Below, in pieces: positions 1-64,000 of a DNA stretch of 64,000 nt. Every line of letters starts with the position of its first letter. Within the stretch, counting starts at the first letter, position 1. This DNA comes from Obrimoposthia wandeli (taxonomy: Eukaryota). The notes beneath the pieces are model-generated. The model had not been told where the DNA came from. It ran no database searches and saw only the letters and a program-made list of their open reading frames with translations. Location of the stretch: contig CDROCS010006010.1 in assembly GCA_977020255.1 (NCBI GenBank), positions 1 through 64,000 of the forward strand. Reading direction: 5' to 3'. A program made the translations under genes and the position numbers.

Positions 1-2408
1 GAAAGTTCTCTGTTTTGCTCTTCAAATGCTGCTCCGTCTATGTCCAAAAGTGTTTTGTGTCTCAAAAAGTGCTTTTGTGTTTTTAATTCAATTACCATGA
101 CGCGTGTTATCTGCGGGATTATCAATTCTTTGACATTCTGGGTGTCTGAAGAGGTTGGGGCTCCAAAACGCCTCACGAGACTATAATGACAGTCAAGTAT
201 GGGAGAGCATGGCCAGTCTCATGAAGAACAAAGTATCGCCTCTCTCTCTCACAAAAAGCAGAAACAAATCTATAAATAAGCATCTCTCGATAAAGTTAGC
301 TGATTCATTCAAGAAAAAAGGGTTGATTCAGTGATTGGTTGACATCTGCTAAACCATAGCGTTTGGAAGATGCCGGCAAATGGAGTGACCTTTAAACAAT
401 GACATTTCCTGCTGAGCTTTACTCATTCATCTCAATCTTCAATCTTTTGTACAAATCAACTTGTGTTCGATGATCTTCTTCAGATAGAAATTGGAATTTT
501 GTTAACTTCCATGAATTATAACCAAAATCATTAAATCAGGAAATACGAGTGTGTATACTCATATATAAAAGGCTTTCTTCTTTAAATGATTATACGATAC
601 TTCTAACTTCTGAATTCGATAGTATGTTTACTTTGACAGCAAATATTGCTTGTATTATATTTACCATTTCATAGAATAACCAAAAAATCCATAGTATTCG
701 TAAATATTAACCAAAACTTTATTTTATCAATTTCTAGCGGTGGTGACTTATGGAATACTGTGTATTACTTTTTATTTTGTAAAAATTAATCATTGTTATT
801 TATTAAATTTAGAATATTATCAAAATAAAAAAAAACTTATGTACGACAAAAAATTCAGATAATTCAGATTATTTTTTGGTTTGTGACCATAATATTATTA
901 GATAGAAAACAAACATATTCAAAATTGAATCACAACATCTAAGAATATACAACAGACATTTCAATTCCTCTTCATAATATAATCTTTTAATAAAGTTATT
1001 TTCTATTTCATAAAATATATTAAATTATTTATTTTACTTTCATTTATTTCAGATTTATCGCTCATTTCCATAAGTATGTTAAAATTTTAAAAGTTTTTTT
1101 TCTGGTTACACTTTTAAGAAAATTTTTGATTCTCTTAATTATTTCCAGTACCTACGATGTTCCTCTACCAAGGTTTGTTTTAATGGCTGACATCTAAAAG
1201 TATTGATGAAAAGAAAATATTGAAGACCTTGTTTAAATATTTTAGCGTTTTATCGGTTTCAATTCAAACCTTTATTCATTGAACAAATACAAGAAATAAA
1301 TTTATGTTTTGTTTTAATTTTAATTTCTCTTAACTTAATGTAATTTTCTTTAGTGAATTCTTTCTTTAATCTGAAAATATTCGGACTCTTTAATTATTCA
1401 ACTGTTTAATGTAAGAAACTGTAAACTGGGATAATATTTATGCTGTGAATGTATGATTGTTTGCGTAGCTCAATGAAGTAACTCGTATATCCCAGCACAA
1501 CAACGACCCAGATGTTTTCATCCTCGATCTTCTAAGATCGTGACACATAAACACCAAGTCCCATTTCAAAATAGTTGGAGATATAGAAGTATTTGTATTG
1601 AAAATTTAACTTTTTTGAATATCTCAACTTGGAGAATTTACAAACATTCATCCTGAAATCGAATACGAAAAACTATGTTAATTTTGAGGAGCGAATTGAA
1701 GTTATGTGATCGACTAAAATTATTGTAAAATGAACCAGTTATATGAGCTGCAAATTTCTGTAAAAATTGATATTTTAAAGCTGTTTATGTTTAAATAGAC
1801 GAATTGCTGAGTTACGCAGTTTCTACTGTAGAATGTCTTTGAACATTAGAAAACTCCAAGACATTAAAAATAAATCTATTACTTCTTTTAAATGATTGTT
1901 AATATTGCAGTAGCAAAAGTTTAAAAAATTGTTAAAACGAAAAGGGTACAAATTTCCCAGAATTAAACCAAACTAAATTTTGACAAACAGTTTGAAGGCA
2001 ATTTTGGTTGGAGATATTTGAACATTAACTTATTTAATATGGCTTACCTAGACTTAATTATTGGTGGTCTATACCGTGTGATAGGAACTCACCAACGGCG
2101 ATTTTCCTTGCTGCTTATACCAGCCATTTTTTGGTGATTATTTGATCGTCTTCACTAAACCGTAAGATGATTGTCTCTTAGTTAGGGATAGTTGAAGGGT
2201 GTCGTTTAAAAATTGCGGCAATTTTCGATAGGGTTTTGCAAATACATGTAAATACTCTATTTTCTGTCATTCTTCCTATGCTTGCTTGCTTGCTATATAT
2301 TGCTTGTGACTTCAGTCTTTAGAAGCTGTCTGGATAAAATCTATAAAACCAATTAAACTTGATCGTTTATTTGATACTTTGATACCGTATTGTCTCAAAT
2401 TGCTCCAG

Positions 2409-2643
2409 GCATTCTCAGGAGAATCCTCAGATCGAACTACCTTCGTACGAACCAAATGAGTACGAACGAGAGTCAGTTGGCACATTCGGATTGCCGCGCA
2501 TTGTGCTGGATGACGGAAGATTTTCAGAAACCTCCTTCATTAATTTGGCCGGACTGCAGTCAGATGCAAACTGCAGTCGTCCGATCAGCAACGCCACCAC
2601 GATTTTGTCCTCGGACAGCGAGGATGAAATCGCCGGACACTGA
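2409..2643 (+). CDS. Putative terminal coding exon of an unidentified host gene
   Basis: Acceptor-like ttgctccag|G at 2408/2409, then a stop-free frame not in the ORF track (HSQENPQIELPSYEPNEYERESVGTFGLPRIVLDDGRFSETSFINLAG...SSDSEDEIAGH*, TGA 2641-2643). GC-richer than flanks, with AATAAA near 2777. Upstream exons not identified. Confidence 0.45.
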
Positions 2644-3399
2644 GACAAACTGGCTACCGAGCCTTGTTCACACGCACATGTAGAGGAGCCGACATTGAAG
2701 CCTGCAGATGCAGCTCGATATAGCATTCCCAGCATCAACATAGACTCATTGACACATTCCGTTTTTTTATTTCAATAATAAAACTAATAACTTTAAAACT
2801 TTGAAGTTGAAAATGTAAACTTCTGAAAGACGGATTAACCGGTTACGTATCTACAGGCTTCATTTTATAACTTGATATTTACATAAAATGTGAATCTGTG
2901 ATGTTTGAAAGAGTCACTAAAGGCTTTTTTCTAGATTTTGTTGCTAACTGAAGTCAAATCTCTACACAGACAACTTTATCATAAACTGTGAGTGTCCTGA
3001 TAACGTGTTATTTCTTTTTTAAATCCTATTTATTCAATATCAAATGTCGATGTTTAAATTTCATATTTTATTATATTACTTTTAGTAGAAAGTAAATTGT
3101 TGTCTGTTAAAATATATAATAATGTTTAAAGAATAAATTTAACAAGTAGATCCTGTTTCGCAAACGTAAATATAAGGTATCTTTCGCTAAAATAGTAGCT
3201 AAATACATGTTAAAAGTGCTGTAATTACCATCGGCCATGTGTTAGTGTAATTATGTATGACTTTAATTACATTACTAGTAAGTAACTCGATGACGAAATC
3301 ACAATATGTTAGATTTCTAACATTCAATTGATTTTCAAACATTCTTACATTCACAAACATACAAGTAATATTTTATACAGTCTTGCATTCACAAGCATT

Positions 3400-4240
3400 C
3401 AATTATCCATGATAACAACATTCTTATCAATCCACTTCCTCTAATCATCATGACTGCTCAACGATATCTTACTTAGTTGAATTGTGAAGAGTTGATGATT
3501 AAGTGGCAGTAATAAGCTCTTGTTGTACTCTTTCACTTACTCCACTCTCATATACAGCCAAGTAATTAGCGTTTGATAAGCCCATATTCTTCAAACTAAT
3601 TCACTTGCATCTGTAATCATCCATATGTAGTTTCTAAACTATACGATTTTGGACGTACAAATATCCCTGCTTATATATCACTACTCCTTTGCTCTCCTTT
3701 TTAACCTTTCCTTTTGTAGTGTTAACCATGGTAAATAGAGGATGAGAAATAAGAAATTTAGAAGTATCTAAAAGCCCATCACCGATCATTGCCGATAACA
3801 AATCTGCTTGTACATGAACACCTATATACTTTAAAAAAAGCTATCAGTGTCACTGCTATTTACTTTGATTTAATTACCTCAGTTAAATTGGCTTCCATAT
3901 TTATCAAGTTCGATGTATTTTATTTCATACATCCGTTATTTACTCAATATAGCTCGAACGATATTATCCTTATTGAGCATAACTACAATTGGGTCTCTAT
4001 TGATTTCAAACGTCCGCATAAATTGACCCTTGCTACAGTATGTAACTAACTTTTGAGGAATGTTACAAACCCTAAGTACAAATCATAAGTACATCTATAA
4101 CAAAAAAGATTGCAAAACATAATGTTTTTTCGTATAATAGGTCATAAGTAGTTTGGTAACGCATCTAACTTGATATGGAGGTGATTTGGAATGATCATAT
4201 CTACTTCCAATAAATATACATAGTTATTACAACTGAAGTC
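3400..4240 (-). pseudogene. Degenerate protein-primed family B DNA polymerase (pPolB) C-terminal half, Maverick relic
   Basis: Manual minus-strand translation gives YLLEVDMIIPNHLH, ILSK*RMYEIKY, SDTDSFF, LLSAMIGDGLLDTSKF..HPL, RPKSYSL and NHQLFTIQLSKISLSSHDD*RKWIDKN, colinear with the PolB pieces at 17179 and 58923. Many stops and frameshifts. Confidence 0.75.
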
Positions 4241-7204
4241 TACATATGTGAGTAGTATAAAGTGTCGGTACTAAACCAAAGAACAAAGCCCCGGGTTACC
4301 TTTTACTGCAAAACCATATTGGTGTTGTATGCAGGATTTCGAGACTTGACCTACACCTGGTCTGAAAAACATGCATACTACGCCAACAGTTATAGGTCCC
4401 CCCTGGGGTACCCTTTACTGCAAAAAAACCATATTGGTGTAATATATTGCATATAATATAGTTTAAAAGTAATTTTTGTATGTCTTGTAAGCAAAATTAA
4501 ATAACATGAAATAGCTTTTAATATTTGAAAGAATAAACTTAATAGTAACTTCTACTTGAGATTTAGATTATATACAGTCAGCAAGATACAGCTACTAACT
4601 TTATAATTAAAATATTATTATAGTTTAAAGAAAAAATCACTTGATAAAAACTATAATAATGTGGTAAAGAAATATTGTTTAATATATAAAATGAATTTTG
4701 TAGAAATAAATTATATATATATATGTATTTTTTGTTGTTGTTGTGAATATTACTATTATACTAATTAACGTCCTCAGTTACACTTTCAGTCATACTCTAT
4801 AACATTTTACATATTTTATATTACTAACTTTTTTTTAACTTAATATTTAACTCTTATTAACTTTTATTCACTTGAGACTCTTAATTTTAATATTTTATAT
4901 ATATATTTTTTTAATTATTTAGAAATTTGAATAAAATATGTAGATATTAAGATGATAATCTAATATGTTTGAATAATTTGTTTTATTCAAGCAATGTGAT
5001 TAAAGATTTGGTATTATAATTTATTGACAAAGCTTTCAGTTGGTTTGCTATTATTTTCATGTATTTGGAAATAATTTTGCAATATTCTATACACAGAGAA
5101 TAAAATTGTTTTGTTGAGTAAATTTACTAAAATTTGTAAATATAAATACATTTTAAAATATTTAAAATGTGAAACGAATAAAAATGATAATTTTCAAATT
5201 ATATTTATTAATGCATTTTCATAACCAAGTTATTTGAAAATAAAGAATTTAAATTTATCTTATTATTTTAAAATATTTAAATTAGGGAATGTTATCAAAC
5301 AAGATAATAAATTGTAATTATTTATTTGCATGAATGTGTATAAACTGTTAACTTTAGAGAAAAGATATGAAGGTAAAATATGTGAAAATTCACATCCTCA
5401 TTATTATATTTTTATCAGATTGTTACATCATCTTCATTGATTGATAGTATTCATTTAATAATTAGCTAGTACTCACTTACAGTTTTACATTCACTTGCTA
5501 AAACTCTTACTTTTATTCGCATTCACTTGCATTCATACTTTCATTAATTTACATTCATTCTAACTCTCATTTATCCAAACTATCATTCAAATTCCTTAAT
5601 ATTTTTTTACTAATTTTCATTCATACCTGTACTTGACATTCGTTCTTGCAATCGTATTCTTTCTTACTTGTACTTGTAGCTACATTCATTAATACTTGTA
5701 CTTGCATTCTTTGTTAATTATACTTGATTTTATTTACATTTACACTTGTATTAATTCATACAATCGATTATTAATTTTATTTGTTATCACAAGAGATTTT
5801 TAATATTGTACAAAGTCGAATAATAAATTGAAATACTAAGTTGATAATCGAATATGTACACTAATTTATTTATTTACATATAAAACAATATAATTAAATA
5901 TTTGGTATTCTAATTTCTAAACAAAATTTTCAGTAACTTTGAATAACATGTGTTTACAAATTAATTTTCAATATTCCATAATTTAAATTCGTTAGAATTA
6001 AAAAAAAACTTTCAAAATAAATTTCGAAAAACTTTTACACTTGCAAAAAAATTTGTAACAAAAACCTTTACACTTGTAAATAAATTTGTAACAAAAAACT
6101 TTACTAAATTAAAATTAGTTTTAGTTTACAAATTTCTACTTTAAATTTTTTTAAAAATATTTCAAAATTAAAAGATTACTTGTAATAAATACAAAAATTA
6201 TTTTAAATTTTAACAATTTTTTTTTCTAATAAAAAAATTGAACATTATAGTTTAAAAAAAGAATTAAAATCATCACATAGATTTGAAAATAAATGTTAAA
6301 CAATATAAAATGTTTAGATTCGTTAGAATTTTTACAAAAACTTTACAAAATAATTATATAGTTAAAATTTTTGATTTTAATTTCCTATTTAGAAATAAAT
6401 AAAACATATTCAAAAATTTTAAAAATCTTTCTCACAATAAATACAAAGATAAAAACTATTTACCATTAAATAAAAGTATTAAACATCATAGATTTAAAAT
6501 AATTTTTTTAAAAGTTAGATTTATATAGATTATAAATAACAATTTCAATAAAATTTTTTAAAATACATTTATAAATTAGATGCTTTACAATCATTTGCAA
6601 ATTCTTTTTTAGAATCTGAAATTTATATATAAATATAAAATTTTTATATATTTAAACTTATAATTTGATAATTTAGATTTGTTAGAATTTTCCAAATCTT
6701 TTCTAAATAAATTTGAACAAAAAACTTTTACACTTGCAAATAAATTTATTATTTCCAAAGACATGAAAGAATTAGTAAGAATAACGGTCATTTTAATTTA
6801 ACTTAATAATTTTTAAAATATATATATAGTTTTGTTATTGTTTTTGTTGTTGTTATTATTATTTAATGTAATTATTTGTACACACACTCATTCACTTCAA
6901 TATAATAATACAACTTTTGTGTTTAATAAATTTATTTATTATATATGATTAATTTGAATAGTTGACCAATAATATTAAAGTTAGGTTTTTATATAATTGA
7001 AACACTTTAGTTTTAAAATCATTTCATCATTATGACTCTAAGTACTTTGGATATGTTATATCTTCTTCGCACCAACCTTAAAAAAGAAATAACTTCCCCA
7101 ACTTTAGTTCGATTTTGTGATATATATATTATTCTCAAAAGTGATACTCACAGTTCTCCTACAAGCGTTGGTTCTATTAAACTAGTATAAATTGGATGTA
7201 AAAG

Positions 7205-8149
7205 TTATATTAGATGCTGATATCTAAGTTGGATCTGAATAACCATGTCATTTAACAAAGTATTGTTTATGTTTTCCAGTACTATAGATTTTCTGTAATA
7301 TTTTTTGAATACAGAAAACGTTAGGTTTATTTGATATTACTTATAGTTCTTGCTCGTAAAACTTACCCTGAATTTTTCAAAATATTTCATCGCTCCGATT
7401 CTTATCAAACTTCTTAATAAATGGAGTAGAGCTAATTTTAGAAATTCAAACATTTTTTTTTCGTCTTTCTAACATTTTATTTTTTATTCCTGTCTATCCA
7501 AATATCCATATAGTTTTATCAGTAACATCTACCGGTCTCGTTCCCTTAAGACTAATATGTTCAGATGGATTAAGTGCATACATTATATTGGGCAAAACTT
7601 GGATCCATTTTTTATTTCCTTCTTTAGTGAAATACTTTTTTATTCAATCTCTTAAAGTACGATTAATTCTTTCTACTACTGCTGCTTTGTACTGCAAAAT
7701 TATCTAGAAGTGATTTATATTATTTTGTTTAAATAAACTGGTTGATTATGAAATTCTTTTCCTAAATCAGTTTGCACATTTTGTGGAATGTCCTCTTTTA
7801 ATATTTCTTTAATGGCTTCAAACATAGCTATTGAAGACTTTGCTTTAACTAGAATTGCACGAGCAAACCTGCTAAATACATCAATACATGTTAAAATATA
7901 TCGATATCCCTTATTAATGGAAGAATATGGGATCATCTCCATCAAATCCATTTGCCATAAATTATAAGGGCCGCTGGTTTTGTAAGCTCTAGTTGGAAAC
8001 CTTCTTCTCATCAGCTTGTTCAGGCTTTAGGCTAGCTGGTCGCTCAGCCATTTCTGCGTTTTCTTGTAATTTTGTTTTGTTCTTTTTGCTAATTTTGAAA
8101 CTCCTGTGTAGCCAATTGGATCTTTTGGATTGAACCATATCTTCTCCAT
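7205..8149 (-). pseudogene. Maverick rve-type integrase, disrupted copy
   Basis: ORF 7715-8011 (LWQMDLMEM...CIDVFSRF...QTDLGKEF) is nearly identical to the 12914-13937 integrase. Chromodomain-like end HGYSDPTWISASNI near 7210. Confidence 0.85.
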
Positions 8150-8235
8150 TACAACAATTTAAATAGAAAGAAAATTTAAGTTTAGGTAAAGAAGGGTTAG
8201 CACCCATATCTTTAACTGATTTTAGAAATAATTGT

Positions 8236-8565
8236 TTATGAACGTGTCGCAGCTATAATACTACTGATAATTGAAGCAACAAATGGAATAACAGCCCCTA
8301 TGAAACTACCATTCTGTTTAAGACTAATATTTCGTTTCCTTTTTTTTACTTTTTACATTAGCAATATCTAGAAGAGTTTTTCTATATTTCTTTAATATAT
8401 TTTTCCGATTTCAACATTTACTTGACCCAAAACTATATTAGACAAATCTTCCAATAAATCATCTACAAGAAAGGATTGAATTGCGTTGAGAATAATCATT
8501 CTCTTATTAGAAGAGGCTTTGACTAAAGCTCTAAAATATGATATGTTTCTTTGTATTTTCTTCAT
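8236..8565 (-). pseudogene. pX-like protein, disrupted copy of 12498-12827
   Basis: Reverse-complement similarity to 12498-12827 with indels. Confidence 0.75.
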
Positions 8566-8759
8566 TTTAATAAAAAAGATTCAATTTAAATATTGTTTAT
8601 ATTCGAAGCCATTTAAGTTTTTTTATTTCTAACTACAGATTTGATTAATTTTTTCACTTCTTTTTCTTAATGATTCTTTTTTTTGATTTCTTAGATTTTT
8701 ACTTTACGTTTTACTATCAACTTTGTAAAAGGCATTGCGAATTTATTTTTATAATTGTT

Positions 8760-9280
8760 CTATATTTGTTTATAAACAGTTACTCCCTTAGAATTAAATA
8801 TGTCTGTTAAAACACGTAAATCATCTGGGCAAGCTTGTGTAAAGTCAATAAATATATACCCATGTGCTTGTTTAGCAGCAGCGTGGAATGAATCAACTAG
8901 AAAGTTCTTATTTTGAGGAAATGCCTGTCTGGCCACAAAATCAACAACTGTTTGATCTCTAGGATTTTTAAATAAGACTAAGTAATGTACATTAATATTT
9001 TTTGTTATATGGTGACGTCCTTGGTGAAACAGATTTTGCGTGATAAATATAACTGTTATTTCACGATGTCTTGCAATCTTTGTAAATAAATTATTAAAGT
9101 CCGATTCCTTGTTAGCCTCCTCATACAAATCATCAATTATTATTACATCTTCTTTTTTCAATCTTTCACACCAATTTGCATCAAATCCTTCAATAAATTT
9201 TATACCCTTCAACTTGCAAACTTCTGTTTTGGTTAACCCGCTTTCCCCTCCTCCACCATGATGCCAATAAATATTTTTTC
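8760..9280 (-). pseudogene. A32/FtsK-like packaging ATPase, 5'-truncated copy
   Basis: Walker B IIIDDL and ITQNLF...YLVLFKNPRD motifs; nearly identical to 11851-12318; Walker A missing. Confidence 0.9.
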
Positions 9281-9329
9281 TTAATGAAAAATTTTTTTGA
9301 TTTTTAGACTTTGCCTAAACATTTTACTA

Positions 9330-9682
9330 TCAACTTTTTAAAATAGTTACTCCCTTATAATTAAAGATATTTTTAGAACACGTAAATTATATGGGCAAGC
9401 TTGTATAAAGTCAATAATTATATTCCCGTGTGCTTGTTTAGCAGCATCATGGAATGAATCAAACAAACAGTTCTTATTTTAGGGAGATTCTTGTCTGACC
9501 ACGAAATATACAACAGTTTGATATCTAGGATTTATAAATAAAACTATGTAATGTACATTAAAATTTCTTGTTCTATGATGACCTTGGTGAAAAATATTTT
9601 GAGTGATAAATGTAACTGTTACTTCAAGATGTCTTCCAATATTTGTAAATAAACTATTAAAGTCCGATTCCTTGTTAGCTTC
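9330..9682 (-). pseudogene. C-terminal half of the outer (older) Maverick packaging ATPase, cut by the nested insertion
   Basis: EANKESDFNSLFTNIGRHLEVTVTFITQNIFHQG starts exactly at the TSD 9677-9682. The N-terminal half resumes at 22114. Confidence 0.85.
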
Positions 9683-9785
9683 AGTAGGTGGATGTGTCCG
9701 GTCTAATCCACACCCCCCTCTGTCCTTTAAAACCGTGTATGTGTGTGGAGTGAAATTTTGTGCATGTGTGTGGAGTGAAATTTCA
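9683..9785 (+). repeat. Left terminal inverted repeat of the Maverick
   Basis: About 100 bp matching the reverse complement of about 22010-22113, with mismatches. Confidence 0.9.
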
Positions 9786-10124
9786 TGTATGTGTCCATTC
9801 CATCCAAGGGGTAAGAAAGGGGTACCCTCACCCACCTCCATTTTAAAAATTTTACTGCGAATCTCAAAAGTGGTTAGAGAAAACCACGGGAATCCATATT
9901 TATTGGCCCCGGAGGCTTATCGCAGACGACATTTTAAATAATATATTACTACTATTTTTTAGAAAGATTTTAGTTTAATAAATTACTGCATGTTAAATAT
10001 CTATGTCAGTTTTAGAATTTCTAGGATAAAAAAATCGGTCAGATCTATATAATTTAGAGGAGAAAATACGAAAAAATGAATAAAACCGATTACAATTTAT
10101 TATATGCAAAATGAAAGAAAGAAG

Positions 10125-10607
10125 TTAAAACATAGAAATATGAGCACGTTCAATTTTCCACATAGGCAACTTTGTCCCCATTTCATCTTTCTTGTAACCA
10201 TAAAGTCGAATTGTTACAGTCCATTGCTTCTTTTTCGGAAACGCATCAATATCAACATATCTTCCATAGTCATCTAGAAATGCTTCATCGGGTCCTCGAA
10301 TATAAAATTCGTTTTTATTGAAAGTAAAATTCGGAACTGCCTTTTCAATTTTCTGGTGAAGATATTGAAAATCTGTTTTTTGAATATTTGATAGATAGTA
10401 GCTGAACTTTCTTCTTTCAATTGTCACAGGATTTACTAAAGCAATCAGTTGAGCCTTCTTCAAGAATCTGACTTTGTATTTGAAATATTGTTTTACTTCT
10501 TGATACATATCCTTATCCGATTCTTCAAATATTTCTAAATCTTCGTCACCGCTTAATACCCGTTGGCTATCCTCCATCGTTGATAATTGTCTTTGATATG
10601 AATGCAT
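10125..10607 (-). CDS. Maverick accessory protein X1 (160 aa, intact), possible OB-fold ssDNA-binding protein
   Basis: Uninterrupted ORF with homologs at 23386, 37078 and 49100. The C-terminal WTVTIRLYGY...PMWKIERA pattern suggests a viral SSB (inference only). Confidence 0.6.
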   Translation of the reverse strand: MHSYQRQLSTMEDSQRVLSGDEDLEIFEESDKDMYQEVKQYFKYKVRFLKKAQLIALVNPVTIERRKFSYYLSNIQKTDFQYLHQKIEKAVPNFTFNKNEFYIRGPDEAFLDDYGRYVDIDAFPKKKQWTVTIRLYGYKKDEMGTKLPMWKIERAHISMF

Positions 10608-10832
10608 TTACTGTGATTTGTCCTCCAATGGCGCATTCTTTTATACTAATTTCTAACAAAAACATGAATCTCATTGGTTAATATAACAAAAGCATTGATT
10701 GGACTAAATTTGATTGGAAGAAATTTTTCATTTAATTATATTAGGTTTGCAAGATAATTACAAGAAACGTGCAATAAAAAAGCAGATTCAGACATATATA
10801 AAGAAGATTTTACAGAATACAATTTCAGTCTA

Positions 10833-11334
10833 ATGAAACTCGTAAATATAAATTATAAAGGTAGAACAGAAGATGATGTTTCGTACTTACCATTCAATGA
10901 ATGGAAGCCGAGACAATATGAAAGAAAAAGTTTGACAATTTCACAGTTGTTATTTTTCCTACAGGTTAGTTTTTTATTTTATTTTCATATTGAATTCTTT
11001 AGGAAATTGTCATGTTATGGGATGCAAAATACCAATGCTTGGGTTCAATTTACCATTTGGAATTCAAATCACTGCAATACAATCAATCACGATTTCGGCT
11101 AATCTCGGGAAACAGATAAATCTTTTTAAAATTGCAGAGAAAATGAAAGAAGAATGCATCTTTGAACCAGAAATTTTTTCTGCTCTCAGTTATTTGAAGT
11201 TTAAACCGCTATGTGTAAATATATTTTCCAGTGGTAAAGTTATGATATTGGGATTGAAAAATTTTGATTATCCAGACATTGTTGAATTGATTTTAGAAAA
11301 TATATCTTATTACATCTTGTTATCTTTTCTATAA
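10833..11334 (+). pseudogene. TATA-binding-protein (TBP)-like gene, two repeats, one 38-nt intron (10965-11002), frameshift in exon 1
   Basis: Repeat 2: SANLGKQINLFKIAEK...FEPEIFSALSYLKFKPLCVNIFSSGKVMILGLK matches the TBP core. Splicing GTTAGT...TTTAG restores repeat 1, VVIFPTG|NCHVMGCK. An A-run length change near 10925 shifts the frame. Confidence 0.8.
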
Positions 11335-11353
11335 ACAAACCCGTTTAAACTTA

Positions 11354-11635
11354 TTGTTTCAAATGAATAATACTATAAATAGAGACAATGAATTGGATCG
11401 TCTTGCCGAGGAAATATTTTCTGGAAAAATTAGGGGTAAAGAAATTTTATCAGAATTAAAAAATAAAGATATAACAAGAGATAACATTGAAATATTGGTT
11501 AGATCACACGTTATTCGAGAATTTAGAAATCGTACACAAATAAATAAAATTATATCCAAATATTCATTAATTAATTTTTGTATTTCATCTACAATAGCTC
11601 TAACATTGTACATTTCAATAAGGAAACTTCTATGA
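11354..11635 (+). CDS. Small Maverick hypothetical protein
   Basis: Intact 93-aa ORF between TBP-like and ATPase, with positional homologs at 22519-22710 and 36211-36402. Confidence 0.6.
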   Translation: MFQMNNTINRDNELDRLAEEIFSGKIRGKEILSELKNKDITRDNIEILVRSHVIREFRNRTQINKIISKYSLINFCISSTIALTLYISIRKLL

Positions 11636-11673
11636 TAATATAAACAATATTTAAAAATGAAAGAGTATATGCA

Positions 11674-12318
11674 ATGGAGCTAAATAATAATGCTGTATTT
11701 CAAATAATTGGTCCCAGTGGAAGTGGAAAGACACATTTCGTATGTAAATTGTTGCAAAATGAATCTCTTTTCAAATGTAGTTTCAAACATATTTATTGGC
11801 ATCATAGTGGAGGAGGGGAAAGCGGATTAACCAAAACATAGGTTTGCAAGTTGAAGGGAATACAATTTATTGAAGGATTTGATGCAAATTGGTGTGAAAG
11901 ATTGAAAAAAGAAGATGTAATAATAATTGATGATTTGTATGAGGCTAACAAGGAATCGGACTTTAATAATTTATTTACAAAGATTGCAAGACATCGTGAA
12001 ATAACAGTTATATTTATCACTCAAAATCTGTTTCACCAAGGACGTCACTATAGAACAAGAAATCTTAATGTACATTACTTAGTTTTATTTAAAAATCCTA
12101 GAGATCAAACCGTTGTTGATTTTGTGGCCAGACAAGCATTTCCTCAAAATAAGAACTTTCTAGTTGATTCATTCCACGATGCTGCTAAACAAGCACATGG
12201 GTATATATTTATTGACTTTACACAAGCTTGCCCAGATGATTTACGTGTTTTAACAGACATATTTAATTCTAAGGGAGTAACTGTTTATAAACAAATAGAG
12301 AACAATTATAAAAAATAA
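11674..12318 (+). pseudogene. A32/FtsK-like DNA packaging ATPase with one in-frame stop
   Basis: ATG 11674, Walker A GPSGSGKT, Walker B IIIDDL, ITQN and FKNPRD motifs; TAG at 11839-11841. Confidence 0.95.
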
Positions 12319-12325
12319 ATTCGCA

Positions 12326-12466
12326 ATGCCTTTTACAAAGTTGATAGTAAAACGTAAAGTAAAATCTAAGAAATCAAAAAAAAGAATCATTAAGAAAAAA
12401 GAAGTGAAACAATTAATCAAATCTGTAGTTAAAAATAAAAAAAAACTTAAATGGCTTCGAATATAA
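12326..12466 (+). CDS. 46-aa Lys-rich basic peptide (candidate virion core/DNA-condensing protein)
   Basis: MPFTKLIVKRKVKSKKSKKRIIKKKEVKQLIKSVVKNKKKLKWLRI*, 21 of 46 residues K/R. Fills the gap between ATPase and pX-like; homolog at about 8590-8735. Confidence 0.55.
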   Translation: MPFTKLIVKRKVKSKKSKKRIIKKKEVKQLIKSVVKNKKKLKWLRI

Positions 12467-12497
12467 ACAATATTTAAATTAAACTTTTTTTATTAAA

Positions 12498-12827
12498 ATG
12501 AAGAAAATACAAAGAAGCATATCCTATTTTAAAGCTTTAGTCAAAGCCTCTTCTAATAAGAGAATGATTATTCTTAAAGCATTTCCATCCTTTGTTGTAG
12601 ATGATTTATTGGAAGTTTTGTATAATATAGTTTTGGGTCGAGTAAAAATTGGAAATCTGAAAAATATATTAAAGAAATATAGAAAAACTCTTCTAGATAT
12701 TGCTAATGTAAAAAGTAAAAAAAGGAAACGAAATATTATTCTTAAACAGAATGGTGGTTTCATAGGGGCTGTTATTCCAGTTGTTGCTTCAATTATCAGT
12801 AGTATTATAGCTGCGACACGTTCATAA
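12498..12827 (+). CDS. Conserved Maverick small structural protein resembling adenovirus pX (basic body, xGG cleavage site, hydrophobic tail)
   Basis: Intact 109 aa ending KQNGG|FIGAVIPVVASIISSII, comparable to adenoviral pX MRGG|ILPLLIPLIAAAI. Confidence 0.75.
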   Translation: MKKIQRSISYFKALVKASSNKRMIILKAFPSFVVDDLLEVLYNIVLGRVKIGNLKNILKKYRKTLLDIANVKSKKRKRNIILKQNGGFIGAVIPVVASIISSIIAATRS

Positions 12828-12913
12828 ACAATTATTTATAAAATCAGCTAAAGATATGGGTGCTAGCCCTTCTTTACCTAAATTTAAATTTTCTTTCAAT
12901 TCAAATTGTTGTA

Positions 12914-13937
12914 ATGGAGAAGATATGGTTCAATCCAAAAGATCCAATTGGCTACACAGGAGTTTTAAAATTAGCAAAAAGAACAAAACAAAATTACAAG
13001 AAAACGCAGAAATGGCTGAGCGACCAGTTAGCGTACAGTCTGAACAAGCCGATGAGAAGAAGGTTTTCAACTAGAGCTTACAAAACCAGCGGTCCTAATA
13101 ATTTATGGCAAATAGATTTGACGGAGATGATCCCATATTCTTCCATTAATAAGGGATATCGATATATTTTAACATGTATTGATGTATTTAGCAGGTTTGC
13201 TCGTGCAATTCCAGTAATAGCAAAGTCTTCAATATGCTTGAAGCCATTAAAGAAATATTAAAAGAGGACATTCCACAAAATGTGCAAACTGATTTAGGAA
13301 AAGAATTTTATAATAAGCAAATTCAATCATTATTTAAACAAAATAATATAAATCATTACTCTGTGTTTTCACAATACAAAGCAGCAGTAGTAGAAAGATT
13401 TAATCGTACTCTAAGAGATCGAATAAAAAGTATTTCACAAAAGAAGGAAATAAAAAATGGATCCAAGTTTTACCTAAAATAATACATGCATATAATCACT
13501 CTGAACATAGAGGTCTCAAGGGAATGAGACCTGTTGATGTTACTAATAAAAACTCTATGGACATTTGGATGAACAGGAATAAAAAAGAAAATATTAAAAA
13601 AGCTAAATATAAGAAAAACGAATATGTTCGAATTTCGAAAAATAGCTCTACTCCATTTATTAAAAACTTTGATCAGAATTGGAGCGATGAAATATTTTGT
13701 ATAAGTAAAATTGATCAAAAGAGTAATCCAATAATGTATACTATTAAAGATGCTGACAATAATATCGTTCACGGTAAATTTTACGAGCAAGAACTACAAG
13801 TAATATCAAATAAACCTAGCGTTTTCCGTATTCAAAAAATATTTAAATCTAAGGGTACAGGTAAACATAAACAATACTTTGTTAAATGGCATGGTTATTC
13901 AGACCCAACTTGGATATCAGCATCTAATATAATATGA
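12914..13937 (+). pseudogene. Retroviral-like (rve) integrase with C-terminal chromodomain; two frameshifts
   Basis: DDE motifs WQIDL, QTDLGKEF, VVERFNRTL; chromodomain YFVKWHGY. Split across ORFs 12860, 13234 and 13524. Confidence 0.95.
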
Positions 13938-14976
13938 AGTCTATGTATATGGTTTTACCTAGTAACGGATGTCCGAAGACTCAACCAGATAATTACGCTA
14001 GTAGCTTTATTATCGATTGGGAAGGAGAATGGGAAGCGGCTTTAATCAAATTTTCTTTTTATTATTCTCCAATTACTATCAGAAAAAACTCACATATTTC
14101 GTTTACAAAAGAAGTTGATCATGAAAAAGCAACTAAAGTTGTGATCATGTTTGATAGTAAAGGAAAATTCTTTTACAATTGTATAGATAAAGAAGTGAAA
14201 GTAATATATGAAAAAAACAAAGTCAGATTTAAAAATCGATCAAAACATTTTCAACCTATTCAAATTATATTCGAATCTGGAAGAGAAGCTCTTCAATTCG
14301 GTCTTGATAGTGGACATGTAGTAGGTATGAAGAGATCTGATATTGTCTCATCAAAATTGTTTAAAAATGTTCCTAGTAGAGTGGTAAGAGTGTTGTTAGT
14401 TGAAACGAGACCAAATACTGTAGTGGAACTGAAAATGTTTTCAAAAGATTATAAAATAGATAGTGAAGTGAATTTCTGTAAATTAATACAGAAGGAATGT
14501 AGTGAATATTTGGATAAATGTGAAACATTAAAAAATGGTAAAATAACGTTTACAGTAAAAAGCAATATAAAACGAGTTTCATTTGATGATAAAATCGCTA
14601 AAAACCTTGGTTTAAACAGAAATACCTTTGAAACCATACAATAAAAACCATAAAAGCTAAAAATAAGGCAAAACTTTTAAATGCTGTTAATCATTTATAT
14701 ATTTATACTAATTTAATAGAACCAACGCTTGTAGGAGGACAGCGAGTTCCACTTTTGAGAACAATATGGATATCTAAAAATGAAACTAAAGATGGTGACG
14801 CTGTCGGTATGTGTATAGATCAACCAATGTATCTTCCAGTTTCTCTCTTTTCTATAAACAATATTGAAGTAAATATTAGAGATGATTCCGGACAACTAAT
14901 AGATTTCACGTACGGGGCCAAGACAAGTTTAACAATACATTTAAGAATACAAAATGACGAATCTAGCAATAATTGA
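13934..14976 (+). pseudogene. Minor capsid protein (penton-like, single jelly-roll), frameshifted
   Basis: N-terminal YMVLPSN...DN..SSF..WEAAL and C-terminal YTNLIEPTLVGGQRVPLLR...MYLPV...IEVNIRDDSGQLIDF...LTIHLR motifs. Confidence 0.85.
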
Positions 14977-15320
14977 GGCTTATAGTCAAAGCCAACAAAG
15001 TGGAGAATTACCATATTTTGTTGGCAAACAATATGGATCTGGCTGGCTTAGAACATTAGGTAGATATTTAAAAGAGACTCGGACATTTTATATCAAAATT
15101 AGGAAAGGATTACCTTTCGTCTAATGACAATAAACTAATACCAACTTTTAAGAAGCATGGGCTTGATGAACTTGATAATGTTTAACCTGAAGTTGCTAAT
15201 TTGATTAGAAAACGTAAATCAAATAAAAGACAAGGAGGTAGTGGATTTAAAAGTAAAAAGAAGCAAAAAATTAATATAAACAAACGTAAGAAAGTTGAAG
15301 GAACAATATTTGCAAAATGA
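14954..15320 (+). pseudogene. pVI/cupiennin-like amphipathic protein upstream of the capsid gene, frameshifted
   Basis: ELPYFVGKQYGSGWLRTLGR...KRQGGSGFKSKK...GTIFAK*; its TGA overlaps the capsid ATG. Confidence 0.65.
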
Positions 15321-16546
15321 GTTGCGCCAAAACCGAATTGTGTATTTTTGATAAACCACTTCCACAAGTAGTTGTAGATAATACTTCCTTTGAAGAAATA
15401 TTTCTAGTTAACTCACTTTCAGGAACCACTTTAACCGAATTAGAATTTAATATGAATGGTTCCAATAGCGAGTATTTAGATTTGAATGATACTTTGCTTT
15501 ATATTCAAATAAAAGTATTAAAACGGGATGTTACTAATTTAGATGAAAATGCCGATGTAACACCTGTAAATTATCTCTTTAATTCTTTATTTAGTGATGC
15601 CATTGTTACTCTTAATAATGTCAAAATTGAAGGTGGAAATTCTTCCTATGCTCATAAAGCTTTGATTGAAAGTCTTTTGAATTATAGTACTGATACTCAA
15701 AATACTAATTTGGCAACCATTGGTTATGATAAAACGGTCGCAACTCGCAAAGAATCGATTACAGGTTCTAAAGCTTACGAAATGTGTGGGTCTTTGAGAT
15801 TGAATTTCTTTGAATAACCGAAATATTTAATTCCTGGTGTTAATGTACATCTTCGTTTGAAACTTAATAAATGGCATTTTTCTTTGATAAGCACAGACGT
15901 TCTAAAACCTAGACTTGATATTTTGAATGCAAAATTGTATGTTCGAAGAGTTAAAACCGAGCAATCAGTTTTAATGGCACATAATATAGGAATGGAAAAA
16001 AACAATGCTTATTATCCTATTAGAGAAACTAAACTTATATCTTATTCTTTAGGTACGGGTACACAAGCTTTTAATAAGGATCAGATTTTTGGTGATGTAA
16101 GATTACCGAAATTCATTTTAATTTCTTTTCAAAAAACTGCAAAGTATCTAGGAAATTATACGACAGATGCACCTCAATTTGACAATCTTTATGTAGGTTC
16201 AGTGACACTTTCAAGAAATACTGATTATCGCAAAACATATAAAACAGATTTCGAAGGTAATGCTTATGCTTTGGCTTATACGCAATCTATTATTCGGAAT
16301 TTGGGCCAACTAGATAAAAATATAAACAATGGTATTTCTTTCACTGAGTTTAAAAGTAGCTGCCAGTTCTTCACATTCGTTTTGGCACCAGACTTTGATA
16401 TAAACCAATGCCAACTACCAAAGGATGGAAATTTACGACTAGAATTTAAGTTCAATGCAGCTTTAACACATCCTACTACGGTGCTTATTTATGGAGTGTT
16501 TGATTCCGAAATACAAATCAATAAAAACAGAACTGTCATATTATAG
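15317..16546 (+). pseudogene. Major capsid protein (double jelly-roll, hexon-like) with one in-frame stop
   Basis: MSCAKTELCIF...EF.MNGS.SEYLDLNDTLLY motif. TAA at 15815-15817, then the same frame continues (PKYLIPGVNVHLRL...FTFVLAPD...GNLRLEFKF). Confidence 0.93.
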
Positions 16547-16547
16547 A

Positions 16548-16938
16548 ATGAAGTAAGACATTTTTTAAATTTATATTTATTAATTTTTATTTAGTTCAGT
16601 ATAAGTATAAGAATCAGCAGAGAAGGTCCTGGGTGATAAATTCAATGGAGTTTATCCTATTGATATGAATCCAATTTTTCAATATGGAGGTTACACTATC
16701 AATACTCATACTTCGAATTAAACAGAAGAACATTGGATAGCTATTTATGTTAGAGAGTGGACAATACATGTATTTGATCCACTTGCAATGTATTATCCAC
16801 AAAACTCGTTTCAACTATTCAAAAAGGACGAAGAAGAGTATTTTACAACAAGATACAATATCAGGATCCTGAGACGAGAAACTGTGGACATTTATGTATT
16901 TTATAGTTATCGTTGCAAAACGATTAGTGTGTTATAAA
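16548..16938 (+). pseudogene. Adenain-like cysteine protease with a 42-nt intron (16553-16594), disrupted
   Basis: ATG AA|GTAAGA...TTTAG|T gives MNS... Catalytic motifs EHW, FDP and Q...NCG are present across stops and a frameshift. Confidence 0.85.
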
Positions 16939-17178
16939 AATAAATATTTTTAATTTTTTTTTAAATCCCTAAAAATATAAGGGTAAAATAATAAAAGACA
17001 TTAGACGAAATTTCTTTTTAATACATTTATTAAAAACAACATCACAGTGAGATCTATCAGCAAAGATAAGGTCCATCCTAAAAAATGTATTGAAATAACA
17101 AAAAGTTAGAGTCAAGGTGCCATAGGGATCTAAAATTTTAAAAAACTAATCTAAAAAAATTCAAAAAATGAAAACCGT

Positions 17179-17694
17179 TTAAATTCTGAAGTGTCCATAA
17201 GCCAGGCTAACGTTTTTTTCTACCCAAAAGCGCTTGTCGTCATTACTACTCAAAGTGATTTTGGTTGATTTATGGGAATACAGTTGATGGGCTCTTGAAA
17301 TAAATCTAGTTTGCTCAACACTTTCAATACACCCAGTATCGTAAACTTTCCGGTAGGTCTCATGTGTAAAATTGTTTCTTCCCACACCCTTTGCTTTCAT
17401 TGAACATGTATTATTAGATGCATGTAAACTGTAGCATTTAGGGCGTAGGAAAATACAATCATCATACGAAACCTGTCCCTCGCTTTCATCCTTAAATTTC
17501 CCGATAATATCCTTTAAACTCATAGAATGTAGAGGATGGTTAGCGGGATATTTATGGGTATCTAATAAGTTGTCCCTAAACATTGCCGGTAATAATTGAT
17601 TATATAAACTAACATTCCTGTATTCTAAAAAGAAAGAGTCAGTGTCAGTGTAAACGGGTTGAATCACTGCCACTGGAATTGGAGCAGGTGAGGC
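17179..17694 (-). pseudogene. pPolB C-terminal fragment (motif C to thumb)
   Basis: YTDTDSFF, GKFKDE, FLRPKCYS, KAKGV, DDKR motifs. The exonuclease and N-terminal regions are absent. Confidence 0.92.
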
Positions 17695-18194
17695 CTATGA
17701 ATCGCGCACCAATTGCACGATATCCCTCTTCTTGTTGTTGGCCGTGAAACAGGATAGGTGAACTCGATGTTCAAGAAAGAAGTCTCGAAACTCCTTCTCC
17801 TCCATTGTTCTGCAGAAGATACAGACGAATAATTGAAGCCCGCGAGACTTTGTCCGATAGTAGGCGGACATTATCTCCATGCAGGTCTCTCCTCCATGCA
17901 AAGCCGAAGCACCACAATATGCTGGAAACAGGATACAAGTAATATGAAATAATAAATATTAATAAAGAAATAATAAGTATAGATTCTTACCATAGTCATT
18001 ATTTCAAATAGTCGGGGATTTTAATGAAGAAAGTGTTTGCTTATATACTAAAATTTATGCACACATGCTCTTTTCCTATTGGATTAAAAAATTGAATTTT
18101 ATTAAGAAGGATTGTTTATCTGTTAAATGGTCGAAAAAAAAAATTTTATTCCTCCAATCAAAAGAATTATTTGTAATTGAATTAGAAGAATTGT

Positions 18195-18683
18195 TTATCT
18201 ACATGTCAAGTAATAATAAGATAGACTTAAACATTTTTTATATGCGTAATGGTCACCATGATTACGATATGGACAGCAAATATTTCCTGGAATTTTTAAT
18301 AGATGATCACGTGAAATATTTAAAGTATTCAACCTCAATTTGGGAAAATAATTTTTTAAAGTCTTATACTTTTTGCCATTTATTTCATCTAAAACATAAA
18401 AAATTCCATTTTAAATATCAAAATTATATTTTATTGTTTCGAAAATGCATATTTCACAAAAAGCCATATGTCCTTCTTTCCATTTTAATAAATGAAAATA
18501 ATTAGTTAGATATAAATTAGTAAATTTTTTCTTATAATCTAAACTTTTAAACGGGATATATATTTGAAATATGAAATGCAAAGGATTAAAAATGTTGCAT
18601 ACATCCATAATACATAATTCTTTTATAATATAATCACCATTTTTGTTAATGAAAGCCTCAAAATCTATGATATATTCCTGCAT
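18195..18683 (-). pseudogene. Maverick accessory gene with DEDD-nuclease-like N-terminus and Cys/His C-terminus, frameshifted
   Basis: IIDFEAF...IIKEL, then in another frame FYVLDEINGKK...ICCPYRNHGDH(Y/C)AYKKC*. Homologs at 32527-33015 and 59485-59690. Confidence 0.65.
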
Positions 18684-18867
18684 AATTATCTAAATTTGCA
18701 GCAAATCCCGTTGTTTATAACGAAAATAATCATTAATCAAAAATTTATTAAAATAACAAAGTACTCAGGATTCAGTCTTTCATGTTAATATTGGTATATA
18801 TTGTCAATTCTCTTATGAATATTAAAATAAATTATATTAAATGTAAACATACCTAAATATTTCGAAA

Positions 18868-19050
18868 TTAAATTACATAATTTATCTCCAACAATTTCCA
18901 CAGTATCATTTTCTGAAAAGTAATTTTTTTATAATCTTCCATTAAATCTGGAGATAATTTTATGTATAACTTATTCCAATTTTTATTATCCATTTTACAA
19001 AATACATTATATATAATTTTGTTTATATTTAGACAATAATGTAACATAAT
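18868..19050 (-). CDS. Small Maverick hypothetical ORF
   Basis: Open in both duplicate copies (33200-33406); function unknown. Confidence 0.35.
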   Translation of the reverse strand: MMLHYCLNINKIIYNVFCKMDNKNWNKLYIKLSPDLMEDYKKITFQKMILWKLLEINYVI

Positions 19051-19078
19051 CAATAAAGAAAAAATAATAATCAAAATT

Positions 19079-19384
19079 TTATTTTTTTGTAGAAGGACCC
19101 TCTTCCGGTTTAATCTGGAGTATTCTCTTTCTTGCAGTACGCCGAACATCCTCCATCTCTTCTCTTCTTTTTTCATCCACCTTCCTTTTTTCCATTTCGA
19201 TCTTCTTATTCCATTCCACGATGCGACGTCGTTCTGCAAGCCTCCTATCTTGTATATCCACCCGACGATTCCACTCGGTCGCGACAGCAGTATACAGATT
19301 CTGATTAAGGACCCTCTTTCTTAAGTCCCCTTTCTTCTCATTTATTCTGATGTTTGCTTCAATCTTCGTCACCAGACTCTTCAT
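19079..19384 (-). CDS. Charged coiled-coil-like Maverick protein (101 aa)
   Basis: Intact in both copies (33412-33717); E/K/R-rich helical composition. Confidence 0.6.
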   Translation of the reverse strand: MKSLVTKIEANIRINEKKGDLRKRVLNQNLYTAVATEWNRRVDIQDRRLAERRRIVEWNKKIEMEKRKVDEKRREEMEDVRRTARKRILQIKPEEGPSTKK

Positions 19385-19616
19385 TTTAATGAATTCATTT
19401 TTTAATTATGAAGAGGTTAATAAATTTGAACCTATATATATAAATTTAAGATATTTTTTAATCTAATTAAACTATATATTTTTATTTATCAAATGAGTGT
19501 TTAATAAATATATAACTTATCATTGCATTTAAACCTAATAAACTTAAAGATAGTATTTTAATATTTCTAAATTTAAATTTTTTTAAAAATAAATTTTAAG
19601 AAGAAAAGACATGAAA

Positions 19617-20820
19617 TTAATTTTTATAAATTATATTCTTAAACATCTTTACGAAGTCATCATTAGGATCATCCGGATCGAAATCCCTCCGACTAAGTAT
19701 TATTGGAGAAAGCGGTACTGGCTCTTTCTTCTTTGGCCGTCCTGGTTTCTTTTTCGGCTTCACAGGTTGTTGTACAGCAATTGTCCTTATCTCAGGTTAG
19801 CAACCTTTGGGAGGAGGTGCAGCCGATGTTGAGGGCCCCGACATAGAAGTCCTCTTCCGTGGGGCTTTCTTCTGTTTCTCCTCCTTCTCACGCTGAAGCT
19901 GGCGTGAAACGGCATCCTGTTGCCCTCGCGAATCTTGAAGCATTGCCGGTGTATACTGTTCCGCCAGGAATTCATCCAACCCAGCTTCATCCCAGGCCCT
20001 CTTCAAGTTCTGACTGGTTGTTGGAGATGCAGTCTCCCAAGCCTTGGTCAAATTTGATGTCTCCTGTAGGCGTCGTTGACTTGACGGTGGACTAATCTCG
20101 ATCGGTGAGACTGAGATCCTCTCGTATAGAATTGGCCCGTCGTCCACTGGAGATGAGAGAATATCCTGCCGTCCAATCACCGTCTCAGAAGAATGTTGAA
20201 TTGAGGTGCTACATTTTCTCGAGCGCTTCGTCTTCTTCACTTCTGCTCGCTTCGTCCGTTTCTTGGGGAAAAGAGTAATTTCTCCCCATGTCTCCTCAAT
20301 TATCTGGACGGGTTCCTGCAAAATATTAATAAAATTTAAATAAATAAATAATTTACCTCAATGACGGGCAGGTTAGCCTGTTTCACCAACTTGGCCTTCT
20401 TCCGAGTGTGGGTTTTGACCCTATGGCGTTGTGGTTTCTTAACTGCCGCTTGCTTCCTATCCACCGGTTGAATAGGCGTCGGCTCTTCGTGGATGTTTTC
20501 CATCTATGTGAATTATTAAATTTAATATCTAAATAATTTACATTAAAATTATCTGGAGACGCTAGGTATCGGAGCTGACTCCTGAATCCTTGGTTCTTCT
20601 CTTGGAGTTGAGCTGGCCAATGAGGCTTCTTCTTCCAACAGGTTCGCTCTTGCTGCTGCTTTTCCTTCGCTCACCACCGATGAGTCTTGACTATCTAAGT
20701 CAATGTATTGCAACGGTGGTGGCGTTTGCTGCTGCACTGGAAAGAGATCCCCATAGAGTTGAACATCCGAAGGGGCGGGTGGTGTAGGTTTTGGGTATGA
20801 CACGGGTCGTCTACAAGTGT
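19617..20820 (-). pseudogene. Intron-containing, disordered Maverick protein with a C-terminal AT-hook
   Basis: The 41-nt GT-AG intron 20316-20356 joins ...LPVIE|EPVQII in frame. Candidate 38-nt intron at 20504-20541. KKKPGRPKKK at about 19725-19755, reached via a frameshift. Confidence 0.6.
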
Positions 20821-20829
20821 AGTCACCCA

Positions 20830-21900
20830 CCACCCACCGACTTACACCTACCACCCACCGACTTTCACCCAACACCCATCGACTTTCACCCACCACCCAA
20901 CACCCACCGACTTTCAACCACCACTCATTGACTTACACCAACCACCCACCTACTTTCACTCATCACCCACCGACTTATACCTACCACCCACCGACTTTCA
21001 CCCAACACCCATCGACTTTCACCCACCACCCAACACCCACCGACTTTCACCCACCACTCATTGACTTACACCTACCACCCACGACTTACACCCACCACCC
21101 ACCAATTTATCCCCACCACCCACCGACTTTCACCCATCACCCAACGACTTTCACCCATCACCCACCGACTTACACCCATCACCCAACGACTTTCACCCAA
21201 CACCCACCGACTTTCACCCAACACCCCCGACTTTCACCCACCACCCAACACCCGTCAACTTTCACCCATCACCCACCGACTTTCACCCATCACCCAACGA
21301 CTTTCCGCCAACATCCAACGACTTTCACCCAACACCCACCGACTTTCATCCACCACCCCCGACTTTCACCCACCACCCAAAACCCGTCGACTTTCACCCA
21401 TCACCCACCGACTTTCACCCATCACCCAACGACTTTCACCCATCACCCACCGACTTACACCCATCACCCAACGACTTTCACCCAACACCCACCGACTTTC
21501 ACCCAACACCCCCGACTTTCACCCACCACCCAACACCCGTCAACTTTCACCCATCACCCACCGACTTTCACCCATCACCCAACGACTTTCAGCCAACATC
21601 CAACGACTTTCACCCAACACCCACCGACTTTCACCCACCACCCCGACTTTCACCCACCACCCAAAACCCGTCGACTTTCACCCATCACCCACCGACTTTC
21701 ACCCATCACCCAACCGACTTTCACCCATCACCCAACGACTTTCACCCAACGACTTTCACCCAACACCCACCGACTTTCACCCAACACCCCCGACTTTCAC
21801 CCACCACCCAACACCCGTCAACTTTCACCCATCACCCACCGACTTTCACCCATCACCCAACGACTTTCAGCCAACATCCAACGACTTACACCCACCGTCT
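20830..21900. repeat. C/A-rich subterminal minisatellite (about 21-bp unit, CACCCACCGACTTTCACCC core)
   Basis: Direct inspection; about 450 bp in the duplicate copy (35165-35615). Confidence 0.95.
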
Positions 21901-21970
21901 AACACCCAACACCCATGGAAATATGTGATATTGGCTCCATCCGAAAGGCGCGAAAAATGTTTTTGGGACC

Positions 21971-22113
21971 CCCCCTTGTCCTTTAAAACCGTGCATGTGT
22001 GTGGAGCAAAATTTCACTCCACACACCTACAGGAAATTTTACTCCACACACTTGCACGGTTTTATAGGACAGAGGGGAAGGGGTGAGGATTAGACCAGAC
22101 ACATCCACCTACT
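21971..22113 (-). repeat. Right TIR of the Maverick with an internal hairpin
   Basis: Ends ...CATCCACCTACT, followed by the TSD. Two arms of about 37 bp (21978-22014 and 22034-22070) are reverse complements. Confidence 0.9.
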
Positions 22114-22389
22114 AGCTTCCTGTTACAAATCATCAATTATTATTACATCTTCTTTTTTCAATCTTTCACACCAATTCGCATCAAATCCTTCAATAAATTT
22201 TATTCCCTTCAACTTGCAAACGTATGTTTGGGTTAATCCACTTTCACCTCCTTCACCATAATGCCAATAAATATTTTTGAAACTAGAATTGAAAATAGAT
22301 TCATTTTGCAACAATTTACATACGAATTGTGTCTTTCCACTTCTACTGGGACCAACTATTTGAAATACAGAATTATTATTTAGCTCCAT
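22114..22389 (-). pseudogene. N-terminal half of the outer packaging ATPase
   Basis: MELNNNSVFQIVGPSRSGKT...IIIDDL*; contiguous with 9330-9682 once the insert and one TSD copy are removed. Confidence 0.9.
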
Positions 22390-22732
22390 TACATATACTC
22401 TTTCATATTTAATATTGTTTGTATTATCATAGAAGTTTCCTTATTTAAAATTATAATGCCAGATCTACAGTAGATGAAATACAAAAATTAATTAATGAAT
22501 ATTTGGCTATAATTTTATTTATTTGCGTTCGATTTCTAAATTCTCGAATAACGTGTGATCTAACCAATATTTCAATATTATTTCTTGTTGTATCATTATT
22601 TTTTTAATTCTGATAAAATTTGTTTCACCTCTATTTTTCCTGAAAAAAAATTCGTAGACAAGAGAATCCACTTCATTGTCGATATTTATAGTATAATTCA
22701 TTTGAAACAATTATTAATTGAAATAGGTTTGT

Positions 22733-23215
22733 TTATAGAAAAGATAACAAATTGTAATAAAATATATTTTCTAAAATCGATTCAAGAGTGTATTGATAAT
22801 TCAAATTTTTCAATCCCAAGACCAAAACTTTACTACCAGAAAATATTTTTACACATGGCAGTGTAAGCTTCAAATACCTGAGAGCAGGAAAATTTTCATA
22901 TTCAAACATGCATTCTTCTTTCATTTTCTCTGCAATTTTATAAAGATTTACTGGTTTCCCGATATGTATTTGATATTATGAAAATTGATTTTAATTCCAA
23001 ATGGTAAATTGATCTCATTCAGCGGTGTTATGCATCCCATAACACGACACTTCCTAAATAAATTCAATATGAAAATGAAATAAAAACTAACCTGAAAAAA
23101 ACCCTGTGAAACCATCAAACATTTTCACATATTGTTTCGGCTTCCAATCATTGAATGGTACGTGCAAAATATAATCTTTTATTCTTCCTTTATAATTTAT
23201 TATTACGGGTTTCAT
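22733..23215 (-). pseudogene. TBP-like gene of the outer element, same 38-nt intron (23054-23091)
   Basis: MKPVIINYKG...FTGFFSG| exon 1 is in frame; exon 2 is frameshifted; FEYENFPALRYLKL..CVKIFSGSKVLVLGLK. Confidence 0.75.
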
Positions 23216-23385
23216 TAGACTAAAATAGTTTTTCTGTAAATTCTTCTTTACATATGTCTGAACCTGCTTTTTATTGCACAATTCTTTTAAATATTTTGCA
23301 AATATGGATTTAGTTCAATCAAATTCAATAGTTTAGTTATGTTAATCAATGAGATTTATGTCTTTCATACAATTTAATAAAAAAA

Positions 23386-23637
23386 GTGGAAAATAAATAT
23401 CTAGTTAAAATTTTTACAACATCTGATATTGATCAATTGAAACATATTTTAGGGTTTTCCATACCATATTATGCATATGAAGGAAATTCTTTCCAGCTTG
23501 AAACTGATACCAGTCTGGCTTTTAGAGATGACCTAGGATATTTGATTGTTCCAATTTTAGATGAAGAACTATGGAATATTTCAATACGTCTTAATGAATA
23601 TTATGCTGATGGTTATGAAAAAATACAACATCTGTGA
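23386..23637 (+). CDS. Accessory protein X2, a diverged paralog of X1 (10125-10607)
   Basis: NSFQLETDTSLAFRDDLG...WNISIRL aligns with NEFYIRGPDEAFLDDYG...WTVTIRL. Confidence 0.55.
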   Translation: MENKYLVKIFTTSDIDQLKHILGFSIPYYAYEGNSFQLETDTSLAFRDDLGYLIVPILDEELWNISIRLNEYYADGYEKIQHL

Positions 23638-24637
23638 ACTCTGAGTGAAGCCAATATGGTGTTTTATATTTGATTATTTAAATAAATATTTTCTCCTAAT
23701 AATACTAATAATATGAGTATGGCGTACATATTTTTGTCCGAAGAAGCATAAAAATGTAGTCATACTCATACAAAATTATCATCTTAAATCTCGTCAACGG
23801 CTAGTCGATGGGGTCAATATGGATTCCTGTGGTATTCTATACTAACTTTTAAGTTTCATCCTTGGAGGTAGGATGTGAAATTCATATAATTTCCCTCCAT
23901 ACACACATGTATGATTTTAAAGAACAAAGGTTGTTTTTGTAATTATTTGTAGACTTTGACTTAATCGTCTTTTTGGGATACAGATATCGCGACAAAATGT
24001 TACGATAGGCAAGATTAAACGTTGAATCGATGATGACCAGTTCTGTCTAGAACTTGTTGAATTTACTAATAAATTTATACCACTTTTTTGGTAATTAAAT
24101 TTCGAATTTACAACAACAAAAAATTATATAAATTGTCATTCTTTATAAATATTGTATTTGTATTTTTATATCCGACATCAATTATGAAATACTTTGGTGA
24201 TAATTATATTTTTTGTAGTCAAAGATGATATGAGAAAATTTTAGCTGCATTGGTCTTTTGAGCAGTTGGAACTATTTACCCACCTGAGTTTTAGTGGATA
24301 TAAAAAAATGAAATGTTACAGACGATTCCCTTAAAGAAGTAAATAAACAAGATTCATGAAATTTTATTAAAAAAAGATAAAATAAAATCTTCTTTCATGA
24401 TGGGTGATAAAAATATACGTTCTTTGTCATTTATAGTTGTCGACAATGTAGAAAAATGTATAGAAAAATATCTAAGTTCAGAAAAACATGAAAAATCTTT
24501 ATAAAACAAATCAATTGAGTTCTTGAAATTTTGATGTGCAATCTCAAAACATGAAACATAATTGAAATACAATCTATTTAATAGATTATCAGGATTTATT
24601 CTCGTTAAAACTGATTATCTTAAAAAAAACAAGATTA

Positions 24638-26570
24638 TTATCTTAGATCCTCATCAGTTGCTCGTTCTTCTTCACACTGATCATCAGCTGGAGATTCAGA
24701 TTCTTCTCCTAGATCCTCATCAGTTGCTCGTTCCTCTTCACACTGATTGTCAGCTGGAGATCCGTCTTGTTCTTCTAGATCCTCATCAGTTGCTCGTTCT
24801 TCTTCAAACTGATCGTCAGCTGGAGACCCGGCTTGTTCTCTTAGATCCTCATGAGTTGCTCGTTCCTCTTCACACTGATCATCAGCTGGAGATTCAGATT
24901 CTTCTCCTAGATCCACATCAGTTTCTTTTTCTTCAGCAAACTGATCGTCAGCTAGAGACCCTGCTTGTTCTCCTAGATCCCCATCAGCTGCTTGTTCTTC
25001 TTCACACTGATCAGCAGCTGTATATTCAGATTCTTCTCCTAGATCCACATCAGTTTCTTGTTCTTCAGCAAACTGATCGTCAGCTAGAGACCCTGCTTGT
25101 TCTTCTAGATCCTCATCAGTTGCTCGTTCTTCTTCACACTGATAATCAGCTGGAGATTCAGATTCTTCTCCTAGATCCACATCAGTTTCTTGTTCTTCTT
25201 CAAACTGATCGTCAGCTGGAGACCCGGCTTGTTCTCTTAGATCCTCATCAGTTGCTCGTTCTTCTTCACACTGATAATCAGCTGGAGATTCAGATTCTTC
25301 TCCTAGATCCACATCAGTTTCTTGTTCTTCAGCAAACTGATCGTCAGCTAGAGACCATGCTTGTTCTCCTAGATCCTCATCAGTTGCTCGTTCTTCTTCA
25401 AACTGATCGTCAGCTGGAGACCCGGCTTGTTCTCCTATATCTTCATCAGTTGCCCGTTCTTCTTCACACTGATCATCAGCTGGAGATTCAGATTCTTCTC
25501 CTAGATCCACATCAGTTTCTCGTTCTTCAGCAAACTGATCGTAAGCTAGAGACCCTGCTTGTTCTCCTAGATCCTCATCAGTTGCTCGTTCTTCTTCATA
25601 CTGATCGTCAGCTGGAGACGAAGCTTGTTCTGCTATATCTTCATCAGTTGCTCGTTCTTCTTCACACTGATCGTCAGCTAAAGACGAAGCTTGTTCTGCT
25701 AGATCTTCGTCAGTTGCTTGTTCTTCCTCAAACTGATCGTCAGATGGAGACCCATCTTGTTCTCCTAGATCTTCATCAGTTGCTCGTTCTTTTTCACACT
25801 GATCATAAGCTGGAAACACTATAACAGCTGGAACTGACGGATAGAAATTTTCTTTTTTGGCATCTTTATTGTTAATAGACATGAGCATCTGCATCGCACC
25901 TTCTTCATCCTTGGATTCATCTTCCGTATACAACGGTACTTCCTCTTCATATTCCTTTTTATCGTCCCAGTCCCTGATAACAGATATCTTATTGTTAACT
26001 CTGTCTACTACCACTCGAACCTCCACTTCTTCGTTTTTATCGTCACAGTCACTATCAAAATTTTTATCATTTTTCAGACTAAACTCCACTCCCATTTCGA
26101 TTGAACCAGCTCTACTTTTCAATTCTACAGAATTCAAATATTCTGCATCTACACAGTCATTCTCAGTGCCGGTCAGTTTACCATCAAAACTAGTTTGTGT
26201 GACCAATATATTTCCCTCTGCATCTCCAATATACCCAGCAACCGTAGATCTATCTACATTGTCAACAAAATCTTGTCTGCTGCCTTCAGATGGCATACTC
26301 CACTCAACTCCGTTGTCTACATCCTCATAGACTCCTGAAGGTCGTGCATTTGATTCTTGGTGGACCTCAAGCTTGTTCCTGTATTTCTGATTGTCGTATT
26401 TGTCCTTAAAATCGCCCACCGCAAGCCCTGGTATGCCGTAATAACTTACACTTAGCCCACTTTCGTAAGCTGATAGATTAGGACGACGTTCTATAAGTTG
26501 TGGTGTATCATAATGATCTTTGGCTTCATCATCGTCGTCAATGGTTGCTTCATTACTGAGATGGAATGAT
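24638..26570 (-). CDS. Duplicated terminal exon of the host receptor: acidic cytoplasmic tail with about 18 x 22-aa repeats
   Basis: Acceptor tttcatttttag|A at 26571, open to TAA at 24638-24640; paralog of 38331-41184. Confidence 0.75.
24640..25810 (-). repeat. 66-bp coding tandem repeat (DDQxEEExATDEDLxEQAGSxA), about 18 units
   Basis: 22-aa period in the translation. Confidence 0.95.
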
Positions 26571-26759
26571 CTAAAAATGAAAACTTCCGTTATACATTCA
26601 GTCACTTACACATACACAGTCAATCTCAGTCATAACCACAGTCACGTTCATTTTCGAAATCACATTAACGGTCCCAGGCTCGGTCAGTCATAGTTACATA
26701 GCCACAGTAACAGCCATAGTCACAGTGACATACATTTCTGTAATCAGTCACAGTCACTC

Positions 26760-27170
26760 AGTCATACTGTCACAGTCACACAGTCATACTGTCACAGTCA
26801 CACAGTCATACTGTCACAGTCACACAGTCATACTGTCACAGTCACACAGTCATACTGTCACAGTCACACAGTCATACTGTCACAGTCACACAGTCATACT
26901 GTCACAGTCACACAGTCATACTGTCACAGTCACACAGTCATATATTCACAGGCACACAGTCACACAGTCATACTGTCACAGGCACACAGTCATAATGTCA
27001 CAGTCACACAGTCAAAATGTCACAGACACACAGTCATACTGTCACAGTCACACAGTCATAATGTCACAGGCACACAGTCAAAATGTCACAGACACACAGT
27101 CATAATGTCACAGGCACACAGTCATACTGTCACAGGCACACAGTCATAATGTCACAGGCACACAGTCAAA
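26760..27170. repeat. 22-bp intronic satellite (CACAGTCACACAGTCATACTGT), about 18 units
   Basis: Direct inspection. Confidence 0.95.
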
Positions 27171-27180
27171 TAGGCCTTGC

Positions 27181-27283
27181 CTTGTACGCAGTTTTTTTCG
27201 GTTTATCCATAAAGCAGCGCCACCACAGATGAGACAAAGGCCAAAGAATATCCCAAGTACACAACCGACAATTGTCCATGTCC
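27181..27283 (-). CDS. Duplicated transmembrane exon of the host receptor
   Basis: ttgtttcag|GG...WTIVGCVLGIFFGLCLICGGAALWINRKKLRTR|GCAAGG (GC donor); 103 nt, phase 1 to 2. Confidence 0.8.
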
Positions 27284-27344
27284 CTGAAACAATTCGTATT
27301 TGATGTGAATAAACATTGGAAATAGCATTGAATCATCCACTTAC

Positions 27345-27415
27345 AGGTTCCGGTTTGGAATTCATAACTGCCCGCTGTGAAGAATCCGTTTGGTGAGTAT
27401 GCTCTAAAGGCAGTC
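27345..27415 (-). CDS. Duplicated juxtamembrane exon of the host receptor
   Basis: tttag|G...TAFRAYSPNGFFTAGSYEFQTGT|GTAAGT; 71 nt, phase 2 to 1. Confidence 0.8.
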
Positions 27416-28799
27416 CTAAATTGGAGTTACAATAATTAATCGTTGCACATTAGAAATTAGAACTTATTCTGCACATTTTATTCTCCACTATCTAATGAAG
27501 TCATCTAAGAAACAAGGGTATATTTTAATTTCCACATGATAATGAATGAGTAATTTCACATTCAGAAATAATGTTGATTGAAACATCTGAAATAAAGAAA
27601 TTGACAGAAAGCAGTCATCCGCATTTGTGCTCTACATTAAAAGAGGTCGTATGCGTTATGCCCCCTTCAATTTGACAATGGCATCGGTTGATGTTCCCAC
27701 ATTAAATGTAAAGATAAACCATTCAAATACCGATTGCAGAGTCAGGGGGCCGGGTTGGCGTTGTGTGGGGCAACATTTTGATCAGACTATCCATCATTGG
27801 AGATATGGACGCTTTCATAATCCCGTCTCACTTGCCAAACAATCTCGGTGTCACATTGGCAAAACACTGCACAACACGACGTTTGTTGTTTAATAGGACA
27901 ATATTGAGCGGAGTTTTGCATTGCTTCGAATATGCCAAGCGAAGTTACCAATGAAGTTACTTAAAAATACAATAAGTACAGAAGCATAAAGATGTTGATG
28001 GAAAATTTGAATTTTTATAATGAAAACAATTTATTGACTTTTTAATTTTTATTTTATAAGAAATTTCCGAACATTCTTTGTATAAAAACGAACTAAAGTT
28101 ATCTAGTAATGATCCAATCTTTCCGTTTATCACTATGTATAAATGTCATTTGCTGATAAAAACATTTCCCATGTTTATTACCTAAATCACCAATTTTCTG
28201 GATAAAAATCTTAATGAGAATGAAAAATACAGTTTTAATGACATTCAACATCCAAGAATATCTTTACAAATTGCTTTAATAATTTCAACTCTATGCGTAG
28301 AAGAGGTAAAAATTTATTTATTTTTCATTTGACCAACTTTATCAAAATGTGAGATGATTATGACAAGCATGCAAAGCCTAGGATTTATCTTTATCTCCAG
28401 TTGAACATGGGAAATAATTACAATTCGTTGATTATAAATTGCCATTTTGTGACCAAAATATACAATTTTTAAGTATCAATGAAGCAAAAAATATTAAGAC
28501 ACTTTTATAATTGAATATAAGTATTTTATTAAAAATATTAGAAGTTATATTATTTTAAAATTATGAGATTTATGAAAATTGACAAAAACGTATATAATAT
28601 CATTTAACTTAAATTTAATAGGAGGTAGAAAATTTTCGAGAATATATTGAAATCAGCGCAAAAAATAGATTATTTTTTCATTACTAATAAATTTTGGATG
28701 AGTTTTAGATCGATGAATTTTTTAAAATATATCTTCAATAACCAATAGTATTTGGAACATAGTCGTATCTGGAAAGGTGAATGATTAGAAGTACTGGCG

Positions 28800-29308
28800 A
28801 ATAATGATTTTTCTTGAATGAAAGAACTTCAAAGGGACCTTTAAAATGCGATTGATTGTTTGCTCCATTTCTTCCACATCGATTTTGATACATCAAGCTA
28901 ACTTTGTCGCCAATCTTATTTTCAAAATTGGTTGTCTCAAGGTCGACAATCTCATCTCAAATGTTAATCATGGAATGGACCCAATCATTATATGATACGT
29001 CTTCATTAGGGTTACCTGGGCATTTTGAAGTGCAAAATTTGTGTACGAATTGAAATTAAAATAGGGTGTAAAACATCTGGCAAAAGATTCTACTACCCTC
29101 TTTCCCATTATTCGATTGTTCCTCTCTGTCAGTATGTTAGCCTGCTCCTGAAACACTGATGCTACTGGCTGTTGACTCTTTCAGAAATGCTGCTCACAAA
29201 TTCTCCTCCATGATCATTGATCTGAACATCTACAGCACATGAATGTCTACATACAATATATTCGAATATAAATTCCATAACCAAATCCGCAGTCTCATCC
29301 CTAATGCT
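28800..29308 (-). pseudogene. Ty3/Gypsy-type integrase remnant, truncated at the duplication junction
   Basis: INDHGGEFVSSIS, QANILTERNNR and KTYHIMIGSIP resemble the rve core (xDQGxEF, QxNGxxERxN, TPYxLMxGRxP). Confidence 0.7.
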
Positions 29309-29650
29309 GAGGCTTATAGTCAAAGCCAACCAGGTGGAGAATTACCATATTTTGTTTGTACACAATATGGATCTGGCTGGCTTAGAACATTAGGTAGATA
29401 TTTAAAAGAGACTCGGACATTTTATATCAAAATTAGGAAAGGATTACCTTTCGTCTAATGACAATAAACTAATACCAACTTTTAAGAAGCATGGGCTTGA
29501 TGAACTTGATAATGTTTTACCTGAAGTTGCTAATTTGATTAGAAAACGTAAATCAAATAAAAGCCAAGGAGGTAGTGGATTTAAAAGTAAAAAGAAGCAA
29601 AAAATTAATATAAACAAACGTAAGAAAGTTGAAGGAACAATATTTGCAAA

Positions 29651-30879
29651 ATGAGTTGCGCCAAAACCGAATTGTGTATTTTTGATAAACCTCTTCTACA
29701 AGTAGTTGTAGATAATGCTTCCTTTGAAGAAATATTTCTAGTTAACTCACTTTCAGGAACCACTTTAACCGAATTAGAATTTAATATGAATGGTTCCAAT
29801 AGCGAGTATTTAGATTTGAATGATACTTTGCTTTATGTTCAAATAAAAGTATTAAAACGGGATGGTACTAATTTAGATGAAAATGCCGATGTAACACTTG
29901 TAAATTATCTCTTTAATTCTTTATTTAGTGATGCCATTGTTACTCTTAATAATGTCAAAATTGAAGGTGGAAATTCTTCCTATGCTCATAAAGCTTTGAT
30001 TGAAAGTCTTTTGAATTATAGTACTGATACTCAAAATACTAATTTGGCAACCATTGGTTATGATAAAACGGTCGCAACTCGCAAAGAATGGATTACAGGT
30101 TCTAAAGCTTACGAAATATGTGGGTCTTTGAGATTGAATTTCTTTGAATAACCGAAATATTTAATTCCTGGTGTTAATGTACATCTTCGTTTGCAACGTA
30201 ATAAATGGCATTTTTCTTTGATAAGCACAGACGTTCTAAAACCTAGACTTGATGTTTTGAATGCAAAATTGTATGTTCGAAGAGTTAAAACCGAGCAATC
30301 AGTTTTAATGGCACATAATATATGAATGGAAAAAAACAATGCTTGTTATCCTATTAGAGAAACTAAACTTATATCTTATTCTTTAGGTACGGGTACACAA
30401 ACTTTTAATAAGGATCAGATTTTTGGTGATGTAAGATTACCGAAATTCATTTTAATTTCTTTTCAAAAAACTGCAAAGTATCTAGGAAATTATACGACAG
30501 ATGCACCTCAATTTGACAATCTTAATGTAGGTTCAGTGACACTTTCAAGAAATACTGATTATCGCAAAACATATAAAACAGATTTCGAAGGTAATGCTTA
30601 TGCTTTGGCTTATACGCAATCTATTATTTGGAATTTGGGCCAACTAGATAAAAATATAAACATTGGTATTTCTTTCACTGAGTCTAAAATCAGCTGCCTG
30701 TTCTTCACATTTGTTTTGGCACCAGACTTTGATATAAACCAATGCCAACTACCAAAGGATGGGAATTTACGACTAGAATTAAGTTCAATGCAGCTTTAAC
30801 ACATCCTACTACGGTGCTTATTTATGGAGTGTTTGATTCCGAAATACAAATCAATAAAAACAGAACTGTCATATTATAG
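29651..30879 (+). pseudogene. Major capsid protein, duplicate copy
   Basis: Shares the TAA at 30149-30151 and adds TGA at 30323-30325 plus a frameshift near 30780. Confidence 0.92.
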
Positions 30880-30880
30880 A

Positions 30881-31270
30881 ATGAAGTAAGACATTTTTTA
30901 AATTTATATTTATTAATTTTTATTTAGTTCAGTATAAGTATAAGAATCAGCAGAGAAGGTCCTGGGTGATAAATTCAATGGAGTTTATCCTATTGATATG
31001 AATCCAATTTTTCAATATGGAGGTTACACTATCAATACTCATACTTCGAATTTACCAGGAGAACATTGGATAGCTATTTATGTTAGAGAGTGGACAATAC
31101 ATGTATTTGATCCACTTGCAATGTATTATCCACAAAACTCGTTTCAACTATTCAAAAAGGACAAAGAAGAGTATTTTACAACAAGATACAATATCAGGAT
31201 CCTGATACGAGAAACTGTGGACATTTATGTATTTTATGGTTATCGTTGCAAAACGATTAGTGTGTTATAA
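30881..31270 (+). pseudogene. Adenain-like protease, duplicate copy (42-nt intron 30886-30927)
   Basis: NLPGEHWIAIY...VFDPL; same intron and stops as copy 1. Confidence 0.85.
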
Positions 31271-31510
31271 AAATAAATATTTTTAATTTTTTTTTAAATC
31301 CCTAAAAATATAAGGGTAAAATAATAAAAGACATTAGACGAAATTTTGTTTAATACATTTATTAAAAACAACATCACAGTGAGATCTGTCAGCAAAGATA
31401 AGGTCCATCCTAAAAAATGTATTGAAATAACAAAAAGTTAGAGTCAAGGTGCCATAGGGATCTAAAATTTTAAAAAACTAATCTAAAAAAATTCAAAAAA
31501 TGAAAACCGT

Positions 31511-32026
31511 TTAAATTCTGAAGTGTCCATAAGCCAGGCTAGCGTTTTTTTCTACCCAAAAGCGCTTGTCGTCATTACTACTCAAAGTGATTTTGGTTGA
31601 TTTATGGGAATACAGTTGATGGGCTCTTGAAATAAATCTAGTTTGCTCAACACTTTCAATACACCCAGTATCGTAAACTTTCCGGTAGGTCTCATGTGTA
31701 AAATTGTTTCTTTCCACACCCTTTGCTTTCATTGAACATGTATTATTAGATGCATGTAAACTGTGGCATTTAGGGCGTAGGAAAATACAATCATCATACG
31801 AAACCTGTCCCTCGCTTTCATCCTTAAATTTCCCGATAATATCTTTTAAACTCATAGAATGTAGAGGATGGTTAGCGGGATATTTATGGGTATCTAATAA
31901 GTTGTCCCTAAACATTGCCGGTAATAATTGATTATATAAACTAACATTCCTGTATTCTAAAAAGAAAGAGTCAGTGTCAGTGTAAACGGGTTGAATCACT
32001 GCAACTGGAATTGGAGCAGGTGAGGC
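31511..32026 (-). pseudogene. pPolB C-terminal fragment, duplicate copy
   Basis: YTDTDSFF...KAKGV...DDKR. Confidence 0.9.
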
Positions 32027-32526
32027 CTATGAATCGCGCACCAATTGCACGATATCCCTCTTCTTGTTGTTGGCCGTGAAACAGGATAGGTGAACTCGAT
32101 GTTCAAGAAAGAAGTCTCGAAACTCCTTCTCCTCCATTGTTCTGCAGAAGATACAGACGAAGAATTGAAGCCCGCGAGACTTTGTCCGCTAGTAGGCGGA
32201 CATTATCTCCATGCAGGTCTCTCCTCCATGCGAAGCCAAAGCACCACAATATGCTGGAAACAGGATACAAGTAATATGAAATAATAAATATTAATAAAGA
32301 AATAATAAGTATAGATTCTTACCATAGTCATTATTTCAAATAGTCGGGGATTTTAATGAAGAAAGTGTTTGCTTATATACTAAAATTTATGCACACATGC
32401 TCTTTTCCTATTGGATTAAAAAATTGAATTTTATTAAGAAGGATTGTTTATCTGTTAAAAGGTTGAAAAAAAATTTTTTATTCCTCCAATCAAAAGAATT
32501 ATTTGTAATTGAATTAGAAGAATTGT

Positions 32527-33015
32527 TTATCTACATGTCAAGTAATAATAAGATAGACTTAAACATTTTTTATATGCGCAATGGTCACCATGATTACGAT
32601 ATGGACAGCAAATATTTCCTGGAATTTTTAATAGATGATCACGTGAAATATTTAAAGTATTCAACCTCAATTTGGGAAAATAATTTTTTAAAGTCTTATA
32701 CTTTTTGACATCCATTTCATCTAAAACATAAAAAATTCCATTTTAAATATCAAAATTATATTTTATTGTTTCGAAAATGCATATTTCACAAAAAGCCATA
32801 TGTCCTTCTTTCCATTTTAATAAATGAAAATAATTAGTTAGATATAAATTAGTAAATTTTTTCTTATAATCTAAACTTTTAAACGGGATATATATTTGAA
32901 ATATGAAATGCAAAGGATTAAAAATGTTGCATACATCCATAATACATAATTCTTTTATAATATAATCACCATTTTTGTTAATGAAAGCCTCAAAATCTAT
33001 GATATATTCCTGCAT
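32527..33015 (-). pseudogene. DEDD-like / Cys-His accessory gene, duplicate copy
   Basis: ORFs 32743-33015 and 32527-32715. Confidence 0.65.
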
Positions 33016-33411
33016 AATTATCTAAATTTGCAGCAAATCCCGTTGTTTATAACGAAAATAATCATTAATCAAAAATTTATTAAAATAACAAAGTGCTCAG
33101 GATTCAGTCTTTCATGTTAATATTGGTATATATTGTCAATTCTCTTATGAATATTAAAATAAATTATATTAAATGTAAACATACCTAAATATTTCGAAAT
33201 TAAATTACATAATTTATCTCCAACAATTTCCACAGTATCATTTTCTGAAAAGTAATTTTTTTATAATCTTCCATTAAATCTGGAGATAATTTTATGTATA
33301 ACTTATTCCAATTTTTATTATCCATTTTACAAAATACATTATATATAATTTTGTTTATATTTAGACAATTATGTAACATAATCAATAAAGAAAAAATAAT
33401 AATCAAAAATT

Positions 33412-33717
33412 TTATTTTTTTGTAGAAGGACCCTCTTCCGGTTTAATCTGGAGTATTCTCTTTCTTGCAGTACGCCGAACATCCTCCATCTCTTCTCTTC
33501 TTTTTTCATCCACCTTCCTTTTTTCCATTTCGATCTTCTTATTCCATTCCACGATGCGACGTCGTTCTGCTAGCCTCCTATCTTGTATATCCACCCGACG
33601 ATTCCACTCGGTCGCGACAACAATATACAGATTCTGATTAAGGACCCTCTTTCTTAAGTCCCCTTTCTTCTCATTTATTCTGATGTTTGCTTCAATTTTC
33701 GTTACCAGACTCTTCAT
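33412..33717 (-). CDS. Coiled-coil-like Maverick protein, duplicate copy
   Basis: Intact 101 aa, two substitutions versus 19079-19384. Confidence 0.6.
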   Translation of the reverse strand: MKSLVTKIEANIRINEKKGDLRKRVLNQNLYIVVATEWNRRVDIQDRRLAERRRIVEWNKKIEMEKRKVDEKRREEMEDVRRTARKRILQIKPEEGPSTKK

Positions 33718-33949
33718 TTTAATGAATTCATTTTTTAATTATGAAGAGGTTAATAAATTTGAACCTATATATATAAATTTAAGATATTTTTTAATCTAAT
33801 TAAACTATATATTTTTATTTATCAAATGAGAGTTTAATAAATATATAACTTATCATTGCATTTAAACCTAATAAACTTAAAGATAGTATTTTAATATTTC
33901 TAAATTTAAATTTTTTTAAAAATAAATTTTAAGAAGAAAAGACATGAAA

Positions 33950-35160
33950 TTAATTTTTATAAATTATATTCTTAAACATCTTTAAGTCATCATTAGGATC
34001 ATCCGGATCGAAATCCCTCCGGCTAAGTATTATTGGAGAAAGCGGTACTGGCTCTTTCTTCTTTGGCCGTCCTGGTTTCTTTTTCGGCTTCACAGGTTGT
34101 TGTACAGCAATTGTCCTTATCTCAGGTTAGCAACTTTTTGGGAGGAGGTGCAGCCGATGTTGAGGGCCCCGACATAGAAGTCCTCTTCCGTGGGGCTTTC
34201 TTCTGTTTCTCCTCCTTCTCACGCTGAAGCTGGCGTGAAACGGCATCCTGTTGCCCTCGCGAATCTTGAAGCATTGCCGGTGTATACAGTTCCGCCAGGA
34301 ATTCATCCAACCCAGCTTCATCCCAGGCCCTCTTCAAGTTCTGACTGGTTGTTGGAGATGCAGTCTCCCAAGCCTTGGTCAAATTTGATGTCTCCTGTAG
34401 GCGTCGTTGACTTGACGGTGGACTAATCTCGATCGGTGAGACTGAGATCCTCTCGTATAGAATTGGCCCGTCGTCCACTGGAGATGAGAGAATCTCCTGC
34501 CGTCCAATCACCGTCTCAGAAGAATGTTGAATTGAGGTGCTACATTTTTTCGAGCGCTTCGTCTTCTTCACCTCTGCTCACTTCGTCCGTTTCTTGGGGA
34601 AAAGAGTAATTTCTCCCCATGTCTCCTCAATTATCTAGACGGGTTCCTGCAAAATATTAATAAAATGTAAATAAATAAATAATTTACCTCAATGACGGGC
34701 AGGTTAGCCTGTTTCACCAACTTGGCCTTCTTCCGAGTGTGGGTTTTGACCCGATGGCGTTGCGGTTTCTTAACTGCCGCTTGCTTCCTATCCACCGGTT
34801 GAATAGGCGTCGGCTCTTCGTGGATGTTCTCCATCTATGTGAATTATTAAATTTAATATCTAAATAATTTACATTAAAATTATCTGGAGACGCTAGGTAT
34901 CGGAGCTGACTCCTGACTCCTTGGTTCTTCTCTTGGAGTTGAGCTGGCCAATGAGGCTTCTTCTTCCAACAGGTTCGCTCTTGCTGCTGCTTTTCCTTCG
35001 CTCACCACCGATGAGTCTTGACTATCTAAGTCAATGTATTGCAACGGTGGTGGCGTTTGCTGCTGCACTGGAAAGAGATCCCCATAGAGTTGAACATCCG
35101 AAGGGGCGAGTGGTATATGTTAGGGTCTTGGGTATGACACGGGTCGTCTACAAGTGTAGT
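33950..35160 (-). pseudogene. AT-hook protein gene, duplicate copy (41-nt intron 34647-34687)
   Basis: Colinear with 19617-20820. Confidence 0.6.
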
Positions 35161-35164
35161 CACC

Positions 35165-35615
35165 CACCACCCACCGACTTACACCTACCACCCACCGACT
35201 TTCACCCAACACCCATCGACTTTCACCCACCACCCAACACCCACCGACTTTCAACCACCACTCATTGACTTACACCAACCACCCACCTACTTTCACCCAT
35301 CACCCACCGACTTATACCTACCACCCACCGACTTTCACCCAACACCCATCGACTTTCACCCACCACCCAACACCCACCGAGTTTCACCCACCACTCATTG
35401 ACTTACACCTACCACCCACGACTTACACCCACCACCCACCAATTTATCCCCACCACCCACTGACTTTCACCCATCACCCGTCGACTTTCACCCATCACCC
35501 ACCGACTTTCACCCATCACCCAACGACTTTCAGCCATCACCCACCGACTTTCACCCATCACCCAACGACTTTCAGCCAACATCCAACGACTTACACCCAC
35601 CGTCCAACACCCAAC
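35165..35615. repeat. C/A-rich subterminal minisatellite, shorter copy
   Basis: Same unit as 20830-21900. Confidence 0.95.
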
Positions 35616-35805
35616 ACCCATGGAAATATGTGATATTGGCTCCATCCGAAAGGCGCGAAAAATGGTTTTGTCCTTTAAAACCGTGCATGTGTGTGGAGCA
35701 AAATTTCACTCCACACACCTACAGGAAATTTTACTCCACACACTTGCACGGTTTTATAGGACAGAGGGGAAGGGGTGTGGATTAGACCAGACACATCCAC
35801 CTACT

Positions 35806-37620
35806 AGCTTCCTGTTACAAATCATCAATTATTATTACATCTTCTTTTTTCAATCTTTCACACCAATTCGCATCAAATCCTTCAATAAATTTTATTCCCT
35901 TCAACTTGCAAACGTATGTTTGGGTTAATCCACTTTCACCTCCTTCACCATAATGCCAATAAATATTTTTGAAACTAGAATTGAAAATAGATTCATTTTG
36001 CAACAATTTACATACGAATTGTGTCTTTCCACTTCTACTGGGACCAACTATTTGAAATACAGAATTATTATTTAGCTCCATTACATATACTCTTTCATAT
36101 TTAATATTGTTTTTATTATCATAGAAGTTTCCTTATTTAAAATTATAATGCCAGATCTACAGTAGATGAAATACAAAAATTAATTTATGAATATTTGGCT
36201 ATAATTTTATTTATTTGCGTTCGATTTCTAAATTCTCGAATAACGTGTGATCTAACCAATATTTCAATATTATTTCTTGTTGTATCATTAGTTTTTTAAT
36301 TCTGATAAAATTTATTTCACCTCTATTTTTCCTGAAAAAAAATTCGTAGACAAGAGAATCCACTTCATTGTCGGTATTTATAGTATAATTCATTTGAAAC
36401 AATTATTAATTGAAATAGGTTTGTTTATAGAAAAGATAACAAATTGTAATAAAAAATATTTTCTAAAATCGATTCAAGAGTGTATTGATAATTCAAATTT
36501 TTCAATCCCAAGATCAAAACTTTACTACCAGAAAATATTTTTACACATGGCAGTGTAAGCTTCAAATACCTGAGAGCAGGAAAATTTTCATATTCAAACA
36601 TGCATTCTTCTTTCATTTTCTCTGCAATTTTATAAAGATTTACTGGTTTCCCGATATGTATTTGATATTATGAAAATTGATTTTAATTCCAAATGGTAAA
36701 TTGATCTCATTCAGCGGTGTTATGCATCCCATAACACGACACTTCCTAAATAAATTCAATATGAAAATGAAATAAAAACTAACCTGAAAAAAACCCTGTG
36801 AAACCATCAAACATTTTCACATATTGTTTCGGCTTCCAATCATTGAATGGTACGTGCAAAATATAATCTTTTATTCTTCCTTTATAATTTATTATTACGG
36901 GTTTCATTAGACTAAAATAGTTTTTCTGTAAATTCTTCTTTACATATGTCTGAACCTGCTTTTTATTGCACAATTCTTTTAAATATTTTGCAAATATGGA
37001 TTTAGTTCAATCAAATTCAATAGTTTAGTTATGTTAACCAATGAGATGTATGTCTTTCATACAATTTAATATAAAAAGTGGAAAATAAATATCTAGTTAA
37101 AATTTTTACAACATCTGATATTGATCAATTGAAAAATATTTTAGGGTTTTCCATACCTGATTATGCATATGAAGGAAATTCTTTCCATCTTGAAACTGAT
37201 ACCAGTCTGGCTTTTAGAGATGACCTAGGATATTTGATTGTTCCAATTTTAGATGAAGAACTATAGAATATTTCAATACGTCTTAATGAATATTATGCTG
37301 ATGGTTATGAAAAAAATACAACATATGTGAACTCTGAGTGAAGCCAATATGGTGTTTTATATTTTATTATTTAAATTAATATTTTCTCCTAATAATACTA
37401 ATAATATGAGTATGGCGTACATATTTTTGTCCGAAGAAGCATAAAAATGTAGTCATACTCATACAAAATTATCATCTTAAATCTCGTCAACGGCTAGTCG
37501 ATGGGGTCAATATGGATTCCTGTGGTATTCTATACTAACTTTTAAGTTTCATCCTTGGAGGTAGGATGTGAAATTCATATAATTTCCCTCCATACACACA
37601 TGTATGATTTTAAAGAACAA
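35806..37620 (-). mobile_element. Duplicate of the outer-element segment (ATPase N-terminus 35815-36081, TBP-like 36425-36907 with intron 36746-36783, X2 at about 37078-37330)
   Basis: Colinear with 22114-23930. Confidence 0.85.
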
Positions 37621-38330
37621 AGGTTGTTTTTGTAATTATTTGTAGACTTTGACTTAATCGTCTTTTTGGGATACAGATATCGCGACAAAATGTTACGATA
37701 GGCAAGATTAAACGTTGAATCGATGATGACCAGTTCTGTCTAGAACTTGTTGAATTTACTAATAAATTTATACCACTTTTTTGATAATTAAATTTCGAAT
37801 TTACAACAACAAAAAATTATATAAATTGTCATTCTTTATAAATATTGTATTTGTATTTTTATATCCGACATCAATTATGAAATACTTTGGTGATAATTAT
37901 ATTTTTTGTAGTCAAAGATGATATGAGAAAATTTTAGCTGCATTGGTCTTTTGAGCAGTTGGAACTATTTACCCACCTGAGTTTTAGTGGATATAAAAAA
38001 ATGAAATGTTACAGACGATTCCCTTAAAGAAGTAAATAAACAAGATTCATGAAATTTTATTAAAAAAAGATAAAATAAAATCTTCTTTCATGATGGGTGA
38101 TAAAAATATACGTTCTTTGTCATTTATAGTTGTCGACAATGTAGAAAAATGTATAGAAAAATATCTAAGTTCAGAAAAACATGAAAAATCTTTATAAAAC
38201 AAATCAATTGAGTTCTTGAAATTTTGATGTGCAATCTCAAAACATGAAACATAATTGAAATACAATCTATTTAATAGATTATCAGGATTTATTCTCGTTA
38301 AAACTGGTTATCTTATAAAAAACAAGATTA

Positions 38331-41184
38331 TTATCTTAGATCCTCATCAGTTGCTCGTTCTTCTTCACACTGATCATCAGCTGGAGATTCAGATTCTTCT
38401 CCTAGATCCTCATCAGTTGCTCGTTCCTCTTCACACTGATTGTCAGCTGGAGACCCTGCTTGTTCTTCTAGATCCTCATCAGTTGATCGTTCTTCTTCAC
38501 ACTGATCATCAGCTGGAGATCCGTCTTGTTCTTCTAGATCCTCATCAGTTGCTCGTTCTTCTTCAAACTGATCGTCAGCTGGAGACCCGGCTTGTTCTCT
38601 TAGATCCTCATCAGCTGCTTGTTCTTCTTCACACTGATAAGCAGCTGGAGATTCAGATTCTTCTCCTAGATCCCCATCAGTTGCTCGTTCCTCTTCACAC
38701 TGATTGTCAGCTGGAGATCCGTCTTGTTCTTCTAGATCCTCATCAGTTGCTCGTTCTTCTTCAAACTGATCGTCAGCTGGAGACCCGGTTTGTTCTCTTA
38801 GATCCTCATCAGTTGCTCGTTCTTCTTCACACTGATCATCAGCTGGAGATTCAGATTCTTCTCCTAGATCCTCATCAGTTGCTCGTTCCTCTTCACACTG
38901 ATTGTCAGCTGGAGATCCGTCTTGTTCTTCTAGATCCTCATCAGTTGCTCGTTCTTCTTCAAACTGATCGTCAGCTGGAGACCCGGCTTGTTCTCTTAGA
39001 TCCTCATCAGCTGCTTGTTCTTCTTCACACTGATAAGCAGCTGTATATTCAGATTCTTCTCCTAGATCCACATCAGTTTCTTGTTCTTCAGCAAACTGAT
39101 CGTCAGCTAGAGACCCTGCTTGTTCTTCTAGATCCTCATCAGTTGCTCGTTCTTCTTCACACTGATCGTCAGCTGGAGACCCGGCTTGTTCTCTTAGATC
39201 CTCATCAGTTGCTCGTTCTTCTTCACACTGATCATCAGCTGGAGATTCAGATTCTTCTCCTAGATCCTCATCAGTTGCTCGTTCCTCTTCACACTGATTG
39301 TCAGCTGGAGATCCGTCTTGTTCTCTTAGATCCTCATCAGCTGCTTGTTCTTCTTCACACTGATAAGCAGCTGTATATTCAGATTCTTCTCCTAGATCCA
39401 CATCAGTTTCTTGTTCTTCAGCAAACTGATCGTCAGCTAGAGACCCTGCTTGTTCTTCTAGATCCTCATCAGTTGCTCGTTCTTCTTCACACTGATCATC
39501 AGCTGGAGATTCAGATTCTTCTCCTAGATCCACAGCAGTTTCTTGTTCTTCAGCAAACTGATCGTCAGCTAGAGACCCTGCTTGTTCTTCTAGATCCTCA
39601 TCAGTTGCTCGTTCTTCTTCACACTGATCATCAGCTGGAGATTCAGATTCTTCTCCTAGATCCACATCAGTTTCTTGTTCTTCAGCAAACTGATCGTCAG
39701 CTAGAGACCCTGCTTGTTCTCCTAGATCCTCATCAGCTGCTTGTTCTTCTTCACACTGATCAGCAGCTGCATATTCAGATTCTTCTCCTAGATCCACAGC
39801 AGTTTCTTGTTCTTCAGCAAACTGATCGTCAGCTAGAGACCCTGCTTGTTCTTCTAGATCCTCATCAGTTGCTCGTTCTTCTTCACACTGATCGTCAGCT
39901 GGAGACCCGGCTTGTTCTCTTAGATCCTCATCAGCTGCTTGTTCTTCTTTACACTGATAAGCAGCTGTATATTCAGATTCTTCTCCTAGATCCACATCAG
40001 TTTCTTGTTCTTCAGCAAACTGATCGTCAGCTAGAGACCCTGCTTGTTCTTCTAGATCCTCATCAGTTGCTCGTTCTTCTTCACACTGATCATCAGCTGG
40101 AGATTCAGATTCTTCTCCTAGATCCACAGCAGTTTCTTGTTCTTCAGCAAACTGATCGTCAGCTAGAGACCCTGCTTGTTCTCCTAGATCCTCATCAGTT
40201 GCTCGTTCTTCTTCAAACTGATCGTCAGCTGGAGACAAAGCTTGTTCTGTTAGAACTTTGTCAGTTGCTCGTTCTTCTTCACACTGATCGTCAGCTAGAG
40301 ACGAAGCTTGTTCTGCTAGATCTTCGTCAGTTGCTTGTTCTTCCTCAAACTGATCGTCAGATGGAGACCCATCTTGTTTTCCTAGATCTTCATCAGTTGC
40401 TCGTTCTTTTTCATACTGATCATAAGCTGGAAACACTATAACAGCTGGAACTGACGGATAGAAATTTTCTTTTTTGGCATCTTTATTGTTAATAAACATG
40501 AGCATCTGCATCGCACCTTCTTCATCCTTGGATTCATCTTCCGTATACAACGGTACTTCCTCTTCATATTCCTTTTTATCGTCCCAGTCCCTGATAACAG
40601 ATATCTTATTGTTAACTCTGTCTACTACCACACGAACCTCCACTTCTTCGTTTTTATCGTCACAGTCACTATCAAAATTTTTATCATTTTTCAGACTAAA
40701 CTCCACTCCCATTTCGATTGAACCAGCTCTACTTTTCAATTCTACTGAATTCAAATATTCTGCATCTACACAGTCATTCTCAGGGCCGGTCAGTTCACCA
40801 TCAAAACTAGTTTGCGTGACCAATATATTTCCCTCTGCATATCCAACATACCCAGCAACCGTAGATCTATCTACATTGTCAACAAAATCTTGTCCGCTGC
40901 CTTCAGATGGCATACTCCACTCAACTCCGTTGTCTACATCCTCATAGACTCCTGAAGGTCGCGCATTTGATTCTTGGTGGACCTCAAGCTTGTTCCTGTA
41001 TTTCTGATTGTCGTATTTGTCCTTAAAATCGCCCACCGCAAGCCCTGGCATGCCGTAATAACTTACACTTAGCCCACTTTCATAAGCTGATGGATTAGGA
41101 TGAAGTTCTTTTAGTATTGGTGTATCATGATCATTGGCTTCAACATTGTCGTCAATGGTTGCTTCATTACTGAGATGGAATGAT
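38331..41184 (-). CDS. Terminal exon: 950-aa acidic cytoplasmic tail with Tyr motifs and about 32 x 22-aa repeats
   Basis: Acceptor at 41185-41186; AYES, YYGM, VYEDV and EYEEE motifs; 66-bp repeat 38335-40430; AATAAA at 38288-38293 (minus strand). Confidence 0.8.
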
Positions 41185-44100
41185 CTAAAAATGAAAACTT
41201 CCGTTATACATTCAGTCACTTACACATACACAGTCAATCTCAGTCATAACCACAGTCACATTCATTTTCGAAATCACATTAACGGTCCCAGGCTCGGTCA
41301 GTCATAGTTACATAGCCACAGTAACATCCATAGTCACAGTGACATACATTTCTGTAATCAGTCACAGTCACACAGTCATACTGTCACAGTTACACAGTCA
41401 TAATGTCACAGGCACACAGTCATACTGTCACAGTCACACAGTCATACTGTCACAAACACAGTCATACTGTCACAAACACAGTCACACAGTCATACTGTCA
41501 CAATCACACAGTCATAATATCACAGTCACACAGTCATAATGTCACAGGCACACAGTCATAATGTCACAATCACACAATCATAATTTCACAGGCACACATC
41601 AAAATATCACAGACACACAGTCATAATGTCACAGTCACACAGTCATAATGTCACAGACACACAGTCATACTGTCTCAGTCACACAGTCATAATTTCACAG
41701 GCACACAGTCAAAATGTCACAGACACACAGTCATAATGTCACAGGCACACAGTCATACTGTCACAGGCACACATTCATAATGCCACAGTCACACAGTCAT
41801 AATGTCACAGTCACACAGTCAAAATGTCACAGACACACAGTCATACTGTCACAGTCACACAGTCATAATGTCACAGACACACAGTCATACTGTCACAGTC
41901 ACACAGTCATACTGTCACAGTCACACAGTCATAATGTCACAGGCACACAGTCATACTGTCACAGGCACACAGTCATAATGCCACAGTCACACAGTCATAA
42001 TGTCACAGTCACACAGTCAAAATGTCACAGACACACAGTCATACTGTCACAGTCACACAGTCATAATGTCACAGTCACACAGTCATAATGTCACAGGCAC
42101 ACAGTCATACTGTCACAGTCACACAGTCATACTGTCACAGTCACACAGTCATACTGTCACAGTCACACAATCATACTGTCACAGTCACACAGTCATAATG
42201 TCACAGTCACACAGTCATAATGTCACAGACACACAGTCATACTGTCACAGTCACACAGTCATAATGTCACAGTCACACAGTCATAATGTCACAGACACAC
42301 AGTCATACTGTCTCAGTCACACAGTCATAATTTCACAGGCACACAGTCAAAATGTCACAGACACACAGTCATAATGTCACAGGCACACAGTCATACTGTC
42401 ACAGGCACACATTCATAATGCCACAGTCACACAGTCATAATGTCACAGTCACACAGTCAAAATGTCACAGACACACAGTCATACTGTCACAGTCACACAG
42501 TCAAAATGTCACAGACACACAGTCATACTGTCACAGTCACACAGTCATAATGTCACAGACATACAGTCATACTGTCACAGTCACACAGTCATACTGTCTC
42601 AGTCACACAGTCATAATTTCACAGGCACACAGTCAAAATGTCACAGACACACAGTCATAATGTCACAGGCACACAGTCATACTGTCACAGGCACACATTC
42701 ATAATGCCACAGTCACACAGTCATAATGTCACAGTCACACAGTCAAAATGTCACAGACACACAGTCATACTGTCACAGTCACACAGTCATAATGTCACAG
42801 ACACACAGTCATACTGTCACAGTCACACAGTCATACTGTCACAGTCACACAGTCATACTGTCACAGGCACACAGTCATACTGTCACAGGCACACAGTCAT
42901 AATGCCACAGTCACACAGTCATAATGTCACAGTCACACAGTCAAAATGTCACAGACACACAGTCATACTGTCACAGTCACACAGTCAAAATGTCACAGAC
43001 TCACAGTCGTGACTGTCACAGTCACACAGTCATAATGTCACAGGCACACAGTCAAAATGTCACAGACACACAGTCATACTGTCACAGGCACACAGTCATA
43101 CTGTCACAGTCACACAGTCAAAATGTCACAGACACACAGTCATAATGTCACAGTCACACAGTCAAAATGTCACAGACACACAGTCAAAATGTCACAGACA
43201 CACAGTCATAATGTCACAGTCACACAGTCATAATGTCACAGTCACACAGTCAAAATGTCACAGACACACAGTCATAATGTCACAGTCACACAGTCAAAAT
43301 GTCACAGACACACAGTCAAAATGTCACAGACACACAGTCATAATGTCACAGGCACACAGTCATACTGTCACAGGCACACAGTCATAATGTCACAGGCACA
43401 CAGTCAAATAGGCCTTGCCTTGTACGCAGTTTTTTTCGGTTTATCCATAAAGCTACGCCACCGCCGATGAGACAAAGGCCAAAGAATATCCCAAGTACAC
43501 AACCGACAATTGTCCATGTCCCTGAAACAATTCGTATTTGATGTGAATAAACATTGGAAATAGCATTGAATCATCCACTTACAGGTTCCGGTTTGGAATT
43601 CATAACTGCCCGCTGTGAAGAATCCGTTTGGTGAGTATGCTCTAAAGGCAGTCCTAAATTGGAGTTACAATAATTAATCGTTGCACATTAGAAATTAGAA
43701 CTTATTCTGCACATTTTATTCTCCACTATCTAATGAAGTCATCTAAGAAACAAGGATATATTTTAATTTCCACATGATAATGAATGAGTAATTTCACATT
43801 CAGAAATAATGTTGATTGAAACATCTGAAATAAAGAAATTGACAGAAAGCAGTCATCCGCATTTGTGCTCTACATTAAAAGAGGTCGTATGCGTTATGCC
43901 CCCTTCAATTTGACAATGGCATCGGTTGATGTTCCCACATTAAATGTAAAGATAAACCATTCAAATACCGATTGCAGAGTCAGGGGGCCGGGTTGGCGTT
44001 GTGTGGGGCAACATTTTGATCAGACTATCCATCATTGGAGATATGGACGCTTTCATAATCCCGTCTCACTTGCCAAACAATCTCGGTGTCACATTGGCAA

Positions 44101-47100
44101 AACACTGCACAACACGACGTTTGTTGTTTAATAGGACAATATTGAGCGGAGTTTTGCATTGCTTCGAATATGCCAAGCGAAGTTACCAATGAAGTTACTT
44201 AAAAATACAATAAGTACAGAAGCATAAAGATGTTGATGGAAAATTTGAATTTTTATAATGAAAACAATTTATTGACTTTTTAATTTTTATTTTATAAGAA
44301 ATTTCCGAACATTCTTTGTATAAAAACGAACTAAAGTTATCTAGTAATGATCCAATCTTTCCGTTTATCACTATGTATAAATGTCATTTGCTGATAAAAA
44401 CATTTCCCATGTTTATTACCTAAATCACCAATTTTCTGGATAAAAATCTTAATGAGAATGAAAAATACAGTTTTAATGACATTCAACATCCAAGAATATC
44501 TTTACAAATTGCTTTAATAATTTCAACTCTATGCTTAGAAGAGGTAAAAATTTATTTATTTTTCATTTGACCAACTTTATCAAAATGTGAGATGATTATG
44601 ACAAGCATGCAAAGCCTAGGATTTATCTTTATCTCCAGTTGAACATGGGAAATAATTACAATTCGTTGATTATAAATTGCCATTTTGTGACCAAAATATA
44701 CAATTTTTAAGTATCAATGAAGCAAAAAATATTAAGACACTTTTATAATTGAATATAAGTATTTTATTAAAAATATTAGAAGTTATATTATTTTAAAATT
44801 ATGAGATTTATGAAAATTGACAAAAACGTATATAATATCATTTAACTTAAATTTAATAGGAGGTAGAAAATTTTCGAGAATATATTGAAATCAGCGCAAA
44901 AAATAGATTATTTTTTCATTACTAATAAATTTTGGATGAGTTTTAGATCGATGAATTTTTAAAATATATCTTCAATAACCAATAGTATTTGGAACATAGT
45001 CGTATCTGGAAAGGTGAATGATTAGAAGTACTGGCGAATAATGATTTTTCTTGAATGAAAGAACTTCAAAGGGACCTTTAAAATGCGATTGATTGTTTGC
45101 TCCATTTCTTCCACATCGATTTTGATACATCAAGCTAACTTTGTCGCCAATCTTATTTTCAAAATTGGTTGTCTCAAGGTCGACAATCTCATCTCAAATG
45201 TTAATCATGGAATGGACCCAATCATTATATGATACGTCTTCATTAGGGTTACCTGGGCATTTTGAAGTGCAAAATTTGTGTACGAATTGAAATTAAAATA
45301 GGGTGTAAAACATCTGGCAAAAGATTCTACTACCCTCTTTCCCATTATTCGATTGTTCCTCTCTGTCAGTATGTTAGCCTGCTCCTGAAACACTGATGCT
45401 ACTGGCTGTTGACTCTTTCAGAAATGCTGCTCACAAATTCTCCTCCATGATCATTGATCTGAACATCTACAGCACATGAATGTCTACATACAATATATTC
45501 GAATATAAATTCCATAACCAAATCCGCAGTCTCACCCCTAATGCTCTAGGCCCAGGTTGTTTAGTAAAATAGTCCACAGCAAGAACACAGCATTTATAGC
45601 CATCATCAGTTCAGGTCCATTTTTTGTTGATTCCAATCTGGTGCTTTGGACGGTTCAAACTTCTGCGGGCGTCATTCCGATGTAGAGGGATTTAAATGTA
45701 TTTGCTGGCAAATATCGCAAATATCTCGTACATCAACTTTCAGACCCCTTCAAATATGTTAATGTGCAACTAAATCCTAGGTTTATCGCCTCGATGGTCT
45801 GCCATAACCATCCTCGTGGTACAGCCTAACATTTTCTTTTTACGCATAAGTTGATACTACGATCCTCAATCATCTTTACATTATTTTAAATTTGTTTAAT
45901 TTCAGACCCCTTATTTAACATTTGTGCTCATAATTATTAAAAATATCATTTAGATACTTAGAAATATTTCAATTCAATTTAGAGGCCAAGAAGACTTTTG
46001 GTACTTAAAATCTGTGATAATTTAGAATAAAAGACTTAAATTAAACTAATGTGCTTCAACAGAAAATTTAACAGCTGCATAAACTTTCCAAGAGCATTAT
46101 TTTTAACCCTCGTTGATTATACGATTGAGAACAATCAACTCACAGTACTTTTAACCCTTCTCGCTTGTTTGAAGATGTGTATCTTTGGAAGATAAAGAGT
46201 GAGATCGAATATTGCTAAACCATCGTGCAGCTGGAATTTTGCCATAACCAAATATATATAGCTTGTTTAACTTATATTTTATTAAAAATGTATTTGTAGA
46301 ATGAATGTGAATTGGGATGTTTTATAAATGTCTGGATGGATCAGTATTTGGGATATTTTTTACCATACAAGGATTGGTGTTTTGTATTTTTCTGATGTAC
46401 TGATTTGTGTTGAAAATGCAATTGTTTCATTTTGATTGTGAATGTGTCACTGAATGTGAATTTAAGCGGGAAAATATGACTTGTTTACCTTGCAATAAAG
46501 TGGCGATGAACAGCAAATTAACGAAGACACTTGGAACAAAATCTCACAAGAGATAAAGACATTTGCCTATTATTTTAGAGATAGCCCATGCATTATGTGC
46601 CTGGCTATCCTGGACCTTCCTCAATGGCAAAAATCGAGTCTCACCTGTATTTTGTGTTTGATTTCAAAGGTCCATTGCAGTAGTAGCCCTTGTATTCACA
46701 ACCGTCTTCCTTGCCCAGGGTGAATAATTGGTCCTGGAATCCGCGGTTTGAGGTGGCATTTGTCATGGCCTTTGCCACAGCATTTGCCTTATTTAGTATG
46801 GACAATTTGTGGTTGACGCGAATTTCGTATATACAATCTGATGTAGCGCCTTTGCAGCTGGAGTAATCCTGGGATGTTTATAAGGTGGTCATTGGGGTAG
46901 GTGATGAAAATGTTTATACACTACAATTAGACAAAACACAAAGCCAATTAAAAATGACAATAATGTACAAAAAACCCAAAGTTAATTGATTTCAAAATAA
47001 TCAATTTTAAAAAGTTGAGTCTGAAACATTTGTTGATACAAAATGGAAATCAAGCAATTATATCCAGTCTAGAAGACTTTAAAATGTGATACGAAGAAGG

Positions 47101-50100
47101 AAGTCTGTTGAAAATCTTGAAAAAGAGTATTATTAAAAAAAACGTTTTAAACAATCAAAGAAAGATATTAGAAAGAATCCAAATGGATTGGTTTGGTCCA
47201 AAACAATATAAAGGATAATAAGGTGTTATACATCGAATTATTAAATTCGAACTAAAAACAAATTGTAAGTAAAATTTTCGAGTAATAATATTGTCTAAAA
47301 ACGTTGTACCTTAATTTCAGACTCCATCGAACTCAAATAAAACTAGTATTCTTAAATTATACCCCTACTTGTTTTGAGATAAATTATTGGAAATTCTGTT
47401 TAATATTGTTAAAGGAAACGTTAATCTCGATAGAAACAAGGCCACAATTAGAAAACATTAGTTTATATTAGTAATACAAACAGAGTTGCTGGTAAATGTA
47501 AAATTGTATTGAAACAAAAAGTTGGCTTAATTGGTGCACATTTACTAATGTTTGCGACAGTGATTCTTGCTAGCACATTTGCCTTACAAACAATAATGGG
47601 AATAACTTTCATAATGTAGAATTTAAAATCAATTGTTGTAATGGAAAGGAGATAGTACGATCCCAAAATTTACGTCATATTAAAGCTAAAAATAAACCTA
47701 AATAAATTTTAGAAATTGTAATTTATTTTGATATATTACAACTTGTAAAAGATGACGCTCACCCCATTGAAGAGAGTGTTGTTTGAAAGTCTGTCGAAGT
47801 TGAGTGTCAGGTTCCCTCCACCCACTGACACGACTACGGTGAAGTTCTTGACCAAATCGAACTGATCATCAAAGAGACTCAGCTTAAGATTCACAAACAG
47901 CGATTTCTTAAGGTCCAAGCTTCCATTGTTAAGTATTGTTTTACTGACATTTAGCTTCTCGGATAGATCTTCCACTGTTTTGTTTTGTGGTGCCAACGGT
48001 ATGGGGAATGTCGTCTCTGGGAGCGGATAAGATGCTCATAAGACCACTGCCTTGCAAAGATTTTAATGTATTCTCACCTTTAGGTACCACAATTAAAGTG
48101 TTAAATCCCTCGTTTGTGTATGCTCGCAGTCCAATTCTGAAGTAGAACAATCATAAAAAATAATGAAATTAATTTTAAATATTTTAAATATATTTTTTCT
48201 GAAGTTTTGTAAAGGTAATTCAAATATGATCTTATTCATTACAAAGCGCAACATGAAAATATCCTTTTTCTAACCGTCGATATCTGACAATCCTGACGAG
48301 AGGGAATTTTTTATAACATTTTGTAATAAGATAACACATTCAGACTGGAAGTTAGCGATTTCGGTACAGGGAAAAATAAAACTTACTGTTTGTTACGCTG
48401 TGTTATTTATAAATCTAAATAATTTTTTTCGATTTTCTTTCCTTGAATATCAAGCTCTGTTTATTTTGTTTTTCAAGTTATTTAATAATTTTTGAGATAA
48501 CTTTTATAGAGAGACTTTTTGACACTTGAATATCTCCAAAATTTACATAAACATAAGAATTGTTGTAAGCATTATTTCTAATCTCAGAATTTTTCTACAT
48601 TATATTTTCAACATATGTACAGTTATTTTTATAATAAAATTCTATGAGAGTCATAAAAAGTAAATGTTTATATATATTACACGGAGTGTCCATTGCTTCT
48701 GAACATTTAAGCCATTATATCCCAGAGTCCTCGTATGGCACCTGGGAAAATTTGTTGCATTATTTAAAAAAACACTTTTTAGTTGAATCTAATAATTGCA
48801 CTACACAATATACAAACCTTCATAATTTCGACACAATTTTGTATGAATGGAATTATTTGGTAATATTCGAAAAAAACAAGGTAAAATATCGACATTATTT
48901 ATTTTAAATAAAAACTGGGGATAATATGGGTTTATGATTATATTAAACAGTATTTCTAATCTAAAAATATCTAGTTATAGTGTTTTATGAGGTTTTTTTA
49001 AGTTTATTGATTATTGAAATTAAAATATTTTAGTTTTAATTGTACTATTAAGATGTCTCTTTCAATTTATAAAATCGGTTATATTAATAACAGTACATTG
49101 ACAAAATTTTGAGTCAATGTGATTCATGAAGATTTAGAAATGTTTGAAGAATCGGATAAGGATATGTATGAAGAAGTGAAACAATATTTCAAATACAAAG
49201 TCAGATTCTTGAAGAAGGCTCAACTAATTACTTAAGAAAATCCTGTTACAATTAAAAGAAGAAAGTTCAGTTATTATCTATCAAATATTCAAAAACCAGA
49301 TTTTCAATATCTTAAACAGAAAGTTGAAAAGGCAGTTCCAAATTTTATATTCAATAAGATACGAATTTTATATCTGAGGAGCTGATGCAGAATTTTTAAA
49401 AGAATATGGAAGAGAAATAGATGTTGATACCTTTCTGAAAAAGATGCAATGGACTGTAACAATTCGACTTCTTCTAATATTTTTCTTTTGTTTAAATATG
49501 TTTTGATATAAACATTTTTTTAATCAGTTTCTTTATTTTTTAGAATGGATCCTTTCTGAGTTATTTACGAAATTTTTATTATTCAGAAAGATTTTCAAAA
49601 AGAAAACCGTGTATTATATTAAAAAGATATAAAATTATATAAGTTATGAATTCTGTGTAATATCAAAAGTCGAAAATAAATATTTTAATGAAAATTTATC
49701 AACAAATGGTATTGATCAATTCAAATATATTTTGGAATGTTAAGTACCTGACGAAGTACCTGAAGAATTTTTTTTTCAAATTGAAGGTGATCATAGTCTG
49801 GCATAAAATATGTAGTTATTTATTCATACAAAATGATCATCTAAAATGATCATCTAAAATCTTGTCTACAAGTGAATACTGATGAGGTCAATAGAGCTAT
49901 ATTTGATTCTTGTGGTCTTCTATAATCACTTTAATCTCTTTTTGATTCCTTAGGTTCATCATTGGAGTTCGAATGTGAAATTCATACACATATGCACAAA
50001 ATTTCAATCCATACACACATACTGGACTTATCCACATACTTACAGGTGTTACAAATTTAAATATACGTCTAAATTCTAGAAAATATAATATTCAATGAGA

Positions 50101-53100
50101 AAATAGTCTTGTTTTTACTATTTCAATGACATTCTTACCTATAAGCGCTTCCTTCTTTCATAGCTCCATTGCAATAACGGGCATCACGACCGCAATCGTC
50201 GGTACCGCGACCAATGAGGAACACCGTAGGGGAGAACCTGTCTGTTCCAGTGTCTGTCTGTCTCTTTTGCCTGGTTGGGTACTTGGTCTTGACCTCAACC
50301 TCGTAAGCACAGGCCTCAGTTGGGGTTTCAGAATTACAAAATGCCCAGGTCTGAAGGGAATGAGATCGAGATCACAATAACAAACAACTGCAACTACCTT
50401 GTCGAAGTAGGTATCCAGCATCTTGCCGCTCTTGTTGGTGATCCCTGCGCCTCCGATAGACACCACCATGGTGAAGAAAGTTATGTTAGGCTGATCCCTG
50501 AACTTTGTCAACGGTAGGAACATCGTCACTTGAGTCTTGTTGTCAACCTCTTTATCAAAACTTGTTTTAAGCAGATTTTCATACTCCTCTTCTGTGGGTT
50601 CTCTTGCCAGCGACTGCTCCAGGGTTTCTTCCTTTTCTTTTTCTACCGGAACTTTCACGACATCGGGACCGCCTGCATCATTTGTAAATAGCATCAATTT
50701 TTATATGATTTCATGATAAGTTATGAAACGACACCGAACCATGAATTACTGTTTAGTTAGAATTAACAAAATATGAGAGCGAGAGGCAGAGTTTATATAG
50801 AACACTAAAAATGACAAAAAAACTTCATTTTAAAAAAAATGCTTTAAATAATAATCATTTATTTATATTTTTTATTCTAAACTTGTTTTGACCAGTAAAT
50901 GCAAATAGAATAAGTTTTTAAAAAATATATTAAAACTGTTTTTTATTTTAATTTTAAAAAAAGTTATAATTAAATTAATATTACTATTTTCCAAGCTTTT
51001 TAAATATTATATTAATTAATTCTATCAAATAACCATTTTTGTTACAAAAACATTGTCATTTTTTATTTTAATATTTTCTATATTTGTGACAAAAATTATT
51101 ATTGCAAATAATTTCCATTTTTTCCGATTATTATATAGTTTTACCAATTTTGGTTTCTGGAGATTCAAATTCAACAATGAAGAGAGAGTTTAGGAGAGAG
51201 TTTAGATGTTAGGATGGAAGTTTATGGGACAGTGACGCTACTGTGGCGAGTGAGTGTGAACGAGTGCGAGTTTTCATCGTCGATTTTATATTTTTGAGTG
51301 AAACATTTAGAACAGATAAAGCAAGAGAAAAAGAGACATAAAATCTTTTCCAAATTCAAAATGAAATTGAAGAAATTTAAAAAAATGAGTCGCTTATATT
51401 GTTCCCCATTATGTTCCCTTGCGCTTATCGGATTCAAATTGGAATACGAATCGGTTACATTTGCATTTTGGATGAACCGCATTCGAACCATTAAAATACG
51501 AAAAGGTTTAACCTGCAGTTCCAGTCGGAGGATTTGAAAGCCAAACTCATATATTCAGCAATCTAATAATAATTTAATCTATTAAGTCGTGTATTTTTAC
51601 AGATTTTACAACATTATCTGGATATTTTGCAATTCACTATAACTTCGTCATGGCTTTACTTTGTTTAAAAATCATAAAAAAGAAAATCCGAAAAAGTAAA
51701 GAAATTAGACAGAAGTGCCAACTTTAAAAGCCGATGACCAACACGTACCAACTTTTGTCATCTACGCGAGAGGGCTTTGAACTGAGCCGAAAGCAGACTC
51801 AATACATCTTTGGCGTAAAACATTGTCCGAGATCAAAGTTGAAATGACGATTTTGCCATGATAGATACAGTCACATCAGAATTCGACGAAAATATATTTT
51901 TAGAAACTTTGCACCCAAATTCCGACATGAAGCAAAAATGGTAATGTAATTGATAAGGTCTCATAAAAAGGTCTCAGAAACTAATTTTGATAATTGATTA
52001 ATTTTCACTTGCACTTCCATAAACTACGTTTTTGACTTTAAAAGATGTCTTCATACATTTTCATCGAGAATGCTCCGTAAGGCACTTTACAAATTTCAGA
52101 AATTCTTTTATTTCTTGAATACAGATCTTAAACTTAAAGGTCACACAAAATTATTTGCATACTTTTAAAATTGCAATTCACTCAGATTTACGCCGACTGC
52201 CCAAGCCATGAATGAAAGAGGAATATTCAACAAAGAAAAAAACCAATGTCTTTAGATCTTCACCCATCACACCTACAATAGACAATTTTCATCAAAACTT
52301 TGCAAAAATAATGCTACAGTACGACGGTATCGTTATTGGTGATACGATCTTTTCAAGCTGGTCTGCAGTTAATTTGCTTCACATTGTGAACCGGCACATG
52401 ACGAGGACTGTGGATGTGAAGTACGCTTCTGCCCAATCGCCTCAATTCAGTAGTCACCTCTACGAATTCTAAGAATTCATTTTGGAAAAGTATACGGAGC
52501 CAGAGACCCGTGGATCTATCAATCGTAACTCATCCAATATTGCATCTCCACGAACGCAGAATCGCCTGGCTGTTACACAGCGGCTTTCGCAATCCCAGTT
52601 TACATCGTGGGTCAGGCCAAAACTTACATTTGATGAAACTGTTAAAGGCTTCTTAGAAATTATTTGTGGAGATTGTCATTCTCGATTCGTATCATATTCG
52701 AACCTTATAGAAGTAGTTTAAAGTTAATACCCAAATTCCTAAGTAAGGCTTTTCTTCGCAAACATATATATATGAATCTAAATCCTGAAACCAGAACTGA
52801 CTACCACTGTGTGTGTGATGAAATACTCCTATATTTAATTCTGCAGTAAGCATTTAGATAAACATTGGCTTCCTTGTGTTGCTTGGTCCTTGTGAATATA
52901 TGCTATTAATTTCTTTATGAATGCCCACCAAAATGCTTGTGGTGTAATAAAGTTTGAAATCATAGTTAAGGCTGACTACGCTAACATGATCTTTCTGTCG
53001 TGTATTTCTGTTTAAATGTAAATATGAAATATGACTCGAAACGACACTTAACAGCATATATATTCAAACAAAACTTAAGTAAGTATATATGTTTTAAATA

Positions 53101-56100
53101 TTCATCAGAATAATAATAAAAACTTGAGTCCTGATTTTAAAAATCTTATTTTTTTATAATCGAAATTAGAATTTAGCTAAAACTTAAATATTTAAATTAT
53201 AAAAAAATTCTTTCAATTAAAAAATAATTTTGGATTTTGTAAGTTATAAAAACATATAAAAATATTTTTTCCAGACTTGATATTTTACTGATAAACTATC
53301 TATTTCATTCATATTTAGAAGCACAATTATGCCCCAAATCCCTTCATCGAGATCCCAAATTTAGCACTGACGAATGGTATTTCATGGAGATATGTCTGTG
53401 ATTGTTTTATGTCAGTTATGCAAGACGCAACTTGGCAGGGATTAGAAGCAGTTGCGTACATTGTGCAAAAGCAACCACTCCCCTGGCTACCCTTTCACTC
53501 TTTATCGACAGCAAATTCCAACTAGATAAATATCAGGAGAAGCACTTGTCAATAGAGCTCACAGCTCCTGGTGTGAAAACTTCTCCTCATACACAATCGA
53601 TCGAGAATTGCATAGCAAAGGCCTTACTCCTCGTCGATAACTTATGTTTGTGGACCGTGAATTACTTTCGTTTTGCCATTGGGCACTGTTTTAGTGTCCA
53701 TCCGCACTGCTCTGAGAGATGAATCCGTCAATGACATTTTGACTAGAAGATACAATGGGCCAAGAAAATATGCAGACTTTTCTCCAATGAAGCCGTCGGA
53801 AATTACGATAAAATGGAAACTTTCATTGATTCAGCATTCTCAAATTATCGACATTGTATAATAACCGCAGATCTCGAGAAATGATACGGATCAGTGTCAT
53901 GTGAAGCAGATTGGGATGTTATTAAATTGTGTAACTTTACACAACGTTTAATTGGAATATTTTATTATTATTTATTGTATGTGGCCCGAGTAAATTAAGT
54001 TTGATGAATCTTATTCAAAATCATTGGCTTATCTGTCACTATCTTAATTGACTTGTTTGTTCAGATGTTTGATGCTGTGCTGAAGCAGTATTGTGGCCAG
54101 GAAAGACTCACGGTAGGCCTTTGTCTTCAGTGTTCTGCTGGCCACCTCTCCATACCCCCAGCCATTGCGGGCCTGCACTTCCAGCACGTAGTTGGTGCTC
54201 TTTTTGATCCACAATGAGTTGCTCGCCACTGACAAACTCGACGCCGTGTTGTTCAGATAGGAATCGGTTGAATTCAATTTCGCAATATCGTCACATCCTC
54301 TTTTCCTCGCCAGATTCCCCTTCTGGTAGACTTTCTGGGCAATACACACAGACACTTAGATTCAGCAGTACAAATATTTCCACAAATAAATACAAATAAC
54401 AATCAAATTATAACCTAACAAATTAAATTTGTGTAGCAGAAGGTCTTTCGAGGTTCATCTGCAGTGTACTCAAGATAATCAGACTATCGAGGCTCATCTG
54501 CAGCGTACTCAAGATAATCAGACTATCGAGGCTCATCTGCAGTGTACTCAAGATAATCAGACTATTGAGGCTCATCTGCAGCGTACTCAAGATAATCCGA
54601 CTTCCGAGGCTCATCTGCAGCGTACTCAAGATAATCAGACTTCCGAGGCTCATCTGCAGCGTACTCAAGATAATCAGACTATCGAGGCTCATCTGCAGCG
54701 TACTCAAGATAATCAGACTATCGAGGCTCATCTGCAGCGTACTCAAGATAATCAGACTTCCGAGGCTCATCTGCAGCGTACTCAAGATAATCAGACTATC
54801 GAGGCTCATCTGCAGCGTACTCAAGATAATCAGACTTCCGAGGCTCATCTGCAGCGTACTCAAGATAATCAGACTATCGAGGCTCTTCTGCAGCGTACTC
54901 AAGATAATCAGACTATCGAGGCTCATCTGCAGCGTACTCAAGATAATCAGACTTCCGAGGCTCATCTCAGTGTACTCAAGATAATTCAACTTTCGATGGG
55001 CAAAGTCAAGATAAATCCCATTTGGTTTCCTGGACCGATTTTTGACCGACTCCAGTTTTAAAACGTCCTTATTAAGGCAACCAGAGCCTCGTGATTCTGT
55101 GAGTATATCGTAGTTCTCCTCTAAGTTCACCATTATCAATAAAATATTTTTCTGGCCACCGACCAGCTGAATTTGCATTCCCATGCCAACGAACACCATC
55201 TCGAAACATTCTAGTTTCACTGCTAATGTCAAACTGTTCCTCGTCACTTCACTTTTGTCTGAAATGAAACCCTCTCCTCTCCATCATCCACAATTTCATC
55301 ATCTAGCAATGTTTAAAAGGTATCTAGATAATTTGTACTGGGTTTATAGATAGCAACTGTCAATACGATCTGCAATCTATTGGTAAGTTATACAGAGTGT
55401 ATTAGATTCTACAACAACATCAGTAGCGATTGCCTCTTTATATCCATGCAATTTTCGAATGCCTGGCACGAAACAGTTCAAATCATGATTCAGTTGTACA
55501 AAAACAGAACAGAATATTTGAGACAAAATGTCAAAATGAAATTAGATGTTTACTTACACATTGATTGAAAATGGCTGCCACACATAGAAATACATTTATA
55601 TCTATACTTATGCGTGTATAAAGTTTAATAGCCAATTTGAATTTGTATTTGAAAATGCAATCAAATAAAGTGTATGTATATGTCAATATAGACATGAAAT
55701 TAATACAATCTGAGTATGTAAGGCCACATAGGAAATCATATAATTTTATATGCTTAAGTATGGTAAAATGTATTGAGGTACATCAGCACCCGTAAAAGCA
55801 TTTACCAATGTATACTTGAAATAAAAATATACAATAAAGTTAGACAAAAACAAATTCAATTTCTATAATCACAATGAAGTCACGCGATTTCAAACGTTTT
55901 TTGATTCTTCATATCAGAGGAAGTACACAAAGCGAAGAACCGTTAAAAGTAACCATGTTTAGAAACAATGATATTCGAGCACTCACCGTATCGTTACAGT
56001 CCGCACAAACCAGGGTCCACTCCACTACGCACCTGGCGTCCTCCCTGAGAGTCACCCGGTACTCCGATACAGGACCATTTTCTGGCACGGGACTGCTCCA

Positions 56101-59100
56101 CAACACGAGCACCATCGATTCGTTCTGGGAGGTGCCAACATCCAGGTTGACGGAAATGGTCGCAGCTGTAATGAAATCTCAGCTGTCTCAGATTTTGGTG
56201 GCGGTTAATGAAATACATTGCATGAACTATTGATTCGATGATGATTTACAGAAGGGGACGCCCGTGGCTGCAATGAAATCTCAGCTGTCTCAGAGCTTGT
56301 TGGCGGTTAATGAATTGCATTGCATGAACTATTGATTTGATGATGATTTACAGAATTTTTGTATTCCACACTTTTAAATACCTTTATTTGGATTATAGTA
56401 CAAAACCAGTTGAAAAACCGCATTGAACATGAGGGGGTTTAATGGGCAAAAAATAACTAATATACTTTCAAAAATTGATAACAAAATAAAAATTTATTTT
56501 ATCAAATCCTTCGAAATATTCATCAAAATCAACATCAAATGTTTCACTTATTTTCTAAATCTAATTTGAGTATATTTTCAACCTGGTTCACTTTCCCATT
56601 CGCTTTCCATCGCACTTGTCAACATCTTTCCATTTTCTGCGTCACCTGTATTAATCATTTTACCAAAGCCATTTAGTAGGCATGCACTTTGTACATGAGC
56701 CCGATCTCTTATTAATACGGTTATTCACAACGTTATTTCCCAAGGGAAACACGAGCGCATGTATTCTACTTAGAAAGACAATAAGCCAAACTGTATATTT
56801 AATTAATTAATTGTAATTTATTTAAATTAGATTTTATTGGGAGCACTTTGATTATCTTTTTCCGTCTCTAGAGTTTAGCAGAAAGAGAAAGATACTTTTA
56901 TTTAAATTACACGTCGTTGCACACTATTGGCAGAAACTGTGATAATAATCGAGCATTGATAATTGTCTAAATTTATTGCGTAGATTTCGGAAAATGATAT
57001 CGTGCATTGAAAAATTGGAATACTATTTTGTTGATTGGACCAACCCCTGCGCTGTAGTGTCACCCTAACGCAGCACCTATGTTAATTGAGCACTTTTGAG
57101 TCTTCGCATGTGGGGTTTCAAATATCAACCGCATTTATCAAGGCAATTCTTAACCAAACTTTATTTTTATCGATCACACTTTTCAAATTACAATTCAAAT
57201 TTCCTTCACCACCTTGTTCGATACTTTTCATTAATTCAATAAAACTTCCATAACAACTTTAACATTTCTAAATCACCAAGGTCATAAAAAACATTTTTTT
57301 AACTTTTTTAAACAAACATCCCTCTTTTTTCTTTCTCACCTTCACCACCATTTTTACTGTCCTACCCAAAATCATCATCATACAATTATTACTATTATTC
57401 AATCTTACTATTTATTAGATAATCACATGCTTACTATTATTATTCAGCATGTGATTATCTACATCTTCCTACATTCTGCATTTTCCGCCTCCAACACAAG
57501 TATGTTCCAAAACAAGCACCATACCTTACTTAGAGTGAAAATATAATAATTCTTAAATTCTTAAATAATTCTTAAATTGCTAAAAGTCGACCCAACACAA
57601 TATCGAACTAGGACCATTGAGAGTTCGAATCAAAGTACTGATCTATAGGTTAACCAAGAATTAACCAACGAGACGGTAGTCTAATCCCTGATTCGAGGAT
57701 TTCTAATTCCTGATATATCAGAGAAGTAACGTCAGCGTCGATTGGCTCCGGCTTAGTTTTAGCTGATTTTCGGTCTTGTGAAATACAGACCCTTTTTTAA
57801 TTTAAAATCTCAATTGACCTAACCGGCTTAATACATTAGCCCTACACAACACATCAGTAGTTTTAAGGACCATACAGTTATCTTATACACAGCCTCTACA
57901 ACACAACGCAAACAACACAATTAGAAACCTTCAAATAGTGAGATAAACCTTCGGAGAATTGAGAATAGGTTGCCACATCCATCTGTAAGATCTATTGCTA
58001 CAGAACTCACATACGAAAATTATAATAATCAGACATTTATCAGAACACCATCACTAATAGCAAAATATATTCCTGCCATTTTTCATTTATGCGACTTAAT
58101 GATAAAATTTATTTCAACATAGAGAAAAACCTTTCTGCAGACACTTGACTCGCTGGTGCCGCTAGTACTATAGTAGGTAGAAGGATGGAGTCTAGACCAC
58201 CTGCCCCCCTGTGTGCGTATACAATGTTAAAGGGTGTCACACCATAAGGGTCTGGCTCAGAAAGGTTATGATAGGGGGGACAGGTCAAGTGATCTAGTCT
58301 CCATTCTTCTTATGGTCAACCAACATACCCAAAGGTTGTGATCATCCATAATTCAAAGGGTCAGGCAGAGTTTTGACTTGAAGGTTTGAAGGTATAATTG
58401 AGGTCAACAATGGTTGGCCATCACATCTAAAGGGTCATGGTCGTCCATAAACCAAAGGGTCGTGTTAAAGACAAAATCAAGTTTAAAATATCAAGGTTTT
58501 AGTACATGGTTGGAATCATCTTTAGAAGGCGAATTCATCTAAAAAAGTATGGTCGTCCATAGATGAAGGGTTAAAAAAAAGTTGGAATTCATATTTTTAA
58601 GTAAATGGTTGTATTTGTCAACATATTACAAATTTAATCATGTAAAAATTTTATGGTCGTTCGCAAGGTAAAGGTCAGATTTGGCATAAGTTAAGGAATC
58701 ATATAGTAATCAATCAATTATTCTATGTGAAAGTTAAAGTTCACTCTTATCAGTTAAGGAATGTATTACGTAACAACATACACATTATACTATGTGAAAA
58801 TTGAGATTAAAGTTTTCTTAGGCTTACACATCTAAAGAATTATAATAAAATTTATGTTAATAACTTAAAGTATATTTTAAAATCAAAATAAAATAAGAAA
58901 GAAGTCAGAGAATAATACAAAATTAAACACATTTATTATGTAATTTCATAATGTCCATAAGCGCGGTTCTATTTTTCTCGATCCAATAGCGTTTGTCATC
59001 TGATGAGCTGAGAGCAGTCTTTAGTATCATGATTGTGTATAGCTGGTGATTTATTGCTCCAAACCTATTTTGTGGTATAGTATATGCATTACCGTTTTCA

Positions 59101-62021
59101 TACACGTCTAAATATGTTTGATGTACAACCGTTGATCCCTTTAGATTTACTCCCTTTGCTTTATTATTTTCAACGTCATCTTCAAACTTAAGTGAATAAC
59201 ATTTACAAAGTAAGAAAATCTATTCTTTATACATTCTTCATTCCGATTCATCTTTAAATAATCCTATTTTACTATTAAATTCATCAGAATATAATGGATC
59301 ATTCACATTATAATTTGACGTATCTAATGCTCCATCTGCAATCATTTGAGGCAACAACTGATTTCTTAAATTAACACCTTTGCATTCTAAAAAGAATGAA
59401 TCAGTATATCCGGCAACTTTATAAATTGAACAATTAAATAGTGATCTATAATTTTGTAAATCATGATACTGAAGAGTATACATTCGTAATGTTTTGGATT
59501 CTATTGATGGAAAGAAAATTAATTTAGTGAAACGAATGTTTCCAAATTTGAGAATTGTGAATTATAATAAAAGTTTCAAAAATTTATAGAAAATTCCAAA
59601 AAATATTCGATGTCCGTTGAGAAAAAAGGAACACATTGTGCTTATTTGAAAGGTTTTTCTCTATGTATTAATTATATAAATTGTATATAAATATATTCAT
59701 TAATGATATTTTAGTTTGATTTTTTATATATAATTTAAATTATTTAAAGAAATTTTACCATAATTCTTTAGATGCATAAGACTGGGAAAAAAATGTGATC
59801 TAAATTTTCACATATAATAGTGTGTGTATTATTACGTAATACATTATTTAACTCATAAGTGTACTTTAACTTTTACATAGAATAATTGATTGATTACTGT
59901 ATGATTCCTTAACTTATGCCAAATCTGACCTTTACCTTGTGAACGACCATAACATTTTTGCATAATTAAACTCGTAATATGTTGACAAATGTACTTAAAA
60001 CTATGAAATTCCAACTTTTTTTAACCCTTCATCTATGGACGACCATATCTTTATGGATGAATTCGCCTTCTAAAGATGATTCCAACCATGTAATAAAACC
60101 TTGATATTTTAAACTTGATTTTGTCTTTAGCTCCACTCTTTGATTTATGAACGACCATACCTTTATTGATGAATTCGCCTTCTAAAGATGATTCCAACCA
60201 TGTACTAAACCTTGATATTTTAAACTTGATTTTGTCTTTAGCCCGACCCTTTGATTTATGGACGACCATGACCCTTTAGATGTGATGGCCAACCATAGTT
60301 GACCTCAATTATACCTTCAAGTCAAAACTGAACCCGACCCTTTGAATTATGGATGATCACAATCCTTGGATATGTTGGTTGACCATAAGAAGGATGGAGA
60401 CTAGATCACTTGACACCTCCCCCTATCATAACCTTTCTGAGCCAGACCCTTATGTTGTGGCAAGACCCTCTTATGGTGATGCAACATATACCCTTGTGGT
60501 GTGACACCCTTTAACATTGTATGCGCACACAGGGTGAAGGCTAGTCATCTAGACTCCATCCTTCTACCTACTTAATATGTTTGCAAGTTTACTCATTATT
60601 GCATTTGCTTGTTCTCAGTATATAAAATTGTTTGTATTTTATGGCATTATTTTTATATCACTGAAAGCACTAATTAAGTCAGTTACTGTGACCAAAGTTT
60701 CCTTTCTCGTGTTTTTATTTAAAATATCATCTTTCACATTGTCTTCTTCTACTATTACTTCAATATCCTGATCCTTTCGTTTATCGTTTAAAAAGTTATA
60801 AGATTTAAAATATGCTTTTAGCAAATTCTTTCCCGTCAGATTTAGTAGGTTTAGGTAGCGTGGGTCCATAAAAGCCGCGGCCATAGCAGATGCACAATGC
60901 TGATTTTCTCTTTTTTCCATAATTTTGCACTATAGAAGACATTTTTAAAATATATTTTGCATTTAATGTACTTTTCATATTGGTCTTTGATCCTCGTTAC
61001 AAATTCACTTGTTTCGGCTTTACTGCCTATGTTTTCGATATCTTTACGTGACCATTTTGGGACGAATTTAGCAATCAATTTCAGGACAGTCTGACAAGAA
61101 TTATTCTATCTCCAAACTGTACTTTAGGCCCACACACTAAAAATACCGCTTTTTGACCAGTTTGTTTTCTGAATACCTCATCATCGATAGCACAAGAGGT
61201 CAAGGTAAATATGTTTAGTCAAGACCAGAAATATATCTGCAGGCTCGAAAGATTGATTGGTCGACATTCGCATTACCATTGTTGAAACAAAAGCTGCATT
61301 CCCTCAGAAAAGACTCAGAGATATTTGAAACATTGGACGAGGGATGTTGACAATTTTGCTGGATTGTTTGAGCCTCCTGCATACGCTTTCCTGGAGCTCT
61401 TCTATAAACATGATCTCTCATCTCACTCCATAAGAAGAAATCGCAAACAAACATGTTGGAAGAGCCTGATGAGCATACTAAAGGTCCATATAATTTTGTA
61501 ATATATACAGGTATATGTAAGCAAATAAGCATTGTGCAGCGTGAAGTGATTGGGAAGCAGTGTATCGCTCACCGTACTGATTGGTCCTGTTTTGAAACAC
61601 CAATTCGTCACCGTATCCCCAGCCATTCTGAGCTTGGATATGGATGTTGTAGACGGTGTAGGGCTTGATCCCGGTGTAGTTGCTGGTCATAGACAGTGGC
61701 TGGATTGTGGTGCGGGAGGAGGGGAACACAGTGAGGCAGCTGCGGTGGGCTGCGCTGCCGCCATTGCCGTCAATCTGCAGGCACGGAAGAGCACAGATAA
61801 AGCGGCTGAGGTCACTGGCAGAGAGTCAGAGCTTACCTTGTTAGGGCAGTCGGAACACGTCACTCTCCAGACAGCGATGCAAGTGGAGTCGTCTTGACTC
61901 TTGAGCACCACATTGTACTTCCACACCGACCCATTGGAGACAATCGGCGCGCTCCACTGCACCTCCAAATTGGCATTCGGGAATTCGCTGCGCATATGTT
62001 CACTTGTCGGTCTTCCACTCC
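38331..62021 (-). CDS. Host type I membrane protein (5'-partial, about 1,610 aa visible): Cys-insert FN3 domains, two RPTP-type juxtamembrane domains, TM helix, acidic repeat tail, no PTP domain
   Basis: Exons 62021-61837, 61774-61573, 56165-55987, 54334-54112, 50672-50398, 50350-50139, 48136-48078, 48016-47763, 46868-46645, 43653-43583, 43521-43419, 41184-38331. All 11 junctions are phase-compatible and stop-free (10 GT-AG, 1 GC-AG). Confidence 0.85.
41360..43410. repeat. 22-bp intronic satellite, expanded to about 2 kb (about 90 units)
   Basis: Same unit as 26760-27170, with higher-order variants. Confidence 0.95.
43419..43521 (-). CDS. Transmembrane exon of the host receptor
   Basis: WTIVGCVLGIFFGLCLIGGGVALWINRKKLRTR; hydrophobic stretch followed by a basic stop-transfer cluster. 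Confidence 0.88.
43583..43653 (-). CDS. Juxtamembrane exon
   Basis: (R)TAFRAYSPNGF completes the YYCNGPLKSNTKYR domain from 46645-46868. Confidence 0.85.
45040..45860 (-). pseudogene. Ty3/Gypsy-type integrase remnant in a host intron
   Basis: Zn-finger-like DVRDICDICQQ, DGYKCCVLAVDYFTK, IVCRHSC...INDHGGEF, ERNNR. The duplication endpoint 45545 lies inside it. Confidence 0.75.
46645..46868 (-). CDS. Host exon, second juxtamembrane domain (missed by the ORF track)
   Basis: cccag|DYSSCKGATSDCIYEIRV...LFTLGKEDGCEYKGYYCNGPLKSNTKYR|gtgag. Confidence 0.9.
47763..48136 (-). CDS. Two host exons (48136-48078, 48016-47763) separated by a 61-nt intron
   Basis: IGLRAYTNEGF...|ETTFPIPLAP...LKLSLFDDQFDLVKNFTVVVSVGG...; consensus splice sites. 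Confidence 0.85.
49030..50050 (+). mobile_element. Maverick fragment in a host intron: disrupted X1 gene, X2-like gene and subterminal motif
   Basis: EDLEMFEESDKDMYEEVKQYFKYKVRFLKKAQL (X1), VENKYF..IDQFKYIL..DHSLA (X2), and a GTGAAATTCATACAC...CCATACACACAT motif like those at about 9760 and 23870. Confidence 0.8.
50139..50672 (-). CDS. Two host exons (50672-50398, 50350-50139) separated by a 47-nt intron; first juxtamembrane domain
   Basis: ...LPLTKFRDQPNITFFTMVVSIGG...YFDK|TWAFC...FLIGRGTDDCGRDARYCNGAMKEGSAYR|gtaag. Confidence 0.85.
54112..54334 (-). CDS. Host exon, C-terminal half of an FN3 domain
   Basis: IKKSTNYVLEVQARNGWGYG (FN3 L.P.T.Y.V.V.A.N..G.G type). Confidence 0.88.
54445..54990. 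repeat. 39-bp intronic minisatellite, about 14 units
   Basis: GAGGCTCATCTGCAGCGTACTCAAGATAATCAGACT(AT/TC)C. Confidence 0.95.
55987..56165 (-). CDS. Host exon, N-terminal half of an FN3 domain
   Basis: LVLWSSPVPENGPVSEYRVTL...CVVEWTLVCADC|gtgagt. Confidence 0.9.
58923..59483 (-). pseudogene. pPolB C-terminal remnant inside the mini-Maverick
   Basis: GYTDSFF, LLPQMIADGALDTSNY, IGLFKDE, KAKGV, SSDDKRYW. Confidence 0.85.
59485..59690 (+). pseudogene. C-terminal remnant of the DEDD-like/Cys-His accessory gene
   Basis: VLDSIDGKK..VKRMFPNLR...KIPKNIRCPLR..HCAYLK aligns with VLDEINGKK..KNYFPKLR...KIPGNICCPYR..HCAYKK. Confidence 0.7.
61215..61532 (-). pseudogene. Tc1/mariner-superfamily transposase C-terminal remnant
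   Basis: CDFFLWSEMRDHVY...FLRECSFCFNNGN resembles (SPDLxP)xDFFLWGxLKxxVY...RxxxCxxxxG. Confidence 0.6.
61573..62021 (-). CDS. Two host exons (62021-61837, 61774-61573) forming one FN3 domain, 62-nt intron
   Basis: LEVQWSAPIVSNGSVWKYNV...TCSDCPNK|IDGN...GIKPYTVYNIHIQAQNGWGYG. Confidence 0.9.
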
Positions 62022-62399
62022 CTGGAACATGGAGATCAGTTGAGAATGTCCAACAATTGTCAGTAGCACTACACAACGTAGCATAAGAAAGTGGATGTAT
62101 TTTACAACTTTATGGCAGACGAAATCAAGGACATGCAAAAATGATCATATACCAACTTTTCTACCTTTATCTGAAAAAATTATTGAAATAATATTACCGG
62201 TTGTTGTTAAGATAGTAAATAATTTTGGGTGAATTCCCTAAAAGTGAAAAATGCGCATTAATTAATCTATAAAATGTTAGATTTATTTCTTATATCTTAT
62301 TTCTATCGAAAGTTCTTGAAAACTTCTTTTTGATACAGTTAAGTAGTTATTTAGAAATAAACAATTTACTCTCTTTTTACAAAACCACTTATAGAAGTT

Positions 62400-63200
62400 A
62401 TCAATCAATTAAAACAGCATTGATTAGCTTAAAATCTTTTGTATTAAAATATTTAAATATTGGAAAAAAGTACCAATGATACTTCTCGATTTATTTTCAG
62501 CATTTGACACTGTTACTCCTGAAATATTATTAAAATATTTGGAAATGCTTGAAATCGATGAAAAGGAACCAAATTATTTTAACAGTTATTTACTTCTTTA
62601 CCATTATGTTATAATTGAGGACACTGTCTGATCCTGAATACTTACAATGGTGTTACATCAGTGGTCGATTTTTGATCCAATCCAATTCTCTAGTTATACT
62701 TCATCAATTATAGCGATTATTAAGAAACATAATATTCATTTTTATTCTAATGACTGAATTCACATTTAATAAAATGTAAAAGCTTAAAATGAAATATAAA
62801 TGAAATCAAGACAAAAAAAAATGAATGGAAATTAAACTGTGGCCAAATAATTTGGATCTAAGAATTACATATTCCGTATAAAAGAAAAATAAATTTCATA
62901 CGTTACATTAATTAAAGAATAAAATAAAGAACATTGTTTGCGTCGTGAATAAAAATTTTACCAGGAATTGTTAAATTAATAAAGTTATAAGAACATCCAA
63001 TAGTCATGTCAAAAAATGTATCTAAAAAGAAAATACTTTAGTACTGAGATAACTACAATGTTGACTCATGCAATTACTACACCAAGACTTTTCCATTAAA
63101 TCGATTGTAATAAAATTTAAACATAAATCAGATTTATATTCAAATTAAAGAAACGTGTTAGTACAAGTGAAGTTTCATTGGTTACAGATCAATGTCATAA
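62400..63200 (+). pseudogene. Non-LTR (CR1/L2/Jockey-like) reverse transcriptase remnant
   Basis: FSAFDTVTPEILLKYL...FNSYL...SIFDPIQFSSY...FYSND resembles AFDTV.H.ILL.KL / F.SYL / GSILGP.LF..Y / YADD; heavily decayed. Confidence 0.65.
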
Positions 63201-64000
63201 TTTAATTGAAAATATTACTTATTATCAAAAGCCCAAATGCTCATATGATCTTCTCGGGTCTGGAGCGGTGAGCATGTTTGAACATAAGAGTAACGATATT
63301 GACTGCAGATTGTTAAAGAAATTCTCAAATAACAGAGTGATAAACTAATTTTAATTTATGCTCTGAATCTGCACAACAATTTACTAAGAAATATAAGAAA
63401 TTGAATCGCTGGGGAAAATTTAAAGCAGCAGCTGAAAAATTTGCTATTCAAAAAAATTACGAAGAATAATGAAAACCAGGAAGCGCATTTGAGTAATAAA
63501 TTATATATTTATTAGATATTAGTGCTATATTAAATATATTAGTGTTATTGATCATGCTGTTTGTGTTATAAACACGCAATCCATTACCAAATATTTCCCA
63601 TAGGAAATATATTTGTAAAAGTATTCTTTTATCTTAATTTTTTGTATAAAAAAATTAGCTTTGTTTTAAGGGTATCTGTATTAAAAAATAAATCTTTAAA
63701 ATATATTTTGCATCTTATAAATTATTTGTATTTGTTTATAATCCTCATTTGCGTTTTACCCTTTATGTTTTCTTAATTTTTACGTGACACTATTTTCAGA
63801 AAGTATTAAAAAATCAATTTTGAGGACAGCCAGACAAAATTTCTTCAATCATCAAACTCTACTTTACGCTTACATTCTTGAAATAATTTGCTATGACACA
63901 CAACCTTTCCTTCAAAATATGGGATGTTTTCATAGTATATTTTATTTGTATCCTGACATTATAAAAATGCATTCGTCAATATGTATTTATTTTTATATTT

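Follow-up and report, generated by a model that had tools for sequence, protein, structure and literature searches.

How a Maverick came to lie within the packaging ATPase gene of a related Maverick, and whether the arrangement records a single clean integration, is the question raised by a 64,000-nucleotide stretch of the Obrimoposthia wandeli genome (GCA_977020255.1 CDROCS010006010.1:1-64000; hereafter the window). It is highly probable that a 12.4-kb Maverick/Polinton copy entered the broken relic of a family member, leaving a 6-bp duplication at its two borders, and that it was placed there by the retroviral-type integrase of the family, acting at near-random sites in a genome crowded with thousands of copies.

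The inner element occupies positions 9683..22113 (12,431 bp), with both ends present, and is internally deleted and non-autonomous. It is bounded by a terminal inverted repeat at 9683..9783 (plus strand), which begins AGTAGGT, and by its counterpart at 22009..22113 (minus strand), whose final letters are ACCTACT. Both repeats were delimited by alignment of the ends, which pair over ~101-105 nt and are roughly 90% alike with one 4-nt gap. The 6-bp sequence AGCTTC stands directly outside them on the plus strand, at 9677..9682 and 22114..22119, as the preliminary description had claimed, and the two flanks agree when treated separately. An uninterrupted ATPase copy lies at 8760-9278, and each flank was aligned to it singly: positions 9119-9114 are the last matched by the right flank, and the same six are the first matched by the left. 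A genome search additionally found 3,710 exact matches to uninterrupted paralogous sites of the target's subfamily, each with a single hexamer. Because the flank alignments overlap at six positions and these uninterrupted sites exist, the AGCTTC pair is a true target-site duplication, and target DNA was neither gained nor lost. Empty sites, which had been proposed as a check on the insertion, are thus abundant as paralogues, while no empty allele of the exact nested locus was seen among short read-derived contigs of the same sample.

Integrases of the rve type cut their target in a staggered fashion, six bases apart, and the gaps are filled in by repair. The available text of a recent study likewise states that rve-INT usually produces 6-bp duplications (PMC12220804). 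The insert would have entered the relic's ATPase gene through such a 6-nt staggered cut, with host repair filling in the ends. The duplication and the empty paralogous sites together support the earlier claim that one member of the family was inserted into another by an integrase-type reaction, and the claimed opposite orientation is borne out by the inner ATPase on the plus strand and the outer ATPase on the minus strand.

By its ends, its duplication and its predicted genes, the inner element is a Maverick/Polinton; it combines AG/AGT-type inverted repeats and a 6-bp duplication with a rve integrase, a polymerase B, an ATPase and an adenovirus-type protease. Its gene content is best read beside two full-length copies on contig C12 (17.5 and 17.4 kb), each with both ends, 6-bp duplications and a polymerase region containing stops. 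The insert is 96% identical to these copies over 7.5 kb; relative to their 17.4-17.5 kb, its polymerase region is short by ~3.7 kb and a further ~0.5 kb is missing close to one end. A plus-strand gene, TBP-like and spread over two frames (10833..11334; PF00352, E 8.5e-12), possibly contains a short GT..AG intron at 10965-11002. Ten homologues of its predicted product were found at 37-65% identity, and no relatives were found in viral_contigs. An A32-like packaging ATPase gene broken by a stop follows at 11622..12318 (plus strand), with an E-value of 0.009 for the insert's piece; the C12 counterpart matches PF04665 (E 1.7e-6) and has A32/FtsK-like character. Domain searches also place a rve integrase with chromodomain at 12914..13937 (plus strand), split across three frames and frameshifted in the insert; the C12 copy matches PF00665 (E 1.5e-8) along with PF00385.

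The structural genes are more tentatively assigned. The plus-strand gene at 13934..14976 we take to be a candidate minor capsid gene, from its position in the usual Maverick layout; no Pfam match was found to it in either the insert or the C12 copy. A candidate major capsid gene at 15317..16546 (plus strand) is split by one stop, and its halves are 57-60% identical to a 407-aa homologue. Atlas hits for it reach 0.97 to clusters in which 18% of members carry PF21738, with a recognition value of 1980, under the tool's mark. PF21738 itself was matched weakly (E 0.039) in one of 46 homologues, and sequence searches of the PDB gave no hit, so that the assignment serves as a lead only. The broken remnant of an adenovirus-type protease lies on the plus strand at 16600..16960, with approximate limits. 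Its Atlas feature hits (0.95-0.97; recognition 2691) fall in clusters where 14-62% of members carry PF00770; a direct Pfam match was absent in the search of the C12 copy. A C-terminal remnant of a protein-primed DNA polymerase is found on the minus strand at 17179..17694, with the deletion join at 17646/17650, and the polymerase B of the C12 copy matches PF03175 (E 5.5e-18). A 21-bp minisatellite (20823..21896) adjoins the right end. As the ATPase, integrase, capsid candidate and protease are all broken, and only the C-terminal remnant of the polymerase is retained, the insert is not an intact autonomous Maverick. With its polymerase mostly gone and its integrase frameshifted, it would either have decayed in place or have moved with proteins supplied by other copies.

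The target is represented by two pieces on the minus strand. The downstream piece (9279..9682) comprises the 3' part of the ATPase gene and a short downstream stretch, contains stops and frameshifts, and is 87% identical to other copies. The upstream piece (22114..23692), which has no terminal repeat, holds the ATPase 5' part, a small ORF and a TBP-like remnant, and resembles other copies at 83-86% overall and ~93% over the first 300 nt. Together they form a relic of ~2 kb without ends, of which only 404 bp lie to the left of the insert. The adjoining minus-strand DNA at 7095..9278 belongs instead to a second, younger piece of family DNA (3' part of the ATPase gene, a small ORF and integrase; no terminal repeat), which is 92-97% identical to the inner element and is joined to the relic at 9278/9279 by A-run microhomology. 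The claim of an outer Maverick therefore stands insofar as a family member was the target; an intact outer element is rejected, as neither piece of the ~2-kb relic has a terminal repeat nearby. In the relic ATPase, a stop occurs two codons before the insertion point and further stops and frameshifts occur after it, and these are common to the duplicated copies. Judging from divergence, the target appears to have been dead already when the insert arrived, and an older family copy would by then have decayed to a fragment without ends. Fibronectin-like and membrane-span exons are also present near the locus and point to a probable animal host.

The composite nature of these flanks bears on a different account, in which recombination or self-integration between family copies brought together flanks from different elements and no clean insertion took place. 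The locus is indeed rearranged, with the chimeric join at 9278/9279 and several duplication breakpoints inside the insert, and its flanks are unequal in their likeness to relatives (93% over 307 nt versus 87% over 346 nt). However, the hexamer variant is shared by both flanks, which come together at six common positions of the target, the best genome matches beside the junctions are 91-92% and 94-95%, and the upstream piece falls to the 83-86% given above when its full length is considered. We accordingly regard recombination as very unlikely.

Integration of the insert into the relic was followed by duplications, which order the events. The second unit of a tandem duplication (29308..45545, plus strand) repeats 14974-29307 and begins with sequence of the insert, microhomology there being 1 nt at most. 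It carries a copied right junction at 35799..35811 (plus strand), where the inverted-repeat end meets AGCTTC at 35805/35806. Since the copy begins within the insert at 14974 and includes a second right junction, the order set out in the preliminary description (target, insert, tandem duplication) holds. The polymerase deletion is older than the tandem duplication, as it is present in both units. Production of the tandem duplication by integrase or by homology was rejected, because the breakpoint at 29307/29308 is without terminal repeat and shows at most 1 nt of microhomology. In the assembly as a whole, there are three copies of the left junction, two of them on contig C483, and two copies of the right one. 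One left junction on C483 lies within an 18-kb stretch at the contig end that is 98-99% like window positions 1-15556 and may represent the other haplotype; the second lies in a 96-98% paralogue that ends at window position 16629. The fusion of relic and younger fragment at 9278/9279 predates the C483 duplication. Non-homologous segmental duplications after integration would account for the extra copies of the left junction on C483 and of the right junction at 35805. Within the duplication, Maverick DNA diverged faster. Gene conversion by other copies of the family is not supported as the explanation: the changes are scattered and mostly private, with both states found elsewhere for 8 of 79.

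A region so saturated with repeats could also owe its arrangement to an assembly artefact. The start of the window is a contig end, which overlaps with the terminal part of C483, and the duplicated units show a mosaic likeness. Against this, the assembly contains three left and two right junctions, whose copies are 96-99% identical with private changes on both sides, and a 6-bp duplication in register is not expected from a misjoin. A read-derived contig of the same sample crosses the left junction, spanning 9655-9706 without difference; as it has fewer than 31 letters on either side, it does not formally bridge the junction. An artefact is hence the least probable of the accounts considered here, and we give it hardly any credence.

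The exact 25-nt family end occurs 16,983 times in the 1.35-Gb assembly, and an exact 20-nt ATPase anchor occurs 8,994 times genome-wide; a hand count in which 31 of 40 listed sites contained the anchor suggests ~11,600 ATPase sites. Among 26 random stretches totalling 201,408 bases (40 were drawn, 14 of which fell beyond contig ends), the family covers 21% of the DNA (bootstrap 11-37%), rising to 23% with a second family included and standing at 14.7% when matches of at least 90% identity are counted. Family cover of the flanks around ends is 8-12%. The family likely fills between a tenth and a quarter of all DNA in the genome. Its copies are mostly 94-97% alike. Of 20 long end pairs, 12 have identical 6-bp flanks, as do 6 of 8 short elements.

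The number of landings in other Mavericks, a count proposed at the outset, was taken from an unbiased set made up of the first 100 ends in genome order, of which 94 were fetched and 91 were distinct, all on contigs C1-C13. Seven of the 91 adjoin family DNA, and a single nested copy on C6, flanked by a TSD, supplies two of these; a separate set of 30 ends, ranked by likeness, was left out of this rate. Random landing while the family grew would be expected to nest about half of its final share, near 10%. The observed value is compatible with 10-11.5% (binomial p 0.3-0.6) and lies below 21% at p 0.001. Across all loci, 17 of 135 ends adjoin family DNA, and these are scattered over element positions 1652-17000 in both orientations. 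As 7/91 fits the random expectation of ~10% and the sites are scattered, nesting is ordinary in this genome, or slightly avoided. Nesting is thus common, at a rate no higher than the family's share of the genome predicts, and the special status implied for it by the preliminary description is not supported.

These counts also speak to the proposal that the integrase prefers family DNA or this particular ATPase site, such that a hot spot inactivates rival copies. A general preference for family DNA was rejected, as 7/91 shows no enrichment over a share of 10-21% and nested sites are scattered along the element. The case for a hot spot comes from contig C4289, where a family end is joined at 66687/66688 to the identical ATPase nucleotide used by the nested insert. 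This junction is independent of the nested locus, because its target carries the hexamer of the other subfamily and the end inserted there differs in its interior. Two independent junctions thus share one nucleotide, and the surrounding 31-nt interval contains no further junction genome-wide, against an expectation of 1.75 with every target in place. A post hoc calculation puts the probability of a second junction at a given position at ~0.03-0.06. On the other side, a partner duplication for the C4289 junction was looked for and not found, read contigs hint at end-joints elsewhere in the ATPase gene (9271, 9279, 9343 and 9626), and the hexamer matches only in part the family's weak preference for a palindromic site (A at -5 in 50/91 and T at -2 in 52/91). 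The C4289 repeat is accordingly a weak hint of a hot spot, and preferential targeting is an improbable explanation for the nested locus beside near-random integration.

The family resembles animal Maverick/Polinton elements, as these are described in the available portion of PMC8097293, in its length of ~17 kb, ends starting AGT, 6-bp duplication, integrase, polymerase, ATPase, protease and capsid candidates, and in that most copies are defective both there and here. It differs from the same description in its end motif, which is AGTAGG and not (AG)3 or (AGT)2, in carrying a TBP-like gene, and in copy number, with ~8,500 insertions where vertebrates have a median of 8 and reach 287 at most (PMC8097293). 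Nested Mavericks are reported, in the accessible part of PMC12289875, for the protist Trichomonas vaginalis, in which >4,700 copies make up ~40% of the genome; the 1.35-Gb genome considered here holds more copies, which form a smaller share. Polinton-like DNA reaches 12-16% in some invertebrate genomes (Unio delphinus, 16.2%), and the available text reports that less than 20% of regions in three bivalves are near-identical, whereas a single family with copies 94-97% alike dominates here (bioRxiv 10.1101/2025.04.19.649669). TBP-like genes are annotated in some MELD viruses and adintovirus relatives in the accessible portion of bioRxiv 10.1101/697771; here, as predicted from sequence, the gene is instead a regular component of a family of thousands of copies. 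A literature search found no paper with Maverick-in-Maverick insertion as its subject, the mention for T. vaginalis aside, and the portions available of 10.1101/2025.02.07.637071, PMC12220804, PMC6431247 and 10.1101/2023.08.22.554363 contain nothing on self-nesting.

The nested insertion preserves a clean trace of Maverick integrase at work, and one that can be dated, but adds no new mechanism. Extrapolation of the 7.7% rate to ~8,500 insertions gives an expectation of several hundred nestings genome-wide, which could serve as markers for the relative age of subfamilies and for quantifying target choice. A broader reading, which we offer tentatively and hold to be possible rather than probable, is that the burst of this single Maverick family is perhaps larger than any other in animals, with at least ~8,500 recent insertions that are 94-97% alike and occupy 15-25% of 1.35 Gb, a TBP-like factor in each full copy, hundreds of kin-nested copies that record the order of the burst, and one ATPase site that is perhaps a preferred landing place. 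The size of the family burst and the TBP-like gene are more notable than the nesting itself. The discussion section of PMC8097293 presents the view that large Mavericks are rare in animals since ectopic recombination removes them, and the copy number found here bears on that view.

The two units of the tandem duplication (14974-29307 and 29308-45545) are unevenly diverged, with 97 of 7,409 positions differing in the Maverick-derived part, as compared with 8 of 3,008 in the tested adjacent non-Maverick parts. The two further copies of the left junction region on contig C483 are 99.9% alike, while each is 97-98% alike to the window over the same stretch. This uneven divergence among duplicated copies may stem from homogenisation, may reflect mixed haplotypes, or may be owing to faster mutation. 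Read by eye, the stretch that separates the two C483 copies (L046, G000:C483:30001-40000) holds LTR-retrotransposon-like ORFs of reverse transcriptase, integrase and envelope-like types.

Within the tandem duplication, 24638-26605 and 27144-27332 (with copies in 38331-43664) are likely exons from the 3' part of a gene for a host membrane protein; they include an exon that encodes a membrane span, together with an acidic ORF. The 22-residue repeats of this ORF number 17.7 units in one copy and about 32 in the other, and an adjoining 22-bp minisatellite has 19 vs 88 units.

Elsewhere in the genome, a one-sided family junction at G000:C4289:66687-66688 (L054, L072) lies at the same ATPase nucleotide as that of the nested insert and represents an independent event. 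Additionally, a short family element at G000:C8:149367-152542 (L123) is situated inside an inverted duplication, its two flanks being mutually reverse-complementary.

A TBP-like gene (10833-11334; remnants at 22754-23106 and 36446-36798) is a regular component of the family and may contain an intron of 38 nt (10965-11002); ten homologues of it are unnamed and 78-173 aa long. Within the family polymerase (L107:8470-9975 and L105:8265-9356), one stretch resembles endonuclease VII and is of HNH type (PF02945, E 1e-5). An HNH insertion is described as characteristic of the pPolB2 group (10.1101/2023.08.22.554363), of which the family polymerase would be a candidate member.

A 2.4-kb element at 58172-60572, flanked by TACTAT/TAATAT and with AGTAGGTAGAAGG ends and polymerase remnants, belongs to a second Maverick-like family, which has 4,877 exact ends in the assembly. 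Of two further Maverick remnants, at 3655-4076 and 49128-49801, one is an old piece of polymerase, with 41-46% identity at the protein level, and the other is a fragment of the main family. Across the whole assembly, the 16,983 exact ends of the main family correspond to ~8,500 insertions. These vary in size between miniature elements of ~180 bp and copies of 17.5 kb, and DNA of this one Maverick family is estimated to make up 10-25% of the assembly.

Follow-up and report, generated by a model that had tools for sequence, protein, structure and literature searches.

It is an open question in the field by what means the capsid genes of Mavericks are expressed, and whether these elements go through a viral life cycle at all. 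The gene set described for vertebrate Mavericks has no TBP, and intact vertebrate Mavericks showed no introns, according to the accessible text of that study (PMC8097293). We found no mention of TBP or TATA in the accessible portions of PMC11161782, PMC11071296, 10.1101/2023.08.22.554363, 10.64898/2026.06.19.733378, and PMC8097293, and "TBP" is used as a figure label for MELD viruses of non-animal data sets (PMC8502044, Fig. 5 legend; preprint 10.1101/697771, both available in part). The available sections of a survey of viral TBPs cover these proteins without Polintons (PMC7221094). Introner insertions have been described in dinoflagellate Maverick-like elements, mostly as post-integration events in the available text (PMC11957031), and a literature search returned no report of introns in nematode Polintons. 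Among viruses, KSHV ORF24 offers a precedent: it mimics TBP, its DNA surface is polar, and it reads TATTWAA late promoters. As described in the accessible text, this large multidomain protein is part of a six-protein complex, in which it binds Pol II directly (PMC12529657). We found no description of the family reported below, or of its promoter-like box, in the open literature, while subscription papers, Repbase, and bioRxiv supplements may hold the gene. Here, we describe a reduced TBP that one Maverick clade carries as a fixed gene, together with a candidate cognate box of the late genes and a probable intron that is conserved in the host lineage.

The stretch analyzed (the window) spans 64,000 nucleotides of Obrimoposthia wandeli DNA. 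The original prediction placed a TBP-like Maverick gene interrupted by a 38-nt GT-AG stretch at 10833 to 11334, and its coordinates, motifs, and frames were confirmed: the ATG is at 10833, the GT at 10965, the AG at 11002, and the TAA at 11332 to 11334, with VIFPTG, NCHVMGCK, and NIFSSGKVMILGLK in the frames described. The gene and its copies in the window are as follows.

10794 to 10802, plus strand: ordinary TATA box (TATATAAAG), read from the sequence, 39 nt 5' of the TBP-like ATG
10833 to 10964, plus strand: exon 1, reduced N-lobe strands, ending on the first base of a Gly codon; frameshifted near 10920-10930
10965 to 11002, plus strand: 38-nt GT-AG intron, phase 1, putatively spliced, from comparison with subfamilies and L130
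11003 to 11334, plus strand: exon 2, last N-lobe strand and complete C-terminal TBP lobe (EPEIF stirrup, NIFSSGK), by PF00352
22700 to 23230, minus strand: second TBP-like copy, decayed, with a 38-nt intron at 23054-23091
36392 to 36922, minus strand: duplicate of the 23-kb TBP-like copy, with an intron at 36746-36783 (38 nt)

Exon 2, present in at least 150 genome copies at 94 to 100%, matched the Pfam TBP family PF00352 over one repeat (E = 8.5e-12; 45.2 bits against a curated cutoff of 22.9, with locus L044 reaching 63.8, likewise for one repeat only). Each copy in the window had been predicted to carry a frameshift at a different place. The 10833 copy has its break in exon 1, but the two outer copies share the same breaks and differ at 2/531 nt, and the next-best of 40 genome matches to them is 84% identical. 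Judged from these sequences, the 23-kb and 36.7-kb copies are one decayed copy that was duplicated rather than independent lineages. They do keep a 38-nt intron, as predicted, but since they are near-identical duplicates they are weak evidence on intron age and do not date it.

The structure of the encoded protein was most readily approached through a fourth subfamily in the same genome, which is intronless and encodes the whole protein in one 144-aa frame, with VIFKTG-KCRIMG running straight over the intron site (uninterrupted in 8/9 copies, 1 unresolved). Exon 1 of the window gene matches residues 2 to 39 of this sister ORF at 46%. The model of the sister ORF (pLDDT, 97.6) aligned to TBP over 144/144 residues (Z = 14.0; root mean square deviation, 2.4), and the first non-TBP row of the structure search appeared at Z = 6.8. 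The claim of the original prediction that splicing restores both TBP repeats stands in part: the TBP fold extends over the whole intronless sister, but the exon-1 pieces alone found no match in Pfam (0/4), and N-lobe residues 1 to 81 are modeled as strands with no helix (pLDDT ≥90 throughout), next to a whole C-lobe. The protein is thus predicted to adopt the TBP saddle fold with N-lobe helices H1 and H2 and strand S2 missing, and, on this model, it is not a canonical TBP with two complete lobes (H1 and H2 in each). We refer to it as the mini-TBP.

Conservation was assessed over 82 aligned family members. Three intercalating Phe residues are invariant (F39, 81/81; F98, 82/82; F114, 80/80); the N-lobe stirrup Phe is not clearly kept (column 23 is P/K/R/S; F20, 48/79). 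The family constants R45 (81/82), M47 (82/82), N112 (80/80), and S/T69 (82/82) replace Val, Thr, Leu, and Asn of cellular TBP, based on alignment to solved TBPs and motif spacing, and polar surface residues Arg45, Asn112, Ser/Thr69, and Thr/Ser71 are invariant or nearly so. Which positions face DNA is our assumption from known TBP structure and from strand alternation, rather than from a complex. The C-lobe stirrup Glu residues are kept as E94 (74/82) and E96 (80/82). TFIIB contacts are made by two C-lobe Glu residues, the first of which is only ~40% conserved in viral TBPs, according to the available text of PMC7221094, and E94 and E96 would correspond to these two. The best PDB sequence matches are archaeal TBPs (57 bits, versus 37 for human TBP), a difference that symmetric repeats inflate.

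The 38-nt stretch is very likely an intron, since different 34- to 44-nt GT-AG inserts occupy the same codon in three subfamilies of the genome and in the metagenome element L130. In subfamilies A (that of the window), C, and D and in L130, a different AT-rich insert of the form GT...TTAG follows the first base of the same Gly codon, and the intronless sister is colinear with the flanking sequence; the inserts have GT-AG ends and a pyrimidine-rich body, as expected of spliceosomal introns. Among subfamily copies chosen by best exon-2 score, which favors well-kept ones (17/234 hits were dropped because they had no anchor Met), the GT donor is present at the Gly codon in 36/36 A, 28/30 C, and 31/31 D copies, as well as in L130; the AG acceptor is kept in 34/36, 28/28, and 31/31 copies, respectively; and the exon 1 frame is uninterrupted between Met and donor in 24/36, 25/28, and 30/31. 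Insert lengths are 34 to 44 nt in A, 38 nt in C, and 35 to 43 nt in D; pattern-based calls may err in some of 18 old copies (the outer copies of the window were called as 38 nt by hand). The lengths in D cover all three phases, yet exon 1 is open in nearly every copy. Short introns do occur in this host: one of its own TBP genes is interrupted by a 47-nt intron, located at another site.

Alternatively, the stretch could be a dead insertion that broke the gene, given that Maverick core genes are reported as intronless in the accessible text of PMC8097293 and that the junction is predicted from DNA. This is highly improbable, because four lineages (A, C, D, and L130) whose proteins are only ~50% identical carry different inserts at the same base, all GT...TTAG; because three subfamilies with at least 150 scored copies each in the 1.35-Gb genome keep both exons in frame; and because, over the last 12 codons of exon 1 in five lineages, codon positions 1, 2, and 3 are identical in 76, 88, and 56 of 120 comparisons. 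In four sequencing runs (kind unrecorded, one sample) on 10700 to 11400, the 10964/11003 junction was in none of 15 listed joint rows of 98, a result that favors neither reading. The sequence comparisons support the intron of the original prediction. Mavericks have been described as intronless, and a spliceosomal intron kept at a single codon in several of their lineages is at odds with that description.

The intron is probably a lineage-specific gain, and it is not needed, since sister elements do without it. Of 76 metagenome copies, 73 lack the intron, 1 carries it, and 2 are unresolved, which is not a frequency because the best 80 of 177 metagenome loci favor intronless genes. A tree built from 65 exon-2 pieces is poorly resolved; it requires 3 changes of the intron label and is compatible with one origin. 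A coarse test for 30- to 100-nt inserts between the tblastn pieces of PolB, ATPase, integrase, penton, and MCP found none in 20 stretches and the window; the same test gave one 49-nt extra in the pX of L066 and a few larger ones. Separately, 8/150 database matches start exactly at the invariant Met47 (P0034, P0047, P0057, P0058, P0076, P0083, P0086, and P0098). These possibly represent a gene caller reporting exon 2 alone and, thus, intron-bearing copies in other hosts.

The element that carries the gene is a Maverick/Polinton, in agreement with the context originally proposed. Its pPolB, A32 ATPase, and rve integrase hallmarks are all represented, with the window copy broken and its PolB a remnant. 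The genes 3' of the TBP-like gene follow in this order, with one further gene of the element at the end of the list.

11363 to 11635, plus strand: 90-aa ORF of no known family (no Pfam match), behind an ATAAAC box
11674 to 12318, plus strand: A32-like packaging ATPase, broken in the window copy; its close copy in L076 matches Pox_A32 at 1e-5
12842 to 13937, plus strand: rve integrase with chromodomain, frameshifted, by Pfam and relatives
13886 to 15317, plus strand: presumed minor capsid (penton) gene and small pX-like gene, by tblastn to L076, named by position and analogy
15275 to 16546, plus strand: major capsid (MCP) gene, broken, ATG at 15317 with a TATAAACA box 41 nt before it, by tblastn and family model
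17182 to 17664, minus strand: protein-primed PolB, C-terminal remnant, 91% to L076
19700 to 20650 (approximate bounds), minus strand: low-complexity gene with one AT-hook-like motif (KKPGRPKK at 19742), read from the sequence

The MCP family is modeled as a double jelly-roll (Foldseek E = 2.6e-13 to iridovirus capsids and 4e-13 to PBCV-1 capsids), the neighboring PolB frames of L076 and L065 match PF03175, and the presumed penton and pX-like genes have no match in Pfam. An adenain-type protease (Peptidase_C5, E = 1.1e-7) is the next gene after the capsid gene in the relative L114, and tblastn places matches of this protease in the window. Neither the 25 longest of 40 inverted pairs nor a scan for end motifs revealed clear ends for the window element.

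The window also contains repeats. An inverted 92% copy of the ATPase-integrase stretch (11785-13699) lies at 7378-9278 on the minus strand, with a 350-nt internal repeat, and a 6.3-kb direct duplication (98.3%; 14974-21249 versus 29308-35587) extends into the 22- to 23-kb and 36- to 37-kb copies; it is either a tandem duplication or an assembly artifact. Tandem arrays of 66-nt and 22-nt units occupy 24500-25900 and 38200-41200 and 26550-27250 and 41 to 44 kb, and the 66-nt array yields long open frames (655 and 962 codons) with a weak mucin-like match. A small paralogous ORF family of no known family is present at 10140-10580 (minus strand), 23377-23670, and 49119-49800.

The mini-TBP is a recurrent Maverick gene. 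Window exon 2 alone, used as a query, returned 1 protein, and the family emerged only with the intronless ORF, which found 136 representatives at E ≤ 1e-10 among 1.84 billion (some lower ones are ordinary TBPs); a profile search then gave 472 proteins at E ≤ 1e-20. Family members have a median length of 163 aa (range, 107 to 275). A Maverick hallmark (pPolB, ATPase, integrase, penton, or MCP) accompanies the gene in 38/80 metagenome loci, these being the best 80 of 177 with L081 removed from the counts, and in 19/22 loci of at least 4 kb. Conversely, own-genome loci picked by their ATPase alone have a TBP-like piece within 1.5 kb in 29/30 cases. The phage collection held no mini-TBP match, and scans of viral contigs with ATPase and MCP queries found nothing. 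The single IMG/VR match, L081, proved to be an ordinary TBP with two repeats from a large DNA virus and was rejected as a family member.

The Maverick load of the genome appears very high, with ~30,000 first-look candidates per TBP-like or ATPase query, a figure that does not represent copy numbers. The host itself has two head-to-head canonical-like TBP genes (L031/L032, G000:C238), one divergent spliced TBP gene among L031 to L036, and, at two places, a divergent 214-aa TBP that has two repeats and no intron (host TBP loci: L031/L032, C238; L033/L036, C968; L034/L035, C60 and C1092). A distant TBP-bearing Maverick (L136, 7145-15433) also encodes KilA-N, PLA2-like, C2H2 zinc-finger, and weak Tet/JBP-like proteins.

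The original prediction suggested that the protein drives late genes, and this role is backed by a gene-specific promoter-like box. ATAAAC occurs at -55 to -20 before the ATPase ATG in 44/50 starts, many of which are kin copies, and in 0 on the opposite strand, compared with a mean of 3.1 and a maximum of 8 in 200 shuffles. In the metagenome, it precedes the ATPase in 23/25 loci (20/22 after near-copies are collapsed), with the consensus YATAAACA (T18/C4/G1 before and A20/G3 after the core in 23 loci). The box is strand fixed and has TATA-like spacing, with most examples at -31 to -37. Before the TBP-like gene itself, ATAAAC is found in 0/38 cases and an ordinary TATA in 20/38 (shuffle mean, 2.7; maximum, 8); the TATA box at 10794 to 10802 would accordingly be an early promoter read by the host. 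In the window, an ATAAAC box lies 32 to 41 nt before eight element ATGs, including the following.

11330 to 11337, plus strand: TATAAACA box overlapping the TBP stop codon, 32 nt before the next ATG
11639 to 11646, plus strand: TATAAACA box 34 nt before the ATPase ATG
12287 to 12830, plus strand: three ATAAACA boxes (12287, 12463, and 12824), 32 to 39 nt before the ATGs at 12326, 12498, and 12856

Other ATAAAC sites in the window (9 plus strand and 4 minus strand) have no frame of at least 40 codons in reach, and some of them precede broken genes. The box is missing at the first ATG of several late ORFs in long metagenome loci, e.g., the MCP of L114, L136, and L152. The presence of the box within upstream coding sequence, and ahead of a head-to-head gene (L097), argues against a poly(A) signal.

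Among 21 control elements without a TBP match, ATAAAC precedes the ATPase in 1/21 and an ordinary TATA does so in 12/21. These controls, which are pPolB or integrase elements from viral-contig scans, represent few lineages (9/21 belong to a single clade), and most are partial contigs, so shared ancestry of one clade could account for the link of TBP with the box. The sole ATAAAC among them (TATATAAACT) belongs to L340 (1-12321), a complete 12.3-kb Maverick that is bounded by TIRs and falls in the same ATPase/MCP clade but lacks both the TBP gene and repeated ATAAACA. L340 has ordinary TATA-like boxes before several genes.

Our preferred explanation, which we hold with moderate confidence, is that the TBP-like gene is an early gene, read by host TBP and spliced by the host, and that its product recognizes YATAAACA and brings host TFIIB and Pol II to the late genes. 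First, host TBP would read the ordinary TATA of the gene, and the host spliceosome would remove the intron. The mini-TBP would then bind the minor groove of YATAAACA through its three kept Phe residues and newly polar surface, where Arg45, Asn112, Ser/Thr69, and Thr/Ser71 would tolerate the C at position 7. In a third step, the kept EPE stirrup would bind TFIIB, presumably that of the host, since no TFIIB gene was seen in the elements. Finally, loss of the N-lobe helices may free the mini-TBP from host regulators such as Mot1 and TAFs.

The same anatomy, a TFIIB stirrup kept and an N-lobe regulatory surface lost, would also suit a dominant-negative protein, and the box is close to a TATA; with T first in 18/23 loci, it resembles a variant TATA to which host TBP might bind weakly. 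Host TBP might read all of the element promoters, and the mini-TBP would then be a decoy or repressor, sequestering TFIIB or occupying host or early viral TATA boxes to silence them. We regard this as unlikely, because the box is restricted to elements that carry the TBP gene (23/25 versus 1/21) and stands before that gene in 0/38 cases, and because the family-specific invariant polar strand residues suggest a different, selected specificity. Competition with host TFIID, the other role suggested in the original prediction, would be a rival reading as well.

It is quite unlikely, too, that a host forkhead-type factor reads ATAAACA and that the TBP-fold protein does some other DNA job, e.g., bending termini for replication or packaging. 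ATAAACA does fit what we take to be the forkhead consensus, RYAAAYA, and TBP-like folds also occur in replication initiators (Z 6-7 rows). A forkhead site, however, would not account for the fixed strand and TATA-like spacing of the box and would leave the TFIIB-contact Glu residues unexplained; moreover, GTAAAC, presumably the usual forkhead form, occurs in 2/25 regions before the ATPase, and the reverse form occurs in 0/25.

If the mini-TBP does act as a transcription factor of the element, its partners might be unrecognized element-encoded proteins or BRF and Pol III instead of host TFIIB and Pol II. The small ORF family adjoins the TBP-like gene in many close elements and is a candidate partner of the protein; the herpesvirus vTBP needs five viral partners (accessible text of PMC12529657), and Brf1/2 use the same Glu contact (available text of PMC7221094). 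Nevertheless, the neighbor ORF has no family match (its best feature score, 0.86, is no more than a lead) and, in the distant clade, went undetected next to the gene, while protein-coding targets would fit Pol II better than Pol III, which makes such partners very unlikely. Recruitment of host TFIIB and Pol II thus remains our preferred reading.

The AT-hook gene, which the original prediction had paired with the TBP-like gene in a transcription module, did not hold up as a conserved partner: the motif is present in 0/9 long (partial) TBP-bearing metagenome loci and in 1/20 long own-genome stretches. The AT-hook-motif gene has a candidate 41-nt GT-AG intron of its own (20356-20316, minus strand; duplicate near 34.7 kb), and this pattern was matched in 18/25 copies, all at 41 nt, so the regulatory genes of the element may be the spliced ones. 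More tentatively, it is possible that a broad Maverick clade follows an early/late cascade like that of herpesviruses, using the smallest TBP-type factor yet described, in which one and a half lobes read YATAAACA, use host TFIIB, and escape TFIID, Mot1, and NC2, and that in the host lineage introns in regulatory (TBP-like and AT-hook) rather than structural genes let splicing gate virion production.

An element-encoded promoter factor with a late-gene box makes the question of Maverick expression testable with one small protein and an 8-bp site. As a natural minimal TBP of apparently altered specificity, the mini-TBP may also be useful for learning which parts of TBP are needed for TFIIB recruitment.

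Compared with known systems, the mini-TBP shares with cellular TBP (PF00352; PDB 1cdw, 7egb, and 2z8u) the saddle fold over 144 residues (Z 13 to 14), the C-lobe YEPELFP stirrup, the IFxSGK turn, and three intercalating Phe residues. It differs in being ~30 residues shorter, in the absence of N-lobe helices and S2 from the model, in its 21 to 29% identity, and in having polar replacements on the DNA-side strands, with the N-lobe stirrup Phe not clearly retained. The herpesvirus vTBPs (KSHV ORF24 and EBV BcRF1; accessible text of PMC12529657) resemble it only in how they work, as TBP mimics whose DNA surface is polar, encoded by viruses that rely on host Pol II and have a variant TATA on their late genes; the structural match to BcRF1 is weak (E = 2.9e-3). 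In contrast to ORF24, BcRF1, and UL87, which are large proteins that bind Pol II through an N-terminal domain and act in a complex of six proteins, the mini-TBP is a bare saddle of 145 to 170 aa with a TFIIB stirrup, and its box is YATAAACA, not TATTWAA. With the TBP-like proteins of giant DNA viruses and mirusviruses, it shares a virus-encoded TBP fold (Foldseek E values down to 1.5e-8). Those proteins have two full lobes, mostly occur with a viral TFIIB, and keep the TFIIB Glu in ~40% of cases (available text of PMC7221094), whereas the mini-TBP keeps its two Glu residues in 74/82 and 80/82 members within elements that show no TFIIB. Finally, its elements have in common with the Mavericks, Polintons, and adintoviruses, as these are described in the accessible text of PMC8502044 and PMC8097293, the pPolB, the A32 ATPase, the rve integrase, the adenain-type protease (in L114), and the double jelly-roll MCP.

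Follow-up and report, generated by a model that had tools for sequence, protein, structure and literature searches.

Probable introns in Maverick-type elements

The core genes of Maverick elements have been reported as intronless in accounts of vertebrates (PMC8097293) and of a nematode element (bioRxiv 10.1101/2022.07.12.499685), and a survey of protists took endogenous viruses as intron-free (PMC10120064). Introns are described for the cargo genes of nematode Mavericks (wasp/msft-1, krma kinases; bioRxiv 10.1101/2022.07.12.499685). Short GT-AG introns have been validated at 35 nt in Tribolium, 39 nt in C. elegans and 40 nt in Drosophila (PMC4675715).

A sequence-only reading of the 64,000-nucleotide stretch of Obrimoposthia wandeli DNA analysed here (the window) had proposed spliceosomal introns in the genes of a Maverick element, and comparison with relatives suggests that five such intervals are likely true GT-AG introns. 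We consider it probable that they are ordinary introns gained by the Maverick lineage. Their lengths would then reflect no class peculiar to viruses but the minimal intron size of the host, for which the prediction is about 35-50 nt. What appears noteworthy is a conserved predicted intron in a core virion gene of elements reported as intronless in the accounts cited above.

A decayed Maverick copy and its five intervals

The intervals lie in a 12.4-kb Maverick/Polinton copy (9683..22113, no strand assigned), delimited by terminal inverted repeats (left repeat 9683..9906, + strand, its partner at about 21912-22113, with 161 of 189 aligned bases identical) and flanked by the same hexamer as a 6-bp target-site duplication (left copy 9677..9682, + strand; right copy 22114-22119). 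Its flanks match an ATPase region, the insertion having occurred in this gene within an older copy that lies inverted. The element has suffered internal deletions and carries many stops and frameshifts. A stop-broken packaging ATPase gene (11644..12318, +) gives a weak PF04665 match here, and its homologue in the related family L130 exceeds the cut-off of that profile. It is followed by an RVE integrase gene with a chromodomain (12842..13937, +), split by frameshifts into three pieces, one of which matches PF00665 at E=1.3e-6; this match and that to PF00385 fall below the curated cut-off. The stop-broken gene at 15299..16546 (+) is assigned to the major capsid protein by Atlas feature matches scoring 0.95-0.97, in whose clusters PF21738 occurs in 18% of the members and PF04451 in 10% and 75%, at a recognition score below the threshold of the tool; Pfam profiles did not recognise the capsid pieces of the element, and a double jelly-roll identity is likely as a lead from the Atlas matches, not as a fold. 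Only a C-terminal remnant of the protein-primed PolB gene was found (17179..17650, −), by tblastn to the L130 polymerase region, where adjoining ORFs match PF03175 above cut-off; most of this gene is deleted in the window copy, with which sibling copies align only from about 17650 on. Self-BLAST also revealed a 98%-identical duplicate of 14974-21249 at 29308..35587 (+), which carries four of the five introns.

All five intervals are present at the proposed positions with GT and AG ends and lengths of 38, 42, 69, 41 and 38 nt. They are 80-90% A+T and lie in a U2-type context, with a donor and a pyrimidine-rich acceptor. The splice motif by itself would be weak evidence, near chance: strict 33-50-nt candidates number 4 in the element, where shuffled versions average 1.6 and 11 of 200 reach 4. 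This count, together with the heavy decay of the window copy, would favour reading the intervals as unspliced, that is, as A+T-rich spacers or decay insertions, with the protease starting downstream or from a distant exon. We judge this very unlikely on the strength of homology, from which the support for the introns comes: position, phase, GT and AG are retained across families and metagenome contigs despite varied interiors. Relatives support each of the five sites, as the sequence-only reading had suggested should be checked. For the TBP-like and protease intervals, removal keeps the frame and agrees with intronless relatives; for the other three (17922, 20316, 20504), it was compared with intron-bearing relatives only. 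Conservation of GT and AG among copies that are 94-98% identical has little power and was given little weight. Other A+T-rich GT-AG candidates of the element (e.g. 18389-18457 and 19041-19092) lacked homology support where examined.

A probable intron at the start of the protease gene

The gene of the adenovirus-like cysteine protease begins one base past the capsid stop with an exon made of the start codon and 2 nt (16548..16552, +), an arrangement common to all eight intron-bearing loci compared. A predicted 42-nt phase-2 intron follows (16553..16594, +), and then exon 2 (16595..16934, +), which contains stops and frameshifts in the window copy. The PF00770 cut-off was passed by three of eight protease homologues tested and tied by one, the sibling exon itself scoring E=0.027; a PDB sequence search with the protease exon gave nothing meaningful.

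An intron occupies the same site, after the start codon and 2 nt, in L128, L129, L301, L302 and L331 and in the metagenome contigs L229 and L245. The eight loci thus far compared fall into five sequence groups of this genome, plus the two contigs from metagenomes. Across these loci the intron is 33-48 nt long with varied interiors, and exon-2 identity is 44-57% where measured; GT and AG are both retained in 27 of 30 family copies. Seven other metagenome relatives have an in-frame ATG and lack the interval. As had been noted from the sequence, the unspliced start reads Met-Lys-stop, and the protease is thus not producible from an unspliced message. Removal of the interval places the conserved aromatic-x-Gly motif at its usual distance from the start: it lies at position 15-21 or nearer the start in 114 of 127 motif-bearing homologues (96 at 15-21), and among those 96 Asn is the commonest second residue (34/96). 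A Met about 23 codons into exon 2 could offer the unspliced reading an alternative start, but it follows the motif, which would then be lost.

The expectation that ORF-based annotation mishandles such genes was borne out, since 8 of the 15 closest database relatives (P0161-P0175) show aberrant starts: P0161, P0163, P0167 and P0175 start at an internal Met, and P0162, P0164, P0165 and P0174 bear an F/L/I/Y-rich extension resembling a read-through intron. All intron-bearing proteases fall in one tree group of weak support (84/38), which includes a full-length database protein (P0173). A bolder proposal, possible though doubtful, is that in one clade of animal Mavericks splicing controls whether the virion-maturation protease is made. 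The intron would have been gained once, beside the capsid stop and two bases past the start codon, where it turns the unspliced message into Met-Lys-stop; the host spliceosome would act as a late-gene or tissue switch, and the clade would have been hidden by ORF-based annotation. None of the publications searched describes a spliceosomal intron in the protease of a Maverick, although an earlier mention is possible.

The TBP-like gene

The two-exon TBP-like gene (10833..11334, +; PF00352, E=8.5e-12), of which full-length relatives exist, contains a predicted 38-nt phase-1 intron (10965..11002, +). This interval splits a conserved IF-x-S/T-G motif and shifts the frame within it, which also argues against the unspliced reading. 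Same-site introns measure 39 nt in L075, 38 nt in L077, 71 nt in L129 and 40 nt in the metagenome contig L267, and sibling introns are 39-40 nt in all seven loci found elsewhere in the genome. The intron is common to four families in this genome and one metagenome contig. Blind spliced alignment placed it at one profile position and phase in L071, L075, L077, L129 and L267, and called no intron in L064. The window copy has a frameshift ahead of the intron, which led the aligner to another donor-acceptor pair. Six scattered intron calls among the metagenome TBP-like loci were not counted, their flanks being weak.

Nine loci of another family lack the interval, as do 74 of the 75 metagenome loci that cover the site; no intron interrupts the first-repeat motif in the host TBP loci L051 and L052. 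A scan of viral contigs with the TBP-like protein found no relative. Most viral relatives and the host TBP motif being without the intron, it was likely gained in the element. The introns of the element could instead be introner-type transposon insertions made after integration, as in dinoflagellate polinton-like viruses; such insertions have been published for eupolintoviral elements (PMC12166617), and where a family lacks the TBP-like intron its site has the sequence AG|GT, typical of insertion contexts. We give this origin almost no credence: the introns are fixed in whole families and common to several families and genomes, and would thus be older than the integration of these copies; by eye, they are alike in little beyond splice signals and A+T richness.

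Accessory genes

A small Cys-rich gene carries a predicted 69-nt phase-0 intron right after its start codon (17922..17990, −), and 28 of 30 copies retain both of its splice ends, GT and AG. Its counterpart in L128 is 43 nt long and also follows the ATG; L130 has no such interval. The AT-hook-like accessory gene has a predicted 41-nt phase-0 intron (20316..20356, −; GT and AG kept in 29/30 copies), matched in L126 by introns of 47 and 72 nt at a corresponding, duplicated exon boundary, and a 38-nt phase-0 intron (20504..20541, −; 30/30 copies) with a 44-nt counterpart in L126. A deletion near 20583 cuts the exon upstream of the latter in the window copy, and the three siblings shown have an additional upstream intron in this gene (44 nt in L163).

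Intron size in the element and in the host

The element introns had been described as shorter than those of the host, on the basis of neighbouring host-gene introns of 47, 61, 61 and 62 nt. These introns exist (50351-50397; 27284-27344 and 43522-43582; 61775-61836), but the two of 61 nt are one intron copied by tandem duplication, and four introns (three distinct) of one host gene were too few, hence the error in placing an ultra-short class below the host's. In a wider sample of two gene families (33 loci, after exclusion of 8 overlapping or near-identical ones; 156 intron calls, 83 of them dropped by a confidence filter), host myosin and kinesin introns of 35, 36, 38, 39, 39, 40, 40 and 42 nt are predicted. 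Thus 8 of 73 confident host introns fall at 35-42 nt and 19 of 73 at ≤50 nt, and 38-42 nt would therefore be the host's own minimal class. Several of these introns lie at positions common to myosin paralogues, one such site holding introns of 36, 39, 43, 48 and 91 nt. A myosin search gave no close named relative, the listed hits standing at 60-67% with one outlier at 40%. The element and host intron sets are both homology inferences.

Nor does the proposed tight size class hold, as the same sites in other families contain introns of 48, 71 and 72 nt. Selection for a compact, packaged genome, keeping real introns below the host norm, was the explanation offered by the sequence-only reading, and it survives in a weak form: the element introns are confined to the short class. 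All 22 of them, at six sites, are ≤72 nt, whereas 27 of the 73 host introns are ≤75 nt (by site, 6/6 versus 27/73, Fisher p=0.004); one of 33 nt lies below the shortest confident host call of 35 nt; and the element does have genes for a capsid, an ATPase and a protease. Within the short class the medians are 40.5 nt (element) and 48 nt (host), a shift with p=0.003 over all 22 introns but non-significant over the six sites (p=0.086). We regard compaction as unlikely. Introns of 35-42 nt are predicted in the host, element sites tolerate 48, 69, 71 and 72 nt, in part through microsatellite growth, and the saving would amount to tens of bases out of more than 12 kb, where complete intron loss, viable judging from relatives, would save more; moreover, the search itself was aimed at short introns. 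As splicing of introns of such sizes seems to be routine in the host, the idea contributes little, and intron size alone would give no pointer to special viral compaction.

Proposed origin and comparison with known systems

Polintons are copied from DNA to DNA by protein-primed PolB. If the introns are ordinary gains of the Maverick lineage, host RNA polymerase II would transcribe the element in the nucleus, and the host U2 spliceosome would splice the transcripts. Given DNA-to-DNA copying, an intron once gained would be inherited, selection on active elements retaining its splice ends while the interior drifts. The weakest step concerns length: the introns probably remain short because they were gained recently, and because the elements, short-lived and limited in size, do not accumulate large insertions.

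If the introns are spliced, expression of even a core virion gene would depend, in some animal Mavericks, on transcription in the nucleus and on splicing by the host, which counters the working assumption that Maverick-type elements are intronless; prokaryotic gene callers, or intactness scores based on open ORFs, would truncate or discard this lineage in surveys. Which families have the introns and which lack them could mark where a DNA virus-like element has gained or lost introns.

The element resembles animal Mavericks/Polintons of the adintovirus or eupolintovirus type in its terminal inverted repeats, 6-bp target duplication and RVE integrase, and, partly through homologues, in its packaging ATPase, capsid and adenovirus-like protease; for protein-primed PolB the comparison would rest on the C-terminal remnant and on the related family L130. 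It differs from them in its conserved predicted protease intron, their core genes being reported as intronless. As regards the nematode cargo genes, the GC-rich, multi-intron AT-hook-like gene near one end is a similar region; however, the published cargo consists of captured host genes, whereas the predicted protease intron belongs to a core gene, and that of the TBP-like gene probably arose within the element. With the dinoflagellate polinton-like viruses (PMC12166617) the locus would share spliceosomal introns inside polinton-type elements, but those are described as mostly post-integration transposon insertions, and the introns here appear lineage-fixed and conserved in position. Finally, compared with the minimal animal introns of 30-40 nt on record, a length of 35-50 nt looks in this host like a common class rather than a rare extreme.

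Candidate introns in the Maverick copy

The Maverick copy (9683-22113) has terminal inverted repeats, which match at 161 of 189 aligned bases, and is flanked by a 6-bp target-site duplication. It carries an integrase with a chromodomain, an ATPase, a TBP-like gene, an adenovirus-like protease, a PolB remnant and a capsid gene likely of the jelly-roll type, and is decayed by stops, frameshifts and deletions. Its family is large: a 651-base probe returned 1545 candidates, and the 40 scored all had at least 96% identity. The element interrupts the ATPase gene of an older inverted Maverick copy (7200-9682 and 22114-23400, 83-92% identical), which likewise has a 38-nt TBP-like intron. About 14-16 kb are repeated in tandem (14974-29308 and 29308-45545), a duplication that could be genuine or an assembly effect; it takes in the right-hand portion of the Maverick together with the host gene's 3' end and its coding exon of 66-nt repeats.

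The intervals that the sequence-only reading had put forward as introns or candidates lie in the TBP-like gene (10965-11002, plus strand), the protease (16553-16594, plus), a small Cys-rich gene (17922-17990, minus) and an AT-hook-like gene (20316-20356 and 20504-20541, minus). All five intervals are present as proposed, with GT..AG ends, lengths of 38, 42, 69, 41 and 38 nt and an A+T content of 80-90%. The splice motif alone is poor evidence in such A+T-rich DNA (four strict candidates in the element against a shuffle mean of 1.6, four being reached in 11 of 200 shuffles), and a comparative test was thus needed. From the sequence comparisons below, the five predicted introns are very probably real.

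The predicted protease intron is conserved in position

The protease intron lies two bases past the start codon in all 30 family copies, with both GT and AG intact in 27. Conservation of position, proposed earlier as a check, was found beyond this family: the matching site is occupied in other Maverick loci of the genome (L128, 39 nt; L129, 48 nt; L301, 33 nt; L302, 36 nt; L331, 40 nt) and in two metagenome contigs (L229, 37 nt; L245, 39 nt), with exon-2 identity to the window family of 44-57% where measured. In L331, L301 and L302 the start codon of the protease shares bases with the stop codon of the capsid gene, and the intron therefore starts one base past the capsid gene. Unspliced, all eight intron-bearing loci read Met-Lys-stop, so that protease production would depend on the predicted splicing; as the stop comes from the GTAA donor itself, this reading is no evidence of regulation.

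Protease matches were present in 11 metagenome loci: seven of them carry an ATG in frame without any interval, two have the intron and two are incomplete. In database homologues a conserved motif generally follows the start by 15-21 residues (151 proteins) and in 34 of 96 the second residue is Asn, more often than any other. A number of the nearest database proteases start at an internal Met or bear an extension resembling the intron, which bears out the earlier claim that ORF-based annotation mishandles these genes. In a tree of 53 protease sequences, a single 17-row group holds all seven intron-bearing rows and none of the six verified intronless ones; its support is weak (84/38) and it contains one full-length database protein, so that a single gain is no more than plausible.

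Predicted introns of the TBP-like, Cys-rich and AT-hook-like genes

Among 20 element loci (L061-L080), the TBP-like site holds a 39-40-nt interval in seven of the window's family and intervals of 39 and 38 nt, different in sequence, in two of divergent families; nine, all of one family, have none, and two are uninformative. Spliced profile alignment (intron lower limit 20 nt) gave L071, L075, L077 and L129 an intron of identical phase and profile position, which in L129 reaches 71 nt with an expanded microsatellite. It called no intron in L064, and an upstream frameshift led it to pick a different site pair in the window copy. The site is spanned by 75 of the 80 best metagenome relatives (134 in all); L267 has a 40-nt intron there and the other 74 have none. 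The first-repeat motif reads through uninterrupted in the host TBP loci L051 and L052, and a gain within the element lineage would therefore be the simpler reading.

These host paralogues (G000:C238) stand head to head in a stretch of about 1.2 kb, and both have a predicted intron of 47-48 nt. The truncated TBP-like gene itself (10833-11334), which encodes about 145 aa, is a standard component of these Mavericks at very high copy number (19,768 candidates, 150 scored) and is also present in many metagenome relatives; our literature search turned up no work on it in the Polintons of animals. Its neighbours in related Mavericks of the genome include dual-specificity phosphatase (PF00782) and BIR-domain (PF00653) genes (L128:7309-7746, L128:9267-9899, L126:7654-8466).

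The 69-nt interval directly follows the start codon of the Cys-rich gene, whose relatives have a 43-nt intron after the ATG (L128) or none (L130). The 41- and 38-nt AT-hook-like intervals have counterparts of 47/72 and 44 nt at matching exon boundaries in L126; an additional intron of the siblings is deleted from the window copy. As the evidence for them comes entirely from intron-bearing relatives, these three predicted introns are less secure.

Intron size and the host

The element introns had been held to be shorter than those of the host, from four introns of the neighbouring gene, two of which prove to be one intron duplicated. We mapped host introns with the same spliced aligner in 15 myosin and 18 kinesin loci (eight overlapping or near-identical loci left out), keeping 73 of 156 calls with a GT donor, at least 8 bits per flank and no read-through. 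Eight of these 73 predicted introns measure 35-42 nt, 19 at most 50 nt and 27 at most 70 nt, and one myosin position has 36, 39, 43, 48 and 91 nt across paralogues. The claimed difference is thus not supported, and 38-42 nt would fall within the host's predicted minimal class. Element introns may nevertheless be under mild length constraint, since all 22 are at most 72 nt (all 6 sites, compared with 27 of 73 host introns; Fisher p=0.004) and have a median of 40.5 nt, where that of host introns no longer than 100 nt is 48 (p=0.003 by intron and 0.086 by site), although this comparison is affected by detection bias towards short element introns and by loci too small to contain long host introns in full.

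By eye, the neighbouring host gene (24638-62100, minus strand) resembles one for a single-pass receptor: several of its exons are fibronectin type III-like, and its tail is long and acidic, made of 22-residue repeats. A PolB-like fragment with inverted repeats seemingly lies inside one of its introns (58200-60600). In addition to the usual CCT set, about 20 ORFs that match Cpn60/TCP1, each in a single frame and about 550 aa long, are dispersed in the genome (L036-L049 and further loci).

The analysis established where the intervals lie, their phases and sizes, and which relatives have or lack them. For ordinary spliceosomal introns of host minimal size, the element would be transcribed in the nucleus and the host U2 spliceosome would remove them. 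Polintons copy DNA-to-DNA, and the introns would be inherited in this way, their splice ends presumably under selection in active ancestors.

Comparison with known systems

According to the available text of PMC4675715, introns of 30-40 nt have been validated in animals. Outside supplements, Repbase, the original Maverick descriptions and PMC11426020, our literature search brought up no report of a spliceosomal intron in the protease of a Maverick, and the available text of the adintovirus paper (PMC8502044) has no word beginning with 'splic'. In the portions available of the respective reports, a protist survey describes endogenous viruses as being without introns (PMC10120064), dinoflagellate polinton-like viruses contain introners (PMC12166617) and those of cryptophytes group I introns (PMC12220804). 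From similarly partial texts, intact vertebrate Mavericks lack introns (PMC8097293), and a nematode Maverick has intronless core genes and introns in its cargo genes (bioRxiv 10.1101/2022.07.12.499685). In contrast to these intronless core genes, the Mavericks described here have a position-conserved predicted intron in a core virion gene, the protease, across several families of the genome and in metagenome contigs.

What the first reader, a model, noticed from the sequence alone, without database searches (positions are those of the whole stretch)
24638..43653. Two alternative TM+cytoplasmic-tail cassettes for one receptor, created by the duplication
The duplication copied exactly the last three exons. 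Both sets keep all splice sites (including the GC donor), stay open for 640 and 950 codons, and have a nearby AATAAA, while the co-duplicated viral genes gained new lesions. The upstream exon (donor 46643-46644) is phase-compatible with either acceptor (43654 or 27416). One ectodomain could thus be coupled to tails with about 32 or about 18 acidic repeats and different Tyr motifs: a possible nascent system of alternative last exons.
Basis: partly seen in the sequence, partly recalled or inferred. Interest (0 to 1): 0.8.

Follow-up and report, generated by a model that had tools for sequence, protein, structure and literature searches.

The report
Young tandem duplication of receptor tail exons
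A very recent head-to-tail duplication has given one membrane receptor gene two complete copies of its last three exons. Nothing yet shows that the second copy is used, so it looks like an ordinary young duplication rather than a working system of alternative tails.

Summary
Window 14974-29307 (unit A) and 29308-45544 (unit B) form an exact head-to-tail duplication with a gap-free, non-homologous junction. Each unit carries a Maverick-like fragment and the last three exons of a minus-strand receptor gene: stalk exon, TM exon with a GC donor, and tail exon. Splice sites are identical in both. Both cassettes are in phase with the single upstream exon (donor 46644/46643). Both end in a stop followed 38 nt later by AATAAA. 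The tails hold 18 and 32 acidic 22-aa repeats.

The gene belongs to a lineage-specific family with 19 other tail exons in this genome. The paralogs examined have one cassette each.

The copies differ by only 0.2-1.4% in flanking DNA. Open frames are expected by chance (P about 0.29 for no stop), and pN/pS is 0.59 (p = 0.22). No RNA of this gene was found. One RNA-like run shows a paralog using the same splice sites. DNA contigs neither confirm nor refute the junction.

My odds:
- About 0.55: a real, very young duplication in which proximal cassette B is the working 3' end and distal A is idle.
- About 0.15: nascent alternative last exons.
- About 0.2: a haplotype assembly artefact.

The parts
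14974..29307 (.). Duplication unit A (distal to the gene's 5' part), 14.3 kb
   Evidence: Self-BLAST; breakpoints
29308..45544 (.). Duplication unit B (proximal), 16.2 kb. The junction A-end/B-start at 29307|29308 has no gap and only 1 nt of microhomology
   Evidence: no homology between the breakpoint flanks
46645..46869 (-). Single-copy upstream exon (membrane-proximal ectodomain). Donor GT at 46644-46643. The 5' boundary is approximate
   Evidence: weak PTP_tm hit E = 0.076; 87-91% identical in 10 paralogs
43583..43653 (-). Cassette B exon X (stalk, 71 nt), identical to A
43419..43521 (-). Cassette B exon Y (TM, 103 nt, GC donor); TM reads ...LIGGGVALW...
38331..41184 (-). Cassette B exon Z (cytoplasmic tail, 951 codons, 32 acidic 22-aa units, stop at 38333-38331)
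27345..27415 (-). Cassette A exon X (71 nt)
   Evidence: spliced joint 27282/27344 in a paralog's RNA contig
27181..27283 (-). Cassette A exon Y (TM, GC donor); TM reads ...LICGGAALW...
24638..26570 (-). Cassette A exon Z (644 codons, 18 acidic units, stop at 24640-24638)
24644..25814 (-). 66-bp coding minisatellite of A (17.7 copies)
   Evidence: TRF; units
38337..40431 (-). 66-bp coding minisatellite of B (31.7 copies, interior rearranged relative to A)
26745..27168 (.). 22-bp TG-rich array in the Y-Z intron of A (19 copies; intron 610 nt)
41477..43406 (.). The same 22-bp intron array in B (88 copies; intron 2,234 nt)
24595..24600 (-). AATAAA 38 nt after the stop of A. The equivalent signal in B is at 38288-38293
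26465..26533 (-). Hyper-divergent patch at the start of the tail (B equivalent about 41079-41147): 14 differences in 70 nt, including an in-frame 3-nt indel that removes a Tyr in B
14974..20822 (.). Co-duplicated Maverick/Polinton-like fragment (capsid-like ORFs, PolB-like fragment); B equivalent 29308-35159; 1.35% diverged, 6 indel events
20823..21896 (.). 21-bp array (49 copies in A; 20 copies in B at 35160-35601)

Best explanation
This is a real, very young tandem duplication that may still be polymorphic. It arose by non-homologous joining, with 1 nt of microhomology, between a point inside a Maverick element downstream of the gene and a point in the intron before the last three exons. The gene is one member of a fast-expanding, lineage-specific family of single-pass receptors. 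These have an FN3-like ectodomain, a highly conserved TM module and an orphan acidic tail encoded partly by an unstable 66-bp minisatellite.

The event left two complete 3' cassettes. The proximal cassette B keeps the ancestral geometry, with a 3.0-kb intron as in the paralogs, and is expected to be the working 3' end. The distal cassette A sits 16 kb further on, behind B's identical acceptor and its poly(A) signals, and is most likely silent or rarely used. Both are intact because too little time has passed for decay, not because both are maintained by selection. Their differences (repeat number, four TM-exon changes, a 70-nt patch) come from minisatellite instability and ectopic gene conversion within the family.

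Shown: the structure, the intactness, the youth, the lack of a selection signal, the family context and the splice sites. Inferred: that the junction is real, that B is the default, and that A is idle.
For: Structure.

Junction:
- There are no Ns in the window, and the breakpoint flanks share no similarity. An overlap-based mis-join of two haplotypes has nothing to join on.
- Published false duplications on one scaffold are most often separated by a gap or by unsupported sequence (PMC9516828).
- The host's intron-bearing RNA-polymerase subunit genes appear once each, and this locus has no second contig. The assembly therefore looks haploid-collapsed here.

Youth: the unique intron has 3 substitutions and 1 indel in about 2 kb; the 3' flank differs by 0.88% and the Maverick part by 1.35%.

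No selection signal:
- P(no stop) is 0.29.
- pN/pS is 0.59 with p = 0.22.
- pN/pS among repeat units is 0.82.

Family:
- There are 19 other tail exons at 72-76% identity and more than 20 X/Y modules at 92-94%.
- Ten paralogs hold the upstream exon. In C2884 it lies about 2.6 kb from the cassette, and C2884 is colinear over the upstream exons.
- Repeat arrays number about 0, 3 or 7 units in the paralogs.

Gene conversion: both TM-exon states exist in paralogs.

Splice sites:
- A paralog's RNA contig joins the upstream exon to X and X to Y at the same sites.
- The GC donor is a GT in the C1276/C1977 paralogs.

Orphan tail: no homologue was found in two large protein searches.
Against: No read evidence for the 29307|29308 junction was obtained. 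The listed DNA contigs of three runs all stop matching at 29308, and two run on into unlike sequence. This is what B-type ends laid on A would do, but it is also what two alleles would do. The three minisatellites differ 2- to 4-fold between copies that are otherwise 98.6-99.8% identical, which is also typical of two haplotypes. All runs come from one sample. Nothing measures the use of A or B, so 'A is idle' rests on general rules of splice-site proximity and first poly(A) site use. The 70-nt patch has no donor in the assembly and could instead reflect diversifying selection on the two tails.
Confidence: 0.55

Rival explanations
1. Nascent alternative last exons. Some transcripts escape cleavage at cassette B, and the common donor at 46644 is spliced to the distal acceptor at 27416. 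One ectodomain is then made with either an 18-repeat or a 32-repeat tail, different TM residues and different Tyr motifs.
For: Both cassettes are complete, in phase and carry the same signals. They differ at protein level exactly where signalling could differ: a Tyr lost in B by the in-frame deletion, a Tyr gained in B (GYIGD versus GYVGY), 6 versus 10 Tyr in the arrays, and CGGA versus GGGV in the TM. The Y-Z intron differs 3.7-fold in a TG-rich array, which could modulate use of the weak GC donor. Tandem exon duplication is an established source of alternative isoforms (PMC9013439 and PMC9741552).
Against: There is no transcript evidence. There is no selection signal. The layout is absent from the paralogs examined. 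The proximal acceptor is identical, and poly(A) signals lie between the donor and the distal cassette. No RNA contig lies on 27459-29343, upstream of distal exon X.
Confidence: 0.15
2. Assembly artefact. A and B are the two haplotypes (or two individuals' alleles) of a single cassette, strung head to tail by the assembler, so the gene has one tail with allelic length variants.
For: Divergence of 0.2-2.6% with large VNTR length differences fits alleles. No listed contig bridges 29308. Another family pair (C5436/C4252) is 99.6% identical and may be haplotigs.
Against: The junction is seamless, lies inside a contig, has no gap and shows no sequence similarity between the joined ends. An assembler would need a chimeric read to make it. 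All three contigs that end at 29308 carry one mismatch to A. The only A/B difference in that last stretch is 29298 T/C, so they are probably B ends continuing into B's flank. No A-type end was seen leading into the flank. Host single-copy genes are not doubled.
Confidence: 0.2
3. The distal cassette acts on its own (own promoter or trans-splicing) as a separate small TM-plus-tail gene.
For: It has a free, strong acceptor, and a transcribed Maverick fragment lies upstream (RNA-like contigs on 29461-31080).
Against: There is no in-frame Met before the TM segment in exons X/Y. Those RNA contigs differ by 1-5% from this copy and come from other Maverick copies. No RNA contig lies on 27459-29343.
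Confidence: 0.03

Closest known systems
Tandem exon duplication giving alternative or mutually exclusive exons (reviewed in PMC9013439 and PMC9741552; from my own knowledge, Drosophila Dscam1 has alternative TM exons 17.1/17.2)
   Same: Homologous exons duplicated in tandem inside one gene, with splice sites and reading phase preserved, so either copy could be joined to the same upstream exon.
   Different: Here the unit is a whole 3' end (three exons plus stop plus poly(A) signal), so the choice would be between alternative last exons, not mutually exclusive internal exons. The event is extremely young (0.2-1.4% diverged) and not conserved, and use of the second copy is unshown. Most described cases are reported as ancient and highly expressed (PMC9741552 abstract).
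Partial (3'-end) tandem gene duplication or copy-number variant in an expanding gene family
   Same: A non-homologous breakpoint junction with 1-nt microhomology, a unit that includes neighbouring transposon DNA, near-identity of the copies, and a family with many recent paralogs.
   Different: Nothing essential. This is the class I file it under.
R3-type receptor protein tyrosine phosphatases (PTPRJ/DEP-1-like)
   Same: Single-pass receptor with FN3-like ectodomain exons. The last ectodomain exon weakly resembles the PTPRJ TM-proximal domain (E = 0.076).
   Different: There is no phosphatase domain. The cytoplasmic part is an orphan acidic tail with no Pfam hit and no homologue in two large searches. 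All ectodomain hits are below Pfam thresholds, and a genome-wide PTP_tm search did not pick up the family.
Heterotype false duplication in genome assemblies (PMC9516828)
   Same: Two near-identical neighbouring copies at allele-like divergence, with length-variable repeats.
   Different: There is no gap or unsupported filler between the copies, and the junction is non-homologous and inside a contig. Depth and k-mer criteria could not be tested.

Membership tests
Alternative last exons derived from tandem duplication | Two homologous terminal exon sets in tandem downstream of a shared donor, in the same orientation | tested here: met
Alternative last exons derived from tandem duplication | Each set has an intact acceptor, open frame, stop and poly(A) signal, and is phase-compatible with the shared exon | tested here: met
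   (identical splice contexts; one terminal stop each; AATAAA at +38 nt)
Alternative last exons derived from tandem duplication | Transcripts joining the shared exon to each set | not testable with these tools
   No run on record as RNA holds this gene.
Alternative last exons derived from tandem duplication | Both sets maintained by selection or conserved in relatives | tested here: not met
   pN/pS 0.59, p = 0.22; P(no stop by chance) 0.29. The paralogs examined have one cassette.
True tandem segmental duplication (versus heterotype false duplication) | No assembly gap or filler between the copies; the junction is a novel adjacency | tested here: met
   No N in the window; seamless junction; no similarity between the joined ends; criteria from PMC9516828
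True tandem segmental duplication (versus heterotype false duplication) | Reads spanning the junction, and full (not half) depth on each copy | tested here: inconclusive
   Only Logan contigs were available. The listed pieces end at 29308, none bridges it, and 158,104 pieces were not listed. Contig depth is not usable.
R3-type receptor tyrosine phosphatase | FN3-repeat ectodomain with a PTPRJ-type TM-proximal domain | tested here: inconclusive
   fn3 E = 0.018 and 0.0094, PTP_tm E = 0.076, all below the cut-offs; the genome-wide PTP_tm search missed the family
R3-type receptor tyrosine phosphatase | Cytoplasmic PTP catalytic domain | tested here: not met
   No Pfam family in the tail. The frame ends in a stop followed by a 3' flank that is conserved in paralogs.

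The most novel reading that the evidence does not exclude
The duplication is real and both cassettes are used. A single ectodomain would then be coupled, by choice of last exons, to tails of 18 or 32 acidic repeats with different TM residues and Tyr motifs. That would be an alternative-last-exon system caught within about 1% divergence of its birth. The 70-nt donor-less patch at the start of the tail would be the first sign of divergence between the two isoforms.
Probability: 0.12. Interest if true: 0.6.

Novelty: new member of a known kind. Interest (0 to 1): 0.3.

Why it matters
If the distal cassette were shown to be spliced to the shared exon, this would be a rare snapshot of how alternative 3' ends arise from a structural variant, before any regulatory refinement. 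As it stands it mainly documents three things. This receptor family grows by very recent duplication. Its acidic tail is encoded by an unstable coding minisatellite, with 0 to 32 units among family members. Ectopic gene conversion shuffles the TM module among paralogs. It is also a caution: intact duplicated exons at under 2% divergence are not evidence of function.

Tried and rejected
1. Reads. Both run searches found only five runs of one sample, all kept as contigs and none recorded as RNA. The single read-laying run (27169-31500) did not list a piece bridging 29308. I first read the 2,468-nt X1 contig that stops at 29308 and runs on for 966 unlike letters as evidence against the junction. 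I withdrew that after one search showed that A and B differ at only 3 places in 27807-29308. The contig's single mismatch fits a B-type end laid on A.

2. Depth ratios between the collapsed family contig and the A+B contig were tried as a copy-number gauge and rejected. The contig matches only about 3 assembled paralogs yet has 14.5 times the depth, so the numbers are not proportional to assembled copies.

3. A look-up of an ORF spanning the junction in public contig collections found nothing on record.

4. Homologues of the tail were sought so that transcript-derived proteins might tell A from B. None turned up in the word-indexed search or the exhaustive HMMER search.

5. A donor for the 70-nt patch was sought. 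It is absent from the 19 paralogs and from the rest of the assembly.

6. A TIR match between the mini-Maverick at 58.1-60.6 kb and the duplicated unit was sought. None was found.

7. SL trans-splicing onto the distal acceptor was considered only from memory of flatworm biology. It was not tested and is not relied on.
Full report
WHAT IS THERE

A self-comparison of the window and a read-out of the breakpoints show a perfect head-to-tail duplication. Unit A is 14974-29307 and unit B is 29308-45544. The window contains no N. The junction shares only one base (T) between the two joined ends. The 1-kb flanks of the two breakpoints have no similarity to each other beyond chance words. The window is positions 1-64000 of a 221-kb contig, in a 1.35-Gb assembly of 6,912 contigs.

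THE GENE AND THE CASSETTES

The gene runs on the minus strand. The right breakpoint falls in the intron between a single-copy exon ending at 46645 (donor GT at 46644-46643) and the first duplicated exon. Each unit holds three exons.

| Exon | Role | Cassette A | Cassette B |
|---|---|---|---|
| X | 71-nt stalk | 27415-27345 | 43653-43583 |
| Y | 103-nt transmembrane, ends in a GC donor (AAG\|gcaagg) | 27283-27181 | 43521-43419 |
| Z | tail | 26570-24638 | 41184-38331 |

- Splice-site contexts are identical in the two units.
- Joining the upstream exon to either cassette gives one open frame with a single terminal stop.
- AATAAA follows each stop after 38 nt.
- The X/Y intron and the join of the upstream exon to X are confirmed indirectly. 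One run of only 49 Mb of contigs behaves as RNA. It contains a spliced contig that skips 27283-27343 (GT..AG on the minus strand). Its overhang at 27417 matches the end of the upstream exon with one mismatch.
- That contig differs from cassette A at 8 of 168 positions, so it comes from a paralog, not from this gene.
- The GC donor is supported by family comparison. Most paralogs have GC at that position, and the C1276/C1977 pair has GT.

THE TAIL

Exon Z encodes about 250 non-repetitive residues followed by 22-residue acidic units (D plus E is about 42%). A has 18 units and B has 32. The first two and the last units are shared, and the interior order is rearranged. The non-repeat tail has no Pfam hit. 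It has no homologue among 5.8 billion word-indexed proteins or 1.84 billion cluster representatives searched exhaustively. By eye it carries several Tyr motifs, such as YEEE- and YxN-like ones. This is an inference only.

FAMILY CONTEXT

- The TM module (X, its intron and Y) occurs at 92-94% identity on more than 20 other contig positions.
- The tail exon occurs 19 more times, at 72-76%.
- The upstream exon occurs in at least 10 paralogs, at 87-91%.
- In C2884 the upstream exon lies about 2.6 kb from the cassette, as it does for B here. C2884 is colinear with this gene over at least seven upstream blocks.
- Paralogs carry about 0, 3 or 7 acidic units.
- Ectodomain pieces give only sub-threshold fn3 and PTP_tm hits, and a genome-wide PTP_tm search does not pick up the family. 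'RPTP-like ectodomain' therefore remains a resemblance, and there is no phosphatase domain.
- No examined paralog has two cassettes.

HOW OLD, AND IS THERE SELECTION?

Outside the arrays the two units differ as follows.

| Segment | Difference between A and B |
|---|---|
| About 2 kb of unique intron | 3 substitutions and 1 indel (about 0.2%) |
| 3' flank | 0.88% |
| Maverick-like part | 1.35% |
| Non-repeat tail exon | 2.6% |

The excess in coding DNA is concentrated in two clusters.
- Four changes lie within 12 nt of the TM exon (CGGA versus GGGV). Both states exist in paralogs, which points to a short ectopic conversion.
- Fourteen differences lie within 70 nt at the start of the tail, including an in-frame 3-nt deletion that removes a Tyr in B. 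No donor exists among the 19 paralogs or elsewhere in the assembly. This second cluster is unexplained.

Over the 309 non-repeat codons there are 18 non-synonymous and 8 synonymous differences. That gives pN/pS of 0.59, with Fisher p = 0.22. Placing 26 random substitutions on the 930-nt coding part leaves it free of stops in 29% of trials. Among the repeat units pN/pS is 0.82.

The Maverick-like part has 6 indel events in 5.85 kb, and several ORFs that are open in A are broken in B. That rate predicts less than one indel in the non-repeat coding part, where one in-frame indel is seen. The contrast 'receptor exons intact, viral genes newly broken' is therefore what chance gives at this age.

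IS THE DUPLICATION REAL?

Evidence for:
- The junction lies inside a contig, has no gap and joins unrelated sequences. An overlap-based assembler has nothing with which to join two haplotypes there.
- In the published survey of false duplications, copies on one scaffold were most often separated by a gap or by unsupported sequence, unlike true duplications (PMC9516828).
- The locus has no second contig.
- Intron-bearing host RNA-polymerase genes are not doubled.

Not settled:
- Only contigs of one sample were available. The listed DNA contigs of three runs stop matching at 29308, and two continue into unlike sequence.
- A and B are 99.8% identical in the last 1.5 kb. Each of these contigs has one mismatch to A, and the only A/B difference near the end is 29298 T/C. 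They are most simply B ends laid on A, which is expected under either hypothesis.
- No A-type end was seen leading into the unique flank. This leans weakly towards a real junction.
- The 2- to 4-fold differences in all three minisatellites fit alleles as well as young duplicates.

I put the artefact at about 0.2.

HOW IT MOST LIKELY WORKS

B keeps the ancestral intron geometry, and the transcribing polymerase meets it first. Its acceptor is identical to A's, and its poly(A) signals lie between the shared donor and A. By the general rules of splice-site proximity and first poly(A) site use (my own knowledge, not tested here), B should be the normal 3' end and A a silent or rare spare. No RNA-like contig lies on 27459-29343, upstream of distal exon X. 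That is weak negative evidence, because introns are rarely captured. The alternative-last-exon reading stays possible at about 0.15 and is directly testable, because the tail patch distinguishes the two cassettes at 14 of 70 nt.

COMPARISON AND NOVELTY

Tandem exon duplication as a source of isoforms is well established (PMC9013439 and PMC9741552). Partial tandem duplications in expanding families are common. This case is a new member of that kind. Its only unusual aspects are that a complete three-exon 3' end was copied, and how young the event is. Another note (s1-229598, unchecked) reports head-to-tail joined mitochondrial haplotypes in this assembly, which is why I kept the artefact hypothesis alive.

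Noticed in passing
window 26465-26533 (B: about 41079-41147): A patch of 14 differences in 70 nt, including an in-frame 3-nt indel, between cassettes that are otherwise about 99% identical. No donor sequence exists among the 19 paralogs or anywhere else in the assembly.
   Followed up: yes
G000 as a whole (e.g. C5705, C4896, C2834, C253, C506): The assembly is a holobiont. About 20 uninterrupted bacterial-type rpoB genes (1,270-1,390-aa frames) sit beside the intron-bearing host copies (C11, C2734). There are also several multi-copy 418-aa and 872-aa Rpb2-like frames of unclear origin (C3647, C767, C2497).
   Followed up: no
window 29309-31500: Summed contig depth over the Maverick-like part is 10^5-10^6, against about 68 for the neighbouring low-copy intron in the same run. 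The RNA-like run also has contigs on it. This Maverick lineage seems extremely abundant and transcribed.
   Followed up: no
window 20823-21896 and 35160-35601: A 21-bp array differs 49 versus 20 copies between the units. On the minus strand it reads as Trp/Gly/Val-rich heptads next to Pro/Ser-rich ORFs (19797-20917), possibly part of the Maverick polymerase's N-terminal extension noted elsewhere in this genome.
   Followed up: no
window 26745-27168 and 41477-43406: A TG-rich 22-bp array fills the intron after the GC donor and differs 19 versus 88 copies. Paralogs share it. It could influence use of the weak donor.
   Followed up: partly
L020/L019 (G000:C1977, C1276), TM exon donor: The GC donor of the TM exon is GT in this paralog pair, with the preceding AAG changed to AAA. 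This supports the exon boundary.
   Followed up: yes
L036 (C5436) versus L038 (C4252): Two family members on different contigs are 99.6% identical over 3.3 kb. They may be retained haplotigs or another very recent duplication.
   Followed up: partly
window 54448-54985: A 39-bp tandem array (13.8 copies, 94% matches) lies inside the receptor gene, open in frames on both strands. The paralog alignment stops at its edge, and it is unclear whether it is coding.
   Followed up: no
window 7378-9278 versus 13699-11785; 10746-11939 versus 23302-22124 and 36994-35816: Inverted copies of Maverick segments (integrase/ATPase at 92.5%; TBP-like/ATPase at 86%) suggest nested or head-to-head Maverick insertions just downstream of the receptor gene.
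   Followed up: no

What the first reader, a model, noticed from the sequence alone, without database searches (positions are those of the whole stretch)
38331..62021. Receptor with an RPTP-like ectodomain but a giant acidic repeat tail in place of a phosphatase
FN3 repeats followed by the 'CNGPLK...Y...RAY' juxtamembrane domain are typical of R3-type receptor tyrosine phosphatases. Here that domain is doubled, each FN3 carries a C..(W)..C.DC...C insert, and the intracellular part is a single-exon 950-aa D/E-rich disordered region with Tyr motifs (VYEDV, AYES) and no catalytic domain. It may be a decoy or adaptor receptor with length-variable tails.
Basis: partly seen in the sequence, partly recalled or inferred. 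Interest (0 to 1): 0.7.

Follow-up and report, generated by a model that had tools for sequence, protein, structure and literature searches.

The report
Giant phosphatase-less R3-RPTP-like receptor gene
This is the 3' end of a very large membrane-protein gene built like an R3 receptor tyrosine phosphatase on the outside, but ending inside the cell in a species-specific, very acidic repeat tail instead of an enzyme; that kind of domain loss is already known from uroplakins and a sea-squirt gene, and no RNA evidence could be obtained here.

Summary
On the minus strand, 12 exons (62021-38331) have consensus splice sites and consistent intron phases. [quoted passage not shown] That juxtamembrane domain carries four cysteines and the C-x7-CNGPL signature, which the literature reports only in R3 RPTPs and uroplakins UPK2/3. 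The tail is 37% D/E, with 31 repeats of 22 aa.

The gene is much larger than reported. It continues beyond the window to at least 120.7 kb of its contig, with about 60 FN3 domains. These include 23 near-identical 1.41-kb units.

No PTP or kinase motif lies on the contig. A second TM+tail cassette (17 repeats) comes from a ~16-kb tandem duplication. About 20 paralogous tails at 60-66% identity mostly keep open frames. The non-repeat part of the tail (288 aa) has no relative among 1.84 billion protein representatives.

Phosphatase-less R3 derivatives are already known (UPK2/3, Ciona "Nocat"). I therefore class this as a new variant of a known kind: giant, with a doubled juxtamembrane domain and an acidic repeat tail.

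The joined protein was not searched, by rule.

The parts
61837..62021 (-). First-half exon of the second-to-last FN3 domain (phase 1 in, phase 0 out), with the C-x3-W-x3-C-x-D-C motif
   Evidence: Open segment. Acceptor ...ttccag and donor gtaagc.
61573..61774 (-). Second-half exon of the second-to-last FN3 domain, with the NGWGYG F-G motif (phase 0 in, phase 1 out)
   Evidence: Pfam fn3 profile positions 48-76, E 0.023. Splice sites.
55987..56165 (-). First-half exon of the last FN3 domain
   Evidence: Pfam fn3 profile positions 5-42, E 2.4e-4. Splice sites.
54112..54322 (-). Second-half exon of the last FN3 domain
   Evidence: NGWGYG motif. Splice sites.
50398..50672 (-). Juxtamembrane module A, exon 1 (3 N-glycosylation sequons)
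   Evidence: Homologous to module B exon 1, E 2e-5. Splice sites. A 47-nt intron follows.
50139..50350 (-). Module A, exon 2: C1, C2, an RQKR furin-type site, and C3-x7-C4NGAM
   Evidence: BLASTP against module B exon 2, E 3e-8. The phase-2 donor is shown.
48078..48136 (-). Module A, exon 3 (the 'RAY' piece), phase 2 in and phase 1 out
   Evidence: Sequence and splice sites.
47763..48016 (-). Module B, exon 1 (6 N-glycosylation sequons)
46645..46868 (-). Module B, exon 2: C1, C2 and C3-x7-C4NGPLK, the signature of the R3-RPTP / UPK2-3 long FN3-like domain
   Evidence: Pfam PTP_tm profile positions 69-93, E 0.085. The best Atlas cluster is PTP_tm, score 0.84. The signature is defined in PMC5242461. 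There are 17 copies at 91-99% identity in the genome.
43583..43653 (-). Module B, exon 3 ('FRAY...')
   Evidence: It is identical in cassette 2.
43419..43521 (-). Transmembrane exon: a hydrophobic helix followed by NRKKLRTR. It ends at a GC donor (AAG|GCAAGG), phase 2.
   Evidence: Sequence. Phase bookkeeping. The donor is conserved in cassette 2.
41361..43406 (.). 22-nt minisatellite that fills the intron between the TM exon and the tail exon (about 88 copies here, about 19 in cassette 2)
   Evidence: TRF. The same repeat occurs on many other contigs.
40320..41184 (-). Tail exon, non-repetitive part (about 288 aa) with 14 Tyr, including YEDV, AYES, YDN, YRN, YLN and YEEEV
   Evidence: Acceptor tttcatttttag. 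No Pfam family. No relatives in public protein collections. About 20 paralogs in this genome.
38331..40400 (-). Tail exon, 31 tandem 22-aa (66-nt) acidic repeats, followed by a TAA TAA stop
   Evidence: TRF. Repeat-unit table.
27345..27415 (-). Second cassette: copy of module B exon 3
   Evidence: 0 mismatches and the same splice sites.
27181..27283 (-). Second cassette: copy of the TM exon
   Evidence: 4 mismatches; GC donor kept.
24638..26570 (-). Second cassette: tail exon with 17 repeats (655-aa open frame)

Best explanation
The finding is the 3' end of a real, recently amplified gene family. The family encodes giant type-I membrane glycoproteins derived from the R3 receptor tyrosine phosphatase lineage, with the phosphatase exons replaced by one lineage-specific terminal exon.

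Shown:
- The exon structure, the FN3 domains, and the doubled R3/uroplakin-type juxtamembrane domain.
- One TM helix with basic residues on its C-terminal side.
- No N-glycosylation sequon in the tail against 17 in the ectodomain part.
- No PTP or kinase motif on the contig.
- Variable repeat number in the tail.

Inferred mechanism:
- About 60 FN3 domains form a long, glycosylated rod on the cell surface, acting as a coat, spacer or adhesion molecule, much as PTPRQ is thought to.
- The membrane-proximal domain A may be cut by a furin-type protease at RQKR, as in UPK2a and many invertebrate R3 RPTPs.
- The cytoplasmic tail does not catalyse anything. It offers tyrosines in acidic contexts (YEDV, YxN) as possible docking sites for SH2 proteins.
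- The tail also carries a polyanionic, probably disordered repeat segment. Its length changes through unequal exchange within a 66-nt coding minisatellite.
For: - Gene model: canonical sites, exact phase closure and no stops.
- FN3 identity: both halves match the Pfam fn3 profile in the right order. The best PDB sequence match is the Eph-receptor FN3, including its Cys-containing stretch. All top fold matches of the model are FN3 domains.
- Juxtamembrane domain: C1-C4, C3-x7-C4NGPL and a furin site, with intron phases 1:0:2:1:2 here against 1:1:2:1:2 published (PMC5242461). PTP_tm matches occur in four independent exons.
- The module is doubled.
- Module exons lie 13-20 kb upstream, on the same strand, of PTP-domain exons on two other contigs (C5570, C2375). 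So real RPTP genes here probably use the same module.
- No PF00102 match on C6010 or on any of the roughly 19 family contigs, among the 150 candidates scored. No PTP or kinase motifs on the gene's strand.
- The tail exon always lies on the same strand, 3.3-7.7 kb downstream of module B exon 2 in 14 paralogous loci, plus one at 17 kb.
- 17 of 20 paralog tails at 60-66% amino-acid identity have no stop inside the match.
- A distant paralog on C483 has the same plan, with a doubled module, a TM and a short non-catalytic tail.
Against: - There is no RNA evidence at all.
- The two in-window tails give dN/dS 0.74 from only 24 differences.
- Variation among repeat units is not concentrated at third codon positions, and the repeat is also open on the opposite strand. 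The repeat part therefore shows no sign of amino-acid-level selection.
- The same acidic repeat occurs at other loci that lack the tail's unique part, for example C3232.
- The paralogs align to the intron just upstream about as well as to the exon, at 72-77% nucleotide identity.
- One FN3 unit near C6010:108.7 kb has a frameshift.
- Pfam matches are all below the gathering scores, because each domain is split across exons and the joined product was not searched.
Confidence: 0.6

Rival explanations
1. The receptor normally ends just after the membrane, with a uroplakin-like short tail. Without splicing, the TM exon runs into a stop 9 codons after the proposed donor. On this reading the acidic exon is an optional or rarely used terminal exon, or mostly 3' UTR, and its repeat part is a minisatellite that merely happens to be open.
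For: - The TM exon's reading frame stops at 43385 if the intron is not removed.
- The only phase-compatible strong donor is GC, not GT.
- The repeat is open on both strands and shows no third-position bias.
- dN/dS is 0.74 between the two cassettes.
- The tail has no relatives outside this genome.
- The acidic repeat also stands alone at other loci.
Against: - The acceptor is excellent (a pyrimidine run followed by ag), and it is conserved in cassette 2.
- The intron phase (2) and position (just after the TM) match intron 5 of R3 RPTP and UPK3 genes.
- The unique 200-290 aa of the tail keeps an open frame in 17 of 20 paralogs despite 34-40% amino-acid divergence.
Confidence: 0.2
2. The locus is a decaying or partly mis-assembled copy. 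On this reading, haplotype copies were joined in tandem, long near-identical arrays collapsed or expanded, and at least one exon is broken, so the 'gene' as read does not make the protein described.
For: - A frameshift in one of the 1.41-kb units near C6010:108.7 kb.
- Unit lengths vary by 1-2 nt.
- The two cassettes differ by about 1.6% in their flanks, which is also a plausible divergence between haplotypes.
- 3 of 20 paralog tails carry stops.
- The contig starts 24.6 kb downstream of the second tail.
Against: - All 12 window exons and nearly all of the roughly 118 FN3 half-exons are intact.
- The family has many intact members on separate contigs.
- A single 1-nt error in a 99.9%-identical array is what long-read assemblies typically produce.
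Confidence: 0.12
3. It is a true R3 RPTP after all. The phosphatase exons would lie beyond the contig start, more than 24.6 kb downstream of the second tail, and the acidic exon would be an alternative terminal exon.
For: - The window begins at base 1 of contig C6010, so nothing further downstream can be seen.
- Module exons do lie upstream of PTP exons on two other contigs.
Against: - No PF00102 match on any of the roughly 19 family contigs among the 150 candidates scored.
- The 38 kb downstream of the tail holds only Maverick genes and the duplicated cassette.
- The distant paralog on C483 ends in a stop followed by a Maverick, with no PTP exons in 50 kb.
Confidence: 0.05

Closest known systems
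Uroplakins UPK3a/UPK3b/UPK2 (vertebrates)
   Same: Single-pass membrane proteins that kept the R3-RPTP long FN3-like juxtamembrane domain (C1-C4, C3-x(n)-C4NGPL, a furin site after C2 in UPK2a, an intron right after the TM in phase 2) and lost the phosphatase (PMC5242461).
   Different: Uroplakins have fewer than 200 extracellular residues, one copy of the domain, and a tail that is short or absent. Here there are about 60 FN3 domains, two copies of the domain and a 950-aa acidic tail. Pairing with a tetraspanin is unknown here.
Ciona 'Nocat' R3-related genes (tunicates; PMC5242461)
   Same: R3-type FN3 ectodomain plus the long juxtamembrane domain plus a TM, with no PTP domain. This is the same kind of domain loss in an invertebrate.
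   Different: The Ciona genes have five FN3 domains and a short UPK3a-like tail. No giant array, doubling, acidic repeats or multi-copy family is described for them. I could not compare sequences directly.
PTPRQ / PTPRB and invertebrate R3 RPTPs (Ptp10D, Ptp52F, DEP-1)
   Same: An ectodomain made of FN3 domains, some split by a phase-0 internal intron (1:0:1), then the long juxtamembrane FN3-like domain and a single TM (PMC5336234, PMC5242461). YxN tyrosines occur in the cytoplasmic part of several R3 members, and the tail here has three.
   Different: Those proteins have 8-19 FN3 domains and a catalytic PTP domain. This gene has no PTP domain. The YxN enrichment here is not significant (P about 0.06).
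Eph receptor first FN3 domain
   Same: It is the best PDB sequence match (EphA2, E 0.02) and the best fold match (EphB1 FN3). The Eph 'V-x-C-x-x-C' stretch aligns with the 'V-T-C-S-D-C' insert here.
   Different: The similarity is weak and local. There is no ligand-binding, Cys-rich or kinase part here.
Giant tandem-repeat surface proteins such as MUC16 or nematode myotactin LET-805 (from my own knowledge, not tested here)
   Same: Very long arrays of near-identical extracellular domains, one TM, a non-catalytic tail, and repeat numbers that vary.
   Different: These have different domain types (SEA in MUC16). No homology is claimed.

Membership tests
R3 receptor protein tyrosine phosphatases | Extracellular part made only of FN3 domains | tested here: met
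   About 60 FN3-like domains, from motif counts. The two halves match Pfam fn3 in order. The top fold matches are all FN3. Caveat: mucin-like exons further upstream may belong to the gene.
R3 receptor protein tyrosine phosphatases | Long FN3-like juxtamembrane domain with the C3-x(n)-C4NGPL signature | tested here: met
   Module B has C-x7-CNGPLK and module A has C-x7-CNGAM. The definition comes from PMC5242461.
R3 receptor protein tyrosine phosphatases | A single cytoplasmic PTP catalytic domain | tested here: not met
   No Pfam domain in the tail. No PF00102 match on C6010 among the 150 candidates scored. No HCx5R/WPD motif on the gene's strand of the 221-kb contig. Sequence beyond the contig start cannot be seen.
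UPK2/3-type phosphatase-less R3 derivatives (uroplakins, Ciona Nocat) | Four conserved cysteines C1-C4 and a furin Rx(K/R)R site after C2 | tested here: met
   Both modules have 4 Cys in exon 2. Module A has RQKR after C2 and module B has no such site. The distant paralog on C483 has RRKR in both of its modules.
UPK2/3-type phosphatase-less R3 derivatives (uroplakins, Ciona Nocat) | Intron pattern with phases 1,1,2,1,2, the last intron just after the TM | tested here: inconclusive
   The phases here are 1,0,2,1,2. Four of five agree, including the phase-2 intron after the TM. Exact intron positions could not be compared because the paper's figures are not held.
UPK2/3-type phosphatase-less R3 derivatives (uroplakins, Ciona Nocat) | Short cytoplasmic tail similar to UPK3a (conserved Tyr and Ser/Thr) | tested here: not met
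   The tail is 950 aa (643 aa in cassette 2) and has no detectable relative anywhere. Direct alignment to UPK3a was not possible, because I held no reference sequence.
UPK2/3-type phosphatase-less R3 derivatives (uroplakins, Ciona Nocat) | Heterodimer with a tetraspanin partner | not testable with these tools
   Needs biochemistry.
Pfam PTP_tm (PF18861) | Score at or above the gathering cut-off of 26.3 bits | tested here: inconclusive
   Scored exon by exon: 13.6 bits for window module B exon 2, and 23.9 and 15.9 bits for the C483 exons. In every case only profile positions 61-93 fall in the exon tested. The joined domain was not searched, by rule.
Pfam fn3 (PF00041) | Score at or above the gathering cut-off of 25 bits | tested here: inconclusive
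   21.7 and 15.3 bits for the two halves, and 15.9 bits for a copy read through its in-frame intron. The Cys insert splits the match, but the fold search supports FN3.

The most novel reading that the evidence does not exclude
The family may work as a modular 'one ectodomain, many tails' receptor system. The giant FN3 ectodomains are kept nearly identical between loci (91-99%) by gene conversion and tandem amplification. They are combined with at least three strongly diverged classes of cytoplasmic tail exon (60-66% identity, with or without acidic repeats). In this gene there are also two alternative TM+tail cassettes that could be chosen by splicing. That would resemble paired receptor families in function, built here on an R3-RPTP chassis that has lost its enzyme, with tail length tuned by a coding minisatellite.
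Probability: 0.12. Interest if true: 0.7.

Novelty: new variant of a known kind. Interest (0 to 1): 0.45.

Why it matters
If expressed as modelled, it shows that the R3-RPTP ectodomain has been reused without its phosphatase outside vertebrates and tunicates, and on a very different scale. The scale here is about 60 FN3 domains, a duplicated membrane-proximal domain, a family of about 20 loci, and an orphan polyanionic tail whose length changes by repeat number. That would give a natural system for asking what the conserved CNGPL juxtamembrane domain does independently of catalysis. It would also show how new cytoplasmic tails are recruited. If it is not expressed, it is one more amplified and decaying gene family next to Mavericks.

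Tried and rejected
- **Tail relatives.** The word search found none among proteins of 529-1683 aa. The exhaustive phmmer search of 1.84 billion representatives also found none.
- **Tail fold.** The single-sequence AlphaFold model has mean pLDDT 37, with at best a weak beta-rich stretch at residues 109-211. That is too poor for a fold search.
- **Tail Pfam.** Only sub-threshold, low-complexity 'Mucin-like' matches.
- **Module exon against PDB sequences.** Nothing.
- **Atlas search with module A exon 1.** No usable hit.
- **Fetching the roughly 20 paralog tails** for a proper dN/dS and a deeper alignment.
- **dN/dS between the two in-window tails.** 0.74 from 24 differences, which is uninformative.
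- **Exon versus intron conservation by DNA search.** Uninformative, because the intron is a genome-wide 22-nt minisatellite.
- **YxN enrichment in the tail.** 3 observed, shuffle P 0.064, not significant.
- **First alignment of FN3 half-exons.** MAFFT misplaced the second halves. It was replaced by alignment A2.
- **SEA-type autoproteolytic domain** for the 'VVVS-GG' motif of module exon 1. I considered this, but there is no Pfam support, so I dropped it.
- **Literature search for 'PF18861/PTP_tm'.** Only noise.
- **Joined spliced protein.** It was never built for any search or fold. All searches were exon by exon, by reference.
Full report
**Observation.** The window is G000:C6010:1-64000 of a 1.35-Gb assembly. 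I refined them into 12 exons:
- FN3 halves: 62021-61837, 61774-61573, 56165-55987, 54322-54112.
- Module A: 50672-50398, 50350-50139, 48136-48078.
- Module B: 48016-47763, 46868-46645, 43653-43583.
- TM exon: 43521-43419.
- Tail exon: 41184-38334, with the stop ending at 38331.

Every exon has an AG acceptor behind a pyrimidine run. Ten donors are GT and one, after the TM exon, is GC (AAG|GCAAGG). Intron phases chain without a break (1 + 4826 nt = 1609 codons), and no exon has a stop in its own frame. I computed this exon by exon. The joined product was never built for a search or a fold.

**FN3 domains.** Each FN3 is split by a phase-0 intron and flanked by phase-1 introns. This is the 1:0:1 type described for some R3 RPTP FN3 domains in PMC5336234. 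The first halves match Pfam fn3 profile positions 5-42 (E 2.4e-4) and the second halves match positions 48-76 (E 0.023), both below the cut-off because the domain is split. One upstream copy has an intron that is in frame and stop-free. Read through by reference, its best PDB sequence match is the EphA2 FN3 (E 0.02), and the Eph 'V-x-C-x-x-C' stretch aligns with the Cys insert here. A shallow-alignment AlphaFold model of that copy (mean pLDDT 50) has the FN3 strand order. All its top Foldseek matches are FN3 domains, with EphB1 FN3 first and integrin beta4 FN3 scoring TM 0.75 by target. The FN3 assignment and the Cys insert (three Cys in the first half, one in the second) therefore stand.

**Juxtamembrane module.** Modules A and B are homologous in both large exons (30% identity; E 3e-8 and 2e-5), so the doubling is real and old. 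Exon 2 of each has four cysteines. Module B ends in C-x7-CNGPLK, and module A in C-x7-CNGAM with RQKR after the second Cys.

Chicote et al. [quoted passage not shown]
- C1-C4, and a C3-x(n)-C4NGPL motif 'found only in UPK2/3 and R3 PTPR proteins'.
- A furin site after C2 in UPK2a and many invertebrate R3 RPTPs.
- Introns in phases 1,1,2,1,2, the last one just after the TM.

Here the phases are 1,0,2,1,2. Weak but concordant profile evidence:
- Pfam PTP_tm for module B exon 2, E 0.085.
- PTP_tm for two exons of a distant paralog, E 5.4e-5 and 0.016.
- The nearest ESM-Atlas cluster is PTP_tm/Fn3_PTPRU, score 0.84, which is a lead only.

**Topology.** The hydrophobic helix is followed by NRKKLRTR. 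The roughly 650 ectodomain residues in the window carry 17 N-x-S/T sequons, and the 950-aa tail carries none. This fits a type-I protein with a cytoplasmic tail, which is an inference.

**Tail.** The tail has about 288 non-repetitive residues followed by 31 tandem 22-aa units (66 nt). Overall it is 36.6% D+E with net charge -295. Tyrosines sit in acidic contexts (YEDV, AYES, YEEEV). There are three YxN motifs, the phosphorylation motif of several R3 RPTP C-termini (PMC5336234), but the enrichment is not significant (P 0.064). No Pfam family matches. The unique part has no relative in the word search or in 1.84 billion representatives, and its single-sequence model is unconfident.

**No catalytic exon found.** No classical PTP or kinase motif occurs on the gene's strand of the whole 221-kb contig. 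The whole-genome PF00102 search scored 150 candidates and placed none of them on C6010 or on any family contig. The 38 kb downstream of the tail holds only Maverick genes and a second cassette.

**Second cassette.** A tandem duplication of about 16 kb copies module B exon 3, the TM exon, the tail exon and part of a Maverick to 29.3-15.2 kb. The unit starts at 45,545 and its flanks are 98.4% identical. Splice signals, including the GC donor, are kept. Tail 2 has 17 repeats, and its unique part is 97.2% identical at the nucleotide level, with dN/dS 0.74 from 24 differences. An earlier first-reader note (s1-211111) read this as two alternative cassettes. I confirm the duplication. I cannot test alternative use, and I cannot exclude a haplotype mis-join.

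**Beyond the window.** The gene continues upstream. There are 59 first-half and 59 second-half FN3 motifs, all on the minus strand, from 54 kb to 120.7 kb. They include 23 tandem units of 1,405-1,410 bp, each with two FN3 domains in four exons, at 98.5-99.9% identity. One unit near 108.7 kb has a frameshift. Retroelements sit in introns. At 125.4-128.5 kb, three tandem mucin-like Thr/Ala-rich exons lie on the same strand and may be the N-terminal part, but this is untested. The product would then be roughly 7,000 aa or more. That probably explains why a length-limited search could never find it.

**Family.** Module B exon 2 has 17 further copies at 91-99% identity on 16 contigs. The tail's unique part has about 20 copies at only 60-66% identity. 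These fall into a class with repeats (open frames 405-663 aa) and a class without (281-296 aa). 17 of the 20 have no stop inside the match. In 14 loci the tail lies 3.3-7.7 kb downstream of module B exon 2 on the same strand. At that level of divergence a neutral sequence should have gathered several stops and frameshifts, so the open frames argue for a coding exon. This is inference, and I could not fetch the paralogs to measure it.

Ectodomain and tail histories differ. C137 is 97.4% identical to C6010 over 4 kb around the second-to-last FN3, but its tail is only 64% identical.

More distant families with the same doubled module exist (C483, C1941, C6570, C1250). C483, which I read in full, has module-module-TM and a roughly 100-aa tail, then a stop and a Maverick. 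On C5570 and C2375 a module exon lies 13-20 kb upstream of a PTP exon on the same strand, so these are candidate true R3 RPTPs.

**Caveats on the repeat part.** The repeat is open on the opposite strand too. Variation among units is highest at second codon positions. The same acidic repeat forms arrays at loci without the tail's unique part, such as C3232. It behaves like a coding minisatellite under little constraint beyond frame and charge.

**Interpretation.** The best reading (0.6) is a phosphatase-less, R3-RPTP-derived giant surface glycoprotein family with a lineage-specific acidic tail. The rivals are:
- a short-tail main isoform with an optional acidic exon (0.2);
- decay or mis-assembly (0.12);
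- hidden PTP exons beyond the contig start (0.05).

**Novelty.** Loss of the PTP domain from an R3 chassis is known from UPK2/3 and Ciona Nocat. What is new here is the scale, the doubled juxtamembrane domain, the tail and the amplification. I therefore class it as a new variant of a known kind.

**Limits.** There is no RNA evidence. The paralog sequences could not be fetched, and the organism is not identified.

Noticed in passing
window 31500-36130 and 8000-22440 (minus strand); also L025-L032 (C483) 41-49 kb and 1-10 kb: Maverick/Polinton genes (polB, packaging ATPase, integrase, capsid-like) lie directly downstream of the receptor's last exon. They are part of the duplicated unit. The unrelated paralog on C483 has the same gene-then-Maverick arrangement and a 36.7-kb tandem duplication. 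Possibly Maverick-linked duplication of receptor 3' ends. I observed this only.
   Followed up: partly
window 58926-59561: A polB-like fragment ('...YTDSFFLECKG...') sits inside the intron between the two window FN3 domains.
   Followed up: no
window 41361-43406 and 26745-27168: A 22-nt minisatellite fills the TM-to-tail intron, with about 88 copies against about 19 in the two cassettes. The same repeat forms arrays on many other contigs (C515, C548, C1445, C1956, C2407, C3310 and others).
   Followed up: partly
window 54448-54985: A 39-nt minisatellite (13.8 copies, 94% matches) lies in the intron between the two halves of the last FN3 domain. It is open in several frames.
   Followed up: no
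window 20823-21896 and 35160-35612: A 21-nt C-rich tandem array (unit TCACCCACCACCCACCGACTT) lies next to the Maverick genes. Its length differs between the two duplicated copies.
   Followed up: no
C6010:125383-128537 (L010), minus strand: Three tandem copies of about 1.3 kb. Each holds a mucin-like Thr/Ala-rich exon (TTATTAG-type repeats) plus a small N-glycosylated exon. They lie 5 kb upstream of the first FN3 exon and may be the N-terminal part of the same gene.
   Followed up: partly
C6010:~108,590-108,910 (L008): One of the 23 near-identical 1.41-kb FN3 units has a frameshift in a first-half exon. It may be an assembly error or a real lesion.
   Followed up: no
C6010 plus strand near 146,670 and 204,976; C1425:70327-71502 (L020): The same dual-specificity-phosphatase-like open frame (motif VLVHCQKGISRS; 391 aa open on C1425) occurs at least three times. 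It looks like part of a repeated element.
   Followed up: no
C3232 (several arrays, e.g. 35.1-37.1 kb and 178.3-179.3 kb), C3513, C4223, C6696, C2298: The acidic 22-aa/66-nt repeat of the tail forms long open arrays (up to 766 aa) at loci that lack the tail's unique part and lack module exons among the listed matches.
   Followed up: no
C6010:121,000-124,450 and 81,100-84,600 (L005, L009, L010): Retroelement reading frames (reverse transcriptase, RNase H, integrase, gag-like zinc knuckle) lie inside introns of the giant gene, on the same strand.
   Followed up: no
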